A stretch of 64,000 nt of DNA from a virus, in IMG/VR virus record IMGVR_UViG_3300045988_088999, positions 48,961-112,960 of that record. One strand, given 5' to 3'. Positions 1 to 64,000 of this stretch are shown here, one piece after another (position 1 is the stretch's first letter; every line of letters begins with the position of its first letter). Both the position numbers and the translations under genes were made by a program. The notes under the pieces were generated by a model. The model was not told where the DNA came from. It saw nothing but the letters and a program-made list of their open reading frames with translations, and did no database searches.

Positions 1-407
1 TGAATACTGATGGAAAATATGTGTTTGAAATCAAAGAACGCACTATCGTTCCTACGCTTACTTCACAAGTAGCAGTTAGTAGCGATATTAACGCAAGACG
101 TATTGTATTTAAAGTACCAGCAACCATTGATGGATACGATGTAAGGGACTCTAATTTTACTGTTAGATGTCTTAATGCTGCTGGTGCGCTTAATGAATAT
201 AGTATGACCAATAAGAGGGTCGTAATTGAAAATAATGCGACCTATATTTATGTTGAATGGATAATGGACGGCTCTGTTACACAAAAAAGCGGCGTTGTAA
301 AATATGATGTGTCTATTTACGATGCAACTAAATCAATATATGCTTGGCATAGCTTGCCATCCACATTCAACGTGGAAGCTGGTATATCAGAGATTAACTC
401 TGATTAA
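1..407 (+). CDS. tail-fibre N-terminal domain protein (5' end lies outside window)
   Basis: Frame is open from nt 3. Residues NTDGKYVFEIKERTIVP...VVKYDVSIYD align with the N-terminus of the 1019-aa fibre ORF at 4007 (LNGTYIFEIVNRTIVP...VTYDVSIYD). Confidence 0.6.
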   Translation, partial: NTDGKYVFEIKERTIVPTLTSQVAVSSDINARRIVFKVPATIDGYDVRDSNFTVRCLNAAGALNEYSMTNKRVVIENNATYIYVEWIMDGSVTQKSGVVKYDVSIYDATKSIYAWHSLPSTFNVEAGISEINSD

Positions 408-435
408 AATATTAACTCTTTTGGAGGATTAAATT

Positions 436-1644
436 ATGGGAAAACTTTTAAGAGATGAAACTTTTGTTGCTGCTATGAATAAGCAGAACGCCATACTGGA
501 AGTTCTTGCTGCCGATAAGATACAGCAGATGTCTGGTAACTGGGCAGAAGTTGCTACTCTAGTTCGTGCTGGTTATGCAGAATATGTTTATGATTTTGGC
601 GACCAGTTTAAGGATAAGTGGACTGATACCGCTAACTCTAATAAGGAATATGCGAACTATAATTGGCACGTTGGTCATTTCGGCAATTACTTACTTCAGG
701 ATGGCGAAACTGTACCGGGTATGACTATTCAGGCACACTATGCGCATCCGTTTGGTGTACAGTTTAGTCACCAGAGAGCATTTTTGAAGTGTGATACCGA
801 ATTAGCCGCTGGTACTTACTACTTTACGATAGAAACTAAGTGGGGTAACAATGTTGCTGCTGGTGATATTGTCAGCTTCACTCTTACTAAGCCGGTTCCT
901 GCTGGTGGACGTATTTCAGGTTGCTATGGAGCACCTGACCAAGTAAAAGCTAACTGGCGTATCTATACTTGGGCGGCAGATGGTAAGACTAAGGTTGAAG
1001 ACAACATTACTCCGACATTTACCGCATCTGGTACGAATCTTGGTACTATGAAGCATGATAAGCGTAACGGCAACTTGAACTCCTGTCAGGAAATGGCTTA
1101 TGGATGGAACAGGTGGAAAACATCCGCACTACGTCAGTACCTAAATAGCTCTGCTACTAAGGGTAACTGGTGGGTAGCACAGGATGAGTGGGATATTGCA
1201 CCTGACGAGTTGGCATTCCATGACGGTTTCTTGACTGGTATGCCAGCTGACCTTTTAGATGCTATCAAGCCTGTTAAGATTGTTACCTATCCAAATACCG
1301 TAAATGACGATATTGCTGGTAATACCCCTGACGTTACCTACGATAAGGTATTCTTGCCAGCACTTGAGCAGATTTATGTAAATCCTCAGAAAGCTGGCGA
1401 GGGAGATGCTTGGGAATACTGGAAGCGTGTTGCTGGCACCACCACTCCGTTGGCTCAGTGGGGTACTTATCCTCAGATGATTACCTATGCTATTGAGAAT
1501 ACTTCTAGCGCACAGGGTGTGCGCTTGCGGTCTGCTTATCGTGGCAATGCTATTAGTGCGTGGTATGTCAACTCTAGCGGTTACGTCAACGGCTACGGCG
1601 CGAGCAACTCGCATAGGTTCTCGCCCGCTTGTGTCATCTGCTAA
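436..1644 (+). CDS. DGR variable (target) protein, putative receptor-binding fibre component with a C-terminal variable region
   Basis: GGAGG RBS upstream of the ATG. The last ~40 codons (nt 1513-1634) are an adenine-mutagenised copy of the repeat at 2259-2380. A stem-loop follows the stop. Confidence 0.85.
   Translation: MGKLLRDETFVAAMNKQNAILEVLAADKIQQMSGNWAEVATLVRAGYAEYVYDFGDQFKDKWTDTANSNKEYANYNWHVGHFGNYLLQDGETVPGMTIQAHYAHPFGVQFSHQRAFLKCDTELAAGTYYFTIETKWGNNVAAGDIVSFTLTKPVPAGGRISGCYGAPDQVKANWRIYTWAADGKTKVEDNITPTFTASGTNLGTMKHDKRNGNLNSCQEMAYGWNRWKTSALRQYLNSSATKGNWWVAQDEWDIAPDELAFHDGFLTGMPADLLDAIKPVKIVTYPNTVNDDIAGNTPDVTYDKVFLPALEQIYVNPQKAGEGDAWEYWKRVAGTTTPLAQWGTYPQMITYAIENTSSAQGVRLRSAYRGNAISAWYVNSSGYVNGYGASNSHRFSPACVIC
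1513..1634 (+). repeat. DGR variable repeat (VR)
   Basis: 122-bp alignment with 2259-2380. The 16 mismatches all fall where the other copy has A (A to G/T/C). Homology stops after ...cccgCttgtGt, which fits an IMH boundary. Confidence 0.9.
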
Positions 1645-1653
1645 TCCTAGTAA

Positions 1654-1690
1654 TCTTGCACGAATACTTTCGTGCAAGATTTTCTATTTA
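1654..1690 (+). terminator. 11-bp stem-loop (tcttgcacgaa/ttcgtgcaaga) plus T-tract, 20 nt downstream of the VR
   Basis: Perfect inverted repeat followed by ttttctattt. Could serve as a rho-independent terminator and/or the hairpin that DGRs need downstream of the VR for homing. Confidence 0.7.
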
Positions 1691-1783
1691 GATTAAAAGC
1701 AGTAATTTCCTTAGAGAAATACTGTTGTCCGAATATTAACAATAAAAGCAAATATATAAAAATTAAATTAAGGAGGCCGCACA

Positions 1784-2080
1784 ATGTCTGTTCCGGCTGG
1801 TCAAAGAAAAGAAAATAGACTAGAAGTCGTTATGCAAGCCAGAGAGCTTGCAGTCTACACTTTAAGAATCACATCTAACAAGAATGTATTTATTCCTGAT
1901 TACGATGAATCGGTCAAACTAAAAATCCAAGATTCCGCATTGACCATCTTTAATAATCTTATGGATGCAAACAACATTAGAGTTGACGATAATGTTGGAA
2001 GATGGCAGGAGCGCGATAAGCTCCAAAGAGATGCGGCAAAAGCGTGTAATACACTATTAAACCTTATATACTTGGCATAG
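1784..2080 (+). CDS. avd: Avd-like DGR accessory protein (small helical protein)
   Basis: 98 aa, AGGAGG RBS. Sits between the target gene and the TR, as in canonical target-avd-TR-RT cassettes. Avd-like size and helical composition. No strong motif, so the call rests on position. Confidence 0.5.
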   Translation: MSVPAGQRKENRLEVVMQARELAVYTLRITSNKNVFIPDYDESVKLKIQDSALTIFNNLMDANNIRVDDNVGRWQERDKLQRDAAKACNTLLNLIYLA

Positions 2081-2258
2081 ACGTTATATCATCTAAGAGC
2101 CAGCCGTATTAAGTATTGGTCTGAATCTGTCATTTCAGTCAGAGGTTTAATTCGTAAGTGGAATCACAGCGATTGTACTCGGTATGGACATCTCCTTAAA
2201 GAATCTAAAGAAAAAGACGAAACTTAATTTTTATATATATTTGGGTTATAACCTGATT

Positions 2259-2380
2259 CAGAATGTGCGCTTGCGGTCTGCTAATCGTGGCAATGCTAAT
2301 AATACGTGGAATGTCAACTCTAGCGGTAACGTCAACAACAACAACGCGAGCAACTCGAATAGGTTCTCGCCCGATTGTAT
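2259..2380 (+). repeat. DGR template repeat (TR)
   Basis: Invariant partner of the VR. The frame reading NVRLRSANRGNANNTWNVNSSGNVNNNNASNSNRFSP is rich in AAC (Asn) codons, and each is altered in the VR. Confidence 0.9.
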
Positions 2381-2572
2381 TTGAAAGTCCCTAATAAAAA
2401 ATCTTACGCATAGCGCAAGCTAGGTTCTCGACTTCAAACACAAGGAGGTTATAACCCTGTTATCTTGCTAAAAAAAATATAAAAGATAACTAAACCACTC
2501 TATGCCGATGGCGTTGGTTTTCGAGCCAGTACGCCTATATACGGCTTAGTTTAGTTGTTGTGTCAAAGTTTA
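2381..2572 (+). other. TR-RT spacer, probable structured part of the DGR template RNA
   Basis: ~190 nt non-coding stretch between the TR and the RT start, where DGR spacer RNA lies in characterised elements. Confidence 0.4.
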
Positions 2573-3526
2573 ATGAATAATAATTAGGAATCGAATCAAG
2601 TAGTAAATGTCCTAGACTTCGAGCACCTACTTGATTCTTTATATAAGTGCAAGAAAAATGTTAGCTGGAAAGAATCTGTCGCTAATTTCTATATTCATGG
2701 AATCGAACAGGTTCTTAAACTAGAAGAACAACTTGCAAACGGAACATATCAACCACGTCCAACTAAGACTGTTCATATCACTCATCCGAAAGAAAGAATT
2801 GCTGTAAGCATAGCTTTCAGAGACAGAGTATATCAACGTAGTCTTAATGATAATATAGTGTATCCGTTAATGACTCGAAGTTTTATTTATGATAATTGTG
2901 CTTGTCAAAAGGGTAAAGGAACCGATTTCGCTAGAGGCCGTTTAAAATGTCATCTGCAAAGATGCTATAGAAAGAATGGTCTTGATGCTTGGGTTCTGCA
3001 ATGCGACATTAAGCACTATTATGATAATATGCGGCATGATACAACAAATGCCTTGTTCAGAGAGAAATTACCAGTAGAATATGCAGATAGAGTCTGTAGA
3101 ATATTAAATGAACAATATCTTGGTGATACAGGGTATAATCCCGGTAGCCAAGTTGTTCAGATTGCTGGTATTTCTGTTCTGGATAGACTTGACCATAAGA
3201 TTAAAGAACGTATGCACATTAAGTATTATATTCGTTATATGGATGACTTTATTCTTATTCATCACGATAGAAATTACTTAATCAAGTGTATGCACGAGAT
3301 TCAAGAAGAACTAGCTAAAATTGGTCTTGAATTGCATCCTAAGAAAACCAAACTCTATAGAGTTGGTAAAGGTATTCCATTCTTAGGATTTAAATTCAGG
3401 CTTACCGAAACCGGTAAGGTCGTTATGTCAATTCTTGGAGATAATGTTAAGAATGAAAAGCGTAAATTACGTAAAATGGTTAAACTTGTTGTAAAAGGTC
3501 GCAGAACCAAAGAAAAAATAGATTAG
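2573..3526 (+). CDS. DGR reverse transcriptase, with an in-frame TAG at codon 5
   Basis: RT motifs sit upstream of the tool's GTG at 2858: FEHLL..YKCKK, TYQPRP, FRDRVYQRSL, FIYDNCACQKGKGTD, PGSQ, RYMDDFILI, ELHPKKT, FLGFKF. The frame is open from 2588. ATG 2573 (MNNN) is separated from it only by TAG 2585-2587. Confidence 0.85.
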
Positions 3527-3623
3527 TGCTATAGTTGTTGGGTTGCTCATGCAGAGCATGGTAATTCATATAAACTAATATAGCGAATGAATAAATTCTA
3601 CGATGATTTATGGAGGTAGAATT

Positions 3624-3803
3624 ATGATTTTTCAGAAGGCGATTATGAATCCTCACGAGGAGAAGATGGTCGAATATCGCAATGCTTAGATTAGCAATCA
3701 ACAGTCTTTGATTGAGTATATTGCTGTTATGAGTGATATTGACCTACCTGTTGAAGAAGAGAAAACCGCTAGTATGGGCGGCATGGAAGATATGGAGGGC
3801 TAA
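3624..3803 (+). CDS. small hypothetical protein (59 aa only if the in-frame TAG at 3687-3689 is read through; otherwise a 21-aa peptide)
   Basis: Strong GGAGGT RBS 6 nt before the ATG. The frame stays open after the TAG until the TAA at 3801. Confidence 0.35.
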
Positions 3804-3806
3804 TAT

Positions 3807-3959
3807 ATGACCGATATGGAACTGTCCGCACACGGAAAGAAAGCTAAGTATTACTACGATTCTGGTTTCTGGACTAAGAAAATGGTTTATAACGTAACCA
3901 AAAAGGGCTGGATTACTCCAGAAGAGTACGAGTATATTACTGACGATAAGTACATTTAA
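3807..3959 (+). CDS. xkdX: XkdX-like small tail-associated protein
   Basis: 50 aa; FWTKKMVYNVTKKGWITPEEYEYITD matches the XkdX family signature (W.K.MV...V.KGWIT.EEY.EIT). GGAGGG RBS. Confidence 0.7.
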   Translation: MTDMELSAHGKKAKYYYDSGFWTKKMVYNVTKKGWITPEEYEYITDDKYI

Positions 3960-3966
3960 TAAGTTG

Positions 3967-3999
3967 GGTGTAGCATTAGCTACACCATTATTTTTAATT
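3967..3999 (+). terminator. rho-independent terminator
   Basis: 8-bp stem ggtgtagc/gctacacc with loop atta, then attatttttaattt. Confidence 0.7.
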
Positions 4000-4006
4000 T
4001 AGGAGG

Positions 4007-7000
4007 TTGAATAGCTTGAACGGAACTTATATTTTTGAAATTGTAAACAGAACAATCGTTCCAAGCGCAACTGAAGAATTGGCTGTTGTAAATGATAATG
4101 ATTCAAGATATATTACCTTTAAGATTCCATCAGTGATTGATGGTATTGATATTACCGATAAGATTCTTACTGTCAGATATGTCAATTCTCTGAATCGTTA
4201 TGACCAGTTTTTCTGTAATAGCAGAGAGGTTATTACGGAAGGTAACGAGCAGTTTGTCCTGTTCGACTGGGTTCTTGATTCTAATGTCACAAGTGCTAAA
4301 GGCACTGTAACTTATGATGTATCAATATATGATACAAATGATATGACTAACGTATCACAATATATTCTTCACACAAAACCAGCTACTTTTCAGGTTGAGG
4401 AAGGATTACTTGATACCGGTGCGCCTATCGAAGATGAGAATACACTTCAGGCAGCTATTGATAGTTTTAATGCTATCGCTGCTAAATATTACCATGATAC
4501 GCTTGCAGCATCAAAAGCGGCTCAAGCGGCTGCTGATGCTGCCGCTAAAAGTGCTGCATCGTTAAAGGTAGATACTACACTTACACTTTCTGGCTATGCC
4601 GCTGATGCAAAAGCTGTCGGAGATAGATTGACCGGTAAAGCAGAATCGTCTGAAGTAACCTCTATTAGAAGTGATTTACAGAATGAAATTGACAGAGCTA
4701 CTGATGCGGAAAGTCAGCTAAAGGAAGATTTAGAAATCAGCAAAATTTTTAAAACTTCAAACATTCTTTCAGCCAGTGATTATAATTTTAAAAAGAATTA
4801 TTATTACAGTCCGTCTGTCAACGATTTTGTTTCCAGAAATGGAAATATTGCGTATAATCAGCCTATTTCGGCTGGTGAAAGCGAAGTATATGTGTCAAAT
4901 GCAAGTATTGCTGTATTTTTGGACAAAGACAACAGAGTAATTAGTCATAATGAATCAAGTACAACTGTGGAATCATTTGCAGTTTACACAACGCCAGCCG
5001 AATGTAAATCAATAATGGTTAGTTGGTATTATACAGCAGATATTAACAAATTATACTTTGCACAATACAATTCTGGCGCACTCTACACAAAAAGAAATGC
5101 ACTAACAAAAACATTGTTTTCGAACATTGATGCCTCACAAGCTAATGTAAATGGGTCAAGATTAACAGACGCGGTGCGTGGCAAAATACTTGAAGGTAAT
5201 ACAAACATAGGTAAAACTTATGACGTAGACATTAAACAGGGCGTTAATTTTATCATTAAAATCAACCCCAAAAATGCAAACGTAACAATTAGCGAAATTA
5301 CAAAAGACGGTTCCCAAAACTACATTAACTATAATCAGCATATTTCCAACAATGGGTTATACAGATTTACTGCAAGCACAGATATTTTAGGGCTTAGATT
5401 CACAGACATGACAGAAGAAATTAAATTTTCTGTGTATCTTCCAAACGATGACAACAAAGCACTTGAACTTTTTTTCCCGGAGCAATTCCGTCCTGATAAA
5501 AATATCAAAGAAAGAAATACCGTTTCTGGGTATAGAATTAACGCACTGGAACGAAAAATTGACACCGCCGCAACTGGAAATATTACTTTCTATGATGTCA
5601 GCGGATGCGAATATATCCGAATCAGCCCATTCAGATTTTACGGAACGCATGGGTACGCATTTTTTTACAACAACGGCTTTGTGCCTAACATCACAACTCA
5701 CATTGAACAAGTAAAAATTATTGATTCAAAAGAAACATTAAGTTTCCAAGACACGGTTATCAAAGTGCCAGATGGATGCAACTATTTTGGCATGACGTGG
5801 CTAAATGAAAATAATTACGTTCCAAAAGTCACTAAAATGCTATTTGCAGAAAAAGAAAATTCTAATCTACAAGACTTTTATGGAATTTTCAAAAATTTTG
5901 GCAACCAAAATTGCTATAGTTTATTGTCACTTATTGCTAATTCAACAAAATCCACTAACTTGACATCTCAAACCCTTAAAAAACTAACAAAAAATGACAT
6001 CTCATTTGGACACATGGGCCAACTTGTAATTAAAGATGGCATGTGCTATGCAAGCTTTTTGCAAAACAGTGGAACGGATGGAGAAGCCCTATACAGTGAA
6101 ACAAGCGAACTTGTCCTTGCAAAATTTTTGCTTTCAGATACACTGTCGGATAGCTTTTCGCCTGATACAAACACTCAAGTCAAAGCAATAGGAAAACTCG
6201 GAAGTGCTTGTGCAGGACATATTGCAAAATCAATATATAAGGATAATGCAATGTGTTTAATTGGCAATAAACTGTATATTACATTTATGTTTATTTCTGA
6301 GACTGATTCTGACGCACACCTGTTTAGAAAAGTATATAATATCAGTTCTGACACATTTGAGGACGAAGTAGCTTGCGAAATTGAATATAAGGGTAAAACA
6401 TATCCGTTTACAAACAGCACAATCAACATGATTTACGGTGAAAATCATTTAAATCAAAATGCTAGTGGAATCATGGAAATTGTAAGCGAATGGAGCAAAT
6501 ACAATTCGGAATACTATGCAACCGGAATCAACGGTGACAAGCCAAACAACGGGTTTATTATTAAAACGTCTGATTTTAAGAAATATTATTTTGTTGATGT
6601 ATTGCCATTCAATGACAACGGAATAGCAGAAATTGCATCTATTGTGTACGATAACAAGTTGTATGTCGCGTGTCGTCAAAATTACGGGCTTCCATATCTA
6701 CTTTTAGCTTTTTATAACCTACAAAACGGAACATGGGGTACACCATACAGGATTCAAGACGGGAATGTAAGACCTTGGTTTTACAAAAAAGACGGGGCGT
6801 TATATTTAATTAACACAATCGAAGAGTATTACCGCAGATATACTAATATTTCTAATGTTTTAACATCCGGCTATCTTGGTGCATCAGCACCAATCAAAAT
6901 AATCGCTACATTATGTAATTGTGGAAATTATATTGCAACATCGGAGTATAACAAGAATACATACTATGTGTGTACATATAAAGGAACAATTTATTTTGGA

Positions 7001-7066
7001 ATATTAGACGTTATCAAATATGACGAGACTATCGTTAATAACAAATTGCTAAAACTACTGGAATGA
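4007..7066 (+). CDS. tail fibre protein (1019 aa); the true start is probably the TTG at 4016
   Basis: N-terminal domain paralogous to ORF 1-407. Ala-rich coiled segment (AAKYYHDTLAASKAAQAAADAAAKSAAS). Long beta-rich C-terminal part. The AGGAGG RBS directly abuts the first TTG. Confidence 0.75.
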   Translation: MNSLNGTYIFEIVNRTIVPSATEELAVVNDNDSRYITFKIPSVIDGIDITDKILTVRYVNSLNRYDQFFCNSREVITEGNEQFVLFDWVLDSNVTSAKGTVTYDVSIYDTNDMTNVSQYILHTKPATFQVEEGLLDTGAPIEDENTLQAAIDSFNAIAAKYYHDTLAASKAAQAAADAAAKSAASLKVDTTLTLSGYAADAKAVGDRLTGKAESSEVTSIRSDLQNEIDRATDAESQLKEDLEISKIFKTSNILSASDYNFKKNYYYSPSVNDFVSRNGNIAYNQPISAGESEVYVSNASIAVFLDKDNRVISHNESSTTVESFAVYTTPAECKSIMVSWYYTADINKLYFAQYNSGALYTKRNALTKTLFSNIDASQANVNGSRLTDAVRGKILEGNTNIGKTYDVDIKQGVNFIIKINPKNANVTISEITKDGSQNYINYNQHISNNGLYRFTASTDILGLRFTDMTEEIKFSVYLPNDDNKALELFFPEQFRPDKNIKERNTVSGYRINALERKIDTAATGNITFYDVSGCEYIRISPFRFYGTHGYAFFYNNGFVPNITTHIEQVKIIDSKETLSFQDTVIKVPDGCNYFGMTWLNENNYVPKVTKMLFAEKENSNLQDFYGIFKNFGNQNCYSLLSLIANSTKSTNLTSQTLKKLTKNDISFGHMGQLVIKDGMCYASFLQNSGTDGEALYSETSELVLAKFLLSDTLSDSFSPDTNTQVKAIGKLGSACAGHIAKSIYKDNAMCLIGNKLYITFMFISETDSDAHLFRKVYNISSDTFEDEVACEIEYKGKTYPFTNSTINMIYGENHLNQNASGIMEIVSEWSKYNSEYYATGINGDKPNNGFIIKTSDFKKYYFVDVLPFNDNGIAEIASIVYDNKLYVACRQNYGLPYLLLAFYNLQNGTWGTPYRIQDGNVRPWFYKKDGALYLINTIEEYYRRYTNISNVLTSGYLGASAPIKIIATLCNCGNYIATSEYNKNTYYVCTYKGTIYFGILDVIKYDETIVNNKLLKLLE

Positions 7067-7112
7067 TAGCCAACCTGATAACTAAATGAGATTTTAGCAT
7101 ACTTATAACGAG

Positions 7113-7748
7113 GTGATAATTATGGTTAAAACTTATAGCGTAAAAAATCAAGGTAATGTCAAATTATCTACAAACTTTACCGTAAAAGAGTTCGCCTGCA
7201 AAGATGGTTCCGATTCTGTTCTTATCGACATTGCTCTCGTTGAAGTCCTACAAAAAATTCGTGAACATTTTGGCAAACCAGTTATAATAAATTCTGCGTA
7301 TCGTACACCAGAGCATAATCGTAGGGTCGGCGGTACTTCCGGTTCATATCACGTAAAAGGTATGGCCGCTGATATTCAGATTTCTGGTGTATCAGCAGTT
7401 GAGATTGCTTATTTTGCTCAGACTATTACTAACGGTGTTGGTGTTTACTACTATGGTAACACTAACTTTGTTCATGTAGATACTAGACAAAATAGAACTT
7501 TCTGGCTATGTGCGCAAGCTGGACGTTACGAATATTACAGAACTGATTTAATGCCAATAATCAAACGTGGAACAAATGTTGGCAAGGCTTCTGCTGTAAA
7601 GTTTGTTCAAAAGAAACTTGGTTTACCTATTGACGGTCAATTTGGAAAAAATACTGAAAATAAGGTAAAAGAGTTCCAGAAAGTACATGGTTTAACTGCT
7701 GACGGAATTGTTGGAATGAACACTTGGAAAGCAATGTTTGTTAGATAA
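7113..7748 (+). CDS. endolysin: M15-family zinc peptidase with C-terminal peptidoglycan-binding domain
   Basis: SAYRTPEHNRRVGGTSGSYHVKGMAADI matches the peptidase M15 (YcbK-like) motif. The C-terminus LGLPIDGQFGKNT...GLTADGIVGMNTW is a PG_binding_1-type repeat. Confidence 0.75.
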   Translation: MIIMVKTYSVKNQGNVKLSTNFTVKEFACKDGSDSVLIDIALVEVLQKIREHFGKPVIINSAYRTPEHNRRVGGTSGSYHVKGMAADIQISGVSAVEIAYFAQTITNGVGVYYYGNTNFVHVDTRQNRTFWLCAQAGRYEYYRTDLMPIIKRGTNVGKASAVKFVQKKLGLPIDGQFGKNTENKVKEFQKVHGLTADGIVGMNTWKAMFVR

Positions 7749-7759
7749 TCTAAGGAGAA

Positions 7760-8077
7760 ATGAATATGACTATTGAACTGTTTTGTACTTTGCTTCTTGC
7801 TTTTGGTACTCTGACTACAATCGTTGTTGAGTTCCTAAAGAAGATTCTTACTGGTCTAAAGATTAACTACAACACATCCGCTGTTGCTCTTGGCACTGGT
7901 GGACTTGTTGGTGTAGTTGGTACTTGTGCGTACTTTGTAATGGCAAATATCGCATTTACTCCACAGAGTATCATGTGGATTATTTTTGAAGGTATCTGTG
8001 TCATTATGGGTTCACAGCTAGGCTACGATAAGATTGTGGCAATAATTAAACAAATAACTGCTAATAAACGGGCATAA
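7760..8077 (+). CDS. holin-like membrane protein
   Basis: 105 aa with 2-3 predicted TM helices and a charged C-terminus, immediately downstream of the endolysin. Confidence 0.6.
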   Translation: MNMTIELFCTLLLAFGTLTTIVVEFLKKILTGLKINYNTSAVALGTGGLVGVVGTCAYFVMANIAFTPQSIMWIIFEGICVIMGSQLGYDKIVAIIKQITANKRA

Positions 8078-8093
8078 TATAATAGGGATAGTA

Positions 8094-8135
8094 ACTAAAA
8101 ATGTTACTATCCCTATCTTTTTCGTCTTTAGGCCA
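8094..8135. terminator. bidirectional rho-independent terminator at the strand switch
   Basis: 12-bp stem agggatagtaac/gttactatccct, loop taaaaat, T-rich on both sides. Separates the + late block from the - block. Confidence 0.8.
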
Positions 8136-8158
8136 TATTGAACATTTTATAAGACCTC

Positions 8159-8419
8159 TTAGCACTCACCGCAACATTCACCACAGCAATGCGCTTTTAC
8201 GAGTTCTCCAATCTTATTCTGTGCAGTCTTAAATGCTTCATTAAAATTTTCAATAGCGGATTCTGCATCGACATCCTTGTAATCAGAACCACCATCTGCC
8301 CACATAATAGTCCATCCGTGTTTGCCAGCCTCAATTCTTACAGTCAGCCCAAAATTATCTTTGTAACTTTCACGCAATTCAACTTCACTACTGGGCATCA
8401 TGCCAAACATTCGTTTCAT
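8159..8419 (-). CDS. hypothetical protein with Cys-rich C-terminus (HCCGECCGEC)
   Basis: ORF with GGAG RBS. Confidence 0.5.
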   Translation of the reverse strand: MKRMFGMMPSSEVELRESYKDNFGLTVRIEAGKHGWTIMWADGGSDYKDVDAESAIENFNEAFKTAQNKIGELVKAHCCGECCGEC

Positions 8420-8441
8420 TTTATAGGCTCCAACCTCTTAT

Positions 8442-9296
8442 TTACTTACCCTTGGTAACGACTGTATCGGCCCCCTGTACAGTAACCCAACCATGCTTCA
8501 GACGAGCTTCTGCTTCCTTCATCTGAATCAGCTCAGGAGTGATAGACTCGGAAAGCACCTTATTTGCATTAGCCTCGGCCTGTGCTTCAATCATCTTAAC
8601 GTCAGCTTCTGCCTGTGCCTTAACTTTATCAGTCTCTGCCTGAGCCAAAGCTGTCTGCTTATTCAGCTCTGCAATCTCTGCATCCTGTTTCGCCTGTTCC
8701 TTTGCACGAATCTTCTGCATCAGGGTATCGTCAGGCTGTGCATCAACAATTAAAGCAGAGGTGACGTTGATACCATATTCATTAGACAGCTTTTCATTCA
8801 GATATTCAGTGATTGCGGCATTAACACCAGCACGGTCATCGGAATAAATCTGCATAACACTAAACTTTGGAGTAACTTCCTTGACATAAGCAATAATGTC
8901 GTTCTGAATCTTGCTCTCCATCAAGCTTTCGCCGTTCATTCCGTTAAACTTTGTGTAAAGTTCAACAATACGATTTGCGTCAAAGCTATAGTTTACAGTC
9001 AGGTTGATAGCAATAGTGCCACCATTTGCGGGCGCATCAATGTGCCAATCTGCGTGTTCTTTAGCGCCATAATCCTCTGCACTATTAGAAAATACAATTC
9101 TCTGCTGACTAATAGGGAAGTTGGCAACGTGTTTCATGGGACTCATAAAGTGCCAACCCTGAGAAATCGTAGTCTGCTCAACACCCTTTGCAGAGTAAAC
9201 AACACCAACATAGCCGACAGGAACACGGACAACACAAGTTACCACAATAATCAGTGCGATAACTGCGGCAACAATACCAGAAATAATTTTCTTCAT
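8442..9296 (-). CDS. SPFH/band-7 (flotillin/prohibitin-like) membrane protein
   Basis: N-terminal TM helix, SPFH-like core, then an EA-rich coiled coil (AKEQAKQDAEIAELNKQTALAQAETDKVKAQAEADVK). Confidence 0.65.
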   Translation of the reverse strand: MKKIISGIVAAVIALIIVVTCVVRVPVGYVGVVYSAKGVEQTTISQGWHFMSPMKHVANFPISQQRIVFSNSAEDYGAKEHADWHIDAPANGGTIAINLTVNYSFDANRIVELYTKFNGMNGESLMESKIQNDIIAYVKEVTPKFSVMQIYSDDRAGVNAAITEYLNEKLSNEYGINVTSALIVDAQPDDTLMQKIRAKEQAKQDAEIAELNKQTALAQAETDKVKAQAEADVKMIEAQAEANANKVLSESITPELIQMKEAEARLKHGWVTVQGADTVVTKGK

Positions 9297-9398
9297 ACAG
9301 TCTCCTTTAATTTGGTTTTAGATTTATCTATTCAAAACTTATTCTCGATAATGTAGTAAACAACTACCGTAATTACCAAAAATAAGATAATCCATTGC

Positions 9399-9611
9399 TT
9401 AATGAATAACATAGACTTGATACCTCAATTTTTTATTGAGCAGAACTGCACGTTCCGGCTTAAAGGTTTTGGTATGACCATAACCATCGACCCTTTTCAT
9501 AGCATCAGCTTCATCTTCAGCAAAAACACAGATATGTGTATCATACGTTTTGCTCGGTAAAGCAAGGTAATACTGCGTCATTTTACCATATACAATATAC
9601 CAGTCACCCAA
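9399..9611 (-). CDS. small hypothetical protein (MGDWYIVYG family, paralog of 23447-23635)
   Basis: Shared N-terminus MG(D/E)WYIV.G.M. Confidence 0.5.
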   Translation of the reverse strand: MGDWYIVYGKMTQYYLALPSKTYDTHICVFAEDEADAMKRVDGYGHTKTFKPERAVLLNKKLRYQVYVIH

Positions 9612-9626
9612 AATTATTCACCGCCA

Positions 9627-9839
9627 TCAAAATAATTCATACACAGTAGTGTCATCCAATTCGGTCGTGCTGTATTCAATGAAATACGCGCCTCTTTTAG
9701 ACAACTTTTCGTCAACCTTGCGCTTTGCCTCATTAGGACTAATAGCGCAAGTGATGCAGTGTCTTACACGTTTGTTGTTATCAATGTCGTACTGAACACC
9801 AGCGACAAGGTAATATTTCTTAGATTGCATATTACTCAC
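9627..9839 (-). CDS. small hypothetical protein
   Basis: ORF of 70 aa, tandem with the 9399 gene. Confidence 0.45.
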   Translation of the reverse strand: MSNMQSKKYYLVAGVQYDIDNNKRVRHCITCAISPNEAKRKVDEKLSKRGAYFIEYSTTELDDTTVYELF

Positions 9840-10188
9840 CGCTAAGTTCCATCAGCTCCTCAACATCAGTAGATGTAACACGATAAAGAGTAGCTTTATT
9901 ATAATACGACTGGTAGCAATCATCCATAATAAGCAGAAGATTATCATAGAAGTAATAGTCTCTCGGACGGTTTACCATCTCACACATATTGACAATTTCG
10001 CCATTATCATTTACTGTAATTGTAAATGCGGTGTCATTACGAATGAAAATAAGGTAAATATGCTCGTTTAACTTTTTAATTTTGGATTCGTTCTTTTTGA
10101 GGTATGCCAAAATCTCGTCGGCATTCATCCTGTAAAGAGCATCCACTACATTATCATAGTTAAAGTCGCTAGAAATCTTAAAGTCCAT
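9832..10188 (-). CDS. hypothetical protein
   Basis: First gene downstream of promoter P1. Confidence 0.5.
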   Translation of the reverse strand: MDFKISSDFNYDNVVDALYRMNADEILAYLKKNESKIKKLNEHIYLIFIRNDTAFTITVNDNGEIVNMCEMVNRPRDYYFYDNLLLIMDDCYQSYYNKATLYRVTSTDVEELMELSGE

Positions 10189-10238
10189 ATTCGTTTATCC
10201 TTTCGTGTCGCTTGTTTTCTGTCCCTTGGAACATCTAT

Positions 10239-10267
10239 ATTATACCATACTAGACGCAGAAACGCAA
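10239..10267 (-). promoter_or_regulatory. sigma70-type promoter P1 (-35 TTGCGT, 17 nt, -10 TATAAT)
   Basis: Reverse complement reads cccTTGCGT-N17-TATAATatag. Member of the 13-copy conserved promoter family. Confidence 0.6.
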
Positions 10268-10289
10268 GGGATTCTTTGTGAACAATTTG

Positions 10290-10487
10290 TTAACTGTCGA
10301 TATTGACAACAACCTGTTTGGCCTCTTTGTCGAAGTGTACACGGCCACTCCAACGGCTCAGATGGTATCGTGTGCCGCCTAAATTGAACACAACAGGCCA
10401 ATCCTCAAGCGGCAGAGTATCGCCATAATCAGCCGCTTCTTCCTGCAAATCGACACACAAATCGTTAAAACTGATACCCATTCTCAC
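10290..10487 (-). CDS. small hypothetical protein
   Basis: ORF of 65 aa. Confidence 0.4.
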   Translation of the reverse strand: MRMGISFNDLCVDLQEEAADYGDTLPLEDWPVVFNLGGTRYHLSRWSGRVHFDKEAKQVVVNIDS

Positions 10488-11518
10488 TTAACCTCCGAGT
10501 TATCTAAAACAAACCGATTCTTTGTAGTACAGACAAAAGTTGCTGGAATAATATTCTGCTGAAGCTCAATGTTAATATCAGAAATATTATTGATTTCCTC
10601 AATAGCATCATTGATAGACTTGTTAGAATTTCGGTTAGTTGTAGCCATCATCTTAGCAAGTTCATTGCCATCATAAGCAGTATAAGTCCACTTTTGTTCA
10701 CCTTCTGGTTTATATGCCAGCATAATCTCATATAGTCTAGCAGAATACTTATGCGTAAAGTGCATAACAGTATTTGCGTTATAGTCAATCTGGCTAGTCA
10801 TATTACAATAGCTTGCGAACAAAGGGTTTAACTGAATACCAACAATCCTATCAGCACCAATTACAGGCTTATCAACGATACCATGTAATTCATATTCTTT
10901 TCCGGCGCTTGTCATAATAGGAATACGCTTGCAAGCAAGTTCCAGTAATGCGTTAATTGCGCTCCTATTTGATTGACCGCCACGGGAAGTAATGACGTGT
11001 GCGAGGTAGTCATCTAAAGAGAAATGAATTGTCAACATACCGGCATCACCGTTATATCGAAACTCGTTTGTTTTCATAAGAACGTACATGAAAGCCCTTT
11101 GTTCAACTGTGCTAAAGCTATATCGAGAGTTCTTGATAAACCGCTTACTAAGAGTAATTCTCTTTTCGTAAATCTTAGCACGGTCAAATCTAGTCCATCC
11201 GGGGTGATACTGGTTGTGTCGTTTAATCAATTCTTTAGCCTGATATTGTTGAATGATAGTAAGACTTTCGCATCGTATATTTAATACAGGCGAATGTTCA
11301 TTGATTAGATAGCGTTCAACAAGCGCAGACTTAGCTTCGGAATCTAATTCAACAAAGTAAACAGTGGACTCCTTCAATTCTTTTAGATGCTCTCTGCTGA
11401 TATTGTCACTAGGGTCGGATTCATGCTTATTGATTCTATCTCTTAGATTAGAATTGCACTTTCCGACATATAACCACGGATGAAGTGGATGAATATATCT
11501 ATATACGTAATATCCCAT
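10484..11518 (-). CDS. GIY-YIG-like N-terminal domain protein (possible free-standing homing endonuclease)
   Basis: N-terminus YVYRYIHPLHPWLYVGKCNSNLRDRINKH resembles GIY-(10)-YIG...R...H. Long C-terminal region of unknown fold. Confidence 0.4.
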   Translation of the reverse strand: MGYYVYRYIHPLHPWLYVGKCNSNLRDRINKHESDPSDNISREHLKELKESTVYFVELDSEAKSALVERYLINEHSPVLNIRCESLTIIQQYQAKELIKRHNQYHPGWTRFDRAKIYEKRITLSKRFIKNSRYSFSTVEQRAFMYVLMKTNEFRYNGDAGMLTIHFSLDDYLAHVITSRGGQSNRSAINALLELACKRIPIMTSAGKEYELHGIVDKPVIGADRIVGIQLNPLFASYCNMTSQIDYNANTVMHFTHKYSARLYEIMLAYKPEGEQKWTYTAYDGNELAKMMATTNRNSNKSINDAIEEINNISDINIELQQNIIPATFVCTTKNRFVLDNSEVK

Positions 11519-11759
11519 TAGCCCTCCTTTGCTACCGATAGAACAAGCACTGCATACCCGTTATCTTCACCAGAAGTTATCAACCAGCTAGTGATAAACA
11601 CAAGGTTGCCGAAGAAATACTTTGCCTCAGAAACTGGCATTTTACACTCAAATAAAAAGCAAGGTACATTAGTATTGTTACTTTTTACATTTACTCTTAT
11701 AATAGAGTATTCTTCTATGAGGCCCAAGTCCTCAAAGGTTTGAATAGCCTCATTTAATA

Positions 11760-12152
11760 TCATCTGTTTCCCTCACTTATAGTTGTGATTTCTGGTTCAT
11801 TATATCTTAGACACGTTTTAAAATATTCAAGGAATCGCTTATGCACATACATATCATGAATAAAAGCATTTTTAGGGATATAATGTGTATTATATGCAAT
11901 TATTCTTTTGCTTACAACATAAGTAGTTCCAGATTTATTCCTCTCAGTTGTAAGATATGGAATATATAAAGTCGTACCCAGTAGACTAGAAAAATCATAT
12001 ACTATAGTTGCAATATCACCATTTTCTTGGTCGATTATCTTGTACACATCATCAAATTTTGAAGTAAACTTTTTCTGTTCACGGAATGTATGTCCATCAT
12101 GCTCATCAACAGAAAAATCAAATTTATTAAAAATGTCAGGAAATGGCATCAT
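11760..12152 (-). CDS. hypothetical protein (tandem paralog of 12161-12580)
   Basis: Shared C-terminal block IH(D/Q)M..H..F(L/M).YF....(R/K)N.PE. Confidence 0.5.
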   Translation of the reverse strand: MMPFPDIFNKFDFSVDEHDGHTFREQKKFTSKFDDVYKIIDQENGDIATIVYDFSSLLGTTLYIPYLTTERNKSGTTYVVSKRIIAYNTHYIPKNAFIHDMYVHKRFLEYFKTCLRYNEPEITTISEGNR

Positions 12153-12160
12153 TACCTCCG

Positions 12161-12580
12161 TTAGTAAGGCTCCATATCGTTGTGTATAATGACTTCTGGT
12201 ATATTACGCTTCAATCTTCCCATAAAATATCTCATAAACACATCATGATGGCTCATTTGATGAATCATCGTATTCAGAGAGATATTATGAGGATTAGCAA
12301 CGGATAGTATAAAGTCGCCAACTTCGATACCGCCAGTATCAGTTTTAATTACCTTTTCATACGAAATTGTTAGATATTTTCTTGTCACAAAGTCTGCACT
12401 TTCATAATCCATGTTAGTGATATTGGTTCTATCGTTATCTAACAATTTTGCTATATCTTCCATTTTCATCGGTGCGTCATTCAGCGTTACTTCGCGGATA
12501 TAATAATCTCCGAATATAGAACCGCTGACTTCGTACTCAAAGAAGTTTCTGGGCATAATTATACCTCTGTATTTACCCAA
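12161..12580 (-). CDS. hypothetical protein (tandem paralog of 11760-12152)
   Basis: See 11760-12152. Confidence 0.5.
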   Translation of the reverse strand: MGKYRGIIMPRNFFEYEVSGSIFGDYYIREVTLNDAPMKMEDIAKLLDNDRTNITNMDYESADFVTRKYLTISYEKVIKTDTGGIEVGDFILSVANPHNISLNTMIHQMSHHDVFMRYFMGRLKRNIPEVIIHNDMEPY

Positions 12581-12864
12581 ATACGCTTATTAGATGTTGG
12601 GCCAAAACAAGACTCACGCTCTTTAAAACCGTACTTGGACAAGTCGCCATCGGAATCGGTTATACATACGTGAATTGCATTTTTATCAATAATTGTATAC
12701 ATGTTACCGTGTTTGAGAGGTCTATTATCATACTCACAGTATGGAAGCCAACCTTTTCTGAATCCTTTGTTAGCATCATATACTTCGTTATCGAAGTAGT
12801 TTTCGATAATCACACTATCCATTGGAACTGTATAACAAAGAACTCCTCTTACGATATTATTCAT
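12559..12864 (-). CDS. hypothetical protein
   Basis: ORF of 101 aa. Confidence 0.45.
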   Translation of the reverse strand: MNNIVRGVLCYTVPMDSVIIENYFDNEVYDANKGFRKGWLPYCEYDNRPLKHGNMYTIIDKNAIHVCITDSDGDLSKYGFKERESCFGPTSNKRIWVNTEV

Positions 12865-14327
12865 AAAATACTACCACCACTTAAATTAAATAATTCGGAT
12901 GCTTTTGCATACAGGGCATCATGTTTATTCTCGATTAAATCTAAGAAATACAGATGCAAAAGATGGTTTAAAGTTTTACGGATGCGGATACCTTCAAAGC
13001 CAATTTCCATAAGGTCATCTCCGTTAATGTCAAGGTCTTTTACAGTGAATACATTTTCGTCCTTAACATCATAGAAGATGCTCATAGAGTCGTAGCATTG
13101 TTCCCAACTGTTTGAATAGCAAGCAGGAATATTACTCTGCATCAGCATCAAATCAAGCATACGTTCTGTATCTTCTTTACCAAGTTTGTTGATAAGAACG
13201 CGCATCTTATATTTGCTCGTAGGGACAAATTCAAAAGACTGCTTGATGATACGACACACAGACTCCATAGTAGCGTTGTCGAACTTTAGGTCTTTCATGA
13301 CGTTATGTGCGATAGCACTTGCCGCAGTTGCAATTTCTTCCAAGGTCAGATGCTTGCGAATTTCGCTTTCAAACATTGTGAGATTACGGAACAGTAACGC
13401 ATAAGAAGTAATCTTATCGCGGTGATTATCACCTTCAATAAATTCATGCGCAATATCTGTATAAAGGTCGAAGCGACTCGGATTTTCTGTATATGAGATA
13501 TTTCCTGTTAGATTATTAAGTTCTGGGATAATTTCTACAAGAATATCGCTAAACTTCATCATAATATCACCGAACTTATATGTTGTAATCATCTTATCAA
13601 GTTCTGCGCGGATTCTCTCTTTAGATACACATTCCAGTTTCTTTTTGCAGACACGCATACCATAGGCCGTGTCTTCGTCAATATTGTAACCAAAGACACA
13701 AGCAAATCGCATAGCACGAAGAATCCGCAAGCCATCCTCTTGAAATCTAAGAACAGGATTGCCAACACATACAATCTTCTCTGCATGGAGACACCAGAAA
13801 CCGTTGTAGGGGTCAACAAAGCCGCGTTCTTTATTATACGCAATAGCGTTAATACTAAAATCACGTCTGCTTAAATCTTCCTCAATGGTTTTAGCGAACT
13901 TTACGCTGTCTGGATGCCGACCGTCAGAATAATCACCATCAATGCGGAACGTGGTAATTTCATACCCTACGCTATCAATCATAACAGTGACAGTACCATG
14001 TTTGATGCCAGTTTCGATAATCTGCTCATTGTTGAATACAGATTCAATCTGCTCCGGTGTTGCAGACGTGGTAATGTCAAAATCTTTTGGAGTTCTCATC
14101 CGAAGCATATCTCTGACACAACCACCTACAAGATATGCTTCATGTCCTGCATTAGATAAAGAATCTAACAAAAACATAGCGGTATTGAATCGCTTATCCT
14201 TCTCAATTTGTGCCAAACAACGCTTCTGGAACGATTCAGAAATAGCATAATTATTGCTATTTAATTTTCTACTCGTAAATCCCTCAACAGGGATAGTATT
14301 AGGTAGCTCCTGTGTTCTAAAACTCAT
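12861..14327 (-). CDS. cca: tRNA nucleotidyltransferase (CCA-adding enzyme / poly(A) polymerase family)
   Basis: YLVGGCVRDMLRMRTPKDFDITT...GTVTV...YEITTFRIDGDYSDGRHP...EEDLSRRDFSINAIA matches the class II head-domain signature GG.VRD...D.D...RRDFTINA. Confidence 0.85.
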   Translation of the reverse strand: MSFRTQELPNTIPVEGFTSRKLNSNNYAISESFQKRCLAQIEKDKRFNTAMFLLDSLSNAGHEAYLVGGCVRDMLRMRTPKDFDITTSATPEQIESVFNNEQIIETGIKHGTVTVMIDSVGYEITTFRIDGDYSDGRHPDSVKFAKTIEEDLSRRDFSINAIAYNKERGFVDPYNGFWCLHAEKIVCVGNPVLRFQEDGLRILRAMRFACVFGYNIDEDTAYGMRVCKKKLECVSKERIRAELDKMITTYKFGDIMMKFSDILVEIIPELNNLTGNISYTENPSRFDLYTDIAHEFIEGDNHRDKITSYALLFRNLTMFESEIRKHLTLEEIATAASAIAHNVMKDLKFDNATMESVCRIIKQSFEFVPTSKYKMRVLINKLGKEDTERMLDLMLMQSNIPACYSNSWEQCYDSMSIFYDVKDENVFTVKDLDINGDDLMEIGFEGIRIRKTLNHLLHLYFLDLIENKHDALYAKASELFNLSGGSIL

Positions 14328-14618
14328 TTACTCCTCCATATACGCTTTCACTGCCAAATAAAGCCGTTCTGCAATTTCATCACAGTATGCTCTATTGATA
14401 ATATTCCCAAAATATCCACGCAGATTCAGTTTAGTTTCCTTAATAGTTTGGTTGTATTTAATTTTGATAGCCTCTATCATAAGGATGTTGAGGTATAGCT
14501 GTACAGTAGTATCGCACCCATGCACCGTTTTACCATCGTGTGTTTCTTGAGCGAAATAGCGGTCTACAAGCGGCTTAACGCTGTAAGCCGCCTCAACATA
14601 AACTCTCGTTATTGCCAT
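14328..14618 (-). CDS. hypothetical protein (start revised to the internal ATG with AAGGA RBS)
   Basis: The tool's GTG start would overlap the upstream micro-ORF. Confidence 0.45.
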   Translation of the reverse strand: MAITRVYVEAAYSVKPLVDRYFAQETHDGKTVHGCDTTVQLYLNILMIEAIKIKYNQTIKETKLNLRGYFGNIINRAYCDEIAERLYLAVKAYMEE

Positions 14619-14634
14619 TGTTACATTATTCCTT

Positions 14635-14784
14635 TCACGCACATACGATTAAATAAAGAATGAGACTCACGGCAACATAAGCGAACCACCAGCCGATGAT
14701 AGCCCACCATGAAATAGAAATGAGGCCAAAAGCCTTTAAAATAGCGACAACGATTGCAATATAATCACCAATACCAAGTCTCAT
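14635..14784 (-). CDS. 49-aa hydrophobic micro-protein (below the ORF-track cutoff)
   Basis: AAGGAGG RBS 9 nt upstream of the ATG. MRLGIGDYIAIVVAILKAFGLISISWWAIIGWWFAYVAVSLILYLIVCA. Confidence 0.45.
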   Translation of the reverse strand: MRLGIGDYIAIVVAILKAFGLISISWWAIIGWWFAYVAVSLILYLIVCA

Positions 14785-14798
14785 TTTTAGATTCCTCC

Positions 14799-15104
14799 TT
14801 AGATACCGTGTTCTTCCATATACGTATTTGTGATGGAATATATTACACGTGCAAATCTAATTGCAGTATCACGCTCACAAACATCCGTGAGCAGTCCGAT
14901 AAGTAATGTCTTTACATTATCAAAACCGAATCCTGCAAGCGTGAATTTGATACCAACATAAACGATGTTTCTTACAAATGTAAGCTCAAGCCCTCTATTG
15001 ATATGATTCTTTACAACAAATTTTCTAATCGCATCGGCAACCATTTCATCACGAAGAATTTCTCCTGCGACCATTATTTGATTGATTTCCATAATATCCA
15101 CCAC
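14799..15104 (-). CDS. hypothetical protein
   Basis: First gene downstream of promoter P2. Confidence 0.5.
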   Translation of the reverse strand: MVDIMEINQIMVAGEILRDEMVADAIRKFVVKNHINRGLELTFVRNIVYVGIKFTLAGFGFDNVKTLLIGLLTDVCERDTAIRFARVIYSITNTYMEEHGI

Positions 15105-15115
15105 CTTACACCTAT

Positions 15116-15144
15116 ATTATACCAAAGAAAATCGGATTTGTCAA
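15116..15144 (-). promoter_or_regulatory. sigma70-type promoter P2 (TTGACA-17-TATAAT)
   Basis: Reverse complement reads gggcTTGACA-N17-TATAATataggtg. Confidence 0.65.
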
Positions 15145-15198
15145 GCCCTTTACGAAAAAACACTATGGTAAAATTTACCATAGTGTTGTATGTAACAG

Positions 15199-15543
15199 TT
15201 AGTTTTTACTAACCGCAAGTTTATCAACAATATTTTCGAGAGATTTAATGTTCAACTCTCGCCGTTCCTGTTTGCTACGTTCTAGCTTTAATGTTATCCT
15301 GCTCTGTAATTTACATTCATATTCAGCATCTTCGAGACAATCGGCATAACAGAATCCCCATGCTGTAACTGCCGTGTAATGTCCATCTTCGCAACGATAG
15401 ACAAATAGCGGTGTTATACCATCACGTTTGTAATATCCCAAAGCTGGGCCAAACAATGTATAACCGCCATCTGGCGACCCTTTGATTCCACAAGCAAATA
15501 CTGGATTGCTCTTTGGAATTTCTCTTTCAAATTTATAAACCAT
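15199..15543 (-). CDS. hypothetical protein
   Basis: ORF of 114 aa. Confidence 0.45.
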   Translation of the reverse strand: MVYKFEREIPKSNPVFACGIKGSPDGGYTLFGPALGYYKRDGITPLFVYRCEDGHYTAVTAWGFCYADCLEDAEYECKLQSRITLKLERSKQERRELNIKSLENIVDKLAVSKN

Positions 15544-15699
15544 GTCGGCCTCCTTAAAATGCTATCTGATACTTTGGAATTGTTTCTTTACGTACCACAA
15601 CACGTTTATTTATATACATTAAAACACTTTGTATCCAAAAGTTTAGTTTCAAAATCCTTACAATCGGGGAGGAATGTCTTTACGCAAAATTATGTTCCG

Positions 15700-16053
15700 T
15701 TATAAGCTATAAACCTTTCGTCTGTTTTCTTTTTCGCACATCAACAGATAATCCTTAAATACGGTAAGGCCAGACACTTCATCAAGAAATTCTTTTTCAC
15801 TTAGATTTTCTTTAATAACAATAGTTGCTACGAAATGTCTGTCACTACCGTCAGTTGGATTACAGAATATATCGAACATCGTAATACATACCCATGGATG
15901 GGGTGAGCGACATATCTCTGAAATCTCCTGATGATAATTGATAATCATGTCTTGAATATTATCTAAAGTAAGAACTGTATCTGGGATAACTTCTTTGCCA
16001 ACTAAATCGTCTTCGCCAAAATAGAATCTTACTTGACACATACAATGTCGCAT
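15700..16053 (-). CDS. hypothetical protein (paralog of 16066-16422)
   Basis: Aligns with the neighbouring gene (MRxxxCxxxxYxxxDDxxGxEV...). Confidence 0.5.
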   Translation of the reverse strand: MRHCMCQVRFYFGEDDLVGKEVIPDTVLTLDNIQDMIINYHQEISEICRSPHPWVCITMFDIFCNPTDGSDRHFVATIVIKENLSEKEFLDEVSGLTVFKDYLLMCEKENRRKVYSL

Positions 16054-16065
16054 CTCGACACCTCC

Positions 16066-16422
16066 TTATCCACCGAAAGGGCAAGTGATTTCTTTTTCGT
16101 TTTCTTTTAGATGTTTGAATAAATATTGTCTGAATATATCGACTTCAAACATCTCTCTCGCAACGTCATGCCTCGTTAAATGGTCGTGATGTTTTAGGCC
16201 GATGGCTATTGTCTCGTTTCGTCTGGTAACACAGCGAACAGTGATACTCGTTACTTCCCAGTCACGCCCAGTGTATAAGATGACTTCTGTAATGTTATCG
16301 CTATATCTCTTTATAAACAGCTCTAAATCAGATAAAGTAGCATATTCGGCTATGCCCACTTCTCTGCCGAGCCAGTCATCATCGTTATAGTAACATATAG
16401 CATTACATTTATATAATCTCAT
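16066..16422 (-). CDS. hypothetical protein (paralog of 15700-16053)
   Basis: Tandem duplicate. Confidence 0.5.
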   Translation of the reverse strand: MRLYKCNAICYYNDDDWLGREVGIAEYATLSDLELFIKRYSDNITEVILYTGRDWEVTSITVRCVTRRNETIAIGLKHHDHLTRHDVAREMFEVDIFRQYLFKHLKENEKEITCPFGG

Positions 16423-16563
16423 TTAGATTACTCCGACACCCTGCAATCCAAGAATTAAAGCAATAAGAATCCAAGAAACTGCTACACCGTCATACTTCTT
16501 GTGGTAGCCAAAGTAACCACTGTACGACGCAAGAATAACACACAAGATAGTATAAATATTCAT
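16423..16563 (-). CDS. 46-aa membrane micro-protein (start revised to internal ATG with AAAGGAG RBS)
   Basis: TAATG overlap with the upstream 50-aa micro-ORF. Confidence 0.35.
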   Translation of the reverse strand: MNIYTILCVILASYSGYFGYHKKYDGVAVSWILIALILGLQGVGVI

Positions 16564-16715
16564 TAGATAACTCCTTTTCCTACAAGTGCAACAGCGACTA
16601 GAAGTACGCAACCGCCAAATATAGCGTCGATAAATTTCGCATCAAGCAGTTCGTTACCAATATATACTCCAATACAAAACGGGATTACACGGTGCATCAA
16701 AAATTCATAACTCAT
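16563..16715 (-). CDS. 50-aa membrane micro-protein, translationally coupled (ATGA overlap with 16712-17083)
   Basis: MSYEFLMHRVIPFCIGVYIGNELLDAKFIDAIFGGCVLLVAVALVGKGVI. Not in the ORF track. Confidence 0.35.
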   Translation of the reverse strand: MSYEFLMHRVIPFCIGVYIGNELLDAKFIDAIFGGCVLLVAVALVGKGVI

Positions 16716-17083
16716 TTATTGCTCCATTCATTTACGTCAATATTCAATTCTCTCGACAACCAATCTGCAACAAGGTGTCTGTGACAAAAATCTTCCGGTC
16801 TTTCATAACATAGTAGAACACAGTCTGCGTTGTTACTTAATCGCTTTAGGTCATCGTATACGTTCTGCGCAACAAGCGTTGAGAGAACTTCTGAATCGTA
16901 ATGTTCGATATAATAGTTGTTGTCTTTGTTTTTCTTCCATTCTAAGAAGAATCCAATTTTGGGCGCAATCTTTTTATATTGTAAGCCAGTATACCATTCT
17001 GGTGCTTTACCAGCGATAGAGATTCTTACAATATCATCTGGAATCTTTCTTAAATTTGCATAATAGCTTGTATAAATTTTCAT
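16712..17083 (-). CDS. DUF488-family protein
   Basis: MKIYTSYY...CVLLCYERPEDFCHRHLVADWLS matches the DUF488 pattern ikiyT.G...v.LLC.E..p..CHR.lva. Confidence 0.55.
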   Translation of the reverse strand: MKIYTSYYANLRKIPDDIVRISIAGKAPEWYTGLQYKKIAPKIGFFLEWKKNKDNNYYIEHYDSEVLSTLVAQNVYDDLKRLSNNADCVLLCYERPEDFCHRHLVADWLSRELNIDVNEWSNK

Positions 17084-17502
17084 TATTCTGTATCATCACC
17101 AACTTTCTGATTATTACGAATATCATAGATACGGTCAACACTGTAGTCCATAATGTCCTTAATGGCATCGCTTACGCTATCGCTGACATCTGATGTAGTA
17201 TCGCCAACATACTCGGTAATTGCTTGAATATTTTGCGGAGTTGCAAATTTAGCAAGTGCCATCTTATAACAGGTGTCTTCTGATGGACAGAAAATACCGA
17301 GGATAATAATAACAACACCAATGATGATACCTTTAATAGATTTTTTTACAAAACTTATCAAATCGTCGTCACCAAGTGAACCACATAGGATAAGGATTGA
17401 AATAAGAACCGCCATACATCCAAAAATAATTAAAGCAATTCCGAGCGTATCTGCAATTCTAGCGAAATAGAAAAACCAAGGGCTAATAATAGGCGTATTC
17501 AT
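17083..17502 (-). CDS. membrane protein (2 TM helices)
   Basis: Hydrophobic segments. Confidence 0.5.
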   Translation of the reverse strand: MNTPIISPWFFYFARIADTLGIALIIFGCMAVLISILILCGSLGDDDLISFVKKSIKGIIIGVVIIILGIFCPSEDTCYKMALAKFATPQNIQAITEYVGDTTSDVSDSVSDAIKDIMDYSVDRIYDIRNNQKVGDDTE

Positions 17503-17819
17503 CCTAAAATCACCTCGCCATCTTCGTTTTTAATAAAGTGTGCGCTTACATCTTCAATGAATCCACTAAATCTCCGTACATATTCGTTAATAAGCCAGTT
17601 GTAGGTTGTTACAGCCTCATCGTAATTATCATAATACAGATAATTACTAGCAGAAAAACTCCCCTTTTTATCATTCGGAACAAAGCGAGCGTTCCAGTTG
17701 CGATTGTTTACTTTACCAAGAACAGGCGGCCTGTTTACTGCAATTTTGTTTCTGCCAAATTTGAACCCGACACACCAAACATCAGTGTTAAGAGGAACTG
17801 TATTGATATAGTATTGCAT
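17499..17819 (-). CDS. hypothetical protein (paralog of 19714-20079)
   Basis: Shared NT(D/S)VWC.(G/A)F...RN......PP(V/L)LG motif. Confidence 0.5.
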   Translation of the reverse strand: MQYYINTVPLNTDVWCVGFKFGRNKIAVNRPPVLGKVNNRNWNARFVPNDKKGSFSASNYLYYDNYDEAVTTYNWLINEYVRRFSGFIEDVSAHFIKNEDGEVILG

Positions 17820-17821
17820 AA

Positions 17822-18145
17822 TTACTCCATTCTATAGTTCTTTAGATATTTCACTTCTTTTGTAGCTGGCATACGACCCCGAATATGGTCATTTTGGTGT
17901 TTATCCCAGTATGAGCCGATAATTGTGTTCACATCCATTGATTCGTATTGCCGACCTCTGTACAATCTTGTTCGTCTTGGCAAATATTCATCCCACCATT
18001 CGATAAGACTGTCTCCACGAATAGCTTGACGATAAACACTAATCGTATAACCAAGTTTTAACAAATGAATCGCATAGCATCTATCAAGCGTAAACTTTTT
18101 TGTTCTGTCTACATAGTATAAAAGGGCACAAGGACTCTTTTTCAT
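17822..18145 (-). CDS. hypothetical protein
   Basis: ORF of 107 aa. Confidence 0.45.
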   Translation of the reverse strand: MKKSPCALLYYVDRTKKFTLDRCYAIHLLKLGYTISVYRQAIRGDSLIEWWDEYLPRRTRLYRGRQYESMDVNTIIGSYWDKHQNDHIRGRMPATKEVKYLKNYRME

Positions 18146-18161
18146 ATCTTAATGATACCTC

Positions 18162-19358
18162 TTAAAACATAACCTCTGGCAATGTACGTTTATAGTATAC
18201 CAAATTCTTCTCATAAATAGTGTGGAAATCTGACATATTGTTCCACATTACAACGGAGCCGTGTCCAATAAGATTGACTGTATAAAACTTCTTTGTTGTA
18301 TCAGTTAAAATGTTTTCAACTTCTCTGGCCTCTTCTATAGCACCGCACGGAATTGCTAATTTCGTAAACGGCGCATTTTTAATATAACAATGACTATGAA
18401 GGATGTAGTTTATATTACTATACTTATTATAAAGCAGCATCTGCACAGGCGTATCAACTGACGGCTTATCTGTGCCACAATACATAAGTTTATCGTTATC
18501 CATATATACCGGAACGAAATTATCAAGTGTGATAAATCGTTTATCAATATTCCGTTTAGACACGAAAATATACCCATTTCTTCTAAAACTCGGCATACCC
18601 TTTCCGCATCGTCCAACTTGCGGTGGTAACTTTCGTATACTGGCATTACCAACAAAACGTGTTGTCACGCAATCTGTCGGCATAAACTCCTGAAATTTCG
18701 TAGCGTATCTTTTTACTGTATCAACAAAATCGTTCTCATCTGGAACACCAATAACTCTGTCCGATTTATACTCATTTTGTTTGAACTGGTCAAAATACCA
18801 CGACAAAACAAGACCTTTATCTGTGACGGATTGTGTCGTGTTCTGCCGAGTCATAGATTTAAGAAAAATCAACCTATCTATACAGGTTTGCATTGCAAGT
18901 TCAATATCTATTCCATCATACCATACAGAACCAAGTGGGTCAAATATCGTAATATTAAAAAGCCCAGTATCTGTTCTCTTAAACTTGAATGATAGGTTTG
19001 CCTTTACAGAAATAGTTCTTTGCAAAAGTTCTTGGAATGAATATTTGTCAACATCGTCTCTCTTAGATGTGATGAGCATTGTAAATGGGTCGTAATCTTT
19101 TACGCTCCTATTTTTTACGAAGCTATTATCAATATTGGGCCACCAAAAAACAAAATCATAATGCTTTTTGCTAATTAAATTCAAAATATTTTGAATCTCA
19201 TCATAATCGCCGCCGTTGAATAACAGTACGCTTTCTATATGACTATCATTTTTTAAAATGTTATAACATTTGTTTGCCAAACCAGATTTTTTGCCATCAT
19301 TACCAAAATCTCCGGCTACAATAATTGCAGTATATCCCACTTTACACACCTCATACAT
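18162..19358 (-). CDS. hypothetical 398-aa protein, possible nucleotide-binding enzyme
   Basis: N-terminus IIVAGDFGNDGKKSG; C-terminus HSHCY...IPCGAIEEA...LIGHGSVV. No confident family. Confidence 0.5.
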   Translation of the reverse strand: MYEVCKVGYTAIIVAGDFGNDGKKSGLANKCYNILKNDSHIESVLLFNGGDYDEIQNILNLISKKHYDFVFWWPNIDNSFVKNRSVKDYDPFTMLITSKRDDVDKYSFQELLQRTISVKANLSFKFKRTDTGLFNITIFDPLGSVWYDGIDIELAMQTCIDRLIFLKSMTRQNTTQSVTDKGLVLSWYFDQFKQNEYKSDRVIGVPDENDFVDTVKRYATKFQEFMPTDCVTTRFVGNASIRKLPPQVGRCGKGMPSFRRNGYIFVSKRNIDKRFITLDNFVPVYMDNDKLMYCGTDKPSVDTPVQMLLYNKYSNINYILHSHCYIKNAPFTKLAIPCGAIEEAREVENILTDTTKKFYTVNLIGHGSVVMWNNMSDFHTIYEKNLVYYKRTLPEVMF

Positions 19359-19404
19359 AACATTTTAACATCCACAACTATCTGGGTCGGTGAATCCTTT
19401 TCTC

Positions 19405-19596
19405 TTAACCACTTACACCACGCCTCACCTCGTTGTCCCAACCACATTCCGGGCAATCGCATTTGTAAGTTGCTGGGTAATTGAAAGTGCCAACATTAAA
19501 CACCGTATTTTCTGTATTCTCTTGATAAATACATCCACAATTACGACAAGTAAATGTTACACACTTTCTTTTGATACCATGCACTAAAATTCTCAT
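19405..19596 (-). CDS. zinc-ribbon protein
   Basis: CRNCGC...CDCPECG. Confidence 0.5.
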   Translation of the reverse strand: MRILVHGIKRKCVTFTCRNCGCIYQENTENTVFNVGTFNYPATYKCDCPECGWDNEVRRGVSG

Positions 19597-19597
19597 G

Positions 19598-19713
19598 TTA
19601 CCTCCATTTTAGATGTCCAGCTTTGTATAAGACATATAAGAAACTTGCGAATACATAAATCCCACCGAGTAGTATGACTATCGGAAGTGCTAATAGAATA
19701 TATACTAAAATAC
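19598..19713 (-). CDS. 39-aa membrane micro-protein (coupled, not in ORF track)
   Basis: MSILVYILLALPIVILLGGIYVFASFLYVLYKAGHLKWR. Its 3' end supplies the GGAGGT RBS for the next gene. Confidence 0.3.
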
Positions 19714-20079
19714 TCATACAGAACTGCCTACGTTATCGGCAACGTACATATCCTTCAGTCGTTCGCGTAACCTTACCAGCTTATTGATAGTCTCGACTAT
19801 TTCGTGTGCGATGTCTTTTTGCGCTTTTGTAAGGCATTTGTTATAATATTCTGCCGCTTCTTCATAAGTCAAAAAATAGTCATAATCACCAAACGACCAA
19901 CGCGCAATCTTATGAGTGCTGTTTTCTGGAACAAAGTTATATTTACAACCGCTATAAGTTTCTCCTTCAAAATGTCCCAAAAGAGGTGGCAGATTTCTGA
20001 TAATTGTACTACAGTTTCGTGATAACTCAAAAGCAGTACACCAAACAGAAGTATTTAAACTAACTTCACGACTTTTCAT
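19714..20079 (-). CDS. hypothetical protein (paralog of 17499-17819)
   Basis: See 17499-17819. Confidence 0.5.
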   Translation of the reverse strand: MKSREVSLNTSVWCTAFELSRNCSTIIRNLPPLLGHFEGETYSGCKYNFVPENSTHKIARWSFGDYDYFLTYEEAAEYYNKCLTKAQKDIAHEIVETINKLVRLRERLKDMYVADNVGSSV

Positions 20080-20091
20080 ATATACTCCTTA

Positions 20092-20538
20092 TTACCAATA
20101 TGTCTTAACACATCCTTGTACCGGGTCGCTATAACTTCGTCCTTCGCAATCCTCGTAAGTTCCTTTATACGATGCAGAAACAAGTTTCAGTGGATATTTA
20201 AGTTTATCAATATCTTCATTAAGACAACCAATGTTAATGCCACGCCAACGATTATTGTTATTGCTGGTCTTACCTTTGGCAAGAATATCTTTCATAGTAG
20301 ACGGATATTTGTCACCATCGTAAATCATATTAGGACGTTTGTTCCAATACGCGAGAATACCGTAGAGGTCAGCCATATTATCTTTGGTATCCCAAAGAAC
20401 ATACCCATATCCCTGATAGTGGTCTTTAATAAAACCACCACCAAACTCCTTCGGAATAAGAATTTTGTAGCTATCGCCATCTACGATATTACTCCGTTTC
20501 GTAGTTTTATCTGCTCTCATCCAAGAAAAACATCCCAT
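20092..20538 (-). CDS. hypothetical protein
   Basis: ORF of 148 aa. Confidence 0.45.
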   Translation of the reverse strand: MGCFSWMRADKTTKRSNIVDGDSYKILIPKEFGGGFIKDHYQGYGYVLWDTKDNMADLYGILAYWNKRPNMIYDGDKYPSTMKDILAKGKTSNNNNRWRGINIGCLNEDIDKLKYPLKLVSASYKGTYEDCEGRSYSDPVQGCVKTYW

Positions 20539-20553
20539 AGCAATTTACCCCCT

Positions 20554-20766
20554 TTACAGCCTTAACTCATAAATAGGTTTATTATTCTTGTCAAACCATT
20601 TTAGTTTCTGCCCACATCTCCCACAGAAGTTGTTCGGTATGCCATCTTTGTTAAACAGCATTTCCCAACTTCCACAGCCCGGACACACAAATTTTCCTCT
20701 GTGTATACCAACAAGTTCAGATTTTTCACGATATTCCATAATTTCTCCTAAAAATTTAACGTACAT
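20554..20766 (-). CDS. zinc-ribbon protein
   Basis: CPGCGSW...CGRCGQKL. Confidence 0.5.
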   Translation of the reverse strand: MYVKFLGEIMEYREKSELVGIHRGKFVCPGCGSWEMLFNKDGIPNNFCGRCGQKLKWFDKNNKPIYELRL

Positions 20767-21700
20767 ACGTTGTTTTTATTACACAAAAGTCAAATTTTAT
20801 CTAAAAAATAATGACCATAATCTCGCTTGTACGGATGTGAAATTTCCAGTATGTCTTTTGCTGAATATAGGTTATAGTAAACATCCACAGTAATGTCACC
20901 AAGAAGTGCATCTACAGTATTAAACAAAGAAACGCCATTTAAAAGCATTTCTTCCATTCTCTGCCAAAGAAGCTGTTTCATCTTTTCGTATGTTCCCATA
21001 TACATTATTACCTTAAAACGGCCATACCCATTCAAAAATATCAACGACAATATGAAAACCAATATAGCCGATTCCTAAAAGTCCGCCAAGAATAAAAATA
21101 CTAATGACAACATCAATTACTTCTCTATAAATCTCCATCTTGCCCCCTTGTCATACTTATTCCAAATCTCTTTAGCCTTTTCATAAGATATGCCATAGGT
21201 AGGACAACTTATCGTGTTTTTATCTTTCTGCATACCCAGAAACGTCTTATCAGTAGTTTTATAAGGAAGCTCAAACTCAACTAAGCCGCCATCTATAATA
21301 CAGAGAACAAAATTGATTAAACAAACTGGAATAAATATAATCGCATAAAACCAAGTTTTAATTTCCTGTTTTCTATACAACGCCTTATCCTCATCTAAGA
21401 TAAGATAGTAGTCGCAGAACTTTTGCGCCTATTCTACACAGTTGTTATACTTGCCAATATATGTCCAGTCTGACAATGTGATACGCTTTTTAATCATCTT
21501 ACCTCCTATTATGCTATTGTTATAAATCCGGCGACAAAAGAATCTACCGCTAAACATCCAAGTGTGTATAAAGCAGTGGTAAATAAACCACGGGGAATCG
21601 CCCACACTACAAAACCATAAAGCTCAAGCAATGCTACAATCGCTATAACGCTAAAGATAGCTACCATAAAGAAAACGTCAGATAAATCCATAAAACCACC

Positions 21701-21913
21701 TCACTCTGTATCAATCACGATTGTTCCGTCAAAACCTTCGTAAATGATAGCGTCACTGAGCTTACACGTTGCAAGCTCTTGTACTCGAACAGATTTCTTT
21801 CCACAGCAAGGACATTCATAATAATGATGTTTGCCAGTCTCGATTGTGATTTCCTGCTCAGGATTATCTTTTGCAAGTTTCTGTAATTTATCAATAACTT
21901 TATAAACTTTCAT
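21701..21913 (-). CDS. small zinc-binding protein
   Basis: CPCCGKK...C. Confidence 0.45.
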   Translation of the reverse strand: MKVYKVIDKLQKLAKDNPEQEITIETGKHHYYECPCCGKKSVRVQELATCKLSDAIIYEGFDGTIVIDTE

Positions 21914-22967
21914 ACACTATTCCATCCGATTCATCAGAGTACATATAGTTGTGCGCATAGTCAATTTCAGTTTTCCAAATTTTGAGGTAGTCGTCGATTG
22001 GGATTCCCCAACAATAAATGTCATCGTCGTTATAGTGTTCAAGCCCATAGTCGGCGACATATTTAATAATCTCGTGACGAGTCTCACGCATCAACTTCAA
22101 GGTATCATCGTTCGTAGCACCGTTACGACCAGCAAGTTCTTGATAGTAAATCGCTTCGTTGAGCTGTTCCAAGTCACTTTTCAGTTTTGCTTCTGCGGCA
22201 TCTGTGTTATCCATATTTTTCGCACAATGTTTTTTAGCTTCGGCTCTACAATTTTCTAGCTCTTTTGCAAGTTGTGCGTTTTCTTTTTTGTACTGACTTA
22301 CTTTCTTGTAAGCACGATTTAAAGCATCTGCATAATTTACTTTGTTTTCTACTGCTGAAGTTGTAGATGTAAGTATTGTATCTGTATCACTTACAGACTT
22401 ACTCGCCGTTTCCGCCTTGTAGTTCTCGTCGAAGTCACCATTGATTTTAGCAAAATTCTTAATACCTTCAATATCTGTGACAGAAACGGAATTATTCTTA
22501 ATAAACGTCTCTATATCTGCAAGCATTTTAGAGAAGATACTACCGTATGTGTCTCTGGTTTTACATACAAGGTTGCTATATAAAGAAGTTGATACACATT
22601 TATCAATCGAGTCGAGAGTATTTGCGAGTTCTTTACAGTATACCGTATAGAAGCGTTCAAACTGTTTCAATTCGTATTTTGTAAGATAGTCATTAATTTT
22701 TGACATATATCTACTGACGATACTATTGACAATGACGCTGTGATTTACGCATTTGTTATACGATTCTCGTTTGGCGTGTTCTTTTGCGTTAGCGCTCATC
22801 TCGCGTTCAACTTTGGTAACATATAGCGAGTACCTTTCTTCTGCTTCGTCCTCGTGCGCATCGTCATACCAAGTATTTTCGCATAAATCAACAATGAGTA
22901 CACAAGCTAATATTACTACAATGAGAATTATTGCAAATCCACATATCATAAATTTTAAACCGACCAT
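21900..22967 (-). CDS. membrane-anchored coiled-coil protein
   Basis: N-terminal TM helix, then long helical/coiled regions. First gene downstream of promoter P3. Confidence 0.5.
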   Translation of the reverse strand: MVGLKFMICGFAIILIVVILACVLIVDLCENTWYDDAHEDEAEERYSLYVTKVEREMSANAKEHAKRESYNKCVNHSVIVNSIVSRYMSKINDYLTKYELKQFERFYTVYCKELANTLDSIDKCVSTSLYSNLVCKTRDTYGSIFSKMLADIETFIKNNSVSVTDIEGIKNFAKINGDFDENYKAETASKSVSDTDTILTSTTSAVENKVNYADALNRAYKKVSQYKKENAQLAKELENCRAEAKKHCAKNMDNTDAAEAKLKSDLEQLNEAIYYQELAGRNGATNDDTLKLMRETRHEIIKYVADYGLEHYNDDDIYCWGIPIDDYLKIWKTEIDYAHNYMYSDESDGIVYESL

Positions 22968-23004
22968 AAATGCCTCCGCTATCGTGCATCCTTCTTACAC
23001 CTAT

Positions 23005-23033
23005 ATTATACCATAGAAAACAATGAAAGTCAA
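23005..23033 (-). promoter_or_regulatory. sigma70-type promoter P3 (TTGACT-17-TATAAT)
   Basis: Reverse complement reads cccTTGACT-N17-TATAATataggtg. Confidence 0.65.
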
Positions 23034-23081
23034 GGGAAATCTAAAGAAAAAGACTGGAAATTTCCTCCAGTCTTACAACTA

Positions 23082-23444
23082 TTAGTTGTTTTTGGCGTAT
23101 TCAACACCCATTCTGAAGCAGACGCACGAATTGCCCCATTCACTAAGAGGAATCCAGCCATCGTGAATCTTTACTGCGGCGATATGCTCATCGTAAAAAA
23201 TAGCACTAAGAATCCTATCACCATTCCAAGGCTCTAAAAAGACATGGTTACGGACGATAGCCGCGTCCTTATTACATAATGACCATGTGCCATCATCGGT
23301 AAAGCGCAATACTCTACTGCCGCCCATATCATCACCATCACCATTGACGAGCGTATAAGTAAGTTCTTCTGAATATGGATTTACCTTATATTCATCAAGA
23401 TGCACCTTACTCATAGTGATTTTGCTAATATCAAAATCTTCCAT
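23082..23444 (-). CDS. hypothetical protein
   Basis: ORF of 120 aa. Confidence 0.45.
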   Translation of the reverse strand: MEDFDISKITMSKVHLDEYKVNPYSEELTYTLVNGDGDDMGGSRVLRFTDDGTWSLCNKDAAIVRNHVFLEPWNGDRILSAIFYDEHIAAVKIHDGWIPLSEWGNSCVCFRMGVEYAKNN

Positions 23445-23446
23445 AA

Positions 23447-23635
23447 TTAGTATACCTTATTCTTATCAAGGCGGCTTACGTCAGCAGGAGTAAACAGGCA
23501 ATCTGCATCAGTCTCCAAATGCTTTTTTGCCTTAGACTTTGCTTCGTTTACAGTCTCGGCATACACGATAACTTTTGTGGTGTACTTACGACAGCCATCA
23601 TCCATATTACCACGAACAATATACCACTCGCCCAT
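23447..23635 (-). CDS. small hypothetical protein (MGEWYIVRG family, paralog of 9399-9611)
   Basis: N-terminal identity MG.WYIV.G.M. Confidence 0.5.
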   Translation of the reverse strand: MGEWYIVRGNMDDGCRKYTTKVIVYAETVNEAKSKAKKHLETDADCLFTPADVSRLDKNKVY

Positions 23636-23899
23636 TTAATCCTCCTTGTGCCATTCAGAAAATACGGAAGTATCATTAGAATTTGCAAATACCTCAACAC
23701 CGACAATATCTGCAACAACAGGTTTACCGTTAATATCGTTGCCCAACATCTGTCCCATGAGCATTTGCTTAAACTCATCACGAATCTGTCCTGCGACAGT
23801 CGTTTCAGTAACCCCAGCGGCAATAGCCTTTTGCAGATTCTCGTCAATCTGCGCCGCGTCCATGCTATTTTCGACAGTAAATTCAACCTTAATCTTCAT
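23636..23899 (-). CDS. hypothetical protein
   Basis: ORF of 87 aa. Confidence 0.45.
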   Translation of the reverse strand: MKIKVEFTVENSMDAAQIDENLQKAIAAGVTETTVAGQIRDEFKQMLMGQMLGNDINGKPVVADIVGVEVFANSNDTSVFSEWHKED

Positions 23900-23901
23900 A
23901 A

Positions 23902-24393
23902 CTATTTCTCCAATCTGTTCCCAAGAACGTCATAATTATCGTAGTAACGATACATAGAAGTGACCCAAGAACGCTTCTCGATACAACCATCATAGAAAAC
24001 GAGTGTTCCGGCTAAATTAGCACTGCACTCATTGAGTGCTTTCCGAATAACTGCCTCTGTGCGCCCCATAAAGTAAGAATCATCAATAAGTACGTAATTC
24101 TCACCGGACTTTACATATTCGGAAAGGTCTAACTTTGTGTTAGATTTACGCAAGCCGCCCGGAACAATCAGGTCTGTAGTAAAACCATAATTGAAATATG
24201 CAATTCCGGTTTTACCGGTAACAACATACTTATATTTGTCGTGCGGATACATTATCTTAACATCGTGGTCAAGCATTGCAAGAATCTCTTTACTCGCTCT
24301 GATAGAATCGTCAAGCTGGTCAAAGAAAATCTCGCCACCAACAAACTTTTCCAAAAGCTCATTTACCTTTGTGACAACAATATCGTAACTCAT
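23902..24393 (-). CDS. hypothetical protein with a weak phosphoribosyltransferase-like motif
   Basis: VLIDDSYFMGRTEA resembles a PRTase PRPP loop. Low confidence. Confidence 0.35.
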   Translation of the reverse strand: MSYDIVVTKVNELLEKFVGGEIFFDQLDDSIRASKEILAMLDHDVKIMYPHDKYKYVVTGKTGIAYFNYGFTTDLIVPGGLRKSNTKLDLSEYVKSGENYVLIDDSYFMGRTEAVIRKALNECSANLAGTLVFYDGCIEKRSWVTSMYRYYDNYDVLGNRLEK

Positions 24394-25067
24394 TTTTGTT
24401 TTATCTTAACCTTTCTATCGCCAATAATACGATTCTCGATTTCAAGATTTTCTGATGCAATATTTTGCATCTTTGCTACTTCTCTATCCTGCACTTCGCG
24501 TACAACTTCCCTAATATCTCTTAGATTTTTTAACTGTGCATCGACCGTTTCTGTTGCACACAGACTTTTCAAACCCTTACTAACAGTCAAGCACATTGCG
24601 AAGTAATCAAAATATGTCGCTGGGTTTAAAACGACATAGTTATTGTTTTTACTAGCAATATGACAAATTACAAAATTATGTCTCATATCTTTACAAGACC
24701 AGTCATAATAATCATCGTACACAAATCTATCTTCATAGTAATTACAGCTAACATAGTCAAAATCTGCACGAAGTTCTTTGACAGATAACAACTGTTTAAT
24801 CTGTGCATACTTCATCTTAGGGAGAAGTTCATTAGGGCAATGCAATCTATATTTACAAAAGGCTCTATACTGAGGAATCTGTGACCCGGTAGGCGATACT
24901 CTAATCAGCAATAGAATAAACCAGACAATAAATGCGACTCCGTACCACTTCGAAGGTTTTGACGCGAGGAACGCGATAACAGCCGGTGAAAAACCAAAAA
25001 TTGTGTAGACCCAAAATACGCAAGAACTAATCATTCTTTTACAACCTTTCCACCAAAGTAATCCCAC
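24390..25067 (-). CDS. membrane protein
   Basis: Multiple N-terminal TM helices. Confidence 0.45.
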   Translation of the reverse strand: MGLLWWKGCKRMISSCVFWVYTIFGFSPAVIAFLASKPSKWYGVAFIVWFILLLIRVSPTGSQIPQYRAFCKYRLHCPNELLPKMKYAQIKQLLSVKELRADFDYVSCNYYEDRFVYDDYYDWSCKDMRHNFVICHIASKNNNYVVLNPATYFDYFAMCLTVSKGLKSLCATETVDAQLKNLRDIREVVREVQDREVAKMQNIASENLEIENRIIGDRKVKIKQK

Positions 25068-25570
25068 TCAGAACCATCCGCAAAATAAATTGCATCACTA
25101 ATTTTAGCTTTCTTCTTTAACTCAATTTCATCAGGTTTTGAATTAAAAAGAGCATTATAAACCATACGATAACAGTTCATATTCGGACTATACTTAGGAC
25201 TACGAAAAATTGGCATATCGTCTCCAGTAAGATACTTCATAATTGCCGCACATACACCAGCAGAACGACTACAACCAGCCTCGCACTGAACGATAATTTT
25301 TTCAACGTAAGTCTTGTTTATCCAGCCCTTGATAAACTTCGCCACTTCTTCACCCTGTTCGTCAGACATTGCAGTTTCCCACTTCGTACTGACTTCGCAA
25401 TCGTTGAACTGTAATCTAAGAAAGTGGATGTTGTCTGCTGTGCAGTCATCACCAGCAAGAGGTGCGCCAATATCAGTGATAGAAACTACGAGTGTTTCAA
25501 CATTGTCCGGGTTCATAAGGTAATCTTCTAGCACATAACGGCTCATTACCTTGAAATCAGGATAACTCAT
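25031..25570 (-). CDS. protein tyrosine / dual-specificity phosphatase
   Basis: CX5R P-loop VQCEAGCSRSAGV (HCxxGxxRS signature). Confidence 0.65.
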   Translation of the reverse strand: MSYPDFKVMSRYVLEDYLMNPDNVETLVVSITDIGAPLAGDDCTADNIHFLRLQFNDCEVSTKWETAMSDEQGEEVAKFIKGWINKTYVEKIIVQCEAGCSRSAGVCAAIMKYLTGDDMPIFRSPKYSPNMNCYRMVYNALFNSKPDEIELKKKAKISDAIYFADGSEWDYFGGKVVKE

Positions 25571-25580
25571 ATTTTCCTCC

Positions 25581-26054
25581 TCACAAAATAGATTCGCTTC
25601 CGCTGTCGTGCATCATACGAATCATATAAATATTCTCACGAACAAGCATAAGAGTTTTGCCAAGCTGATTACGTCCAACAGTACATTCGTAATCCATACC
25701 CCAATAACGGTCATTCCAACTGTTGCCCTCAACCAAAGTCATTCCATTAGTTGCCAACAGCTTATCGGCCAGCTTTGGATTCTGGATAAACTTCGCCATA
25801 ACAATCTCGTACATCACTTTGTCTTTTACGTCGTCCCAATCGGAGCGCAAATCGACAAGACGGCGACCCTCGCGCTTAGATTTAGACGGGTCAAGTGTCG
25901 CAAAATACTTACGCTTTTCAATATCCAAAGTTTTCTGGGCCTGAAAAGCCGCCTCAGAACTGCCATAAGCAATTCCATCATAAGTTACCGGACACTGATA
26001 AAAATTGCTCAAAAAGAAATACTCACCATCAAAGCGGTTAATTACATTCTCCAT
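25581..26054 (-). CDS. NADAR / YbiA-family (DUF1768) protein
   Basis: YGSSEAAFQAQK...DWDDVKDKVMYEIVMAKFIQNPKLADKLLATNGMTLVEGNSWNDRYWG matches the NADAR consensus. Confidence 0.65.
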   Translation of the reverse strand: MENVINRFDGEYFFLSNFYQCPVTYDGIAYGSSEAAFQAQKTLDIEKRKYFATLDPSKSKREGRRLVDLRSDWDDVKDKVMYEIVMAKFIQNPKLADKLLATNGMTLVEGNSWNDRYWGMDYECTVGRNQLGKTLMLVRENIYMIRMMHDSGSESIL

Positions 26055-26066
26055 TTGTTATCTCCT

Positions 26067-26486
26067 TTAGATTAAATTACCAAGGTCTAAAAAACTATAC
26101 ATCGAAAGTGAAAACACAATCTGTGCTATATGGGCCATTTGGTCTGTTGATAAACTAATTTCCAGTTTGTTGGCTTTGCTGTTATCAATAATCATGTGGG
26201 TCACTGTATTAAATACTATACACAATACATATACCCATAAAGCATCCAAATATCCATTTGCGTAATAAGAATATAATGAAATTATTAACAACGGTATATG
26301 CGTTGTAAAAGACCAAGAAAAGGAATGTTCAAAAAGTGCGAACACCCAATCATGCTCATATAACTTGTCTGGATAATTCTTCTTCCGCCAAGACTTCTGC
26401 TTTAAGTCTCCGAGAAATCCTTGCAAATGAAAGTCGTCAATCAGATGTAGATAGAACATAATGAAGAACATAATTATATATTTCAT
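26067..26486 (-). CDS. membrane protein
   Basis: Hydrophobic helices. Confidence 0.45.
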   Translation of the reverse strand: MKYIIMFFIMFYLHLIDDFHLQGFLGDLKQKSWRKKNYPDKLYEHDWVFALFEHSFSWSFTTHIPLLIISLYSYYANGYLDALWVYVLCIVFNTVTHMIIDNSKANKLEISLSTDQMAHIAQIVFSLSMYSFLDLGNLI

Positions 26487-26764
26487 TCAAAGTCTTCCTT
26501 TTCAAAACCATCTTTGTCTACTTGACCGCTTAATATAAACCACTTAATCATATTATATGTCGCATCAATAGTCCAACCAATCACTGTTGAAATAATAAGG
26601 TATGGCAACCAAAAGATAACAAAAAAGGAAATGACTACATCCTCTTTTATCCCATCATATTGCCATAGTCCGTATTCGGTATAAATATCTGGAAAGCATT
26701 CGAGAAAGTACATTGAACCGACTCCAACATATAGTATAAGTAATAACGGCACTAACCCGAACAT
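26483..26764 (-). CDS. membrane protein
   Basis: First gene downstream of promoter P4. Confidence 0.45.
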   Translation of the reverse strand: MFGLVPLLLILYVGVGSMYFLECFPDIYTEYGLWQYDGIKEDVVISFFVIFWLPYLIISTVIGWTIDATYNMIKWFILSGQVDKDGFEKEDFE

Positions 26765-26792
26765 ATCAATCTAACCTCCATTCCATAACTAT

Positions 26793-26821
26793 ATTATAGC
26801 AAAAATACCCGGAAAAGTCAA
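26793..26821 (-). promoter_or_regulatory. sigma70-type promoter P4 (TTGACT-17-TATAAT), -35 region inside an inverted repeat cccggaaa...tttccggg
   Basis: Reverse complement reads cccTTGACT-N17-TATAATatag. Confidence 0.65.
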
Positions 26822-26847
26822 GGGCTTTCCGGGTAAAATTTTTAATA

Positions 26848-27606
26848 TTACACTTCAGTAGAATGAAGCGTCTTAATCTCCGTATATCTCTGCCGCATCT
26901 CTGCCGCCTTTCCACAGCTCATAGCGCCCTCTGGACAAGCGCCACAAGCACAAGATGGGCCAGCGTTCTTAAACAAATGCGGGGCAATAGGATATACCAG
27001 CTTTAGCATCTTCTCGGCACACTCACGAATCTCCCACTGCGCACGATTGCAACAACGCATATTAAAAAAGTGGTTAAGTTCACGAGCATTCATCGTGATA
27101 ATCATTTTGGTACAACAAGCCTCTGGCAATACATAACGTGCATCTTCCTGCGCTTTCTTTTCTGCCGATTTAGCATCCATCCCAGACTGAATATACCTTA
27201 CCGTCAAATATTTGCGGAGTTCCTCATAAGATTCAAGCGCATAACCAACAGCATCTTCAAATGTTTTTGATGCCGGTTCGTCATCTGTAAACTCTTCAGG
27301 CATAACAAACCCTGCGCTCGTCATGTCAACATAGCGTTGTGACTGAACTGAAAGAGATGCGAGACGATGACGGGAGATTTGCGCCAAAAAACTACGCGAT
27401 ACTCCTTCGATGCCAAATGTAAAACTTGCGTGTTCTGTCGGACTTTGATGCCCCAAATCAGAAAGCCTATTTAAGAATGAGCAAACTTTTTCATCTGTTA
27501 AACCATCCATCAAGGTTGCTATATTAGATTTTGCATAACACAACTTAGCAGCCGCCGCTACAATTTTTTCTGGATTTTGCGTATATGTCAAAAGTTTTAC
27601 TTCCAT
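26848..27606 (-). CDS. thyX: flavin-dependent thymidylate synthase
   Basis: ThyX motif RHRLASLSVQSQRY (RHRxxSxxxxSxRY). Confidence 0.85.
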   Translation of the reverse strand: MEVKLLTYTQNPEKIVAAAAKLCYAKSNIATLMDGLTDEKVCSFLNRLSDLGHQSPTEHASFTFGIEGVSRSFLAQISRHRLASLSVQSQRYVDMTSAGFVMPEEFTDDEPASKTFEDAVGYALESYEELRKYLTVRYIQSGMDAKSAEKKAQEDARYVLPEACCTKMIITMNARELNHFFNMRCCNRAQWEIRECAEKMLKLVYPIAPHLFKNAGPSCACGACPEGAMSCGKAAEMRQRYTEIKTLHSTEV

Positions 27607-27872
27607 TTATTATACCTCGATATTTAAAGTAGAATCATGTGGAATAACTTCACTACTAAAAGGGAACAAAACCGTAGTGAATACATCGCTATCCGTGGCT
27701 TCATCTGTTTCAGACTTTGGCGAGTATACCTTTAAAGAATTAACACCGAACTGCGGTTTAATTCGCATATAGTAAGCGCCTTCATATTCAAAGACGCTAC
27801 CGACTGCTACATCTTCAAACTTTACTTTTTTTGCACTTGAATCTAAAATAACATTTACCTCTGTCGTCATAT

Positions 27873-28220
27873 TTATACCTCCAAATCATACCAATTATCG
27901 TAGTCTATAATTTTCTTTCCGTACTTTTCTGCGCACTCGTGCTCAATTTTACAACCACGAGCACCAGACCATCCGGGCAAGAATACTACAATATCTGCAT
28001 CTGCCATCATGTAGAGTGACATTCCAAGACATTTTAATGGTGTTGCCGGGTCTTCATTATCTAAATCATCGAAGATTGTGTCCATTACCTCAATTTCTTC
28101 GTTAGATAGCTTGCCTAACCTATCTGCCCATTCATTGTGTTCAGTGCGAATCTGTTCGCTTGTTTTACCTTGCACCGGCTGGCTAATAAATACTCTTACC
28201 ATATCAACCCTCCGTATCAA
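27873..28220 (-). CDS. nucleoside 2-deoxyribosyltransferase-like (DUF4406-type) protein
   Basis: DADIVVFLPGWSGARGCKIEHECAEKYGKKI resembles that family. Confidence 0.4.
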   Translation of the reverse strand: MIRRVDMVRVFISQPVQGKTSEQIRTEHNEWADRLGKLSNEEIEVMDTIFDDLDNEDPATPLKCLGMSLYMMADADIVVFLPGWSGARGCKIEHECAEKYGKKIIDYDNWYDLEV

Positions 28221-28530
28221 TCAAGTCAAATTTATGATATTTGCCTTCTGATGCTAAGTCATCGGCATATTTTGTCCACACTTTTTCCAGTTCATCAAGA
28301 TTTCCATTGCATAGTGCAAAAGCACGGTTCGGACGAAGAAGCCATATATCAGATGTCCTTACTATCAAACCCGGAGCAAACTCGCAAATATCAAAAGTCC
28401 CCATCTCTACACAGTTACAGACATATTCATGCGTAGTAATGCGTAGATAAAATTTATCCTTTAGAATAAACAACTGTCCGGGTTGAATCGAACCTAGATT
28501 TACCTTTTTCATAAAATCTACCATTATCAA
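28204..28530 (-). CDS. hypothetical protein
   Basis: ORF of 108 aa. Confidence 0.4.
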   Translation of the reverse strand: MIMVDFMKKVNLGSIQPGQLFILKDKFYLRITTHEYVCNCVEMGTFDICEFAPGLIVRTSDIWLLRPNRAFALCNGNLDELEKVWTKYADDLASEGKYHKFDLIDTEG

Positions 28531-28826
28531 TTACCTCTCTTAATAGGCAACCACTCTGTAACGGTAATCACCTTTTCGTGTCTCTCAACCTCTTCTGGCT
28601 GAAAATCAAATTCGCTCTCCTGACACTCTGTTAATCCCTTAAACCAATCAATTCCAAAGTATCGCCCACCGAGTTCAACGACCGTATACATGCCTCTGAC
28701 CCATCGTCCATCGTCACCTTCCTGTGTATCAATATCATAATTATACACGAGTTTACTTAATTCACAACTTGTAAGTGATTCGCCGCTATCAATCTTAGAT
28801 AGCATTTTCTTTTCAAAATCGTCCAT
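28527..28826 (-). CDS. hypothetical protein
   Basis: ORF of 99 aa. Confidence 0.4.
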   Translation of the reverse strand: MDDFEKKMLSKIDSGESLTSCELSKLVYNYDIDTQEGDDGRWVRGMYTVVELGGRYFGIDWFKGLTECQESEFDFQPEEVERHEKVITVTEWLPIKRGN

Positions 28827-28858
28827 ATTTTTGTTCCTTTAATAATAGTAGTTTTTTA

Positions 28859-29614
28859 TTAAATATACTCCAAAGCCTTGCCAATTACAAACAGCTTTTC
28901 AGTAGGATATTCACGGCCAGTTGCACTGATTGTTCTTGCAACTTTCTTTTCCCAAATACAAGTAAAATCATCTGGCATCCATTGCTCGCTAACGATGACA
29001 ATATTATCCTTGCTAAGTTTCCTACAAATATCATAGAATTTATCGTAATCAAATCCCTTTGATACATCATACTTTGTAGTATTTAAGTAAGGAATATCAA
29101 AATAAAAAACTACTTCCTTCTGACCGCTAAAACTCTTCCATAATTCGAGAAAATCACCTGACGTGAAGATAATATCCTTTAGATTTGGTGCTTGCTGTTC
29201 GAGATTTCTTTTCCCTTCTTGATAATAGTCACGGACTTTATCTCCATATTTAGTATGCTCGATTACAGTGTTTGCATAACCACCATCAAAGAACTTGCCA
29301 TTATAAGATGCAAGAAATCCAACATTTCCAACAAGCCAATCCGGGTAATTATCTTTATTTAGTTTTACATCTGTATATGTATCTTTAGATACTCTACCAA
29401 GTAACTCTCCGCCATTGGCAGCATACTTCAAAAGCGCAATAAGGTATTTGTTCTTATCAATTCCATGACGTATATCACAACTAATTTTATCAATTACGTT
29501 TGCACCACCGACAAAACCCTCAACATATATATACGCACCACTTTTATCAATAAACGACTGGATAATCGGGCAAATGTCTTTTGCGATTCTTGCCTTGCTT
29601 CCCATATACTTCAT
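28859..29614 (-). CDS. dam: DNA N6-adenine methyltransferase (Dam / D12 class)
   Basis: N-terminus MKYMGSKARIAKDI, FVGGANV, catalytic DIPY (DPPY variant). Confidence 0.7.
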   Translation of the reverse strand: MKYMGSKARIAKDICPIIQSFIDKSGAYIYVEGFVGGANVIDKISCDIRHGIDKNKYLIALLKYAANGGELLGRVSKDTYTDVKLNKDNYPDWLVGNVGFLASYNGKFFDGGYANTVIEHTKYGDKVRDYYQEGKRNLEQQAPNLKDIIFTSGDFLELWKSFSGQKEVVFYFDIPYLNTTKYDVSKGFDYDKFYDICRKLSKDNIVIVSEQWMPDDFTCIWEKKVARTISATGREYPTEKLFVIGKALEYI

Positions 29615-29618
29615 AAAA

Positions 29619-30287
29619 TTACCACCTCACTGGCTCTAAGCCATTCTCAATCAAAAACTCATTCGCTTTTGCGAAGTGACCATTCCCAAAGAAGCCACGA
29701 TTCGCACTTAGCGGTGACGGATGCGCAGATTCTAGGAATTTATGATTTTGATTTGTAATTAGATTCTTTTTAGACCCGGCATTCTTACCCCATAATAAGT
29801 AAATGATGGGCTGGTCGTATTTCTCCAACTCTTTAATTGCGTCATCGGTCAATGTTTCCCAACCCTGATTTGCGTGTGATAGTGGTTCGTGCTGTCTTAC
29901 TGTTAAAATTGTGTTCAACAGTAAGACACCCTGTTCTGCCCATCTTGTCAAATCCTGCGACCACTCACTACGCTCAACTGCTTCAGAATTAAGTTCCTTT
30001 TGAATATTTTTTAAAGATGGCGGAGTTGGATATACGCCGTTCCTAACAGAAAACGACAGGCCCATTGCTTGCCCATCGCCATGGTAACAGTCTTGTCCAA
30101 TTATTACCACCTTTGTATTGTGTATAGGCGTTAATTCAAACGCCTTAAAGATGTCTTGCATCGGTGGATATACCGTCTTTGTTGCATATTCCTGTGCAAG
30201 AAATCTCTTTAGATTTTTATAAAATAGTTTTTGCTGTTCTATATCAAAGAACGGTTGCCAATCATTTCCTACGTTAATCATTAGCAA
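29619..30287 (-). CDS. ung: uracil-DNA glycosylase (family 1)
   Basis: VVIIGQDCYHGDGQAMGLSFSV and HPSPLSA motifs. Confidence 0.85.
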   Translation of the reverse strand: MLMINVGNDWQPFFDIEQQKLFYKNLKRFLAQEYATKTVYPPMQDIFKAFELTPIHNTKVVIIGQDCYHGDGQAMGLSFSVRNGVYPTPPSLKNIQKELNSEAVERSEWSQDLTRWAEQGVLLLNTILTVRQHEPLSHANQGWETLTDDAIKELEKYDQPIIYLLWGKNAGSKKNLITNQNHKFLESAHPSPLSANRGFFGNGHFAKANEFLIENGLEPVRW

Positions 30288-30490
30288 AAGTCCTCCAAAA
30301 TGTTATGTCCGGTCTTTTTCTTAAACGCCTCACAAATTGCGTTGTGTCGCGCAACAACGTACCGATAATCATTTTCGTAAGGGCTTGTGAATCTAACCTG
30401 ACGAATAGAATTTCTAAACATAAAATACAGCGTATCTTCCGATTCGTTTGCCAAATCTAAAACAAGCTGATTATACTCAGTTTCCGTCAT
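30281..30490 (-). CDS. hypothetical protein (start revised to MTETEY with GGAGGA RBS)
   Basis: The tool's longer ORF overlaps the neighbouring gene by 86 nt. Confidence 0.4.
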   Translation of the reverse strand: MTETEYNQLVLDLANESEDTLYFMFRNSIRQVRFTSPYENDYRYVVARHNAICEAFKKKTGHNILEDFC

Positions 30491-30743
30491 TGCTATCCTC
30501 CGTATCGTCAACAAGCTCATCACACATAAATTCCCATCTGGTAACATCGAGAATCTTATCACAAACCACTACGCTCTTATCGAGGCCATGGTCTTCAGTG
30601 ATTCTACCACTCTTGTCGCACCAGAAAAACCCACCCTTGGACTTAACATACTGAATCCAAAGACTCCAATATTCTGGCCGAATCATAACGCTGTTCTTCT
30701 TCGCATATTTGATAGCATCAATAAAACTTTTCTCTACAATCAT
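30477..30743 (-). CDS. hypothetical protein
   Basis: ORF of 88 aa. Confidence 0.4.
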   Translation of the reverse strand: MIVEKSFIDAIKYAKKNSVMIRPEYWSLWIQYVKSKGGFFWCDKSGRITEDHGLDKSVVVCDKILDVTRWEFMCDELVDDTEDSNDGN

Positions 30744-30925
30744 ATTTTACCTCTTCATAAGTTCCATCATTCTCTTTGCGGCGTTATACTGGCATCGTGC
30801 AACATCATACTTAACGTATACGTCATGGTTACTGCCATGCTGCTTATCGAGCATATTACCGTAGTAGTCCATTGCACTTTTCAATTCTGCCAGATAGCGT
30901 TCAGCATCGGTTACATGGGTCATAA

Positions 30926-31858
30926 CTACACCTCGTCTTCGATAAGTGGAATATTCTCAGGATTTACATTGTTCCACTTTTTATTGTCGTAGCTCCTCCA
31001 TTGGAATTTGCCGTGAAGAGTGCGAAACTCAATATCTACTAACTTCTTTTGCTTTAACATAAAGTAGGCAATTCTACGTGCATCAGATTCCAACATACCG
31101 TCACGGACAAGTTTATTTAAAGCCTTGTCCATTTCAAGAATCGTGTACTGTTCATCAGTTAAACCAGAAACCCAGTCATATTCATGCTCAATACAGTCTT
31201 TTAATCTTACTGCATCGTCATACGTTGCGAATGTAAGACTCTTAGAAAGAGTTATGTTGTCAGACTCGTAATCACTCTTCAAAATCGGCTTCCAACTGCC
31301 CTTATCAATCTCACTATATGGGCAAGACGCATATCCGACTACATCATTTCTCTTACAAATAATACCAGATTTGTACGCCGCCTTGATAGCATCAATATCT
31401 TTCAAATTCGGAGGTTCACCACCAATAAGTTCATACAGCGGTTTCCGATTGAAAGTAAACAGATGTCTACTGTCGGAAAGTTCCTTTTTAGACGGATATT
31501 TTCTCCAAGATACATTCTGAAAATACTCACGCCAAGATGCGGTATCTGTAAATAACTTTTCAGTCTTTTCGTCATATAGTCTGAACGTGATATATTCGGC
31601 AACTGCAAGATGATTAGCAACATAACAGTCTGGATATACGTCTACGATAATCCCACACTGCACAGATACTTTTCTCTCAATCGCTGCGCTAGGACTTCTT
31701 TCTACCCAATAAACAATATCATCGACTTTTACATCCTTTGCAGAGTCCTCTTTTATCTTTAGATAAGGTGTCTTAAAATCTGGATATTGTGAATTGGTGT
31801 ATGGTGATAGCCAGTATTTCGTATAGTCTGTGCTGGCCTGACACTCTGTTAGTTTCAT
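30926..31858 (-). CDS. hypothetical protein (310 aa)
   Basis: First gene downstream of promoter P5. Confidence 0.5.
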   Translation of the reverse strand: MKLTECQASTDYTKYWLSPYTNSQYPDFKTPYLKIKEDSAKDVKVDDIVYWVERSPSAAIERKVSVQCGIIVDVYPDCYVANHLAVAEYITFRLYDEKTEKLFTDTASWREYFQNVSWRKYPSKKELSDSRHLFTFNRKPLYELIGGEPPNLKDIDAIKAAYKSGIICKRNDVVGYASCPYSEIDKGSWKPILKSDYESDNITLSKSLTFATYDDAVRLKDCIEHEYDWVSGLTDEQYTILEMDKALNKLVRDGMLESDARRIAYFMLKQKKLVDIEFRTLHGKFQWRSYDNKKWNNVNPENIPLIEDEV

Positions 31859-31886
31859 GTCAAACCTCCTAAAATTTACTACCTAT

Positions 31887-31915
31887 ATTATAACAGAAAC
31901 CCCTTGATTTGTCAA
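31887..31915 (-). promoter_or_regulatory. sigma70-type promoter P5 (TTGACA-17-TATAAT), -35 embedded in the palindrome aaccccttga/tcaaggggtt
   Basis: Reverse complement reads aaccccTTGACAaatcaaggggtttctgtTATAATatagg. Confidence 0.65.
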
Positions 31916-31932
31916 GGGGTTTCAGAAAATTT

Positions 31933-32304
31933 TTAGATATTCACAGGGTACTTTTCCTTGAGCTGACCTAATAGCGTCTCATAGACAGCTCTGGCCTCCG
32001 GGGACAATTCCTCGATGGATTTCTTTACAGCCTCCGGGGAGCGTCTCTGGGTGGCTCTAGTGGCCTTTTGCTGAAGCACATAGCCTTCAAGTTCCCAAAG
32101 TTTGTTCTCAACGTGTTCACGGCAAATCTTTCGACCAACATCTAAGTCAAAATTCTTTGGGTCAACACATGCACTTGATTCAACAATCACAAAACCATTT
32201 GTAAACTTATAAGCACAGATTAGGCATTTTTCAAATACAACAATTTCTTTTACTTCTGCTGTATCTAAAAGTTCATTTATATATTCCTGTGTTACTGTCA
32301 TCAT
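31933..32304 (-). CDS. hypothetical protein
   Basis: ORF of 123 aa. Confidence 0.4.
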   Translation of the reverse strand: MMTVTQEYINELLDTAEVKEIVVFEKCLICAYKFTNGFVIVESSACVDPKNFDLDVGRKICREHVENKLWELEGYVLQQKATRATQRRSPEAVKKSIEELSPEARAVYETLLGQLKEKYPVNI

Positions 32305-33035
32305 TTCACCCCATATACTAGATTTTCAAGTAATGCAACTCGTGTAAGAAGTCCTACACCACCGGGCACTGGTGTAATTAGCGCATCATCAGAGTAGCAA
32401 GACTTATCAACATCACCGCACAACTTGCCATCATTACCACGAGTAATCCCGACATCAATCACTACAGTTTCTGGCCTAATCATATCTGGTGTAATTAGTC
32501 CCGGTCTACCAGTAGCTGTCACAATTAAATCTGATTGCAAACACCATTTTTTTAAATCAACTGTATGACTATCACACCAAATTACTGTTGCCCCACGTCC
32601 TTTAATTAAATTTGCACACGGTTCACCGACTATATGGCTTTTGCCAATTACTGTACAAACTTTTCCAACAAAATTATAATTGAGTTCGTTATCCAATAAC
32701 TCAATTACCCCTTTAGGAGTTGCAGGGACAAACTTAGTATTAGGTAAAAATCCATCAACGTCAAATTCTGGTTTAATATGTGTCGCAATTCCTTTTAGAT
32801 GTTCTGGAACAGGCAACTGAACTATAACACCAGCAACCTTTGGATTTTCTTGCGACATTATTAAAACTCTCAACGCTTCTGCATATTCAGTATCTACTGA
32901 AAGTTTATATCTTATCGTGCGCAATCCAACCTCTTCGCAATCACGCATCTTTCCATTTACATAAGCATTGCTTGCAGGATTGTCACCAAACTGAATTATT
33001 ACGAGCGTATCCTTAGACGGCTTTATTTTAGACAA
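32301..33035 (-). CDS. folD: methylenetetrahydrofolate dehydrogenase/cyclohydrolase (FolD-like, short)
   Basis: VQLPVPEH...KPEFDVDGF and C-terminal TPVPGGVGLLT, with the FolD motifs in canonical order. Confidence 0.75.
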   Translation of the reverse strand: MSKIKPSKDTLVIIQFGDNPASNAYVNGKMRDCEEVGLRTIRYKLSVDTEYAEALRVLIMSQENPKVAGVIVQLPVPEHLKGIATHIKPEFDVDGFLPNTKFVPATPKGVIELLDNELNYNFVGKVCTVIGKSHIVGEPCANLIKGRGATVIWCDSHTVDLKKWCLQSDLIVTATGRPGLITPDMIRPETVVIDVGITRGNDGKLCGDVDKSCYSDDALITPVPGGVGLLTRVALLENLVYGVK

Positions 33036-33085
33036 ATAATCTTGTATATCCGTCTTTCGCTTCTAAACATAAGATTTGACATCAA

Positions 33086-33685
33086 TCAAAAAACCACCCC
33101 CGTATCAATATTTGCATTATCATAAATCGCACGTGAATAGTCTTTCAGTGCGTTATAAGAATTATCCTCTTTAATCTCCCAAAGCATACAATTTACAAAT
33201 TTCTTAGTTTGTGGGTGCATCGCAATAGGCTTGGAACACTTGCCAAGCCACCATTGCCATTCTTTATCTAATGTGAAGGCTTTGCCCATATATGCTCGTC
33301 CTGCACCAAGATAATCGCACACCATTTCAAGCGCGTATTTATACGGCATTTTTAGCGGTGTTCCACCATTATCAAAATTATCTTGCCAATATTCATAGTG
33401 ATGTGGGTTACGTCCTTTATGGTGTTGCCACGCCATAGAGTAACCATTCTCTTCTTTGCAAGCATCAATGGGGCTTCTGTTGCCTTGATAATATTTCACA
33501 CCCTCCCAAAACTCAACCGGCGAAAACTTACTAAGGTCGTGGGTAATCCCTTGCCAAGGGATACCAGCTTTGCAACAAAAGTAAAATACCCAATACCTAT
33601 GAACGATAATCTTCTTTAAGTGCAAAAAGAAATTACTCAGTTTCATATAGTGCCTTCTCCTCCGGGAATCTCTCATAATATACAT
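33086..33685 (-). CDS. hypothetical His-rich protein
   Basis: WQHHKGRNPHHYEYW. Confidence 0.4.
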   Translation of the reverse strand: MYIMRDSRRRRHYMKLSNFFLHLKKIIVHRYWVFYFCCKAGIPWQGITHDLSKFSPVEFWEGVKYYQGNRSPIDACKEENGYSMAWQHHKGRNPHHYEYWQDNFDNGGTPLKMPYKYALEMVCDYLGAGRAYMGKAFTLDKEWQWWLGKCSKPIAMHPQTKKFVNCMLWEIKEDNSYNALKDYSRAIYDNANIDTGVVF

Positions 33686-34091
33686 CTTTCTCGTCTGGGC
33701 AATCTTTGAAATACTTCGCGCGCTCTTTTGGATGATTCATAAAGAGTCTACGAATCATGTCAAGTCGCTTATATTCGTTATATTCCTCGAACTCTTTATC
33801 GTGCATAGGTTGCCAATAAGCAGTAGTAAGTGCTACCATCTTATACGCTTCTTCGAATGTAACGTCAGTTACTTTACAGTATGTCCGGCCTTTATCCCAG
33901 TTTGTATCGTTCAAAACACGCACATCTTTTTCTGAATACCAGCACCATTTATCCCCAATTCCGCAATATGTCATCCCATACTTGCCGAATAAATCTGGAT
34001 AATCTACCTCTGCGCCAAGCCAAGGATAACAATATTTCTTGAGAAACTCCCAAGGTTTAAGTTTCTCGATGCTTTTTAACTCATCCTGCAT
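33633..34091 (-). CDS. hypothetical protein
   Basis: ORF of 152 aa. Confidence 0.4.
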   Translation of the reverse strand: MQDELKSIEKLKPWEFLKKYCYPWLGAEVDYPDLFGKYGMTYCGIGDKWCWYSEKDVRVLNDTNWDKGRTYCKVTDVTFEEAYKMVALTTAYWQPMHDKEFEEYNEYKRLDMIRRLFMNHPKERAKYFKDCPDEKDVYYERFPEEKALYETE

Positions 34092-34100
34092 TTAGACACC

Positions 34101-34613
34101 TCACTTTTTGTCAGTGCTACCGAATCCACCATTACGAAGCCCGTCCGCATCATCGTCATTCGTCTTTAGATAATTCATAAAGATACCCTGTGCAATAGCC
34201 ATTCCAGTTTTCACATTTACACTATCAGAGTTGTGATTTTCAAGACGATACTTAATGAAGATATGACCTTCATTATCAGACTTAGAATAATCACTATCTA
34301 CGATACCGATAGTATTGGCAAGACGCATATAGTGCCTAGTGCCAAGACCACTACGAGGTGCAATCATCAAAAACTTATCATCGTCCATAATCGCACGAAT
34401 ACCAGTTGGAATAATAAGCTCTGCGTTAGGCTCTTCAAGAATGAACTCGAATGGACTAAAGAAATCATAACCGCAAGAGCCTGTAGTGCTACGTCTCGGA
34501 AGTCTCAAACTGTCATAGATGTTCTTAATACAGCCCTTTTCAATTTCGTCACCAAAAATTGCGACATAATCTTTTTCAAACTGCTCATAACTAATCTTTT
34601 CAAACTTAACCAT
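34101..34613 (-). CDS. dut: dUTP diphosphatase
   Basis: APRSGLG and IGIVDSDYSKSDNEG (GvIDsDYrGe) motifs. Confidence 0.8.
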   Translation of the reverse strand: MVKFEKISYEQFEKDYVAIFGDEIEKGCIKNIYDSLRLPRRSTTGSCGYDFFSPFEFILEEPNAELIIPTGIRAIMDDDKFLMIAPRSGLGTRHYMRLANTIGIVDSDYSKSDNEGHIFIKYRLENHNSDSVNVKTGMAIAQGIFMNYLKTNDDDADGLRNGGFGSTDKK

Positions 34614-34624
34614 CGTTATACTCC

Positions 34625-35131
34625 TTAACCTCTTTTTAAATAGTTTACAAAACCTCTTGCTTTTGCATCTAAAGCATCAAGGTCACTATCATTATTCAAA
34701 ACAAAATCATAATTATAAGACTCCGTATATTTATCAGAATCGTTAGATACAATTTGCTGATTGTTTGCACGTTTAACCAAAACAGTTATTGCACCAAAAT
34801 CTCTTACAATACGTGCAATTTCACCCGGCTCTCTAATATGTATAAATAGAAGTTCCTGTTCTGGCTGGTTCTTAAACCAATGAATCTCTTCCGCGATTTT
34901 CTTATATGGAATATCATCATATTCAGTAAGTAATTCTTTGAGCTTGCTAAGGAATAAACGAGACTTTAGGTTTTTTTCGCCATTCCATCCAGCAAAATGC
35001 GCTACATCTTTTACGAAATCAACGCTTGAGAAATTAGTAGTTGTAGCATATTTACTGGCGAACGATACGAATGTGTCTTTACCGCTTCTCGGCATACCAT
35101 TGATAACAATAACTTTATGTATAACAATCAC
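34625..35131 (-). CDS. deoxynucleoside monophosphate kinase (T4 gp1-like)
   Basis: P-loop INGMPRSGKDTF resembles the T4 dNMP kinase SGVKRSGKDT. Confidence 0.6.
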   Translation of the reverse strand: MIVIHKVIVINGMPRSGKDTFVSFASKYATTTNFSSVDFVKDVAHFAGWNGEKNLKSRLFLSKLKELLTEYDDIPYKKIAEEIHWFKNQPEQELLFIHIREPGEIARIVRDFGAITVLVKRANNQQIVSNDSDKYTESYNYDFVLNNDSDLDALDAKARGFVNYLKRG

Positions 35132-35640
35132 CCCTCAACAACAATCAAATCATCAGCGTAAAATAACCACTTAACAGGAGAATTATCCTCTGCTAACTCA
35201 TAAGCGATACCAGTGAACTTAGTACCTTTCTTTGTATCAATCGCAGTAAACACAACATCCTTATTCTTTAGCAAGAATTTTCTGAATCTATCTGCGATAG
35301 ATAGTTTGCGTGACAAAATCTTGTCAACGTCAAGTTTTACCTTTTTCCCATCAAGCGTCTCAATCTTATCGTAAGAAATTTCTACCTTCATTTTACGCCA
35401 CCTTCATTTCCAAATGGAAAATCTTCCAAGTCCAAATATTATCATCACACACAATCTGATAACTTAATCCGTCAGAACCAATGCTTGTATCATAGTCAAT
35501 ATCAATGTTGTCCAAGCAGTTAAGGACAACATTGATACTACTATCCATCTTTCTTAATGCAATCTCTTTTGAACTGCAAATGGTCGGAGCAAAAATCTCG
35601 TTATCTGATACACTACAAAGTAGCCACATAAAATACCTCC

Positions 35641-38600
35641 TTACATAACCACAAACTCATAATCAGTAATATAAAAATATCCACGCTTATTTTTATACCA
35701 ATCACGAATCTTAATTACATCGTTCTTATTGAACTTACACTTTTTATACAGTTTATAAGGAATCGTGTAAGAGCTACGCTTACCAGAACCGATAGACTGT
35801 GCATCAATGATAACGCCCCAAGGTTCAACAGCTTCACGCTGTTTCATAACTTTCATTTCAAGAATGACAATTTTAGGTCTATCTTCGGATTTGTCAGTCT
35901 TAATGCCAATGTAACCCATATACTCAAGCTGATTAGCAATCTTGGTTTTAATGTCAACATCACCAAGATTCATTGTCATAATGTACTGTTCAATCTCGTT
36001 CAAGATATTATGGCAATTCAGCTTATTAAACTGCTTTTCAGTTTCGTTAGCATTGCGTTTAATAATGCTCATTGTAATCTCGTCTGGAATCTTGCTCTTA
36101 GCAATCGTTTTTGCTTCGCCCTTCTTAAAGAACTGGAACTGCTTAAAGATTGTTGCCAACTCTCTGCAAGTACCGAACTCTTCGAAGTAATCAAGCTTAA
36201 TCAAAGTCTCAACTTGGTCACGAGGCATACCAGATGCCTGAATATCATACAGTAGGTCGGTAAACGTCTTGTAAGAATTATCCTTCAAAGAATACAAGAA
36301 ATCAGAATATCCTGCATTTAATCCCTTGATACTACTCGTACCTTTATAAATACTATTCGTAGTAAGGTCATAAAAGTATTCTGCCTTCGCATGTCTGAAC
36401 TTAGGCGCAAGAATCTTTACCTTGCGACTATTTGCGTATTCAATAGCTTCTGCTGTCTTGTTATCGTCACCGTTCCATGCGTTAAGGCAAGAAGTCAAAT
36501 ACTGTAACGGATAATGATAACGCAGATATGCACATTCATAGCTAATGCAAGAATAGCTCAAACTATGAACCAGCGAGAATGAATATCGTGTAGCGTCGAG
36601 AATACACTGTAAGAACGGATTGATAATCTTGTCAGACTGCTCATCGGTTAAATGATATTTGACCTTTGCGTTCTTTTCCCAACCTTCCTTAATAATAGGA
36701 AGCTGGTCACGTGTACCAAGTTTCTTACCGATAATCTTACGAAGCTTATCAGCTCTCAAGAAATCATAACCACAGAACTCCTGAACAAAAGCCATCTGAG
36801 GTTCCTGCATAATTGCATAGCCCATAGAAGAACCAAGCAAATCATCAATCTCTCTGATTCCTGTTTTAGATACGATGCCGTTCGTCGCATCATCATAAAC
36901 TCCCTTGCCACAGGGACGAATAAGAGCATTGATGAATGTCAGCAAATCCAAACGTGTCATATTAGGAATCTGCTTCTTAATCTTGTTGTAAACCTCTGGC
37001 GACAGCATCTTATCAACTGTACGCTGACCGTAGTTGGAGTTCATCTGGAAAATCAAAGATGTATCTTCTTTAATACTATTCCAGACTGCATCATCCTCAA
37101 AGTCAATCGTCTTAGGTGATAATCTCTCGATACCAGCTAACTTACAGGTTTCATTGATGATACCCACGTTATCGAGGCCAAGGGCATCCTGCTTCGTAAA
37201 ATTAAGGGAATCAAGCTCCTTCATATTGATGCAGGAGACAGGATAGGGGTCATCTTTTAGATAACACAGACCAAATTCTGATTCAATGTCATGGTCAGAA
37301 ACAACAACACCAGACGGATGAGAACCGATACTAACGATAGTGCCAATAACAATATCAACGTACTTGAACAACTCTGGATATTTCTTACGCCAGCTATCAT
37401 CAATGGTAACAATCTTTTCTTCATCGACTGCTACTTCATGAACAGCTTTTGCAATCGTATCAACCTCATCGAGAGGCATATCCAATCCACGTCCAATATC
37501 ACGAATTGCACCCTTTAATGCGATTGTGTTGAATGTAATAATTTCACAAGTCTTGACATTCGGAAGGTCTAGGTGGTCGTTCAACATCCAGAACTTCAAT
37601 TTATCACGGTCTTTTGCCGAGTTATCCATATCAACGTCAGCCAAGCTGTACTTAGATTTATCCATGAATCGCCAGAAATAAAATCCATATTTCAATGGAT
37701 TAACTTCGGTCACACCCAAAGCGTACAAAGCCAAGGAACTAGCGGCGCTTCCACGTGCAGGGCCTTGCCACATATCATGCGAATGTTCCCAACGCACAAT
37801 ATGGTCTTCGAGAAGAATAAAGTCGGTAGCGTTCAGAGCCTTAAATGTGTCAATCTCCTGCTCCAAACGCGAAGTTACTTCTTCTTTTGAAAAACCTTCT
37901 TTGATAATCGGGTCGATAGTTTCCGGTGCAAACAACTTCTCACGGAGGACTTTTTCACCATCCTCATAAATCTTTGCATACTTAAAACTTCTGTCAAGTT
38001 CAAAAGGTTCAATCATATCTGCCATAACATTTGTGTTATTGATTGCAGACATATATTCTTCTTCACTGAGGGCATCTTGTGTTCTATATGCCTCGACAAG
38101 CTCATCGTAGGTTTTCCATGTCAAATCCCAGCCGACTTCATCATCAAAGAAAACTCCCTTACCACGCTGTAGTGCGCTACGACCAAGTTCATGCTCTGCG
38201 TTTAAACAGTGCGTATCAGTACCAGCAATCAATCTAAGGCCAGTTTCCCTAGACAAACTTGCCAAGTATCTATTATACTCAAACTGCTTCTGCGTATTGT
38301 GGTGTTGAACTTCCAAGAAACATCTATCTTTGTGTCTTGTTAAGAATCTAAGATAAGACTCCTTCGCACTTTCAGTTCCCCTGCACAATGCAGATGCGAC
38401 ACAGGCAGTAGTAATAATAATGTTATTACTCGTGGAGAACAGTTCAGCGAACGTAATTCGAGGTGCATAGTAATAATGACCATCAACACGATTAAATGCC
38501 TTACCCTGCAAGACGTTAAGTTCCTTAACGCCCTCCCAGTTTCTAGCAATCAAAACGCAGTGGTAATTATCACGAATCTTTTCCTCGCCCTCATTTGGAA

Positions 38601-38832
38601 TGCGCTCTGTAAGATATGCCTCCATTGCATGAATGTATTTCATGCCAGCGGCTTCAATGGCATCTTTCTTATGAACCCATTCAAAGATATTGCCGTGCTC
38701 TGAAAAAGCCATAGCAGTCATTCCACACGCTTTTGCTTTTTCTATGTACTGCTTATACGTAGTAACTGAGTCAATATTAGTGACCGCATTACTCAGCATA
38801 GTATGTAAGTGGTAGACTGTATAATTTGCCAT
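35641..38832 (-). CDS. DNA polymerase III alpha-like replicative polymerase (PHP domain + Pol IIIalpha core)
   Basis: N-terminal PHP motif YHLHTMLSNAVTNID...AFSEHGNIFEW. 1063 aa, same operon as the primase-helicase. Confidence 0.75.
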   Translation of the reverse strand: MANYTVYHLHTMLSNAVTNIDSVTTYKQYIEKAKACGMTAMAFSEHGNIFEWVHKKDAIEAAGMKYIHAMEAYLTERIPNEGEEKIRDNYHCVLIARNWEGVKELNVLQGKAFNRVDGHYYYAPRITFAELFSTSNNIIITTACVASALCRGTESAKESYLRFLTRHKDRCFLEVQHHNTQKQFEYNRYLASLSRETGLRLIAGTDTHCLNAEHELGRSALQRGKGVFFDDEVGWDLTWKTYDELVEAYRTQDALSEEEYMSAINNTNVMADMIEPFELDRSFKYAKIYEDGEKVLREKLFAPETIDPIIKEGFSKEEVTSRLEQEIDTFKALNATDFILLEDHIVRWEHSHDMWQGPARGSAASSLALYALGVTEVNPLKYGFYFWRFMDKSKYSLADVDMDNSAKDRDKLKFWMLNDHLDLPNVKTCEIITFNTIALKGAIRDIGRGLDMPLDEVDTIAKAVHEVAVDEEKIVTIDDSWRKKYPELFKYVDIVIGTIVSIGSHPSGVVVSDHDIESEFGLCYLKDDPYPVSCINMKELDSLNFTKQDALGLDNVGIINETCKLAGIERLSPKTIDFEDDAVWNSIKEDTSLIFQMNSNYGQRTVDKMLSPEVYNKIKKQIPNMTRLDLLTFINALIRPCGKGVYDDATNGIVSKTGIREIDDLLGSSMGYAIMQEPQMAFVQEFCGYDFLRADKLRKIIGKKLGTRDQLPIIKEGWEKNAKVKYHLTDEQSDKIINPFLQCILDATRYSFSLVHSLSYSCISYECAYLRYHYPLQYLTSCLNAWNGDDNKTAEAIEYANSRKVKILAPKFRHAKAEYFYDLTTNSIYKGTSSIKGLNAGYSDFLYSLKDNSYKTFTDLLYDIQASGMPRDQVETLIKLDYFEEFGTCRELATIFKQFQFFKKGEAKTIAKSKIPDEITMSIIKRNANETEKQFNKLNCHNILNEIEQYIMTMNLGDVDIKTKIANQLEYMGYIGIKTDKSEDRPKIVILEMKVMKQREAVEPWGVIIDAQSIGSGKRSSYTIPYKLYKKCKFNKNDVIKIRDWYKNKRGYFYITDYEFVVM

Positions 38833-38844
38833 TACATCACCTCA

Positions 38845-41811
38845 TCAATACGGAGTATTATTGGCTGCGGCTTGTTCATAATCAAGAACTCTGTCACCAA
38901 CAAGCAAGCCATTCTTACCAAAAATCGGAGTATTGTATCTAATCAAGCCTTTATCCCAAGAATACTGCTTGAATCTATCGTCACCATCACCATACAGGCG
39001 GCGAGTTACGCGGTCATATCTAAGACCAATTCTTTCACCATGAATACCAAGCGTTCTATCCTTAAAAACTGTGAACTGTCTGTCGTATCCCTGTGCCTTC
39101 AAATCATTATCCCAAACCTTTTCAAGTCCGTAGATTCTATCAGCCATATTAACAATGTTAGATGTACCAAGAATCTCATACTCGGAAAGAGGAATACCAG
39201 CCTGTTGCTTACGAGGATGGCAAACAAGATGAACTTCCAATCCATTCTGTTTTGTAAAATGAATCAGCTTATTCATAAAGTCAACCTGAATGCCAGTCAC
39301 TTCTGTATCAGAAATACCACGGAAATTCAGACACAGCCAGTTATCAAGAACAAAAACTTTTGTGCCAAACCGCTTATAAACTTCCTTCATCTTATTAAAG
39401 ACCATATCTGGGTTAGACAAAAGCAGATTGTCATAAACAAAGATTTTTTTTGCATAGTATTGCTTGATGGCTTGTGTTGCTTGCGGGGTAGGTTTATAGA
39501 ACTGGAATCCATTAGCACCAGTATATTCAACAGAGTGCTGTCTACCAGCCGCCTGTGCCAAGACCCAGTTTAACATCTGGCTTGTTGTCGATTCAGCATT
39601 AAACCAGAACACTGTATTTCCCTTATCAATCGCTTCAAGCACAACGGTTTGAGAAATCATAGTGGTCTTGCCACAGTTTCCAGTAACAACAATATCGTTG
39701 CCACGCCGCATAATCCACTTGTGCGAAGGAACAGTGAAGCAGTATTTGAATCCATCTTTAGTTTCATACTTCTCTATTTTGGCCTTATTCTCTTCACTAC
39801 TACACGACATACTAGCAGTAGTTCTAGTAGATACACTTACGTAATATTCGCAAGACTTTCTCGTGTACCACTTACCACAAGTGAAATACTTCTGACCAGA
39901 ACGGTCATTTGCACGAATTGTTGCTCTATATCCACAAGACGTATACGCAAATTGCACAAAATCTGCGGTTGCTTTAACAGAAGTAGAAAATCTCATACGT
40001 CCGACATTATCAACACTGCCATCCCAGAACATGATATTGTCGCAGATGACCTTTAACTGTTTATGCGAACAATCGTACCAATAGTCAGTAAACTCCTTTT
40101 CTCTACGAGGAGCATAGAAATAGAAATCTGTATAACCATTTGCCGCAGATTCACGCTCAGTATACTCAATACCACATTCGCTAAAAATCTTACGAATCTC
40201 AATCTTCTTTCTATCCTTCTTTAGATGGAGTCTACACAAGTTAGTCTTGTTATGCGTAAAAGTGCCATCACAAATGACAGCACACATCAACTTAATCTCT
40301 GCATCACTCAAATCAATACCAACGCCGCCATAATTAAACGCTTTAATAAAACGTCCAGTAAAACCCTCTTTATTAGATTCGTGTCTACGCTTCACTTCTG
40401 CGAAAGGCAAAGACATAAGTTTTCCATCCTGATTTAGATAATAAACATTATGCTCTTCGCTCAAACACTGATTGATTCCGTACTTGGTCTTAAAATGCCA
40501 CAGATAATCACACTTGTATTTATGGAACACAGAAGGAGTTACAAGCTCTGCTGTTCCGTCATCGTTATACTGTAGCACTTTATCGCCATTCTGGAAATCA
40601 GCGATTCGTTTCCACTTAGTACCATCAAAGAACTCTGTATCACAGTCAACACAACCTGAATAGGCAGTCCAGATATTCAATGTTCCGTCAATGAAACCGT
40701 AAATCTGTCTATCAAGCGAATTGATACCGCTCGGAATATATTCAGTCTGTTCAATATCAAATTCCTCAACGTCCATCAGGTCAATAACGCTTTCCATAGG
40801 AATTTCTTCGGCAGAGTTAATCAACGCAAGGATTCTTGCGCTACCACAAGCCAACAAAACATTGTTCGCATCGGTTTTACGAATATCTACATTCTCATTA
40901 AAGCTGTGATAGTAATTATAAACTGCTTCTTCGTCATCCTCCGTGGGTTTGACAATCTTGATACGATATTCGCCAAGACGAGGGATGGCTTTTTTCATGC
41001 CGCTTTCACCAGCATCATCATTGTCAAACCAAAGGATAATATCTTCAAACTGGTCTAAGAACTCGTAGTTAAAGTTAATCCAGTTATCATCATTCGCACC
41101 GGACGGGATACTTACAACATTCTTGAAACCAGCTTCGATACAAGCCATTGTATCGTTCATGCCCTCTGTCAACAAAAGCGGCTGTGTTACATCAATTTTG
41201 TTGATATTATAAAGAATGGGACAAGTATCAGCGTTTTTCTGATAGAAGTATTTCGGTTCGCCACTCTTAATTGCATGACTTGGGCGATACTTAACTGTAA
41301 CAATACGTCCGGTTAAGTCCCTGAACTGATACGCAACATTCCCATGCGCATCAGAACCAAGACCAACATATCGACACGTCTCTTCGGAAATACCGCGCTT
41401 CGCCATGTATTCCAACGCAACACCGGAAATATTATCTTCAACTTTAGGGTATCTAAAGTTCTTGAAATAATCCTTCTGTTCAGTTGGCGCTGTAAAACTA
41501 AACAAAGATGGGTCGTATTTTACCTTTGTCTCATCTAACAAACGCTTAACTGCCTTCATGTAAGGTTCACCAAACTTGTACATATAATAGTCCAAGATAC
41601 CGAATACCTTACCAGTGGAGAAGTCCTTAAAGTAATAGTCCTTTTTCATCCACATCATTGAAGGATTATTGTCGTTAGCATTGAAGATAGATTTTGCAGA
41701 GCCTTTCTCTGGATTCCACTCTTCAAGCGGATAACCTTCTGCGATAATCTCTGCTTGTCTATCACCAAGAACTCCTTTTGCTTCAATGATTTTATCCAGA
41801 AGTTCACTCAT
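38845..41811 (-). CDS. bifunctional DNA primase (TOPRIM) / helicase, interrupted by an intein
   Basis: TOPRIM segment LLLTEGMNDTMACIEAGF...WFDNDDAGE. The helicase Walker A (AYSG|CGKTT) is split by a 326-aa insertion. Confidence 0.8.
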   Translation of the reverse strand: MSELLDKIIEAKGVLGDRQAEIIAEGYPLEEWNPEKGSAKSIFNANDNNPSMMWMKKDYYFKDFSTGKVFGILDYYMYKFGEPYMKAVKRLLDETKVKYDPSLFSFTAPTEQKDYFKNFRYPKVEDNISGVALEYMAKRGISEETCRYVGLGSDAHGNVAYQFRDLTGRIVTVKYRPSHAIKSGEPKYFYQKNADTCPILYNINKIDVTQPLLLTEGMNDTMACIEAGFKNVVSIPSGANDDNWINFNYEFLDQFEDIILWFDNDDAGESGMKKAIPRLGEYRIKIVKPTEDDEEAVYNYYHSFNENVDIRKTDANNVLLACGSARILALINSAEEIPMESVIDLMDVEEFDIEQTEYIPSGINSLDRQIYGFIDGTLNIWTAYSGCVDCDTEFFDGTKWKRIADFQNGDKVLQYNDDGTAELVTPSVFHKYKCDYLWHFKTKYGINQCLSEEHNVYYLNQDGKLMSLPFAEVKRRHESNKEGFTGRFIKAFNYGGVGIDLSDAEIKLMCAVICDGTFTHNKTNLCRLHLKKDRKKIEIRKIFSECGIEYTERESAANGYTDFYFYAPRREKEFTDYWYDCSHKQLKVICDNIMFWDGSVDNVGRMRFSTSVKATADFVQFAYTSCGYRATIRANDRSGQKYFTCGKWYTRKSCEYYVSVSTRTTASMSCSSEENKAKIEKYETKDGFKYCFTVPSHKWIMRRGNDIVVTGNCGKTTMISQTVVLEAIDKGNTVFWFNAESTTSQMLNWVLAQAAGRQHSVEYTGANGFQFYKPTPQATQAIKQYYAKKIFVYDNLLLSNPDMVFNKMKEVYKRFGTKVFVLDNWLCLNFRGISDTEVTGIQVDFMNKLIHFTKQNGLEVHLVCHPRKQQAGIPLSEYEILGTSNIVNMADRIYGLEKVWDNDLKAQGYDRQFTVFKDRTLGIHGERIGLRYDRVTRRLYGDGDDRFKQYSWDKGLIRYNTPIFGKNGLLVGDRVLDYEQAAANNTPY
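39676..40653 (-). mobile_element. intein with LAGLIDADG homing-endonuclease domain in the helicase P-loop
   Basis: Block A CVDCDTEFFDG. LAGLIDADG-like LSDAEIKLMCAVICDGTF. Block F/G KYCFTVPSHKWIMRRGNDIVVTGN, then the +1 Cys. Excision would restore AYSGCGKTT. Confidence 0.7.
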
Positions 41812-41825
41812 GCAAATCTTTCTCC

Positions 41826-42515
41826 TTAATTAGTTAATTGCCCGTAAGGACATTGATGACGAAAATCACAGAAATTGTTGCAATAGAAGTCGAACTTTCC
41901 ATTGTTCTCTTGAGTGATAGGTTTAAACTCAAATTCGCCCTCTATCTCATCAACGGTTGATTCTATCCAGTTTAAGACTTCGTTTAGTCTATTCTCGTCG
42001 AAATCAACCCATGTCCATTTATTTAATCTAAACATAAAGAACGCCATCTTTTTCGGATATTCGCCATACATTTGCTTCATTGCCCAAGCATAAGAATACA
42101 ACTGCTTCTCGTATTCGATGCGTTCCGCTTTGCTCTTCCAATTTCCTTTAGATTTATAATCAATAATCAGTAGGCCATCATCGTTTTCTGCAATAACGTC
42201 TATTTGACCTTGCAATCTAAATTTGTCTTTGAAAGGTAGTTCAAAATGTTTTTCAGCTTCTAAAATCTTAAAATCAAAACCTGTAAAATTACTTAGAAAA
42301 TCATAGCCGTCTTTGTAATATTTATACCCCATATCCCTTGAGAAGTTCTTTTCCATCTGCAAAGTAAAAGTAGATGTTACATTCTCTGCATAATGCTTCT
42401 CATAATACGAAAGCATATCATATATATCAAGTTCGCCTTTTCCATACATCTCCAATATCTTGTGCATATATGACCCAAATTCGCTTGTGCCATGTGATTC
42501 TGGAATCATTTTCAT
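41826..42515 (-). CDS. Cas4/RecB-like PD-(D/E)XK nuclease with C-terminal Cys cluster
   Basis: IIDYKSKG (D-x-K), QLYSYAW (QxxxY), C-terminal YCNNFCDFRHQC. Confidence 0.6.
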   Translation of the reverse strand: MKMIPESHGTSEFGSYMHKILEMYGKGELDIYDMLSYYEKHYAENVTSTFTLQMEKNFSRDMGYKYYKDGYDFLSNFTGFDFKILEAEKHFELPFKDKFRLQGQIDVIAENDDGLLIIDYKSKGNWKSKAERIEYEKQLYSYAWAMKQMYGEYPKKMAFFMFRLNKWTWVDFDENRLNEVLNWIESTVDEIEGEFEFKPITQENNGKFDFYCNNFCDFRHQCPYGQLTN

Positions 42516-42629
42516 ATCATCGAAATAATGAAGATAGTAGTAATATTTGCAGTTAAAGAAACTTTTTAGTTTTGAAAAAGAGTAGGTGTTTACCTACACA
42601 TTCTTATTCATACCCATGTCAATCATCCT

Positions 42630-42665
42630 ATAATAAAAATGGGGCGGAGCGCAACCGCTCGCCCC
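42630..42665 (-). terminator. rho-independent terminator (minus strand)
   Basis: GC-rich hairpin ggggcggagcg-caac-cgctcgcccc; the T-tract on the minus strand is the complement of ataataaaaat. Confidence 0.65.
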
Positions 42666-42684
42666 ATAAATCATACTTTAGTTA

Positions 42685-43101
42685 TTAGAACGGCAGTTCG
42701 TCATTGTCCTCAGAGGGTGCATTTGCTACCATAGTTGCCTGAGTATCATTGGTAGTTGCAGTATTTGCATTGCCGCCATTCTTACCGCCACAGAAAGAAA
42801 TGTTGCTTGCAACAATCTCGATTGCGGTACGGTTATTACCATCCTTATCGGTGTACTTCCGAGACTGCAAAGAACCTTCAAGAGCAATCATATCTCCCTG
42901 ATGGAAATACTTACAGACAAAATCTGCGGTCTGCCGCCAAGCAACGACATTCAGGAAATCTGCCTGACGCTCATTGGTAGTCTTGTCAACATAATTGCGG
43001 TTAACTGCGACACTGAAGCTAGTCACGCTAGTGCCGTTATCAAGCTGACGCAGTTCCGGGTCACGAACCATACGACCCATAATAACAACATGATTCAGCA
43101 T
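42685..43101 (-). CDS. ssb: single-stranded DNA-binding protein
   Basis: OB-fold SSB N-terminus and acidic tail ending DDLPF. Confidence 0.8.
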   Translation of the reverse strand: MLNHVVIMGRMVRDPELRQLDNGTSVTSFSVAVNRNYVDKTTNERQADFLNVVAWRQTADFVCKYFHQGDMIALEGSLQSRKYTDKDGNNRTAIEIVASNISFCGGKNGGNANTATTNDTQATMVANAPSEDNDELPF

Positions 43102-43121
43102 ATTTCAAATTCTCCTTTAGA

Positions 43122-43328
43122 TTAGAAAATAACATACGTTTCAAGATATTTCTTCAACTGACCAGCATTAGTAAACTTATGCTTTGCAAGCTCTTCCATC
43201 GCCTTCTGTGTTGCATCAGCCGAAGTGCTAAGTCTGTAGATATAATGGCTGTATTTTGTATTACCGTTTACAGCCTCCCACAGAATTATTTTTGCAATTT
43301 GTCTACCAGAAAGATAAGCACTTTTCAT
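43122..43328 (-). CDS. small hypothetical protein
   Basis: ORF of 68 aa. Confidence 0.4.
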   Translation of the reverse strand: MKSAYLSGRQIAKIILWEAVNGNTKYSHYIYRLSTSADATQKAMEELAKHKFTNAGQLKKYLETYVIF

Positions 43329-44335
43329 TATGCCAAACTCTCCAATTCTGCGAGAACAGCCTTTGCTACATCACCGTCTGTAATCGTATTGTAGTTCGCA
43401 ACAGGCTTACCATTTACAATGTGATGCTTAGAAATAGCCTTTGCAATATCCATACGGTCAACGCCCTTTGTCTTGAGCGCTTCAATCAGACTTGCGATAG
43501 ACTCAATGTCGGACGCAACCTCTGAGTCGGATGCTTTTCCATTTGCCGCAGGATTACCGACAGAAACCTCTGCTTTTACCGGATTATAATTGCCAGCGTA
43601 AGAGTTGTCATCCGCTCCATCGTTTGCCCAGTCGATAATCTTAGAACCGTGGCTTTCATCAAGGATAGTAGTTCCTTCGTTCTCGAAGATATGAGTATTA
43701 TCCTTTTCGCACTTCGCCATGTGGCTATCGCGGTCAATCAAGAACGTAGTAGTGAAGTAATACTCAAAACCGTCACGCTGTTTTGCACCAACGCCCAACT
43801 TCTTGACAGTTACCTTGCCACGGTCATCCTTATCCAGCTCATATTGGTCTTTTCCGCGCATTGTGCTGATAATATGTATCGGAGAATATGCCATTGTGTC
43901 GATGAACTTATCGTGGCGAGGAGTAACCTTTGCCCATGCCTGATAGTTTCCACCAAACTGCTGTTGTAAATCAAGACAACCACCACGTCCTTCCCATTCA
44001 GCGGACGAACTATCAATCACAAGAATTGAATACTTCTGCTGAACAGCAAAGTTGATAAGGTCAATAAACAGCTCAGGATTGTAAGGGGGATTCAAGTCAA
44101 CAATGTCGAACTTAAACTCCTTAGCATAATACCGACCACGAGGGCCTTCTGTATTCGCAAAAAGAATTTTACCGTTAGTTCCCTCAAGAACATCACGCTT
44201 CCGCATTTCGTCAATCATACCAGTTGCCAAACGCAATGCGGAATAACTCTTGCCGCATCCACTAGGCCCCATCAGCGCAATCTTAACAGCAATCTTCTCA
44301 CGTACAGCTTCTTGTACATTAAAATTAAATGCCAT
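43328..44335 (-). CDS. RecA-fold P-loop ATPase (Sak4-like)
   Basis: Walker A LMGPSGCGKS; Walker B ILVIDSS. Adjacent to ssb. Confidence 0.55.
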   Translation of the reverse strand: MAFNFNVQEAVREKIAVKIALMGPSGCGKSYSALRLATGMIDEMRKRDVLEGTNGKILFANTEGPRGRYYAKEFKFDIVDLNPPYNPELFIDLINFAVQQKYSILVIDSSSAEWEGRGGCLDLQQQFGGNYQAWAKVTPRHDKFIDTMAYSPIHIISTMRGKDQYELDKDDRGKVTVKKLGVGAKQRDGFEYYFTTTFLIDRDSHMAKCEKDNTHIFENEGTTILDESHGSKIIDWANDGADDNSYAGNYNPVKAEVSVGNPAANGKASDSEVASDIESIASLIEALKTKGVDRMDIAKAISKHHIVNGKPVANYNTITDGDVAKAVLAELESLA

Positions 44336-44377
44336 GTAAATTACCTCTTATGTATATAGAATAAATCGAACAACTAT

Positions 44378-44406
44378 ATTATATCAAATTTTTTGAAATT
44401 TGTCAA
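44378..44406 (-). promoter_or_regulatory. sigma70-type promoter P6 (TTGACA-17-TATAAT)
   Basis: Reverse complement reads ccacTTGACA-N17-TATAATatag. Confidence 0.65.
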
Positions 44407-45092
44407 GTGGTTTTTGAAAATAATTTTTCAGTTTTGTAGACTCGGCCTTGCCGCACATCTACCTGTCTTGCAATCTGCTTAGACCAAACACAAGCAAAAT
44501 CATTAGGAGCAGTCTCTTCGCTTACAAGAACAGTACACCTTTTTGAAAGCTCTCTGACATACTCCCAAAACGCTTCATGGTCAAAATCACCAGTAGAATA
44601 TCCAGTAGTTCCTTTATATGGTGGGTCTAAATACACGACCGAACCATTCGGGATTGATACATCTCGATAATCGCCACATAAGAACTCTGCATTCTTTAAA
44701 CCGTTTAGGTCACGATAAATACTGTGACTTGCACCAGCACAAAAATCTTCGCCGCGTTTATTTCTTGCAAGACCGCCAAACCACTTACCGGAATAACTAC
44801 ACGCAAAACCAACATATCCGGTCAATCCGGGGTCTTCATCTTTGTGCGCTTTCACGTAATCGTATGTTGACTTCGTGATTTTATCCGGTAACTGCCTTCC
44901 GGCCTGAACATCTCGCCACATGGCGATTAGATATGGATGCGCGTCATTAAGAATTTTGCGATTCGCATTGACACGCGACTCAATAGAACAGCTCCCGCAA
45001 AACAAAGATATAAAATCACGATTTCCTATCACTGAATTGATATAATCCGAAATGTCTTTTGCGATTCTGCTCTTACCGCCTAAATATCTCAT
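44403..45092 (-). CDS. dam: DNA N6-adenine methyltransferase (second Dam-class paralog)
   Basis: MRYLGGKSRIAKDI and catalytic DPPY. Confidence 0.7.
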   Translation of the reverse strand: MRYLGGKSRIAKDISDYINSVIGNRDFISLFCGSCSIESRVNANRKILNDAHPYLIAMWRDVQAGRQLPDKITKSTYDYVKAHKDEDPGLTGYVGFACSYSGKWFGGLARNKRGEDFCAGASHSIYRDLNGLKNAEFLCGDYRDVSIPNGSVVYLDPPYKGTTGYSTGDFDHEAFWEYVRELSKRCTVLVSEETAPNDFACVWSKQIARQVDVRQGRVYKTEKLFSKTT

Positions 45093-45120
45093 CTAAACAC
45101 CTGTTATGTATAAGGGGTAA

Positions 45121-45459
45121 TTACCCCTCGTTGTGTGCATACTTAGTCGCAACAAATGCGTCCTTGTCTGCAACAACCTTGTCGCGGTTCTCGGTCACGA
45201 GAACGATTGCGGCCTCCTGTGCCGCAATCTCATGCTCGCATTCAGCAATGGCGGCCTTCAGTGCCTTAATGTAGCGCTTGTGCTCTGCAATCTTAGCGTC
45301 CTTCTTGGCAATCTTGTACTTGAACTCTGCCAGCTTCTTACCGAAGTCCGCGTCAAAGGTATCCTCTGCGTGACACACAGCCATCACCTTGATACGCTTG
45401 CCAAACTCGTGACCCAGAGCGATAACGCGATTGTGATTCTCATAAACCTTCAGCTTCAT
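45121..45459 (-). CDS. hypothetical helical protein
   Basis: First gene downstream of promoter P7. Confidence 0.45.
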   Translation of the reverse strand: MKLKVYENHNRVIALGHEFGKRIKVMAVCHAEDTFDADFGKKLAEFKYKIAKKDAKIAEHKRYIKALKAAIAECEHEIAAQEAAIVLVTENRDKVVADKDAFVATKYAHNEG

Positions 45460-45514
45460 AATTTTTTCTCCTTTAGTTCTTTTGTTTTTGTTTTATTGCC
45501 TTTCGACTGTCTAT

Positions 45515-45543
45515 ATTATAGCATAGAAACCGGCCAAAGTCAA
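45515..45543 (-). promoter_or_regulatory. sigma70-type promoter P7 (TTGACT-17-TATAAT)
   Basis: Reverse complement reads ccccTTGACT-N17-TATAATatag. Confidence 0.65.
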
Positions 45544-45813
45544 GGGGTTTTGGAAAATTTCTTAAAGAAAAATCCGGGATGATTACTACCTAGTAGTAGT
45601 ATACCATCCCGGACTCAAGAAGTCAAGAGGTTATTCTAAATTTTTTAACTCGGAATTTATAAAGTCTATCTTCTGTTCTATAAACAACAACTGTTGGTTG
45701 TAATAGTCAGACTGATACGCTTCACAAGACTGAAGCAAACCGTTCGTCTCGTCAAGTTCTGACTGAACCCCATTTAGTTCATCTAATAGGAACTGTCGAT
45801 AATCAGATTTGCC

Positions 45814-46344
45814 CTATTCAGCAAAGTATTCAGAATATTCATAATAAAGCTCTGTAATTTCAATAGTAGCTTTATTTTTCTTCTGACCGTTTGCCTTTCG
45901 CTTTTTTACAGCACCCTCGCCGCAAGTATAAACATAGAACGCATCTTCCATATTTGTAGCTTTATCCATTGCGTGTCTAAGAATCAATGCACCAGCTCTA
46001 ATGTTTGTCTCTGGGTTATACAAACCTTTCTTAGATGTTTTTAATCCATTATTTGAAAGAAAATTCAAAATATCTGACGTACATCCAACTTGCATTAGGC
46101 CAATATAGCTTGTGCCAACATCGCTCTTAAATCTTGACTCGTGATAGATAATAGCAACTAACGCAGAATACGGAACATCAAGCTCCTCGCTTACTTCTCT
46201 TGTATATACTTTTAGATTGTTATTCCACGATTCATATAATTCAAACTTGTCACTAAAATCTGCCGCTTTTGACGGAACTGCCACAGCGCAAATTATCGCA
46301 AATGTTGTAAGCAAAGCAATGATAGCTCCTAGCAGTTTCTTCAT
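45814..46344 (-). CDS. secreted lytic transglycosylase (SLT domain)
   Basis: Signal peptide; YHESRFKSDVGTSYIGLMQV matches the SLT ES...GLMQ motif. Confidence 0.75.
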   Translation of the reverse strand: MKKLLGAIIALLTTFAIICAVAVPSKAADFSDKFELYESWNNNLKVYTREVSEELDVPYSALVAIIYHESRFKSDVGTSYIGLMQVGCTSDILNFLSNNGLKTSKKGLYNPETNIRAGALILRHAMDKATNMEDAFYVYTCGEGAVKKRKANGQKKNKATIEITELYYEYSEYFAE

Positions 46345-46362
46345 GCAACCATCTCCTATTCA

Positions 46363-46405
46363 TAATAATAAAAATTGGGAACGAATCGTACTCACTCGTT
46401 CCCAT
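46363..46405 (-). terminator. rho-independent terminator closing the tRNA operon
   Basis: 8-bp stem gggaacga/tcgttccc; minus strand then reads aatttttattatta. Confidence 0.65.
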
Positions 46406-46661
46406 CCACCAAATATCGCGCAGTCGTATTCTCTAGTCCCGACCCGGACTACCGCTTTCTCCCACGGTGGGGCGTGATACCCTTCCGAGTATCGTTTCTC
46501 AAGCCAGCTTGAGGATAAATGATGGGGTGGCGCGAACACCTGTCGTCGGCATCAAAACCACTAATCAGAGCACCGCAAAGTGTAATAGTGTACATCTATT
46601 ACAACAGTTCGGTCTGCTCCTAAAGGCATCCCTTTACCAGTCCGCTTTAATTCTCACTTAT
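46406..46661 (-). ncRNA. unassigned ~255-nt structured trailer between tRNA-Cys and the terminator (possible small RNA)
   Basis: Several 5-8-bp hairpins (tgtaatag/ctattaca, cccac/gtggg) and no ORF. I could not fit a tRNA to it. Confidence 0.2.
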
Positions 46662-46736
46662 TGGAGCGTCATATTGGAGTCGAACCAATCTAAAAGAGAT
46701 TTGCAGTCTCTCGCCTATCCGTCTGGCACATGACGC
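46662..46736 (-). tRNA. tRNA-Cys (anticodon GCA), CCA encoded
   Basis: Hand-folded cloverleaf: acceptor GCGTCAT/ATGACGC, anticodon arm AGAGA-CTGCAAA-TCTCT, T-arm ATTGG-TTCGACT-CCAAT. Confidence 0.8.
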
Positions 46737-46862
46737 ATATTTGCAATTTAGGTTTTGCGAACCACACATCGAGCATATACTCCGTTAAATCCCCTTGTGG
46801 TACAATCACTCCGAGACGGTTTTGTAACACCGTATGCTCCATTTTGTTCATCTTTACGGTCA

Positions 46863-46953
46863 TGGCGTGGTAGAAGGGATTTGAACCCCTGCACGGCCTA
46901 CGCCGCCTACTTGCTTTCCAAGCAAGCCCCTTCGACCTCTTGGGTACTACCAC
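46863..46953 (-). tRNA. tRNA-Ser (anticodon GGA), type II, CCA encoded
   Basis: Acceptor GTGGTAG/CTACCAC, anticodon arm CTTGC-TTGGAAA-GCAAG, 19-nt variable arm, T-loop TTCAAAT. Confidence 0.75.
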
Positions 46954-46956
46954 ATA

Positions 46957-47187
46957 TTATGCCTTAGTTACTAAAGGCATAACGCGAGTATCGTTGCATC
47001 CAGCGGTTTCATACCTAGTGAATACACGATATTTTCTATCAGATTTCAGAGTATCTTTATAATACTTCAAAATCCTTAAACCGTATTTACTCTTAGACGT
47101 TTTATTATTAACTTGATAATTAGCCCAGTCAATAATCTCTTTTCCAGTAAACATAGTTCCGTTTTGATAGCTCAGAATATTTTTCAT
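46957..47187 (-). CDS. small hypothetical protein (76 aa) inside the tRNA array
   Basis: GAGGT RBS; ORF flanked by tRNAs. Confidence 0.5.
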   Translation of the reverse strand: MKNILSYQNGTMFTGKEIIDWANYQVNNKTSKSKYGLRILKYYKDTLKSDRKYRVFTRYETAGCNDTRVMPLVTKA

Positions 47188-47204
47188 TTGTTACCTCACA
47201 ATAA

Positions 47205-47281
47205 TGGTGTTTCCAGAATGAATCGAACATTCGACCTCAATCTTATCAGGATTGCGCTCTAACCAACTGAGCTATGGAAAC
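47205..47281 (-). tRNA. tRNA-Ile (anticodon GAT), CCA encoded
   Basis: Canonical cloverleaf: GTTTCCA-TA-GCTC-AGTTGGTTA-GAGC-G-CAATC-CTGATAA-GATTG-AGGTC-GAATG-TTCGATT-CATTC-TGGAAAC-A-CCA. Confidence 0.9.
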
Positions 47282-47310
47282 ATAAATTGCTGTCTTTCCA
47301 GCAGTCATCG
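47282..47310. repeat. 29-nt motif ataaattgctgtctttccagcagtcat (5-bp hairpin tgctg/cagca), copy 1 of 2, immediately 5' of a tRNA
   Basis: Identical copy at 48832-48860. Confidence 0.5.
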
Positions 47311-47429
47311 GTTTATCCGCAATGTGCTTGTTCCTTAACACAAACACGGCATACTGTCATATCACGCATTTACTATATTTTTTACGCATACCAGCTACAA
47401 TAGTTGCAACTCGAAAACTACTTACCGCG

Positions 47430-47517
47430 TGGTGCGCCCGGTGGGACTTGAACCCACGATAGGAATAATCCACCCCGGATTAAAAGTCCGGTGCTATACC
47501 AACTTAGCTACGAGCGC
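47430..47517 (-). tRNA. tRNA-Lys (anticodon TTT) with an unusual 17-nt variable region
   Basis: Acceptor GCGCTCG/CGGGCGC (one G.T), anticodon arm CCGGA-CTTTTAA-TCCGG, T-arm GTGGG-TTCAAGT-CCCAC. The variable region GGTGGATTATTCCTATC is far longer than in normal Lys tRNAs. Confidence 0.6.
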
Positions 47518-47656
47518 AAATGAAAGCACGAATACCCGCCCACGTGCATGGTACTTGCTCTTCTGTCTTGTCAGTACCTCCCAAGTCCATTAACTCTATG
47601 GACACGATAGTTAAAAATACTTGCCTATACCTATTCTACCACGGCATAGGTGCGAT

Positions 47657-47744
47657 TGGAGCCAGTGACAGGACTTGAACCTGCGAGAACCCTTTCGGCA
47701 TCGGGATTACAAAACCCGCGTTCTACCAACTGAACTACACTGGC
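47657..47744 (-). tRNA. tRNA-Thr (anticodon TGT) with an unusual 17-nt variable region
   Basis: Acceptor GCCAGTG/CACTGGC, anticodon loop TTTGTAA, T-arm GCAGG-TTCAAGT-CCTGT. Variable region ATGCCGAAAGGGTTCTC. Confidence 0.6.
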
Positions 47745-47842
47745 AAATCTAAAAGACACATTAAAAATTGAACAATAAAGCTACTCAAAATTTAACAAGA
47801 GTTTGCTGGATGTGTCTTTTCATATATAAAAATAAAGGAGGG

Positions 47843-48079
47843 TTATTTTCTTACCTTCATATCTAACATAGTAAGCCTATCTTCACGCCTAAAAGAAATT
47901 ATATCATACCATCTTTCTAAGATGTATTTTAGCTGTCTAAGTTCACTCTCGTTGAACGGTTCACGTTCATCTCTTAGATATAAAGTAACAATTCCATTTT
48001 CTTCACCAATCTTTAGTCGGGAAATCTTGCTCATAATGTTATCATCAGCAACTTCACCCAACATTTGAAAGAAAACCAT
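47843..48079 (-). CDS. small hypothetical protein (78 aa) inside the tRNA array
   Basis: ORF between tRNA genes. Confidence 0.45.
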   Translation of the reverse strand: MVFFQMLGEVADDNIMSKISRLKIGEENGIVTLYLRDEREPFNESELRQLKYILERWYDIISFRREDRLTMLDMKVRK

Positions 48080-48135
48080 AGGATTATTATTATCAATCTA
48101 CTGCATCGGATTCATTCCCCTTCTTTTTTAGATTT

Positions 48136-55390: not shown

Positions 55391-55419
55391 ATAATACCAT
55401 ACTTTCACAGAAAAGTCAA
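55391..55419 (-). promoter_or_regulatory. sigma70-type promoter P11 (TTGACT-17-TATTAT)
   Basis: Reverse complement reads ccccTTGACT-N17-TATTATataggtg. Confidence 0.6.
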
Positions 55420-55778
55420 GGGGTTTTTGAATTTTTCTTCAATCTAAAGTATGATTCGTAGATAGCATTGGCTAACTGGTAAATTTTACCATAGGTAGTC
55501 CAACTAGCTAGATTTAACGTAACTACGTTACTTACGGAATTATAATTTACGTATGTATACATACTATACAAGTCAGAAATCATAATCTGCAACATACGGT
55601 TATCTACGTCAAACTCCAGTGTTATCTTATTATAATCTAAAGAATGCTTCGGATAAATGCCAGATGTAGAAAGAAGACCCAGCAATAGACTATACATATC
55701 ACCAAAGTCTTCTTTATATCTGGCCTTATCATTTAAAACACTCTTGTCGATAGCTTCAAAATGATTAGGCAAATACAT
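55416..55778 (-). CDS. hypothetical protein
   Basis: ORF of 120 aa. Confidence 0.45.
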   Translation of the reverse strand: MYLPNHFEAIDKSVLNDKARYKEDFGDMYSLLLGLLSTSGIYPKHSLDYNKITLEFDVDNRMLQIMISDLYSMYTYVNYNSVSNVVTLNLASWTTYGKIYQLANAIYESYFRLKKNSKTP

Positions 55779-55785
55779 AATTCAA

Positions 55786-56991
55786 TTACTGTTTAAACAA
55801 AGTAGCAAACATCTTAGATGCTTCACTACGAACATCGGTGTCAAGAAATACGCAAGCAAAATTAGGGCTACCCTTAAATTCGTCACACATCTTAACAAGC
55901 GGATTGCTAATAGTCTTATTGATTAGTGACTGCTTATAGTCACCAGAAAAGAAAATTCTTGAGTTCTGACCAAGCCGTGTGCCAACCAAACGCAACTGTG
56001 ATTCCGTCAAATCCTCTGCTTCATCAACGACCATAATGGTGCTATCGTAAGTAGTTCCTTTTAGATAATAAGGAATCTGTACATCAAGTACACCGCGCTG
56101 CTTCAGACTCTGCAACTCGAACTCACCGCCTTTTAACTGTTGCTCCAAAGGCTTAAAGAAATCACCAACTTTTTGCTCAAACTCTCCGGGCAAGTAACCA
56201 ACTGCGCTACCTTCGCCACGCGCTTCACGTACACCAAGAATCTTGGACTGATAGCCTTTCTCATTTACACCATACAATCCCATCTGCATAGACAAGAAGG
56301 ACTTACCGGAACCATACGTTCCTAGAATTGCAACAATGTCAATATCCTTGTTGTTTAAAGCGTCAAGCGCACATCTCTGCAAACTGTTCTTACCCTTAAT
56401 AATTCCAGACGGAGGTAGCTTTAATTCAACAAATTTTTTGCCATCAAAACGCATTTCTTTCGTTTTGCCAATCGACTTATCGTCAATTACAATATACTCA
56501 TTGGCATACAACTTCGACATATCAATAACATCCATCTGCTCATTGATTTCGTCAGTTGTGCCGCTAATCTTAATATATCCCTCGTAAATATCTTCTTTAA
56601 TGCTATTTAGCGTCTCTGTTTTTAGACAAAAGATGTTTTTCGCAATGTTATAGCAATTTACATCATCTGTAACAAAAACGACATCATCTGTTTCAGAATT
56701 TAACAGATATGCTTCTGTTGTAATAATTGCATCCGGCGTTACCTCAAGTCCTCTTGCGGCCAATTCCTTAACAATTCTGTCATAAGGGTAGTTACAAACG
56801 ATATAATTGTTCCCATCCTGAAAAGCGTGTGCCACTTTCCTTGCGCGATACCTAGTTTCATCGTCTTTCTTGCCAGATGTCTTAATGCTCTCAATTTCCT
56901 CAAGCGTTTTATGAGAACATGCAAATTTCTCAATAAATGCACTTTCACGCAGACTTAGCAGAGCATTGGTATCATAGAAAGTTAATGCCAT
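55786..56991 (-). CDS. PIN-domain + PhoH-like ATPase (YlaK-type)
   Basis: N-terminal PIN-like acidic fold (MALTFYDTNALL); P-loop ILGTYGSGKSF of PhoH-family ATPases. Confidence 0.65.
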   Translation of the reverse strand: MALTFYDTNALLSLRESAFIEKFACSHKTLEEIESIKTSGKKDDETRYRARKVAHAFQDGNNYIVCNYPYDRIVKELAARGLEVTPDAIITTEAYLLNSETDDVVFVTDDVNCYNIAKNIFCLKTETLNSIKEDIYEGYIKISGTTDEINEQMDVIDMSKLYANEYIVIDDKSIGKTKEMRFDGKKFVELKLPPSGIIKGKNSLQRCALDALNNKDIDIVAILGTYGSGKSFLSMQMGLYGVNEKGYQSKILGVREARGEGSAVGYLPGEFEQKVGDFFKPLEQQLKGGEFELQSLKQRGVLDVQIPYYLKGTTYDSTIMVVDEAEDLTESQLRLVGTRLGQNSRIFFSGDYKQSLINKTISNPLVKMCDEFKGSPNFACVFLDTDVRSEASKMFATLFKQ

Positions 56992-57040
56992 ATTTCAACC
57001 TCTTTTATATGTATTTAACCGCCATTTGGCGGTTATTTCT

Positions 57041-57946
57041 TTAATGTGCGTTTACATCACAGTTATGCACTTGCATAACCTCGTTATATATTTCGTCGCC
57101 AAGACGTTCACGCATCTTATCTTTTCCGGTATTGCCCTTACCAAACGTATAGGGAATCATGTGGTAGTTGATAAGAACTGCAATATGCAGTTTATCTTTG
57201 TCCGTAATTTCTTTCGGATAGTTCAAGAACAAAGAATCATACGCACCAACATTCTGATGACTGTAATAATGTGCGTTTCCATCAGTTGTTCCATTCATTT
57301 TAGTAAATGTCTTAGTAGCCGGTTTACCAATATCATGGACAAGAGCAGCCCACTGAACATACATATTGTATTCCTCATTCACTGCGTAACGCCACGCCTC
57401 TTTCATGTGTGCGCCAAGCGTAAACTCGTGATGCGGATTTTCCTGATTGTAATTCAAAAGGCTGTCAACAAGGTCAAACGGCTCATACGGAGCTACCAAC
57501 TTAACGCGCCGAACGGTAATTTCGTCCCATCCCTCGAAGTAGTACGGAATGTCAATTCCCTTACGCATACGCTCCATAGCAGACATGGGGACTTTCCGCT
57601 CTCGCTTCTGATTGCGCATAACGCAGACAGAATACGGAGTAGCCATAAAGACGCAATGCTTATGACACTTTACCTTCGCCATCTCGCGCAAGAATCCTTC
57701 GCGCCGTTTAGCATTGATATTCGTTGCATCATACACGACACTAAAACCGTCTTTCATTGCAGTGCGAATGCGATTATGCAGAGTGTTAAATACCAGATTA
57801 TTGTCAGTCTGGTCATTTTCATCACCAAAAAGTTCCTTGCGAATCGCATCAGAACTAAAGATGAGATACCCCTTTCCCATATACTCATTCGCTACGGTAG
57901 ACTTTCCGCTTGCCGGAAGTCCAACCAACATAACAAACTCCTGCAT
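57041..57946 (-). CDS. P-loop kinase fused to HD-domain phosphohydrolase (polynucleotide-kinase-like RNA/nucleotide repair enzyme)
   Basis: Walker A GLPASGKST at the N-terminus; HD motif AALVHDIGK plus downstream His residues at the C-terminus. Confidence 0.55.
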   Translation of the reverse strand: MQEFVMLVGLPASGKSTVANEYMGKGYLIFSSDAIRKELFGDENDQTDNNLVFNTLHNRIRTAMKDGFSVVYDATNINAKRREGFLREMAKVKCHKHCVFMATPYSVCVMRNQKRERKVPMSAMERMRKGIDIPYYFEGWDEITVRRVKLVAPYEPFDLVDSLLNYNQENPHHEFTLGAHMKEAWRYAVNEEYNMYVQWAALVHDIGKPATKTFTKMNGTTDGNAHYYSHQNVGAYDSLFLNYPKEITDKDKLHIAVLINYHMIPYTFGKGNTGKDKMRERLGDEIYNEVMQVHNCDVNAH

Positions 57947-57958
57947 ATTTATACCTCC

Positions 57959-59221
57959 TTAATTACAGTTGGCAGTATATCTAGCATCTTCACCAGCGCC
58001 AAGATAACGAGAAACAAAATTCGGTAACGATGCAAAATTTTCAGAGATGACGTTTGCGAAATCAATCACACCAGTCACACTTTCACGTCCATCCATGATA
58101 TAATGAATTTTCTTATTATCGCACTGGTCAACAGCGTTGATAGCAAACGATAAGTTGAAGTCTCCTTCAACAAATTGTGTCACGCTCAGGTCGCGCATAA
58201 TGCGACCAACAAATCTGTCAACATCAAACATGGCGTATCTAATGCTACCCTGCCATTCGTTGTGTACGTTTGTGTTATCAATAATTTTTGTGCTTAGATT
58301 ATTTACATCAGTCTCGCCCGGAAGAATACCAGCACCATGTCGAGTTGTATACCAACGTGTAGCATAACAAATCTCAATGTCGAACTCGTCCATACTCTTT
58401 ACATCGAAACCATCTAAAACATCAAAATCTGAACTAAGCCCGGTATATGTCGGAGTCGTATTCTCACCTTGCTCGTAGTATTTCTGCGAAATTGCAAGAC
58501 CCTGCGCGTTTTCAAACACAAGTCGCTTATATTTTGCACTAAGCTCTGTCTTAGTAAACTTTTTTACCGTAACGTGTTTGATAAAGAAGGCCAAGTCGCT
58601 CAAAAAAGACAATACGTAATCTTTCTCAAAGTTACTAACGAACTGCTCCGGGATGTCACGGCCATCAAGAACCTCATGTAAACGTGCAGGAACATAATCC
58701 ATACAAATAATATCCAACTTTTCTGCAATCGGAATCCAGTTATTCTCTTCGTTCGCTTTCTGGACTTCTTTTACAGTAATTGCGTATTTTGGCTTTTTGC
58801 TACGGATAATGGCTTCATAGACACCAAGACCACAAGAACCAAAGCGACCATCACCAAGCGCAGTTTCCCAACACTGGTTAATTAAAGCATCCCAAGGCGT
58901 AGCAACGAAACAGTTTTCATCGACATATACATTCGGAGTAAAACCAAGTTCACGCAGTTCATCCCACTCCGTAGAAAATACCATAGGATTTACCTGAAAA
59001 ATTTCACTGATAATAGTATCAGCGCCGTTCATAGTTCCAGAACCGAAGTGATGAAAAATATGTCGCTTATCTCCTTTTACAACAGTATGACCCCGCTGTG
59101 CTCCTCCGTTTGTGAGCACAACAGCCATATCGCCGTTCTTACATTCACGAGTAAAGTAGTCAACAGTTCGACCTTTACCCTCGTCACCATACTGTGCGCC
59201 AATCACAATCTTAATGTCCAT
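57959..59221 (-). CDS. adenylosuccinate synthetase homolog (PurA family), start revised to MDIKIVIG
   Basis: KIVIGAQYGDEGKGRTVD (GxQWGDEGKGK), NGGAQRGHTVV (GGHNAGH), GRFGSCGLG. GGGAGGG RBS before the internal ATG, and promoter P12 lies inside the tool's longer ORF. Confidence 0.75.
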   Translation of the reverse strand: MDIKIVIGAQYGDEGKGRTVDYFTRECKNGDMAVVLTNGGAQRGHTVVKGDKRHIFHHFGSGTMNGADTIISEIFQVNPMVFSTEWDELRELGFTPNVYVDENCFVATPWDALINQCWETALGDGRFGSCGLGVYEAIIRSKKPKYAITVKEVQKANEENNWIPIAEKLDIICMDYVPARLHEVLDGRDIPEQFVSNFEKDYVLSFLSDLAFFIKHVTVKKFTKTELSAKYKRLVFENAQGLAISQKYYEQGENTTPTYTGLSSDFDVLDGFDVKSMDEFDIEICYATRWYTTRHGAGILPGETDVNNLSTKIIDNTNVHNEWQGSIRYAMFDVDRFVGRIMRDLSVTQFVEGDFNLSFAINAVDQCDNKKIHYIMDGRESVTGVIDFANVISENFASLPNFVSRYLGAGEDARYTANCN

Positions 59222-59255
59222 ATAAACCCTCCCGTCAAGTATCTTTGACACCATT

Positions 59256-59284
59256 ATTATATCATAGACGCTAGGAAAAGTCAA
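59256..59284 (-). promoter_or_regulatory. sigma70-type promoter P12 (TTGACT-17-TATAAT)
   Basis: Reverse complement reads ccccTTGACT-N17-TATAATaatgg. Confidence 0.65.
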
Positions 59285-59336
59285 GGGGTTTTGCAAAATA
59301 AAAAGCGTGGATTTCTCCACGCTAAATCGTTAGATT

Positions 59337-60299
59337 TTAGAACTCGACCAAGCCATTGACTGCGGTAGCAGTGTTATTCCCAGTTGTTGCCAGTCCTTCG
59401 ATAGCCTTACGGACAACGATTCCGGTAGAACCATCCCAGCTATCACAGATAGAGTCAATGTCCTTGCCAGCCAGTGCTTCCAAAATGGAAACAACAATTT
59501 CGGCAATCTTGTTGTAGTCAGACACATGGATTGCACGTTCACCCAGAAGTTCACCAAAGCTATCATCGACAAGGCTTGTATCGTGATAACGATAACGATT
59601 AGAATAGTAGTTGCCCTGCTCGATAATCAGATGGAAAACATCCCAATCACGACTAACTGCATTCAGCAGCTCTTCGGAACTAATGCTGTCCTCTTCGATA
59701 GTAGTTCCAAATACCTTCTGAATCTGCCTACGAGTGAGTTTATCGGGACACGGCTCGTCACCCATAGTAATCAAAATACCCTTCTTATGACGCTTTTCGA
59801 TTGCATCCGCACTAACATAATTGGTTGCAAAATACCAAGGAAGTGTATAAGACTCCTGACTATTGCCACCACCCCTTCCTTCGTACCACACCTTCTGCAA
59901 AGCCTCTGCGATGCGAATGTCGCTCTCAAACTGACTTACCTGAAGCGGTGCGAGGTCATAGTCAGCATCACCAACAGCCATAAAGCAAACCTGCGGGTCG
60001 GTAATAGAACCACGATTATAAATCTCCTGCATCAGAGTATTAAGGTTCATAATAACAGAGCGCAGAACAGGCGACATAGAACCAGTGACATCCAGCGCAA
60101 TGATAATAGGCGTACTATTCGGATTATCATGGCTGTCACGAGACTCGCGGACAGTAATATTTTTCGGATTCATGTCATCCGGCATAGCGGTTGACTGATA
60201 TAGACTAGACGAGCCGCCACCAGAAACACTCGTCTTATTGCTGACATGACGAGTAGAATAACTGTCCCAGCTAGATGCGTCCCAATGCGAATATCCCAT
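59337..60299 (-). CDS. von Willebrand factor A domain protein
   Basis: MIDAS motif IIALDVTGSMSP. Confidence 0.55.
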   Translation of the reverse strand: MGYSHWDASSWDSYSTRHVSNKTSVSGGGSSSLYQSTAMPDDMNPKNITVRESRDSHDNPNSTPIIIALDVTGSMSPVLRSVIMNLNTLMQEIYNRGSITDPQVCFMAVGDADYDLAPLQVSQFESDIRIAEALQKVWYEGRGGGNSQESYTLPWYFATNYVSADAIEKRHKKGILITMGDEPCPDKLTRRQIQKVFGTTIEEDSISSEELLNAVSRDWDVFHLIIEQGNYYSNRYRYHDTSLVDDSFGELLGERAIHVSDYNKIAEIVVSILEALAGKDIDSICDSWDGSTGIVVRKAIEGLATTGNNTATAVNGLVEF

Positions 60300-60319
60300 G
60301 TTAAAGTTCTCCTTTATAA

Positions 60320-61333
60320 TTACAATTTAATTTTACCCATTTCTGGATTCATCTTAGTAAATGTGCGTTTTCCAAATGCCGCATCAAGCGACATTTCCCA
60401 TCTCTTCATTTCTGTAGGCGGGTATTCACCAGACCCGGTTCTTAGCCACATCATAATCTGGTCTGGAACTGTTGCGTCTGAAATTTTTGAAGTGCATCCA
60501 AGCAACTTAATTCCGAGCATCTTGATACATTCCATATCAGTGCTTTTCTTAGATTTCTTGTTACGCTTTGCAGATGGCGGCATTACATCATAAACCTCAC
60601 TGCTAACGCCAATCATCTTAGTGTCAACAGGACGTGTGTACCACCAACCACCATACAGCATAATTCCATGTCGCGCAATATCAACAAAGCAACTGTTAAT
60701 ATCAATTCCGTTATGAACGATATTATTGTAAGACAAGAAACATGCAAGATTAAGCAGACGTGAAATCATCCAAGCAGTATGCTTAATAGGAATCCTACCG
60801 TTAAAGTTACTCCACACCTCAGACAGAGGAACACAGCCGTATTCACGTTTGATAATAATTACGCGTTCATCGTTATTTTCAAAATTCTGAACAATATGCG
60901 GTAATGCGTAATCAATACTCTGCATCATATCTCTAGGACACGAGAATTTTGTTGAATTGATGTAATTGTCGTAATACTTTTTATGCTGTCTAGCAATTAC
61001 GTATACAACGTGATTATTACACAAATACATCTTGCCAAGTTCAAAGTTATATTCTTTTAGATACGAAACAACGAGCGTTTTGCCGTTTGGTTTAAGCAAC
61101 CGAACCTTGTTAGTTTCATCCCATTTACCTTTAGCGATAAGGTCTGTAGCTTTTTCATAAAGCATCACAATCTTTGACGTTACTTCTTGGTACGTCATTT
61201 CTCCATTGTGAAAGTCTGGATGAAACGCTTTCAGATATTCACGATACTCTGCTTTTAAGATTACAGGGTCGTTCGTGAATACATCATCAACAGACGATGC
61301 TTTTAGAACATCATCAACTGTCTTGCACTTCAC
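60320..61333 (-). CDS. J-domain (DnaJ-like) protein
   Basis: YREYLKAFHPDFH contains the HPD tripeptide in J-domain context. Confidence 0.55.
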   Translation of the reverse strand: MKCKTVDDVLKASSVDDVFTNDPVILKAEYREYLKAFHPDFHNGEMTYQEVTSKIVMLYEKATDLIAKGKWDETNKVRLLKPNGKTLVVSYLKEYNFELGKMYLCNNHVVYVIARQHKKYYDNYINSTKFSCPRDMMQSIDYALPHIVQNFENNDERVIIIKREYGCVPLSEVWSNFNGRIPIKHTAWMISRLLNLACFLSYNNIVHNGIDINSCFVDIARHGIMLYGGWWYTRPVDTKMIGVSSEVYDVMPPSAKRNKKSKKSTDMECIKMLGIKLLGCTSKISDATVPDQIMMWLRTGSGEYPPTEMKRWEMSLDAAFGKRTFTKMNPEMGKIKL

Positions 61334-61356
61334 TTTATCCCTCCGTTTCTATCATT

Positions 61357-61385
61357 ATTATACACCTAAAGGCACAGTTTGTCAA
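61357..61385 (-). promoter_or_regulatory. sigma70-type promoter P13 (TTGACA-17-TATAAT)
   Basis: Reverse complement reads ccgcTTGACA-N17-TATAATaatga. Confidence 0.65.
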
Positions 61386-61413
61386 GCGGTTTTATCAAAA
61401 AATATGCACAATT

Positions 61414-62220
61414 TTACGCCTCCGCTTTGTCACAATTTTGGTCAAAATCACGGTACAGAATATACTTTTTTACAACACCATTAGCAAATGAGATAGCATT
61501 AAACCAGCCGGGCGGATTCGGTTCATCTTTTACTGGCGGTTCAATATTTTTTACTTCATCAAAGAACTGTGCGCTATCAAGAACGCCACTCTTAACATTG
61601 CCAATAAAGCATCTCTCAGACAGGTCAGCAATATAAAATTCTGGGCGCGAATTTAACTGTACACTACTTTCATTCATGAGCTGGCCGTAAAGATTCTTTA
61701 AGCGCAACGCTTCGTACATCCGTTTTGACTGTCTTTCTTCCTCGCCATTAGCACAAGAGTTTCTGTCATAATCGTTTAGAATATTACGAATTGCCCCATA
61801 TACAGCGTTCTGATAGTTCCACAAGTATCTATCATAAATCTCTTTTCTGACATTATAAAAATCTCGAAAAGAATCGTCCACAATGACGTAATCGGAAAAT
61901 AGCGATTCGAGATTAACAAAACTACCCTTTGACAGCTGTTTTGCGAAATCACGAATATCCATCAACTTTACCAGACCATCATCAGAGGAATCAGACGAGA
62001 ACTCCACTTGCGTCAACGTCTTTACATCTGGTTTACCACCGATTAAATCATCAAGTGATGGCATGGTAACAATAACACAGTCAATATCGGAATTACTATC
62101 GTCAAGACCATAATTCTGACTACCAAATAAACCAACAAATGCAACCTTGCACTTTCTATTTAGCTCGATATAGTCCTTTCTACTTTTCAATCTCGCCAAA
62201 ATTCTATGATACTTACCCAT
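61414..62220 (-). CDS. Pol-beta-superfamily nucleotidyltransferase
   Basis: FVGLFGSQNYGLDDSNSDIDCVIV fits the NTase-fold signature GS-x9-13-DxD. Confidence 0.55.
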   Translation of the reverse strand: MGKYHRILARLKSRKDYIELNRKCKVAFVGLFGSQNYGLDDSNSDIDCVIVTMPSLDDLIGGKPDVKTLTQVEFSSDSSDDGLVKLMDIRDFAKQLSKGSFVNLESLFSDYVIVDDSFRDFYNVRKEIYDRYLWNYQNAVYGAIRNILNDYDRNSCANGEEERQSKRMYEALRLKNLYGQLMNESSVQLNSRPEFYIADLSERCFIGNVKSGVLDSAQFFDEVKNIEPPVKDEPNPPGWFNAISFANGVVKKYILYRDFDQNCDKAEA

Positions 62221-62581
62221 TTAATCTCATCCTTTCTGCCTTTAACCACGCTTCTGGTGTCAATTTAGTATAGAACTCACCATAGGCATTACTATTAAAG
62301 AATTTCTCCTGACTTTCCAAGGATAGCGATTCAACGTATTCAAACATTGCATCCTCATCTTTGTATTCAAGTAAATCCTCTTCGACTGCATCACTATTAT
62401 CGGCAAGTTCTCTATTTTCCACAGCAACAATAAACTTAAATGGACTATTTTCGAGGCAGTTCTTGCAAAGGAATAGTCTCGTTCCCCATCCATCAAATCG
62501 ACTACCGTATTTCAGCGGTAAAATATCAATAGCGACTACATTAGTGTCTGCATTACATTTCATACATTTCTCGTTATTCAT
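62213..62581 (-). CDS. zinc-finger protein
   Basis: CMKCNAD...CKNC. Confidence 0.45.
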   Translation of the reverse strand: MNNEKCMKCNADTNVVAIDILPLKYGSRFDGWGTRLFLCKNCLENSPFKFIVAVENRELADNSDAVEEDLLEYKDEDAMFEYVESLSLESQEKFFNSNAYGEFYTKLTPEAWLKAERMRLNG

Positions 62582-62805
62582 TTCTTAATACCGCCTTTAT
62601 AATGTCTTAAATAATATGTGAAACGCTCAGTAAACTCTTCGTCGGTCAGTGTTTTATCAAGTACGGTCTTTGAAATATTGTAAGTTACTATCCTGTACTG
62701 ACCATTAAAACTGAACTCTGTGATGTTACAATCTTTATCGACAAAATACAAAATTTTGCCACTATCAATAATATCAACAAGCTGTTCGTATGTATGATAT
62801 GCCAT
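62578..62805 (-). CDS. small hypothetical protein
   Basis: ORF of 75 aa. Confidence 0.4.
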   Translation of the reverse strand: MAYHTYEQLVDIIDSGKILYFVDKDCNITEFSFNGQYRIVTYNISKTVLDKTLTDEEFTERFTYYLRHYKGGIKK

Positions 62806-62869
62806 TTAATAAATAATGCCGACTTATCTTCATATTAAAGACAGTATCGGCACTTCTCCTTATTTTAGA

Positions 62870-63991
62870 TTACTCGTCATGCTTCATCATATACTTACGG
62901 CTGACGTTCTTAAAAGAACGCTGACCATCAAGGCTACGATAAACCCAGCCCTCACGCAAACCAGTGCCAACAATACACTCACCATCAGCATCCAACTTCA
63001 AAGTTTCCATATCGTCAGGCAAGATATAATGCTCGTCTGCGATAGGAACCCAATCAATGCCATTGGCATTGCAAATCTTCTTTGCCTCCAAGGAGTTGAT
63101 ACGTCCAATATCAGAACGAATCAGATTGTAACCAAAGAAACGCACCTCACCATACTTATGAGGATTACCCTGAAGATTAGGGCCAGCGGTTTCACCCTGC
63201 AATGCCGCATACTTTAGGTTATTATCCTTGATGTAACGCTTCAAGAACTCATCAATATGATACTTGTCGTTCATATCCCAGTACACATTAGATTCAGCGT
63301 TACCGCCCTTATTGTGCCAAGTGAACTGATTACGGTCAAGCTGACGTACATTACGAGAACATACATAATACTCCCAACGACCAAACGGTTTCTTTTCCAT
63401 GATATAAGTAGAAGAAGTTCCATCAATCTTCTGGGTCTTAATCCAAGGCTCTTTGTCCTTCAGAATAAATGGCATATTCTCAACGCGCTCTTCATCCGAC
63501 TTCTTTACGTATTCAAACTTAGTAGGGAACTTACGAGGATTAGTTACCTTCTTGCCAGTAAAGAAATTCTTGATACGCTCGAAGAAAGTCAGCTTCTTTT
63601 CAACCACATCCGACTTACGGGCGTTGTCCTCCTCGACAGAATAACGAACCTTCAAAATATCGGTAACATCATCACCGATATTTGCATCCTTTAATTCGTC
63701 AAATACACTCACAGGCATAATCAATCCCTGAGAGTATACCTTGCACATCTTAATACACTTAACCTTATAGTCACGCTTTGCCATAAAAGCGAACCGAGGG
63801 TCGTTTGCATTTACCTTAGAGTCAACCTCAAAATAAACACACTTATCTCCGGGCTTAAACTGGTCAGCCTTAGAAACAATGACTCCCCATCCCCCTACTC
63901 TAGCGTATTCTACCCTATCATACCCATCCAAAGGAGAGATGTCGTCAATCTTAGTAATATACGCTAAAGCTCTTTTACCATTGATAATCAT
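62870..63991 (-). CDS. ATP-dependent RNA ligase, Rnl5 (Deinococcus DraRnl-like) family with N-terminal OB-like domain
   Basis: GDKCVYFEVDS, QGLIMPVSVF, GDDVTDILKV, FPTKFEYVKKSDEERVEN. Motif I KTQKIDGTS (KxDG) lies near residue 188, as in DraRnl. Confidence 0.7.
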   Translation of the reverse strand: MIINGKRALAYITKIDDISPLDGYDRVEYARVGGWGVIVSKADQFKPGDKCVYFEVDSKVNANDPRFAFMAKRDYKVKCIKMCKVYSQGLIMPVSVFDELKDANIGDDVTDILKVRYSVEEDNARKSDVVEKKLTFFERIKNFFTGKKVTNPRKFPTKFEYVKKSDEERVENMPFILKDKEPWIKTQKIDGTSSTYIMEKKPFGRWEYYVCSRNVRQLDRNQFTWHNKGGNAESNVYWDMNDKYHIDEFLKRYIKDNNLKYAALQGETAGPNLQGNPHKYGEVRFFGYNLIRSDIGRINSLEAKKICNANGIDWVPIADEHYILPDDMETLKLDADGECIVGTGLREGWVYRSLDGQRSFKNVSRKYMMKHDE

Positions 63992-64000
63992 ATTATTTTA

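What the first reader, a model, noticed from the sequence alone, without database searches (positions are those of the whole stretch)
12861..63991. Dispersed RNA end-healing and repair toolkit alongside the tRNA array
The window encodes a CCA-adding enzyme (12861-14327, GG.VRD...DxD head), a Thg1-like 3'-5' nucleotidyltransferase (50137-50979, RIDSRAGHTF / QSDEIT), a P-loop kinase fused to an HD phosphohydrolase (57041-57946), an Rnl5/DraRnl-type RNA ligase with an OB-like N-domain (62870-63991, block-by-block similarity including KIDGTS at ~K188), a PIN-PhoH protein and a Pol-beta NTase. Together these can rebuild both the 3' CCA and the 5' end of tRNAs and reseal nicks. That set looks like a counter-measure to host anticodon nucleases or tRNA-targeting defence systems (PrrC/RloC/VapC-like). 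A Thg1-like enzyme plus an Rnl5 ligase is an uncommon pairing compared with the classic T4 Pnk+Rnl1 pair.
Basis: partly seen in the sequence, partly recalled or inferred. Interest (0 to 1): 0.55.

Follow-up and report, generated by a model that had tools for sequence, protein, structure and literature searches.

The report
Phage tRNA repair gene toolkit
A roughly 150-kb gut phage carries a full set of enzymes able to heal, rebuild and reseal broken tRNAs next to its own 14 tRNA genes; the gene calls are correct, but this kind of phage RNA-repair kit is already described in the literature.

Summary
They are a class II CCA-adding enzyme, a bacterial-type Thg1-like 3'-5' polymerase (TLP), a polynucleotide kinase fused to an HD phosphoesterase, an Rnl5 (DraRnl/NgrRnl-type) RNA ligase, a PIN-PhoH protein and a Pol-beta nucleotidyltransferase, which proves to be a divergent RlaP.

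I add a Ro60/TROVE-like protein inside the window. A peptidyl-tRNA hydrolase, a YqeY protein and a separate DNA ligase lie just beyond its end.

The genes are functionally linked. In related gut phages Rnl5, RlaP-like NTase, Pnk-HD and TLP form one compact same-strand cassette, often with no tRNA gene within 10 kb.

The counter-defence reading is plausible but untested. One detail is doubtful: characterised Rnl5 ligases seal duplex nicks, not anticodon-loop breaks.

The TLP plus Rnl5 pairing is not unprecedented. It occurs in cultured jumbo phages such as GAP32 and across this gut-phage clade. Published comparative genomics already describes such toolkits.

Verdict: a real, well-read, new member of a known kind, of moderate to low interest. 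Side observations are body-swapped tRNA alleles and a diversity-generating retroelement.

The parts
12861..14327 (-). Class II CCA-adding tRNA nucleotidyltransferase (488 aa)
   Evidence: Pfam PolyA_pol 6.9e-37, PolyA_pol_RNAbd and tRNA_NucTran2_2. NCBIfam CCA tRNA nucleotidyltransferase PRK13299, 1.5e-75, 254.8 bits, below the 290-bit equivalog cut-off. Motifs GGCVRD/DFD, RRD and EDGLR read directly.
46662..49576 (-). tRNA array. Order along the minus strand: Trp, Arg-UCU, odd tRNA-like, Glu-CUC, Phe, Arg-ACG, Leu-AAG, Val, Thr-UGU, Lys-UUU, Ile, Ser, Cys
   Evidence: ARAGORN and Rfam tRNA. Across all 14 tRNA genes, counting the separate Arg-CCU gene, 12 encode CCA. Glu-CUC (49002-49074) and the odd tRNA-like (49086-49157) do not.
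50137..50922 (-). Bacterial-type Thg1-like protein (TLP), a templated 3'-5' RNA polymerase (261 aa from the ATG at 50922)
   Evidence: Pfam Thg1 9e-25. PDB 4kgk (BtTLP) 5.8e-60, against 2.8e-5 for a fungal (Candida albicans) Thg1, 3wbz. Catalytic RID and SDE motifs are conserved. The exact protein is found on other contigs.
51508..51583 (-). tRNA-Arg(CCU), alone at the 3' end of the Ro60-like/flotillin transcription unit
   Evidence: ARAGORN and Rfam, 45.3 bits. A sigma-70-type promoter lies upstream of the unit near 55005 and another just downstream of the tRNA.
53221..54720 (-). Ro60/TROVE-like RNA-binding protein with a C-terminal VWA domain (DUF2828 + DUF7788)
   Evidence: Pfam DUF2828 9.9e-50 and DUF7788 1.7e-29. 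phrog_850 'RNA-binding protein' 5.2e-129. AlphaFold model with pLDDT 90. Best Foldseek PDB hits are full-length Ro60/TROVE: 9kop 6.9e-9, 1yvr 4.4e-8, Deinococcus Rsr 2nvo 1.9e-6. A DUF2828 gene lies next to the Rnl5 ligase in phage GAP32.
55786..56991 (-). PIN-PhoH (PhoH2-like) predicted RNase/RNA helicase
   Evidence: Pfam PhoH 2e-30 and PIN_4 7.9e-5. NCBIfam PhoH2 5.6e-23, far below the equivalog cut-off. Also found near Rnl5 in the 51%-identity relative L010.
57041..57946 (-). Pnk-HD: N-terminal 5'-OH polynucleotide kinase fused to a C-terminal HD(IG) phosphoesterase (predicted end-healing enzyme)
   Evidence: Pfam AAA_33 2.3e-24 and HD 6.5e-5. PDB CthPnkp kinase 2.7e-12 and T4 Pnk 2.3e-5; HD matches the HD of CCA/A-adding enzymes. 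P-loop GLPASGKS, SSDxxR and VHDIGK read directly. Full-length orthologues overlap an Rnl1-type ligase gene in Tsamsa-like phages.
61414..62220 (-). Pol-beta superfamily nucleotidyltransferase, a divergent RlaP (RNA-ligase-associated)
   Evidence: Pfam NTP_transf_2 3.7e-5; RlaP 5.5e-4 (20.1 bits, cut-off 23). phrog_388 nucleotidyltransferase 6.9e-18. 14 of 16 aligned family members match RlaP, best 4.3e-6. GS...DxD motif is invariant. The gene sits between Rnl5 and Pnk-HD in relatives.
62870..63991 (-). Rnl5-family ATP-dependent RNA ligase (N-terminal OB-like domain plus NTase domain)
   Evidence: Pfam PHA02142 OB 2e-18 and RNA_ligase 2e-11. PDB NgrRnl 5cot 5.5e-29, with motifs I (K188), III (QGE), IV (REGWV) and V (FK) aligned. 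TIGR02306 DraRnl model 3.9e-21, full length.

Best explanation
The window belongs to a roughly 150-kb tailed phage of the human gut, related to large Firmicutes siphoviruses. It carries a multi-enzyme RNA (mainly tRNA) repair and translation-maintenance module.

The enzyme families and their conserved catalytic motifs are shown here. The pathway below is inferred.
1. Host or competitor ribonucleases break tRNAs, leaving 2',3'-cyclic phosphate or 3'-phosphate and 5'-OH ends.
2. The HD domain of Pnk-HD removes the 3' phosphate, and the kinase domain phosphorylates the 5'-OH.
3. The RlaP-like nucleotidyltransferase can add back a nucleotide lost at the 3' side of the break.
4. The Rnl5 ligase seals the resulting 3'-OH/5'-phosphate junction. 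It most likely does so where the ends are held in a duplex or stem context.
5. If the 5' strand of the acceptor stem is shortened, the Thg1-like polymerase rebuilds it 3'-to-5', using the 3' strand as template.
6. If the 3' end is trimmed, the CCA-adding enzyme restores CCA. It also matures the two phage tRNAs that lack an encoded CCA.
7. A Ro60-like protein probably binds or chaperones damaged or misfolded RNAs.
8. PIN-PhoH, together with the peptidyl-tRNA hydrolase encoded just past the window end, probably clears unrepairable RNA and stalled peptidyl-tRNA.
9. The 14 phage tRNAs back up depleted host species.

The most likely net purpose is to keep translation running during infection despite tRNA-targeting defence or toxin nucleases.
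For: Enzyme identities rest, and catalytic motifs are intact.

Synteny:
- 24 of 72 loci around TLP homologues carry a full-length Pnk-HD within 10 kb.
- At least 10 carry Rnl5, several of them cut by the locus edge.
- About 17 carry the NTase, and 16 carry a CCA enzyme.
- L037 reads, co-directionally, HD / Metallophos / Rnl5 / RlaP-like / Pnk-HD / TLP, with four small or uncharacterised ORFs interspersed.
- NTase, Rnl5 and PIN-PhoH are linked in L010, whose ligase is 51% identical.
- Pnk-HD overlaps an Rnl1-type ligase gene in Bacillus phage Skywalker.
- Rnl5 lies next to a DUF2828 gene in GAP32, and inside a tRNA array with RtcB nearby in Microbacterium phage Cece.

A separate DNA ligase, PTH2 and YqeY lie just upstream of the ligase in the 97%-identical genome L005.

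Literature:
- TLPs repair 5'-truncated tRNAs in vitro (PMC3061083, PMC4820378).
- A Thg1 / PNK / RNA ligase neighbourhood was predicted in 2010 (PMC2904730).
- Phage toolkits combining tRNAs, ligases, Pnk, phosphoesterases, RlaP, CCA enzyme, Thg1, TROVE, PTH2 and PIN-PhoH are reviewed in PMC7824862.

tRNA-Lys and tRNA-Leu show allele swaps with compensatory stem changes between genomes about 95% identical. This is compatible with selection from tRNA-recognising nucleases.
Against: - No activity was measured, and the host and its nucleases are unknown.
- Characterised Rnl5 ligases prefer duplex nicks and are poor on single-stranded RNA, and their physiological substrates are unknown (PMC4408790, PMC5397189). 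The classic anticodon-loop repair step is therefore not the expected one.
- In this window the genes are spread over 51 kb and interleaved with unrelated genes: an adenylosuccinate-synthetase-like gene, a VWA gene, a gene with a J-domain-like motif and a flotillin gene.
- The NTase and PIN-PhoH fall below the curated family cut-offs.
- No Y-RNA-like partner for the Ro60-like protein was found.
Confidence: 0.6

Rival explanations
1. The enzymes serve routine maturation and quality control of the phage's own tRNAs rather than repair of nuclease damage. On this view the CCA enzyme completes the CCA-less tRNAs, the TLP corrects imperfect 5' ends, and the Ro60-like protein handles misfolded transcripts.
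For: - Two of the 14 tRNA genes (Glu-CUC and the odd tRNA-like) lack an encoded CCA and are packed 6-11 nt from their neighbours.
- tRNA-Trp has an A1/C72 mismatch, and the odd tRNA-like has mismatches at acceptor positions 2-4.
- TLP and the array are adjacent in this lineage.
- Rnl5 sits inside a tRNA array in phage Cece.
Against: - 12 of 14 tRNAs encode CCA, and there is no tRNA-His.
- The compact Rnl5 / RlaP / Pnk-HD / TLP cassette of relatives has no tRNA gene within 10 kb.
- A kinase-phosphoesterase and a ligase have no role in normal bacterial tRNA maturation (established knowledge).
- The odd tRNA-like folds no better than shuffled sequence (z = 0.18) and may be a decaying pseudogene.
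Confidence: 0.2
2. The ligase and Pnk-HD act in DNA replication or repair. They would seal RNA-3'-OH/DNA-5'-phosphate junctions at primers or ribonucleotide patches and heal DNA ends. Their closeness to tRNA enzymes would then be incidental.
For: - Rnl5 enzymes seal nicks with an RNA 3'-OH strand and a DNA 5'-phosphate strand in vitro.
- Loss of DraRnl sensitises Deinococcus to ionising radiation (PMC4408790, PMC5397189).
- Runella HD-Pnk heals both DNA and RNA ends (PMC6097658).
- The cluster lies beside the replication module: DnaE-type polymerase, primase-helicase, SSB and a PD-(D/E)XK nuclease.
Against: - The phage has a dedicated ATP-dependent DNA ligase.
- Linkage to TLP, RlaP and Ro60-like genes recurs in other phages, and PTH2 lies near the ligase in this phage lineage. 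None of these has a DNA role.
Confidence: 0.12
3. The genes are unrelated accessory genes that merely share an early-gene region, with no joint pathway.
For: In this window they are scattered over 51 kb and separated by unrelated genes. The CCA gene is 36 kb from the rest.
Against: Same-strand adjacency of four of them is conserved in relatives whose proteins are only about 23-60% identical to the window's. Independent ligase/Pnk-HD and ligase/DUF2828 adjacencies occur in Bacillus and enterobacterial phages.
Confidence: 0.05

Closest known systems
Phage RNA-repair toolkits described by comparative genomics (Burroughs & Aravind 2016, cited in PMC7824862; Iyer et al. 2021 jumbo-phage survey, PMC7824862)
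   Same: The component list is the same: phage tRNAs, ATP-dependent RNA ligase, polynucleotide kinase, phosphoesterase, RlaP nucleotidyltransferase, CCA-adding enzyme, Thg1, TROVE/Ro protein, PTH2 and PIN-PhoH. The proposed purpose, reversing host attacks on tRNA, is also the same.
   Different: This is a roughly 150-kb non-jumbo gut phage. Its ligase is Rnl5-type, whereas that survey lists mainly Rnl1, Rnl2 and RtcB. The kinase is fused to an HD domain. In relatives, four of the genes form one compact cassette.
T4 Pnkp + Rnl1 anticodon-loop repair (counter to PrrC)
   Same: A heal-and-seal logic: a 5'-kinase, a 3'-phosphoesterase and an ATP-dependent ligase, encoded by a phage that also carries tRNAs.
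   Different: The phosphatase is HD rather than the DxDxT (HAD-type) domain. The ligase is Rnl5 (N-terminal OB, duplex-nick preference) rather than Rnl1 (loop-specific). There are also extra TLP, RlaP, CCA and Ro60-like components. No pairwise similarity was found between the window ligase and an Rnl1-type phage ligase.
Tsamsa-like and FADO-like large Bacillus siphoviruses (e.g. vB_BanS_Skywalker)
   Same: They have an orthologous full-length Pnk-HD (31-34% identity) and a related DnaE polymerase (about 41%). A TLP is present in FADO-like phages. They also carry an NTase, a DNA ligase and YqeY.
   Different: There, Pnk-HD overlaps an Rnl1-type 'tRNA ligase' gene and an Rnl2-like ligase is also present. 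Here an Rnl5 ligase takes that place, which is non-orthologous displacement of the sealing enzyme.
Cronobacter phage GAP32 / Yersinia phage fHe-Yen9-04 (cultured jumbo phages)
   Same: They carry both a Thg1-like gene and an Rnl5-type (PHA02142) ligase about 15 kb apart. In GAP32 a DUF2828 (Ro60-like) gene lies directly next to the ligase.
   Different: Proteins are only 30-38% identical, the hosts are Gram-negative, and the genome architecture differs. No Pnk-HD was detected in them in the rows I saw.
Runella slithyformis HD-Pnk / ligase repair cluster
   Same: An HD phosphoesterase fused to a 5'-OH polynucleotide kinase, genetically linked to an ATP-dependent ligase (PMC6097658).
   Different: The domain order is reversed (HD-Pnk there, Pnk-HD here). 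It is bacterial rather than phage, and its partners are Tpt1 and MTase-HIT rather than TLP and RlaP.

Membership tests
Rnl5 RNA ligases (DraRnl/NgrRnl) | N-terminal OB-like domain followed by the nucleotidyltransferase domain, with no C-terminal appendage | tested here: met
   PF21189 covers residues 9-94 and PF09414 residues 181-361 of 373. The protein aligns end to end with NgrRnl (residues 3-338 of 340) and with TIGR02306 (2-341 of 341).
Rnl5 RNA ligases (DraRnl/NgrRnl) | Motif I lysine nucleophile (KxDG) and motifs III, IV and V | tested here: met
   K188-IDG aligns with NgrRnl K170-LDG. ALQGE, REGWV and SFK also align. K170 is essential in NgrRnl (PMC4408790).
Rnl5 RNA ligases (DraRnl/NgrRnl) | Score above the curated equivalog cut-off of the DraRnl model | tested here: not met
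   TIGR02306 scores 75.3 bits against a cut-off of 151.15. The protein is therefore a divergent family member, not an equivalog.
Rnl5 RNA ligases (DraRnl/NgrRnl) | Seals 3'-OH/5'-phosphate nicks in duplexes that have an RNA 3'-OH strand | not testable with these tools
   This needs a biochemical assay.
Thg1-like proteins (bacterial TLP) | Thg1 palm domain with the metal-binding carboxylates | tested here: met
   PF04446 9e-25. RID and SDE align with the BtTLP catalytic residues.
Thg1-like proteins (bacterial TLP) | Closer to bacterial TLPs than to eukaryotic tRNA-His-specific Thg1 | tested here: met
   4kgk (BtTLP) 5.8e-60, archaeal TLP 5axk 2.7e-8, fungal (Candida albicans) Thg1 3wbz 2.8e-5.
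Thg1-like proteins (bacterial TLP) | Template-dependent 3'-5' addition to 5'-truncated tRNA | not testable with these tools
   Shown for BtTLP in PMC3061083, not for this protein.
Class II CCA-adding enzymes | Head-domain motifs A (GGxVRD..DxD), B (RRD) and D (EDxxR) | tested here: met
   GGCVRD...DFD, SRRD and EDGLR are read in the translation. PolyA_pol head 6.9e-37.
Class II CCA-adding enzymes | Score above a curated CCA equivalog cut-off, which would separate it from poly(A) polymerase and from CC- or A-adding enzymes | tested here: inconclusive
   The best model is the CCA enzyme PRK13299, at 254.8 bits against a cut-off of 290. PcnB models score lower.
T4-type Pnkp | 5'-kinase P-loop with the Asp general base and Arg | tested here: met
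   GLPASGKS and SSDAIR align with the D38 region of CthPnk and with T4 Pnk.
T4-type Pnkp | DxDxT (HAD-type) 3'-phosphatase domain | tested here: not met
   The C-terminal domain is HD/HDIG (PF01966 6.5e-5, TIGR00277), resembling the HD of CCA-adding enzymes. It could work like Pnkp but is not a member of that family.
Runella-type HD-Pnk | N-terminal HD followed by C-terminal Pnk | tested here: not met
   The order here is Pnk (residues 5-132) then HD (195-267).
RlaP (RNA-ligase-associated Pol-beta NTase) | Match to Pfam PF10127 above the gathering score | tested here: inconclusive
   The window protein scores 20.1 bits against a cut-off of 23. 14 of 16 aligned family members match at E <= 0.01, best 4.3e-6.
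RlaP (RNA-ligase-associated Pol-beta NTase) | Genomic association with an RNA ligase | tested here: met
   In the window the two genes are 650 nt apart. In L037, L024, L030 and L019-21 the NTase lies between Rnl5 and Pnk-HD, and in L010 it is near Rnl5.
Ro60/TROVE proteins | TROVE helical-repeat ring plus a VWA domain with a MIDAS motif | tested here: met
   The AlphaFold model (pLDDT 90) matches full-length Ro60 and Rsr structures, E 7e-9 to 2e-6, TM 0.44-0.60. DTSGSM MIDAS motif (alignment).
Ro60/TROVE proteins | Sequence-level match to solved Ro60/TROVE proteins, and a Y-RNA partner nearby | tested here: not met
   No Ro60 hit by sequence against the PDB. No Y RNA or YrlA above noise (best E = 0.52, lying over two tRNAs).
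PhoH2 (PIN-PhoH) | N-terminal PIN domain fused to a PhoH ATPase | tested here: met
   PIN_4 7.9e-5 (residues 7-118) and PhoH 2e-30 (198-395). The equivalog model scores only 81.6 bits against a cut-off of 680.

The most novel reading that the evidence does not exclude
The conserved cassette pairs a duplex-nick-specific ligase (Rnl5) with a template-dependent 3'-5' polymerase (TLP), an end-healing Pnk-HD and an RlaP-like NTase. It could encode an uncharacterised excision-repair-like pathway for structured RNA. In that pathway a damaged stretch in a tRNA stem is removed, the gap is refilled in the reverse (3'-5') direction from the downstream fragment using the opposite strand as template, and the remaining nick is sealed by Rnl5. 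A Ro60-like protein might hold the broken RNA. This would give Rnl5 and bacterial or phage TLPs their first physiological substrates.
Probability: 0.12. Interest if true: 0.7.

Novelty: new member of a known kind. Interest (0 to 1): 0.3.

Why it matters
This is a well-populated example of a phage translation-rescue kit in an uncultured human-gut phage lineage. It shows that the kit extends beyond jumbo phages.

It is useful because neither Rnl5 ligases nor bacterial-type TLPs have a known physiological substrate. A conserved four-gene cassette (Rnl5, RlaP-like NTase, Pnk-HD, TLP) gives biochemists a defined enzyme set to reconstitute together.

The concept itself, that phages repair tRNAs cut by host defences, is established. 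The window therefore adds an instance and some candidates rather than a new principle.

Tried and rejected
- Exact-protein look-ups failed for the 280-aa TLP ORF, because the start codon was wrong, and for the ligase. The NTase look-up gave only a 1.3-kb contig.
- I considered that the kinase-HD and the neighbouring adenylosuccinate-synthetase-like gene form a PurZ/DatZ-type 2-aminoadenine DNA-modification pair. I rejected this. The PurZ model scores 28 bits against a cut-off of 300. The kinase best matches polynucleotide kinases, and the HD best matches CCA-enzyme HD domains. Pnk-HD orthologues overlap RNA ligase genes in other phages.
- I considered that the ligase is the phage's DNA ligase. 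I rejected this because of its RNA-ligase profiles and the separate DNA ligase upstream.
- Sequence search of the DUF2828 protein against the PDB gave nothing useful, and a literature search for DUF2828 was uninformative. Only structure prediction plus a fold search revealed the Ro60 relationship.
- A search for a Y-RNA/YrlA partner with Rfam at permissive thresholds found none.
- Burroughs & Aravind 2016 is not held in the library, so it is cited only through PMC7824862.
- I looked at tRNA-His in L081 to test a G-1 role for the TLP but did not resolve it.
- The 320-aa and 337-aa proteins between the PurA-like gene and the NTase have no Pfam or NCBIfam hits. By eye they carry a VWA MIDAS motif and a J-domain-like HPD motif. 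I did not count them as part of the toolkit.

Full report
**What is in the window.** From about 8.4 kb to the end, the genes run on the minus strand. The region includes a replication and nucleotide-metabolism module: a DnaE-type polymerase, a primase-helicase, SSB, ThyX, FolD, UDG and Dam methylases. The polymerase is 59% identical to one from a human faecal phage contig and about 41% identical to those of large Bacillus siphoviruses such as FADO and PBC2. No GenBank phage is similar at the DNA level. IMG/VR does hold 148-150-kb contigs whose ligase is 97% identical. The source is therefore an uncultured gut phage of about 150 kb.

**Check of the observation.**
- The 12861-14327 product is a class II CCA-adding enzyme (PolyA_pol head 6.9e-37; best NCBIfam model the Bacillus-type CCA enzyme). 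Motifs A, B and D are readable.
- The 50137 ORF is a Thg1-family protein. Its closest solved relative is the Bacillus thuringiensis Thg1-like protein (5.8e-60), far ahead of a fungal (Candida albicans) Thg1 (2.8e-5). The real start is the ATG at 50922; that 261-aa protein occurs verbatim on other metagenomic contigs.
- The 57041-57946 product has an N-terminal kinase. Its best structural relatives by sequence are the Clostridium thermocellum Pnkp kinase (2.7e-12), PSTK and T4 Pnk. Its C-terminal HD/HDIG domain most resembles the HD domains attached to CCA-adding enzymes.
- The 62870-63991 product aligns end to end with Naegleria gruberi Rnl5. K188 sits on the catalytic K170, and motifs III, IV and V are conserved. 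It also matches the DraRnl model over its full length, though below the equivalog cut-off.
- PIN-PhoH (55786-56991) and a Pol-beta nucleotidyltransferase (61414-62220) are confirmed.
- The tRNA array holds 14 genes.

**Additional members.** The 499-aa DUF2828/VWA protein (53221-54720) matches phrog_850 'RNA-binding protein' at 5e-129. A confident AlphaFold model (pLDDT 90) matches full-length Ro60/TROVE structures, including Deinococcus Rsr. The phage therefore encodes a Ro60-like protein.

In the 97%-identical genome L005, the DNA just beyond the window end encodes PTH2, a YqeY-domain protein, an isochorismatase and a separate ATP-dependent DNA ligase. That removes the need for the Rnl5 enzyme in DNA joining.

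The NTase belongs to a family in which 14 of 16 aligned members hit Pfam RlaP (best 4.3e-6). The window copy itself is just under the cut-off.

**Are the genes linked?** I fetched 72 viral loci around TLP homologues, most of them from phage contigs of 100-220 kb, and searched them with the window proteins.
- A full-length Pnk-HD lies within 10 kb in 24 of them.
- Rnl5 lies within 10 kb in at least 10, some of them cut by the locus edge.
- The NTase is present in about 17.
- A CCA-adding enzyme is present in 16, from a different sub-clade.

In L037 the order is HD, Metallophos, Rnl5, RlaP-like NTase, Pnk-HD, TLP, all on one strand within 7 kb and with four small or uncharacterised ORFs interspersed; Pfam confirms the six named genes. 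L024, L030 and L019-21 share the Rnl5 / NTase / Pnk-HD order, and L084 and L029 have Rnl5 next to Pnk-HD.

Three further linkages come from less closely related phages:
- NTase, Rnl5 and PIN-PhoH in L010, whose ligase is 51% identical.
- Pnk-HD overlapping an Rnl1-type ligase gene in Tsamsa-like Bacillus phages.
- Rnl5 next to a DUF2828 gene in GAP32, and inside a tRNA array near RtcB in Microbacterium phage Cece.

The 'dispersed' layout in this window is thus a loosened version of a real cassette.

None of the compact-cassette loci has a tRNA gene within 10 kb. The cassette therefore does not depend on a neighbouring phage tRNA array.

**Mechanism.** The families and their intact catalytic motifs are shown. 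The pathway is inferred.
- Pnk-HD would convert 2',3'-cyclic-phosphate or 3'-phosphate and 5'-OH ends into 3'-OH and 5'-phosphate ends.
- The RlaP-like NTase would restore a lost nucleotide.
- Rnl5 would seal the junction.
- The TLP would rebuild a shortened 5' acceptor strand in the 3'-5' direction. BtTLP does this in vitro (PMC3061083).
- The CCA enzyme would restore 3' ends. It is also needed for the two phage tRNAs that lack an encoded CCA: Glu-CUC and an odd tRNA-like gene.
- The Ro60-like protein, PIN-PhoH and PTH2 fit RNA quality control and ribosome rescue as discussed in PMC7824862.

Characterised Rnl5 enzymes seal nicks in duplexes and are feeble on single-stranded RNA, whereas Rnl1 and Rnl4 are the loop-break specialists (PMC4408790). 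The expected substrate is therefore a break held in a helical context, not a classic anticodon-loop break. Relatives of this phage use the same Pnk-HD with an Rnl1-type ligase, so the ligase here is a non-orthologous replacement.

**Counter-defence or housekeeping?** This cannot be settled by computation, because the host is unknown. Against pure housekeeping: 12 of 14 tRNAs encode CCA, there is no tRNA-His, the cassette occurs without nearby tRNAs, and normal tRNA maturation needs neither a kinase-phosphoesterase nor a ligase.

A hint of conflict-driven evolution comes from the tRNAs themselves. Between genomes about 95% identical, tRNA-Lys(UUU) and tRNA-Leu exist as alternative alleles. These share flanks and acceptor ends but have different D, anticodon and T stems with compensatory changes, and different variable-arm lengths. 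The array is also the least conserved and most indel-rich stretch of the compared region.

**Comparison with what is known.**
- The association of Thg1 with polynucleotide kinase and RNA ligase genes was predicted in 2010 (PMC2904730).
- The full parts list was laid out for jumbo phages in 2021: tRNAs, ligases, Pnk, phosphoesterases, RlaP, CCA enzyme, Thg1, TROVE, PTH2 and PIN-PhoH (PMC7824862).
- The specific TLP plus Rnl5 pair exists in the cultured phages GAP32 and fHe-Yen9-04.

This is therefore a new member of a known kind. Its particular features are an Rnl5 sealing enzyme, a Pnk-HD fusion in the reverse order to Runella HD-Pnk (PMC6097658), and a compact four-gene cassette in relatives.

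**Verdict.** Interest is about 0.3. The most novel reading not excluded is reverse-direction gap filling followed by duplex nick sealing of tRNA stems. I give it a probability of about 0.12.

Noticed in passing
window 436-3526 (+): A diversity-generating retroelement. The variable repeat is at 1513-1632, at the 3' end of the DUF6273 ORF (436-1644). The template repeat is at 2259-2378. A reverse transcriptase ORF lies at 2858-3526 (RVT_1 6.4e-16). Every mismatch in the 120-nt repeat lies at an adenine of the template copy.
   Followed up: partly
window 47430-47517 and 48556-48632; L014-L018: tRNA-Lys(UUU) is 85 nt long with a 13-nt variable arm here and in L015 and L017. In L014, L016 and L018 it is a normal class I tRNA with different D, anticodon and T stems (compensatory changes) but identical flanks and acceptor ends. 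tRNA-Leu is a class I AAG tRNA here, whereas the relatives have a class II GAG tRNA. These look like allelic body swaps within genomes about 95% identical.
   Followed up: partly
window 47657-47744: tRNA-Thr(UGU) also carries a long variable region of about 15 nt, which is unusual for a Thr tRNA. The relatives have an extra Thr(CGU) gene directly after it that is missing here.
   Followed up: no
window 49086-49157 (-): An odd tRNA-like gene is found only by Rfam (41 bits). It has a 6-nt anticodon loop (CCGAAA), mismatches at acceptor positions 2-4, and no encoded CCA, and it lies 11 nt upstream of tRNA-Glu. It folds no better than shuffled sequence (z = 0.18). It may be a decaying tRNA-Phe-like pseudogene or a substrate for 5' editing.
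   Followed up: partly
window 46737-51600 (-), the leaders of all tRNA genes: Nearly every tRNA gene is immediately preceded by (U)UAUAU or UAU at positions -5 to -1, usually just after a short 4-6-bp hairpin. The Arg-ACG and Ile leaders share the sequence CTGCTggaaagaCAGCAatttat. This may be a shared processing signal.
   Followed up: no
window about 49600-49650, 51440-51500 and 54975-55010 (-): There are near-consensus sigma-70-type promoters (TTGACA-17-TATAAT, TAGAAT or TAAAAT) with similar spacer sequence. They lie upstream of tRNA-Trp, downstream of tRNA-Arg(CCU), and upstream of the Ro60-like operon. tRNA-Arg(CCU) therefore appears to be co-transcribed with the Ro60-like and flotillin genes.
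   Followed up: no
window 57959-59320, 59337-60299 and 60320-61333 (-): A divergent adenylosuccinate-synthetase-like gene scores far below both the PurA and PurZ cut-offs, and its probable start is near 59221. It is followed by a VWA-like protein (DVTGSM motif, phrog_2971) and a 337-aa protein with a J-domain-like HPD motif. The PurA-like/VWA pair recurs near TLP in 12-13 other phage loci. Its function is unknown.
   Followed up: partly
window 51630-53162 (both strands) and 8442-9296 (-): There are two SPFH/flotillin-family genes. The 510-aa one, which lies directly downstream of the Ro60-like gene, is mirrored by a 499-aa antisense ORF with no family match; that ORF is probably spurious.
   Followed up: no
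window 10484-11518 (-): One ORF combines an N-terminal GIY-YIG nuclease domain with a Rep3-type replication initiator WH1 domain.
   Followed up: no
window 50137-50922 (-), TLP residues about 117-153 (numbered from the ATG at 50922): The TLP has an insertion of about 37 residues relative to the Bacillus thuringiensis TLP structure, between the two conserved halves.
   Followed up: no
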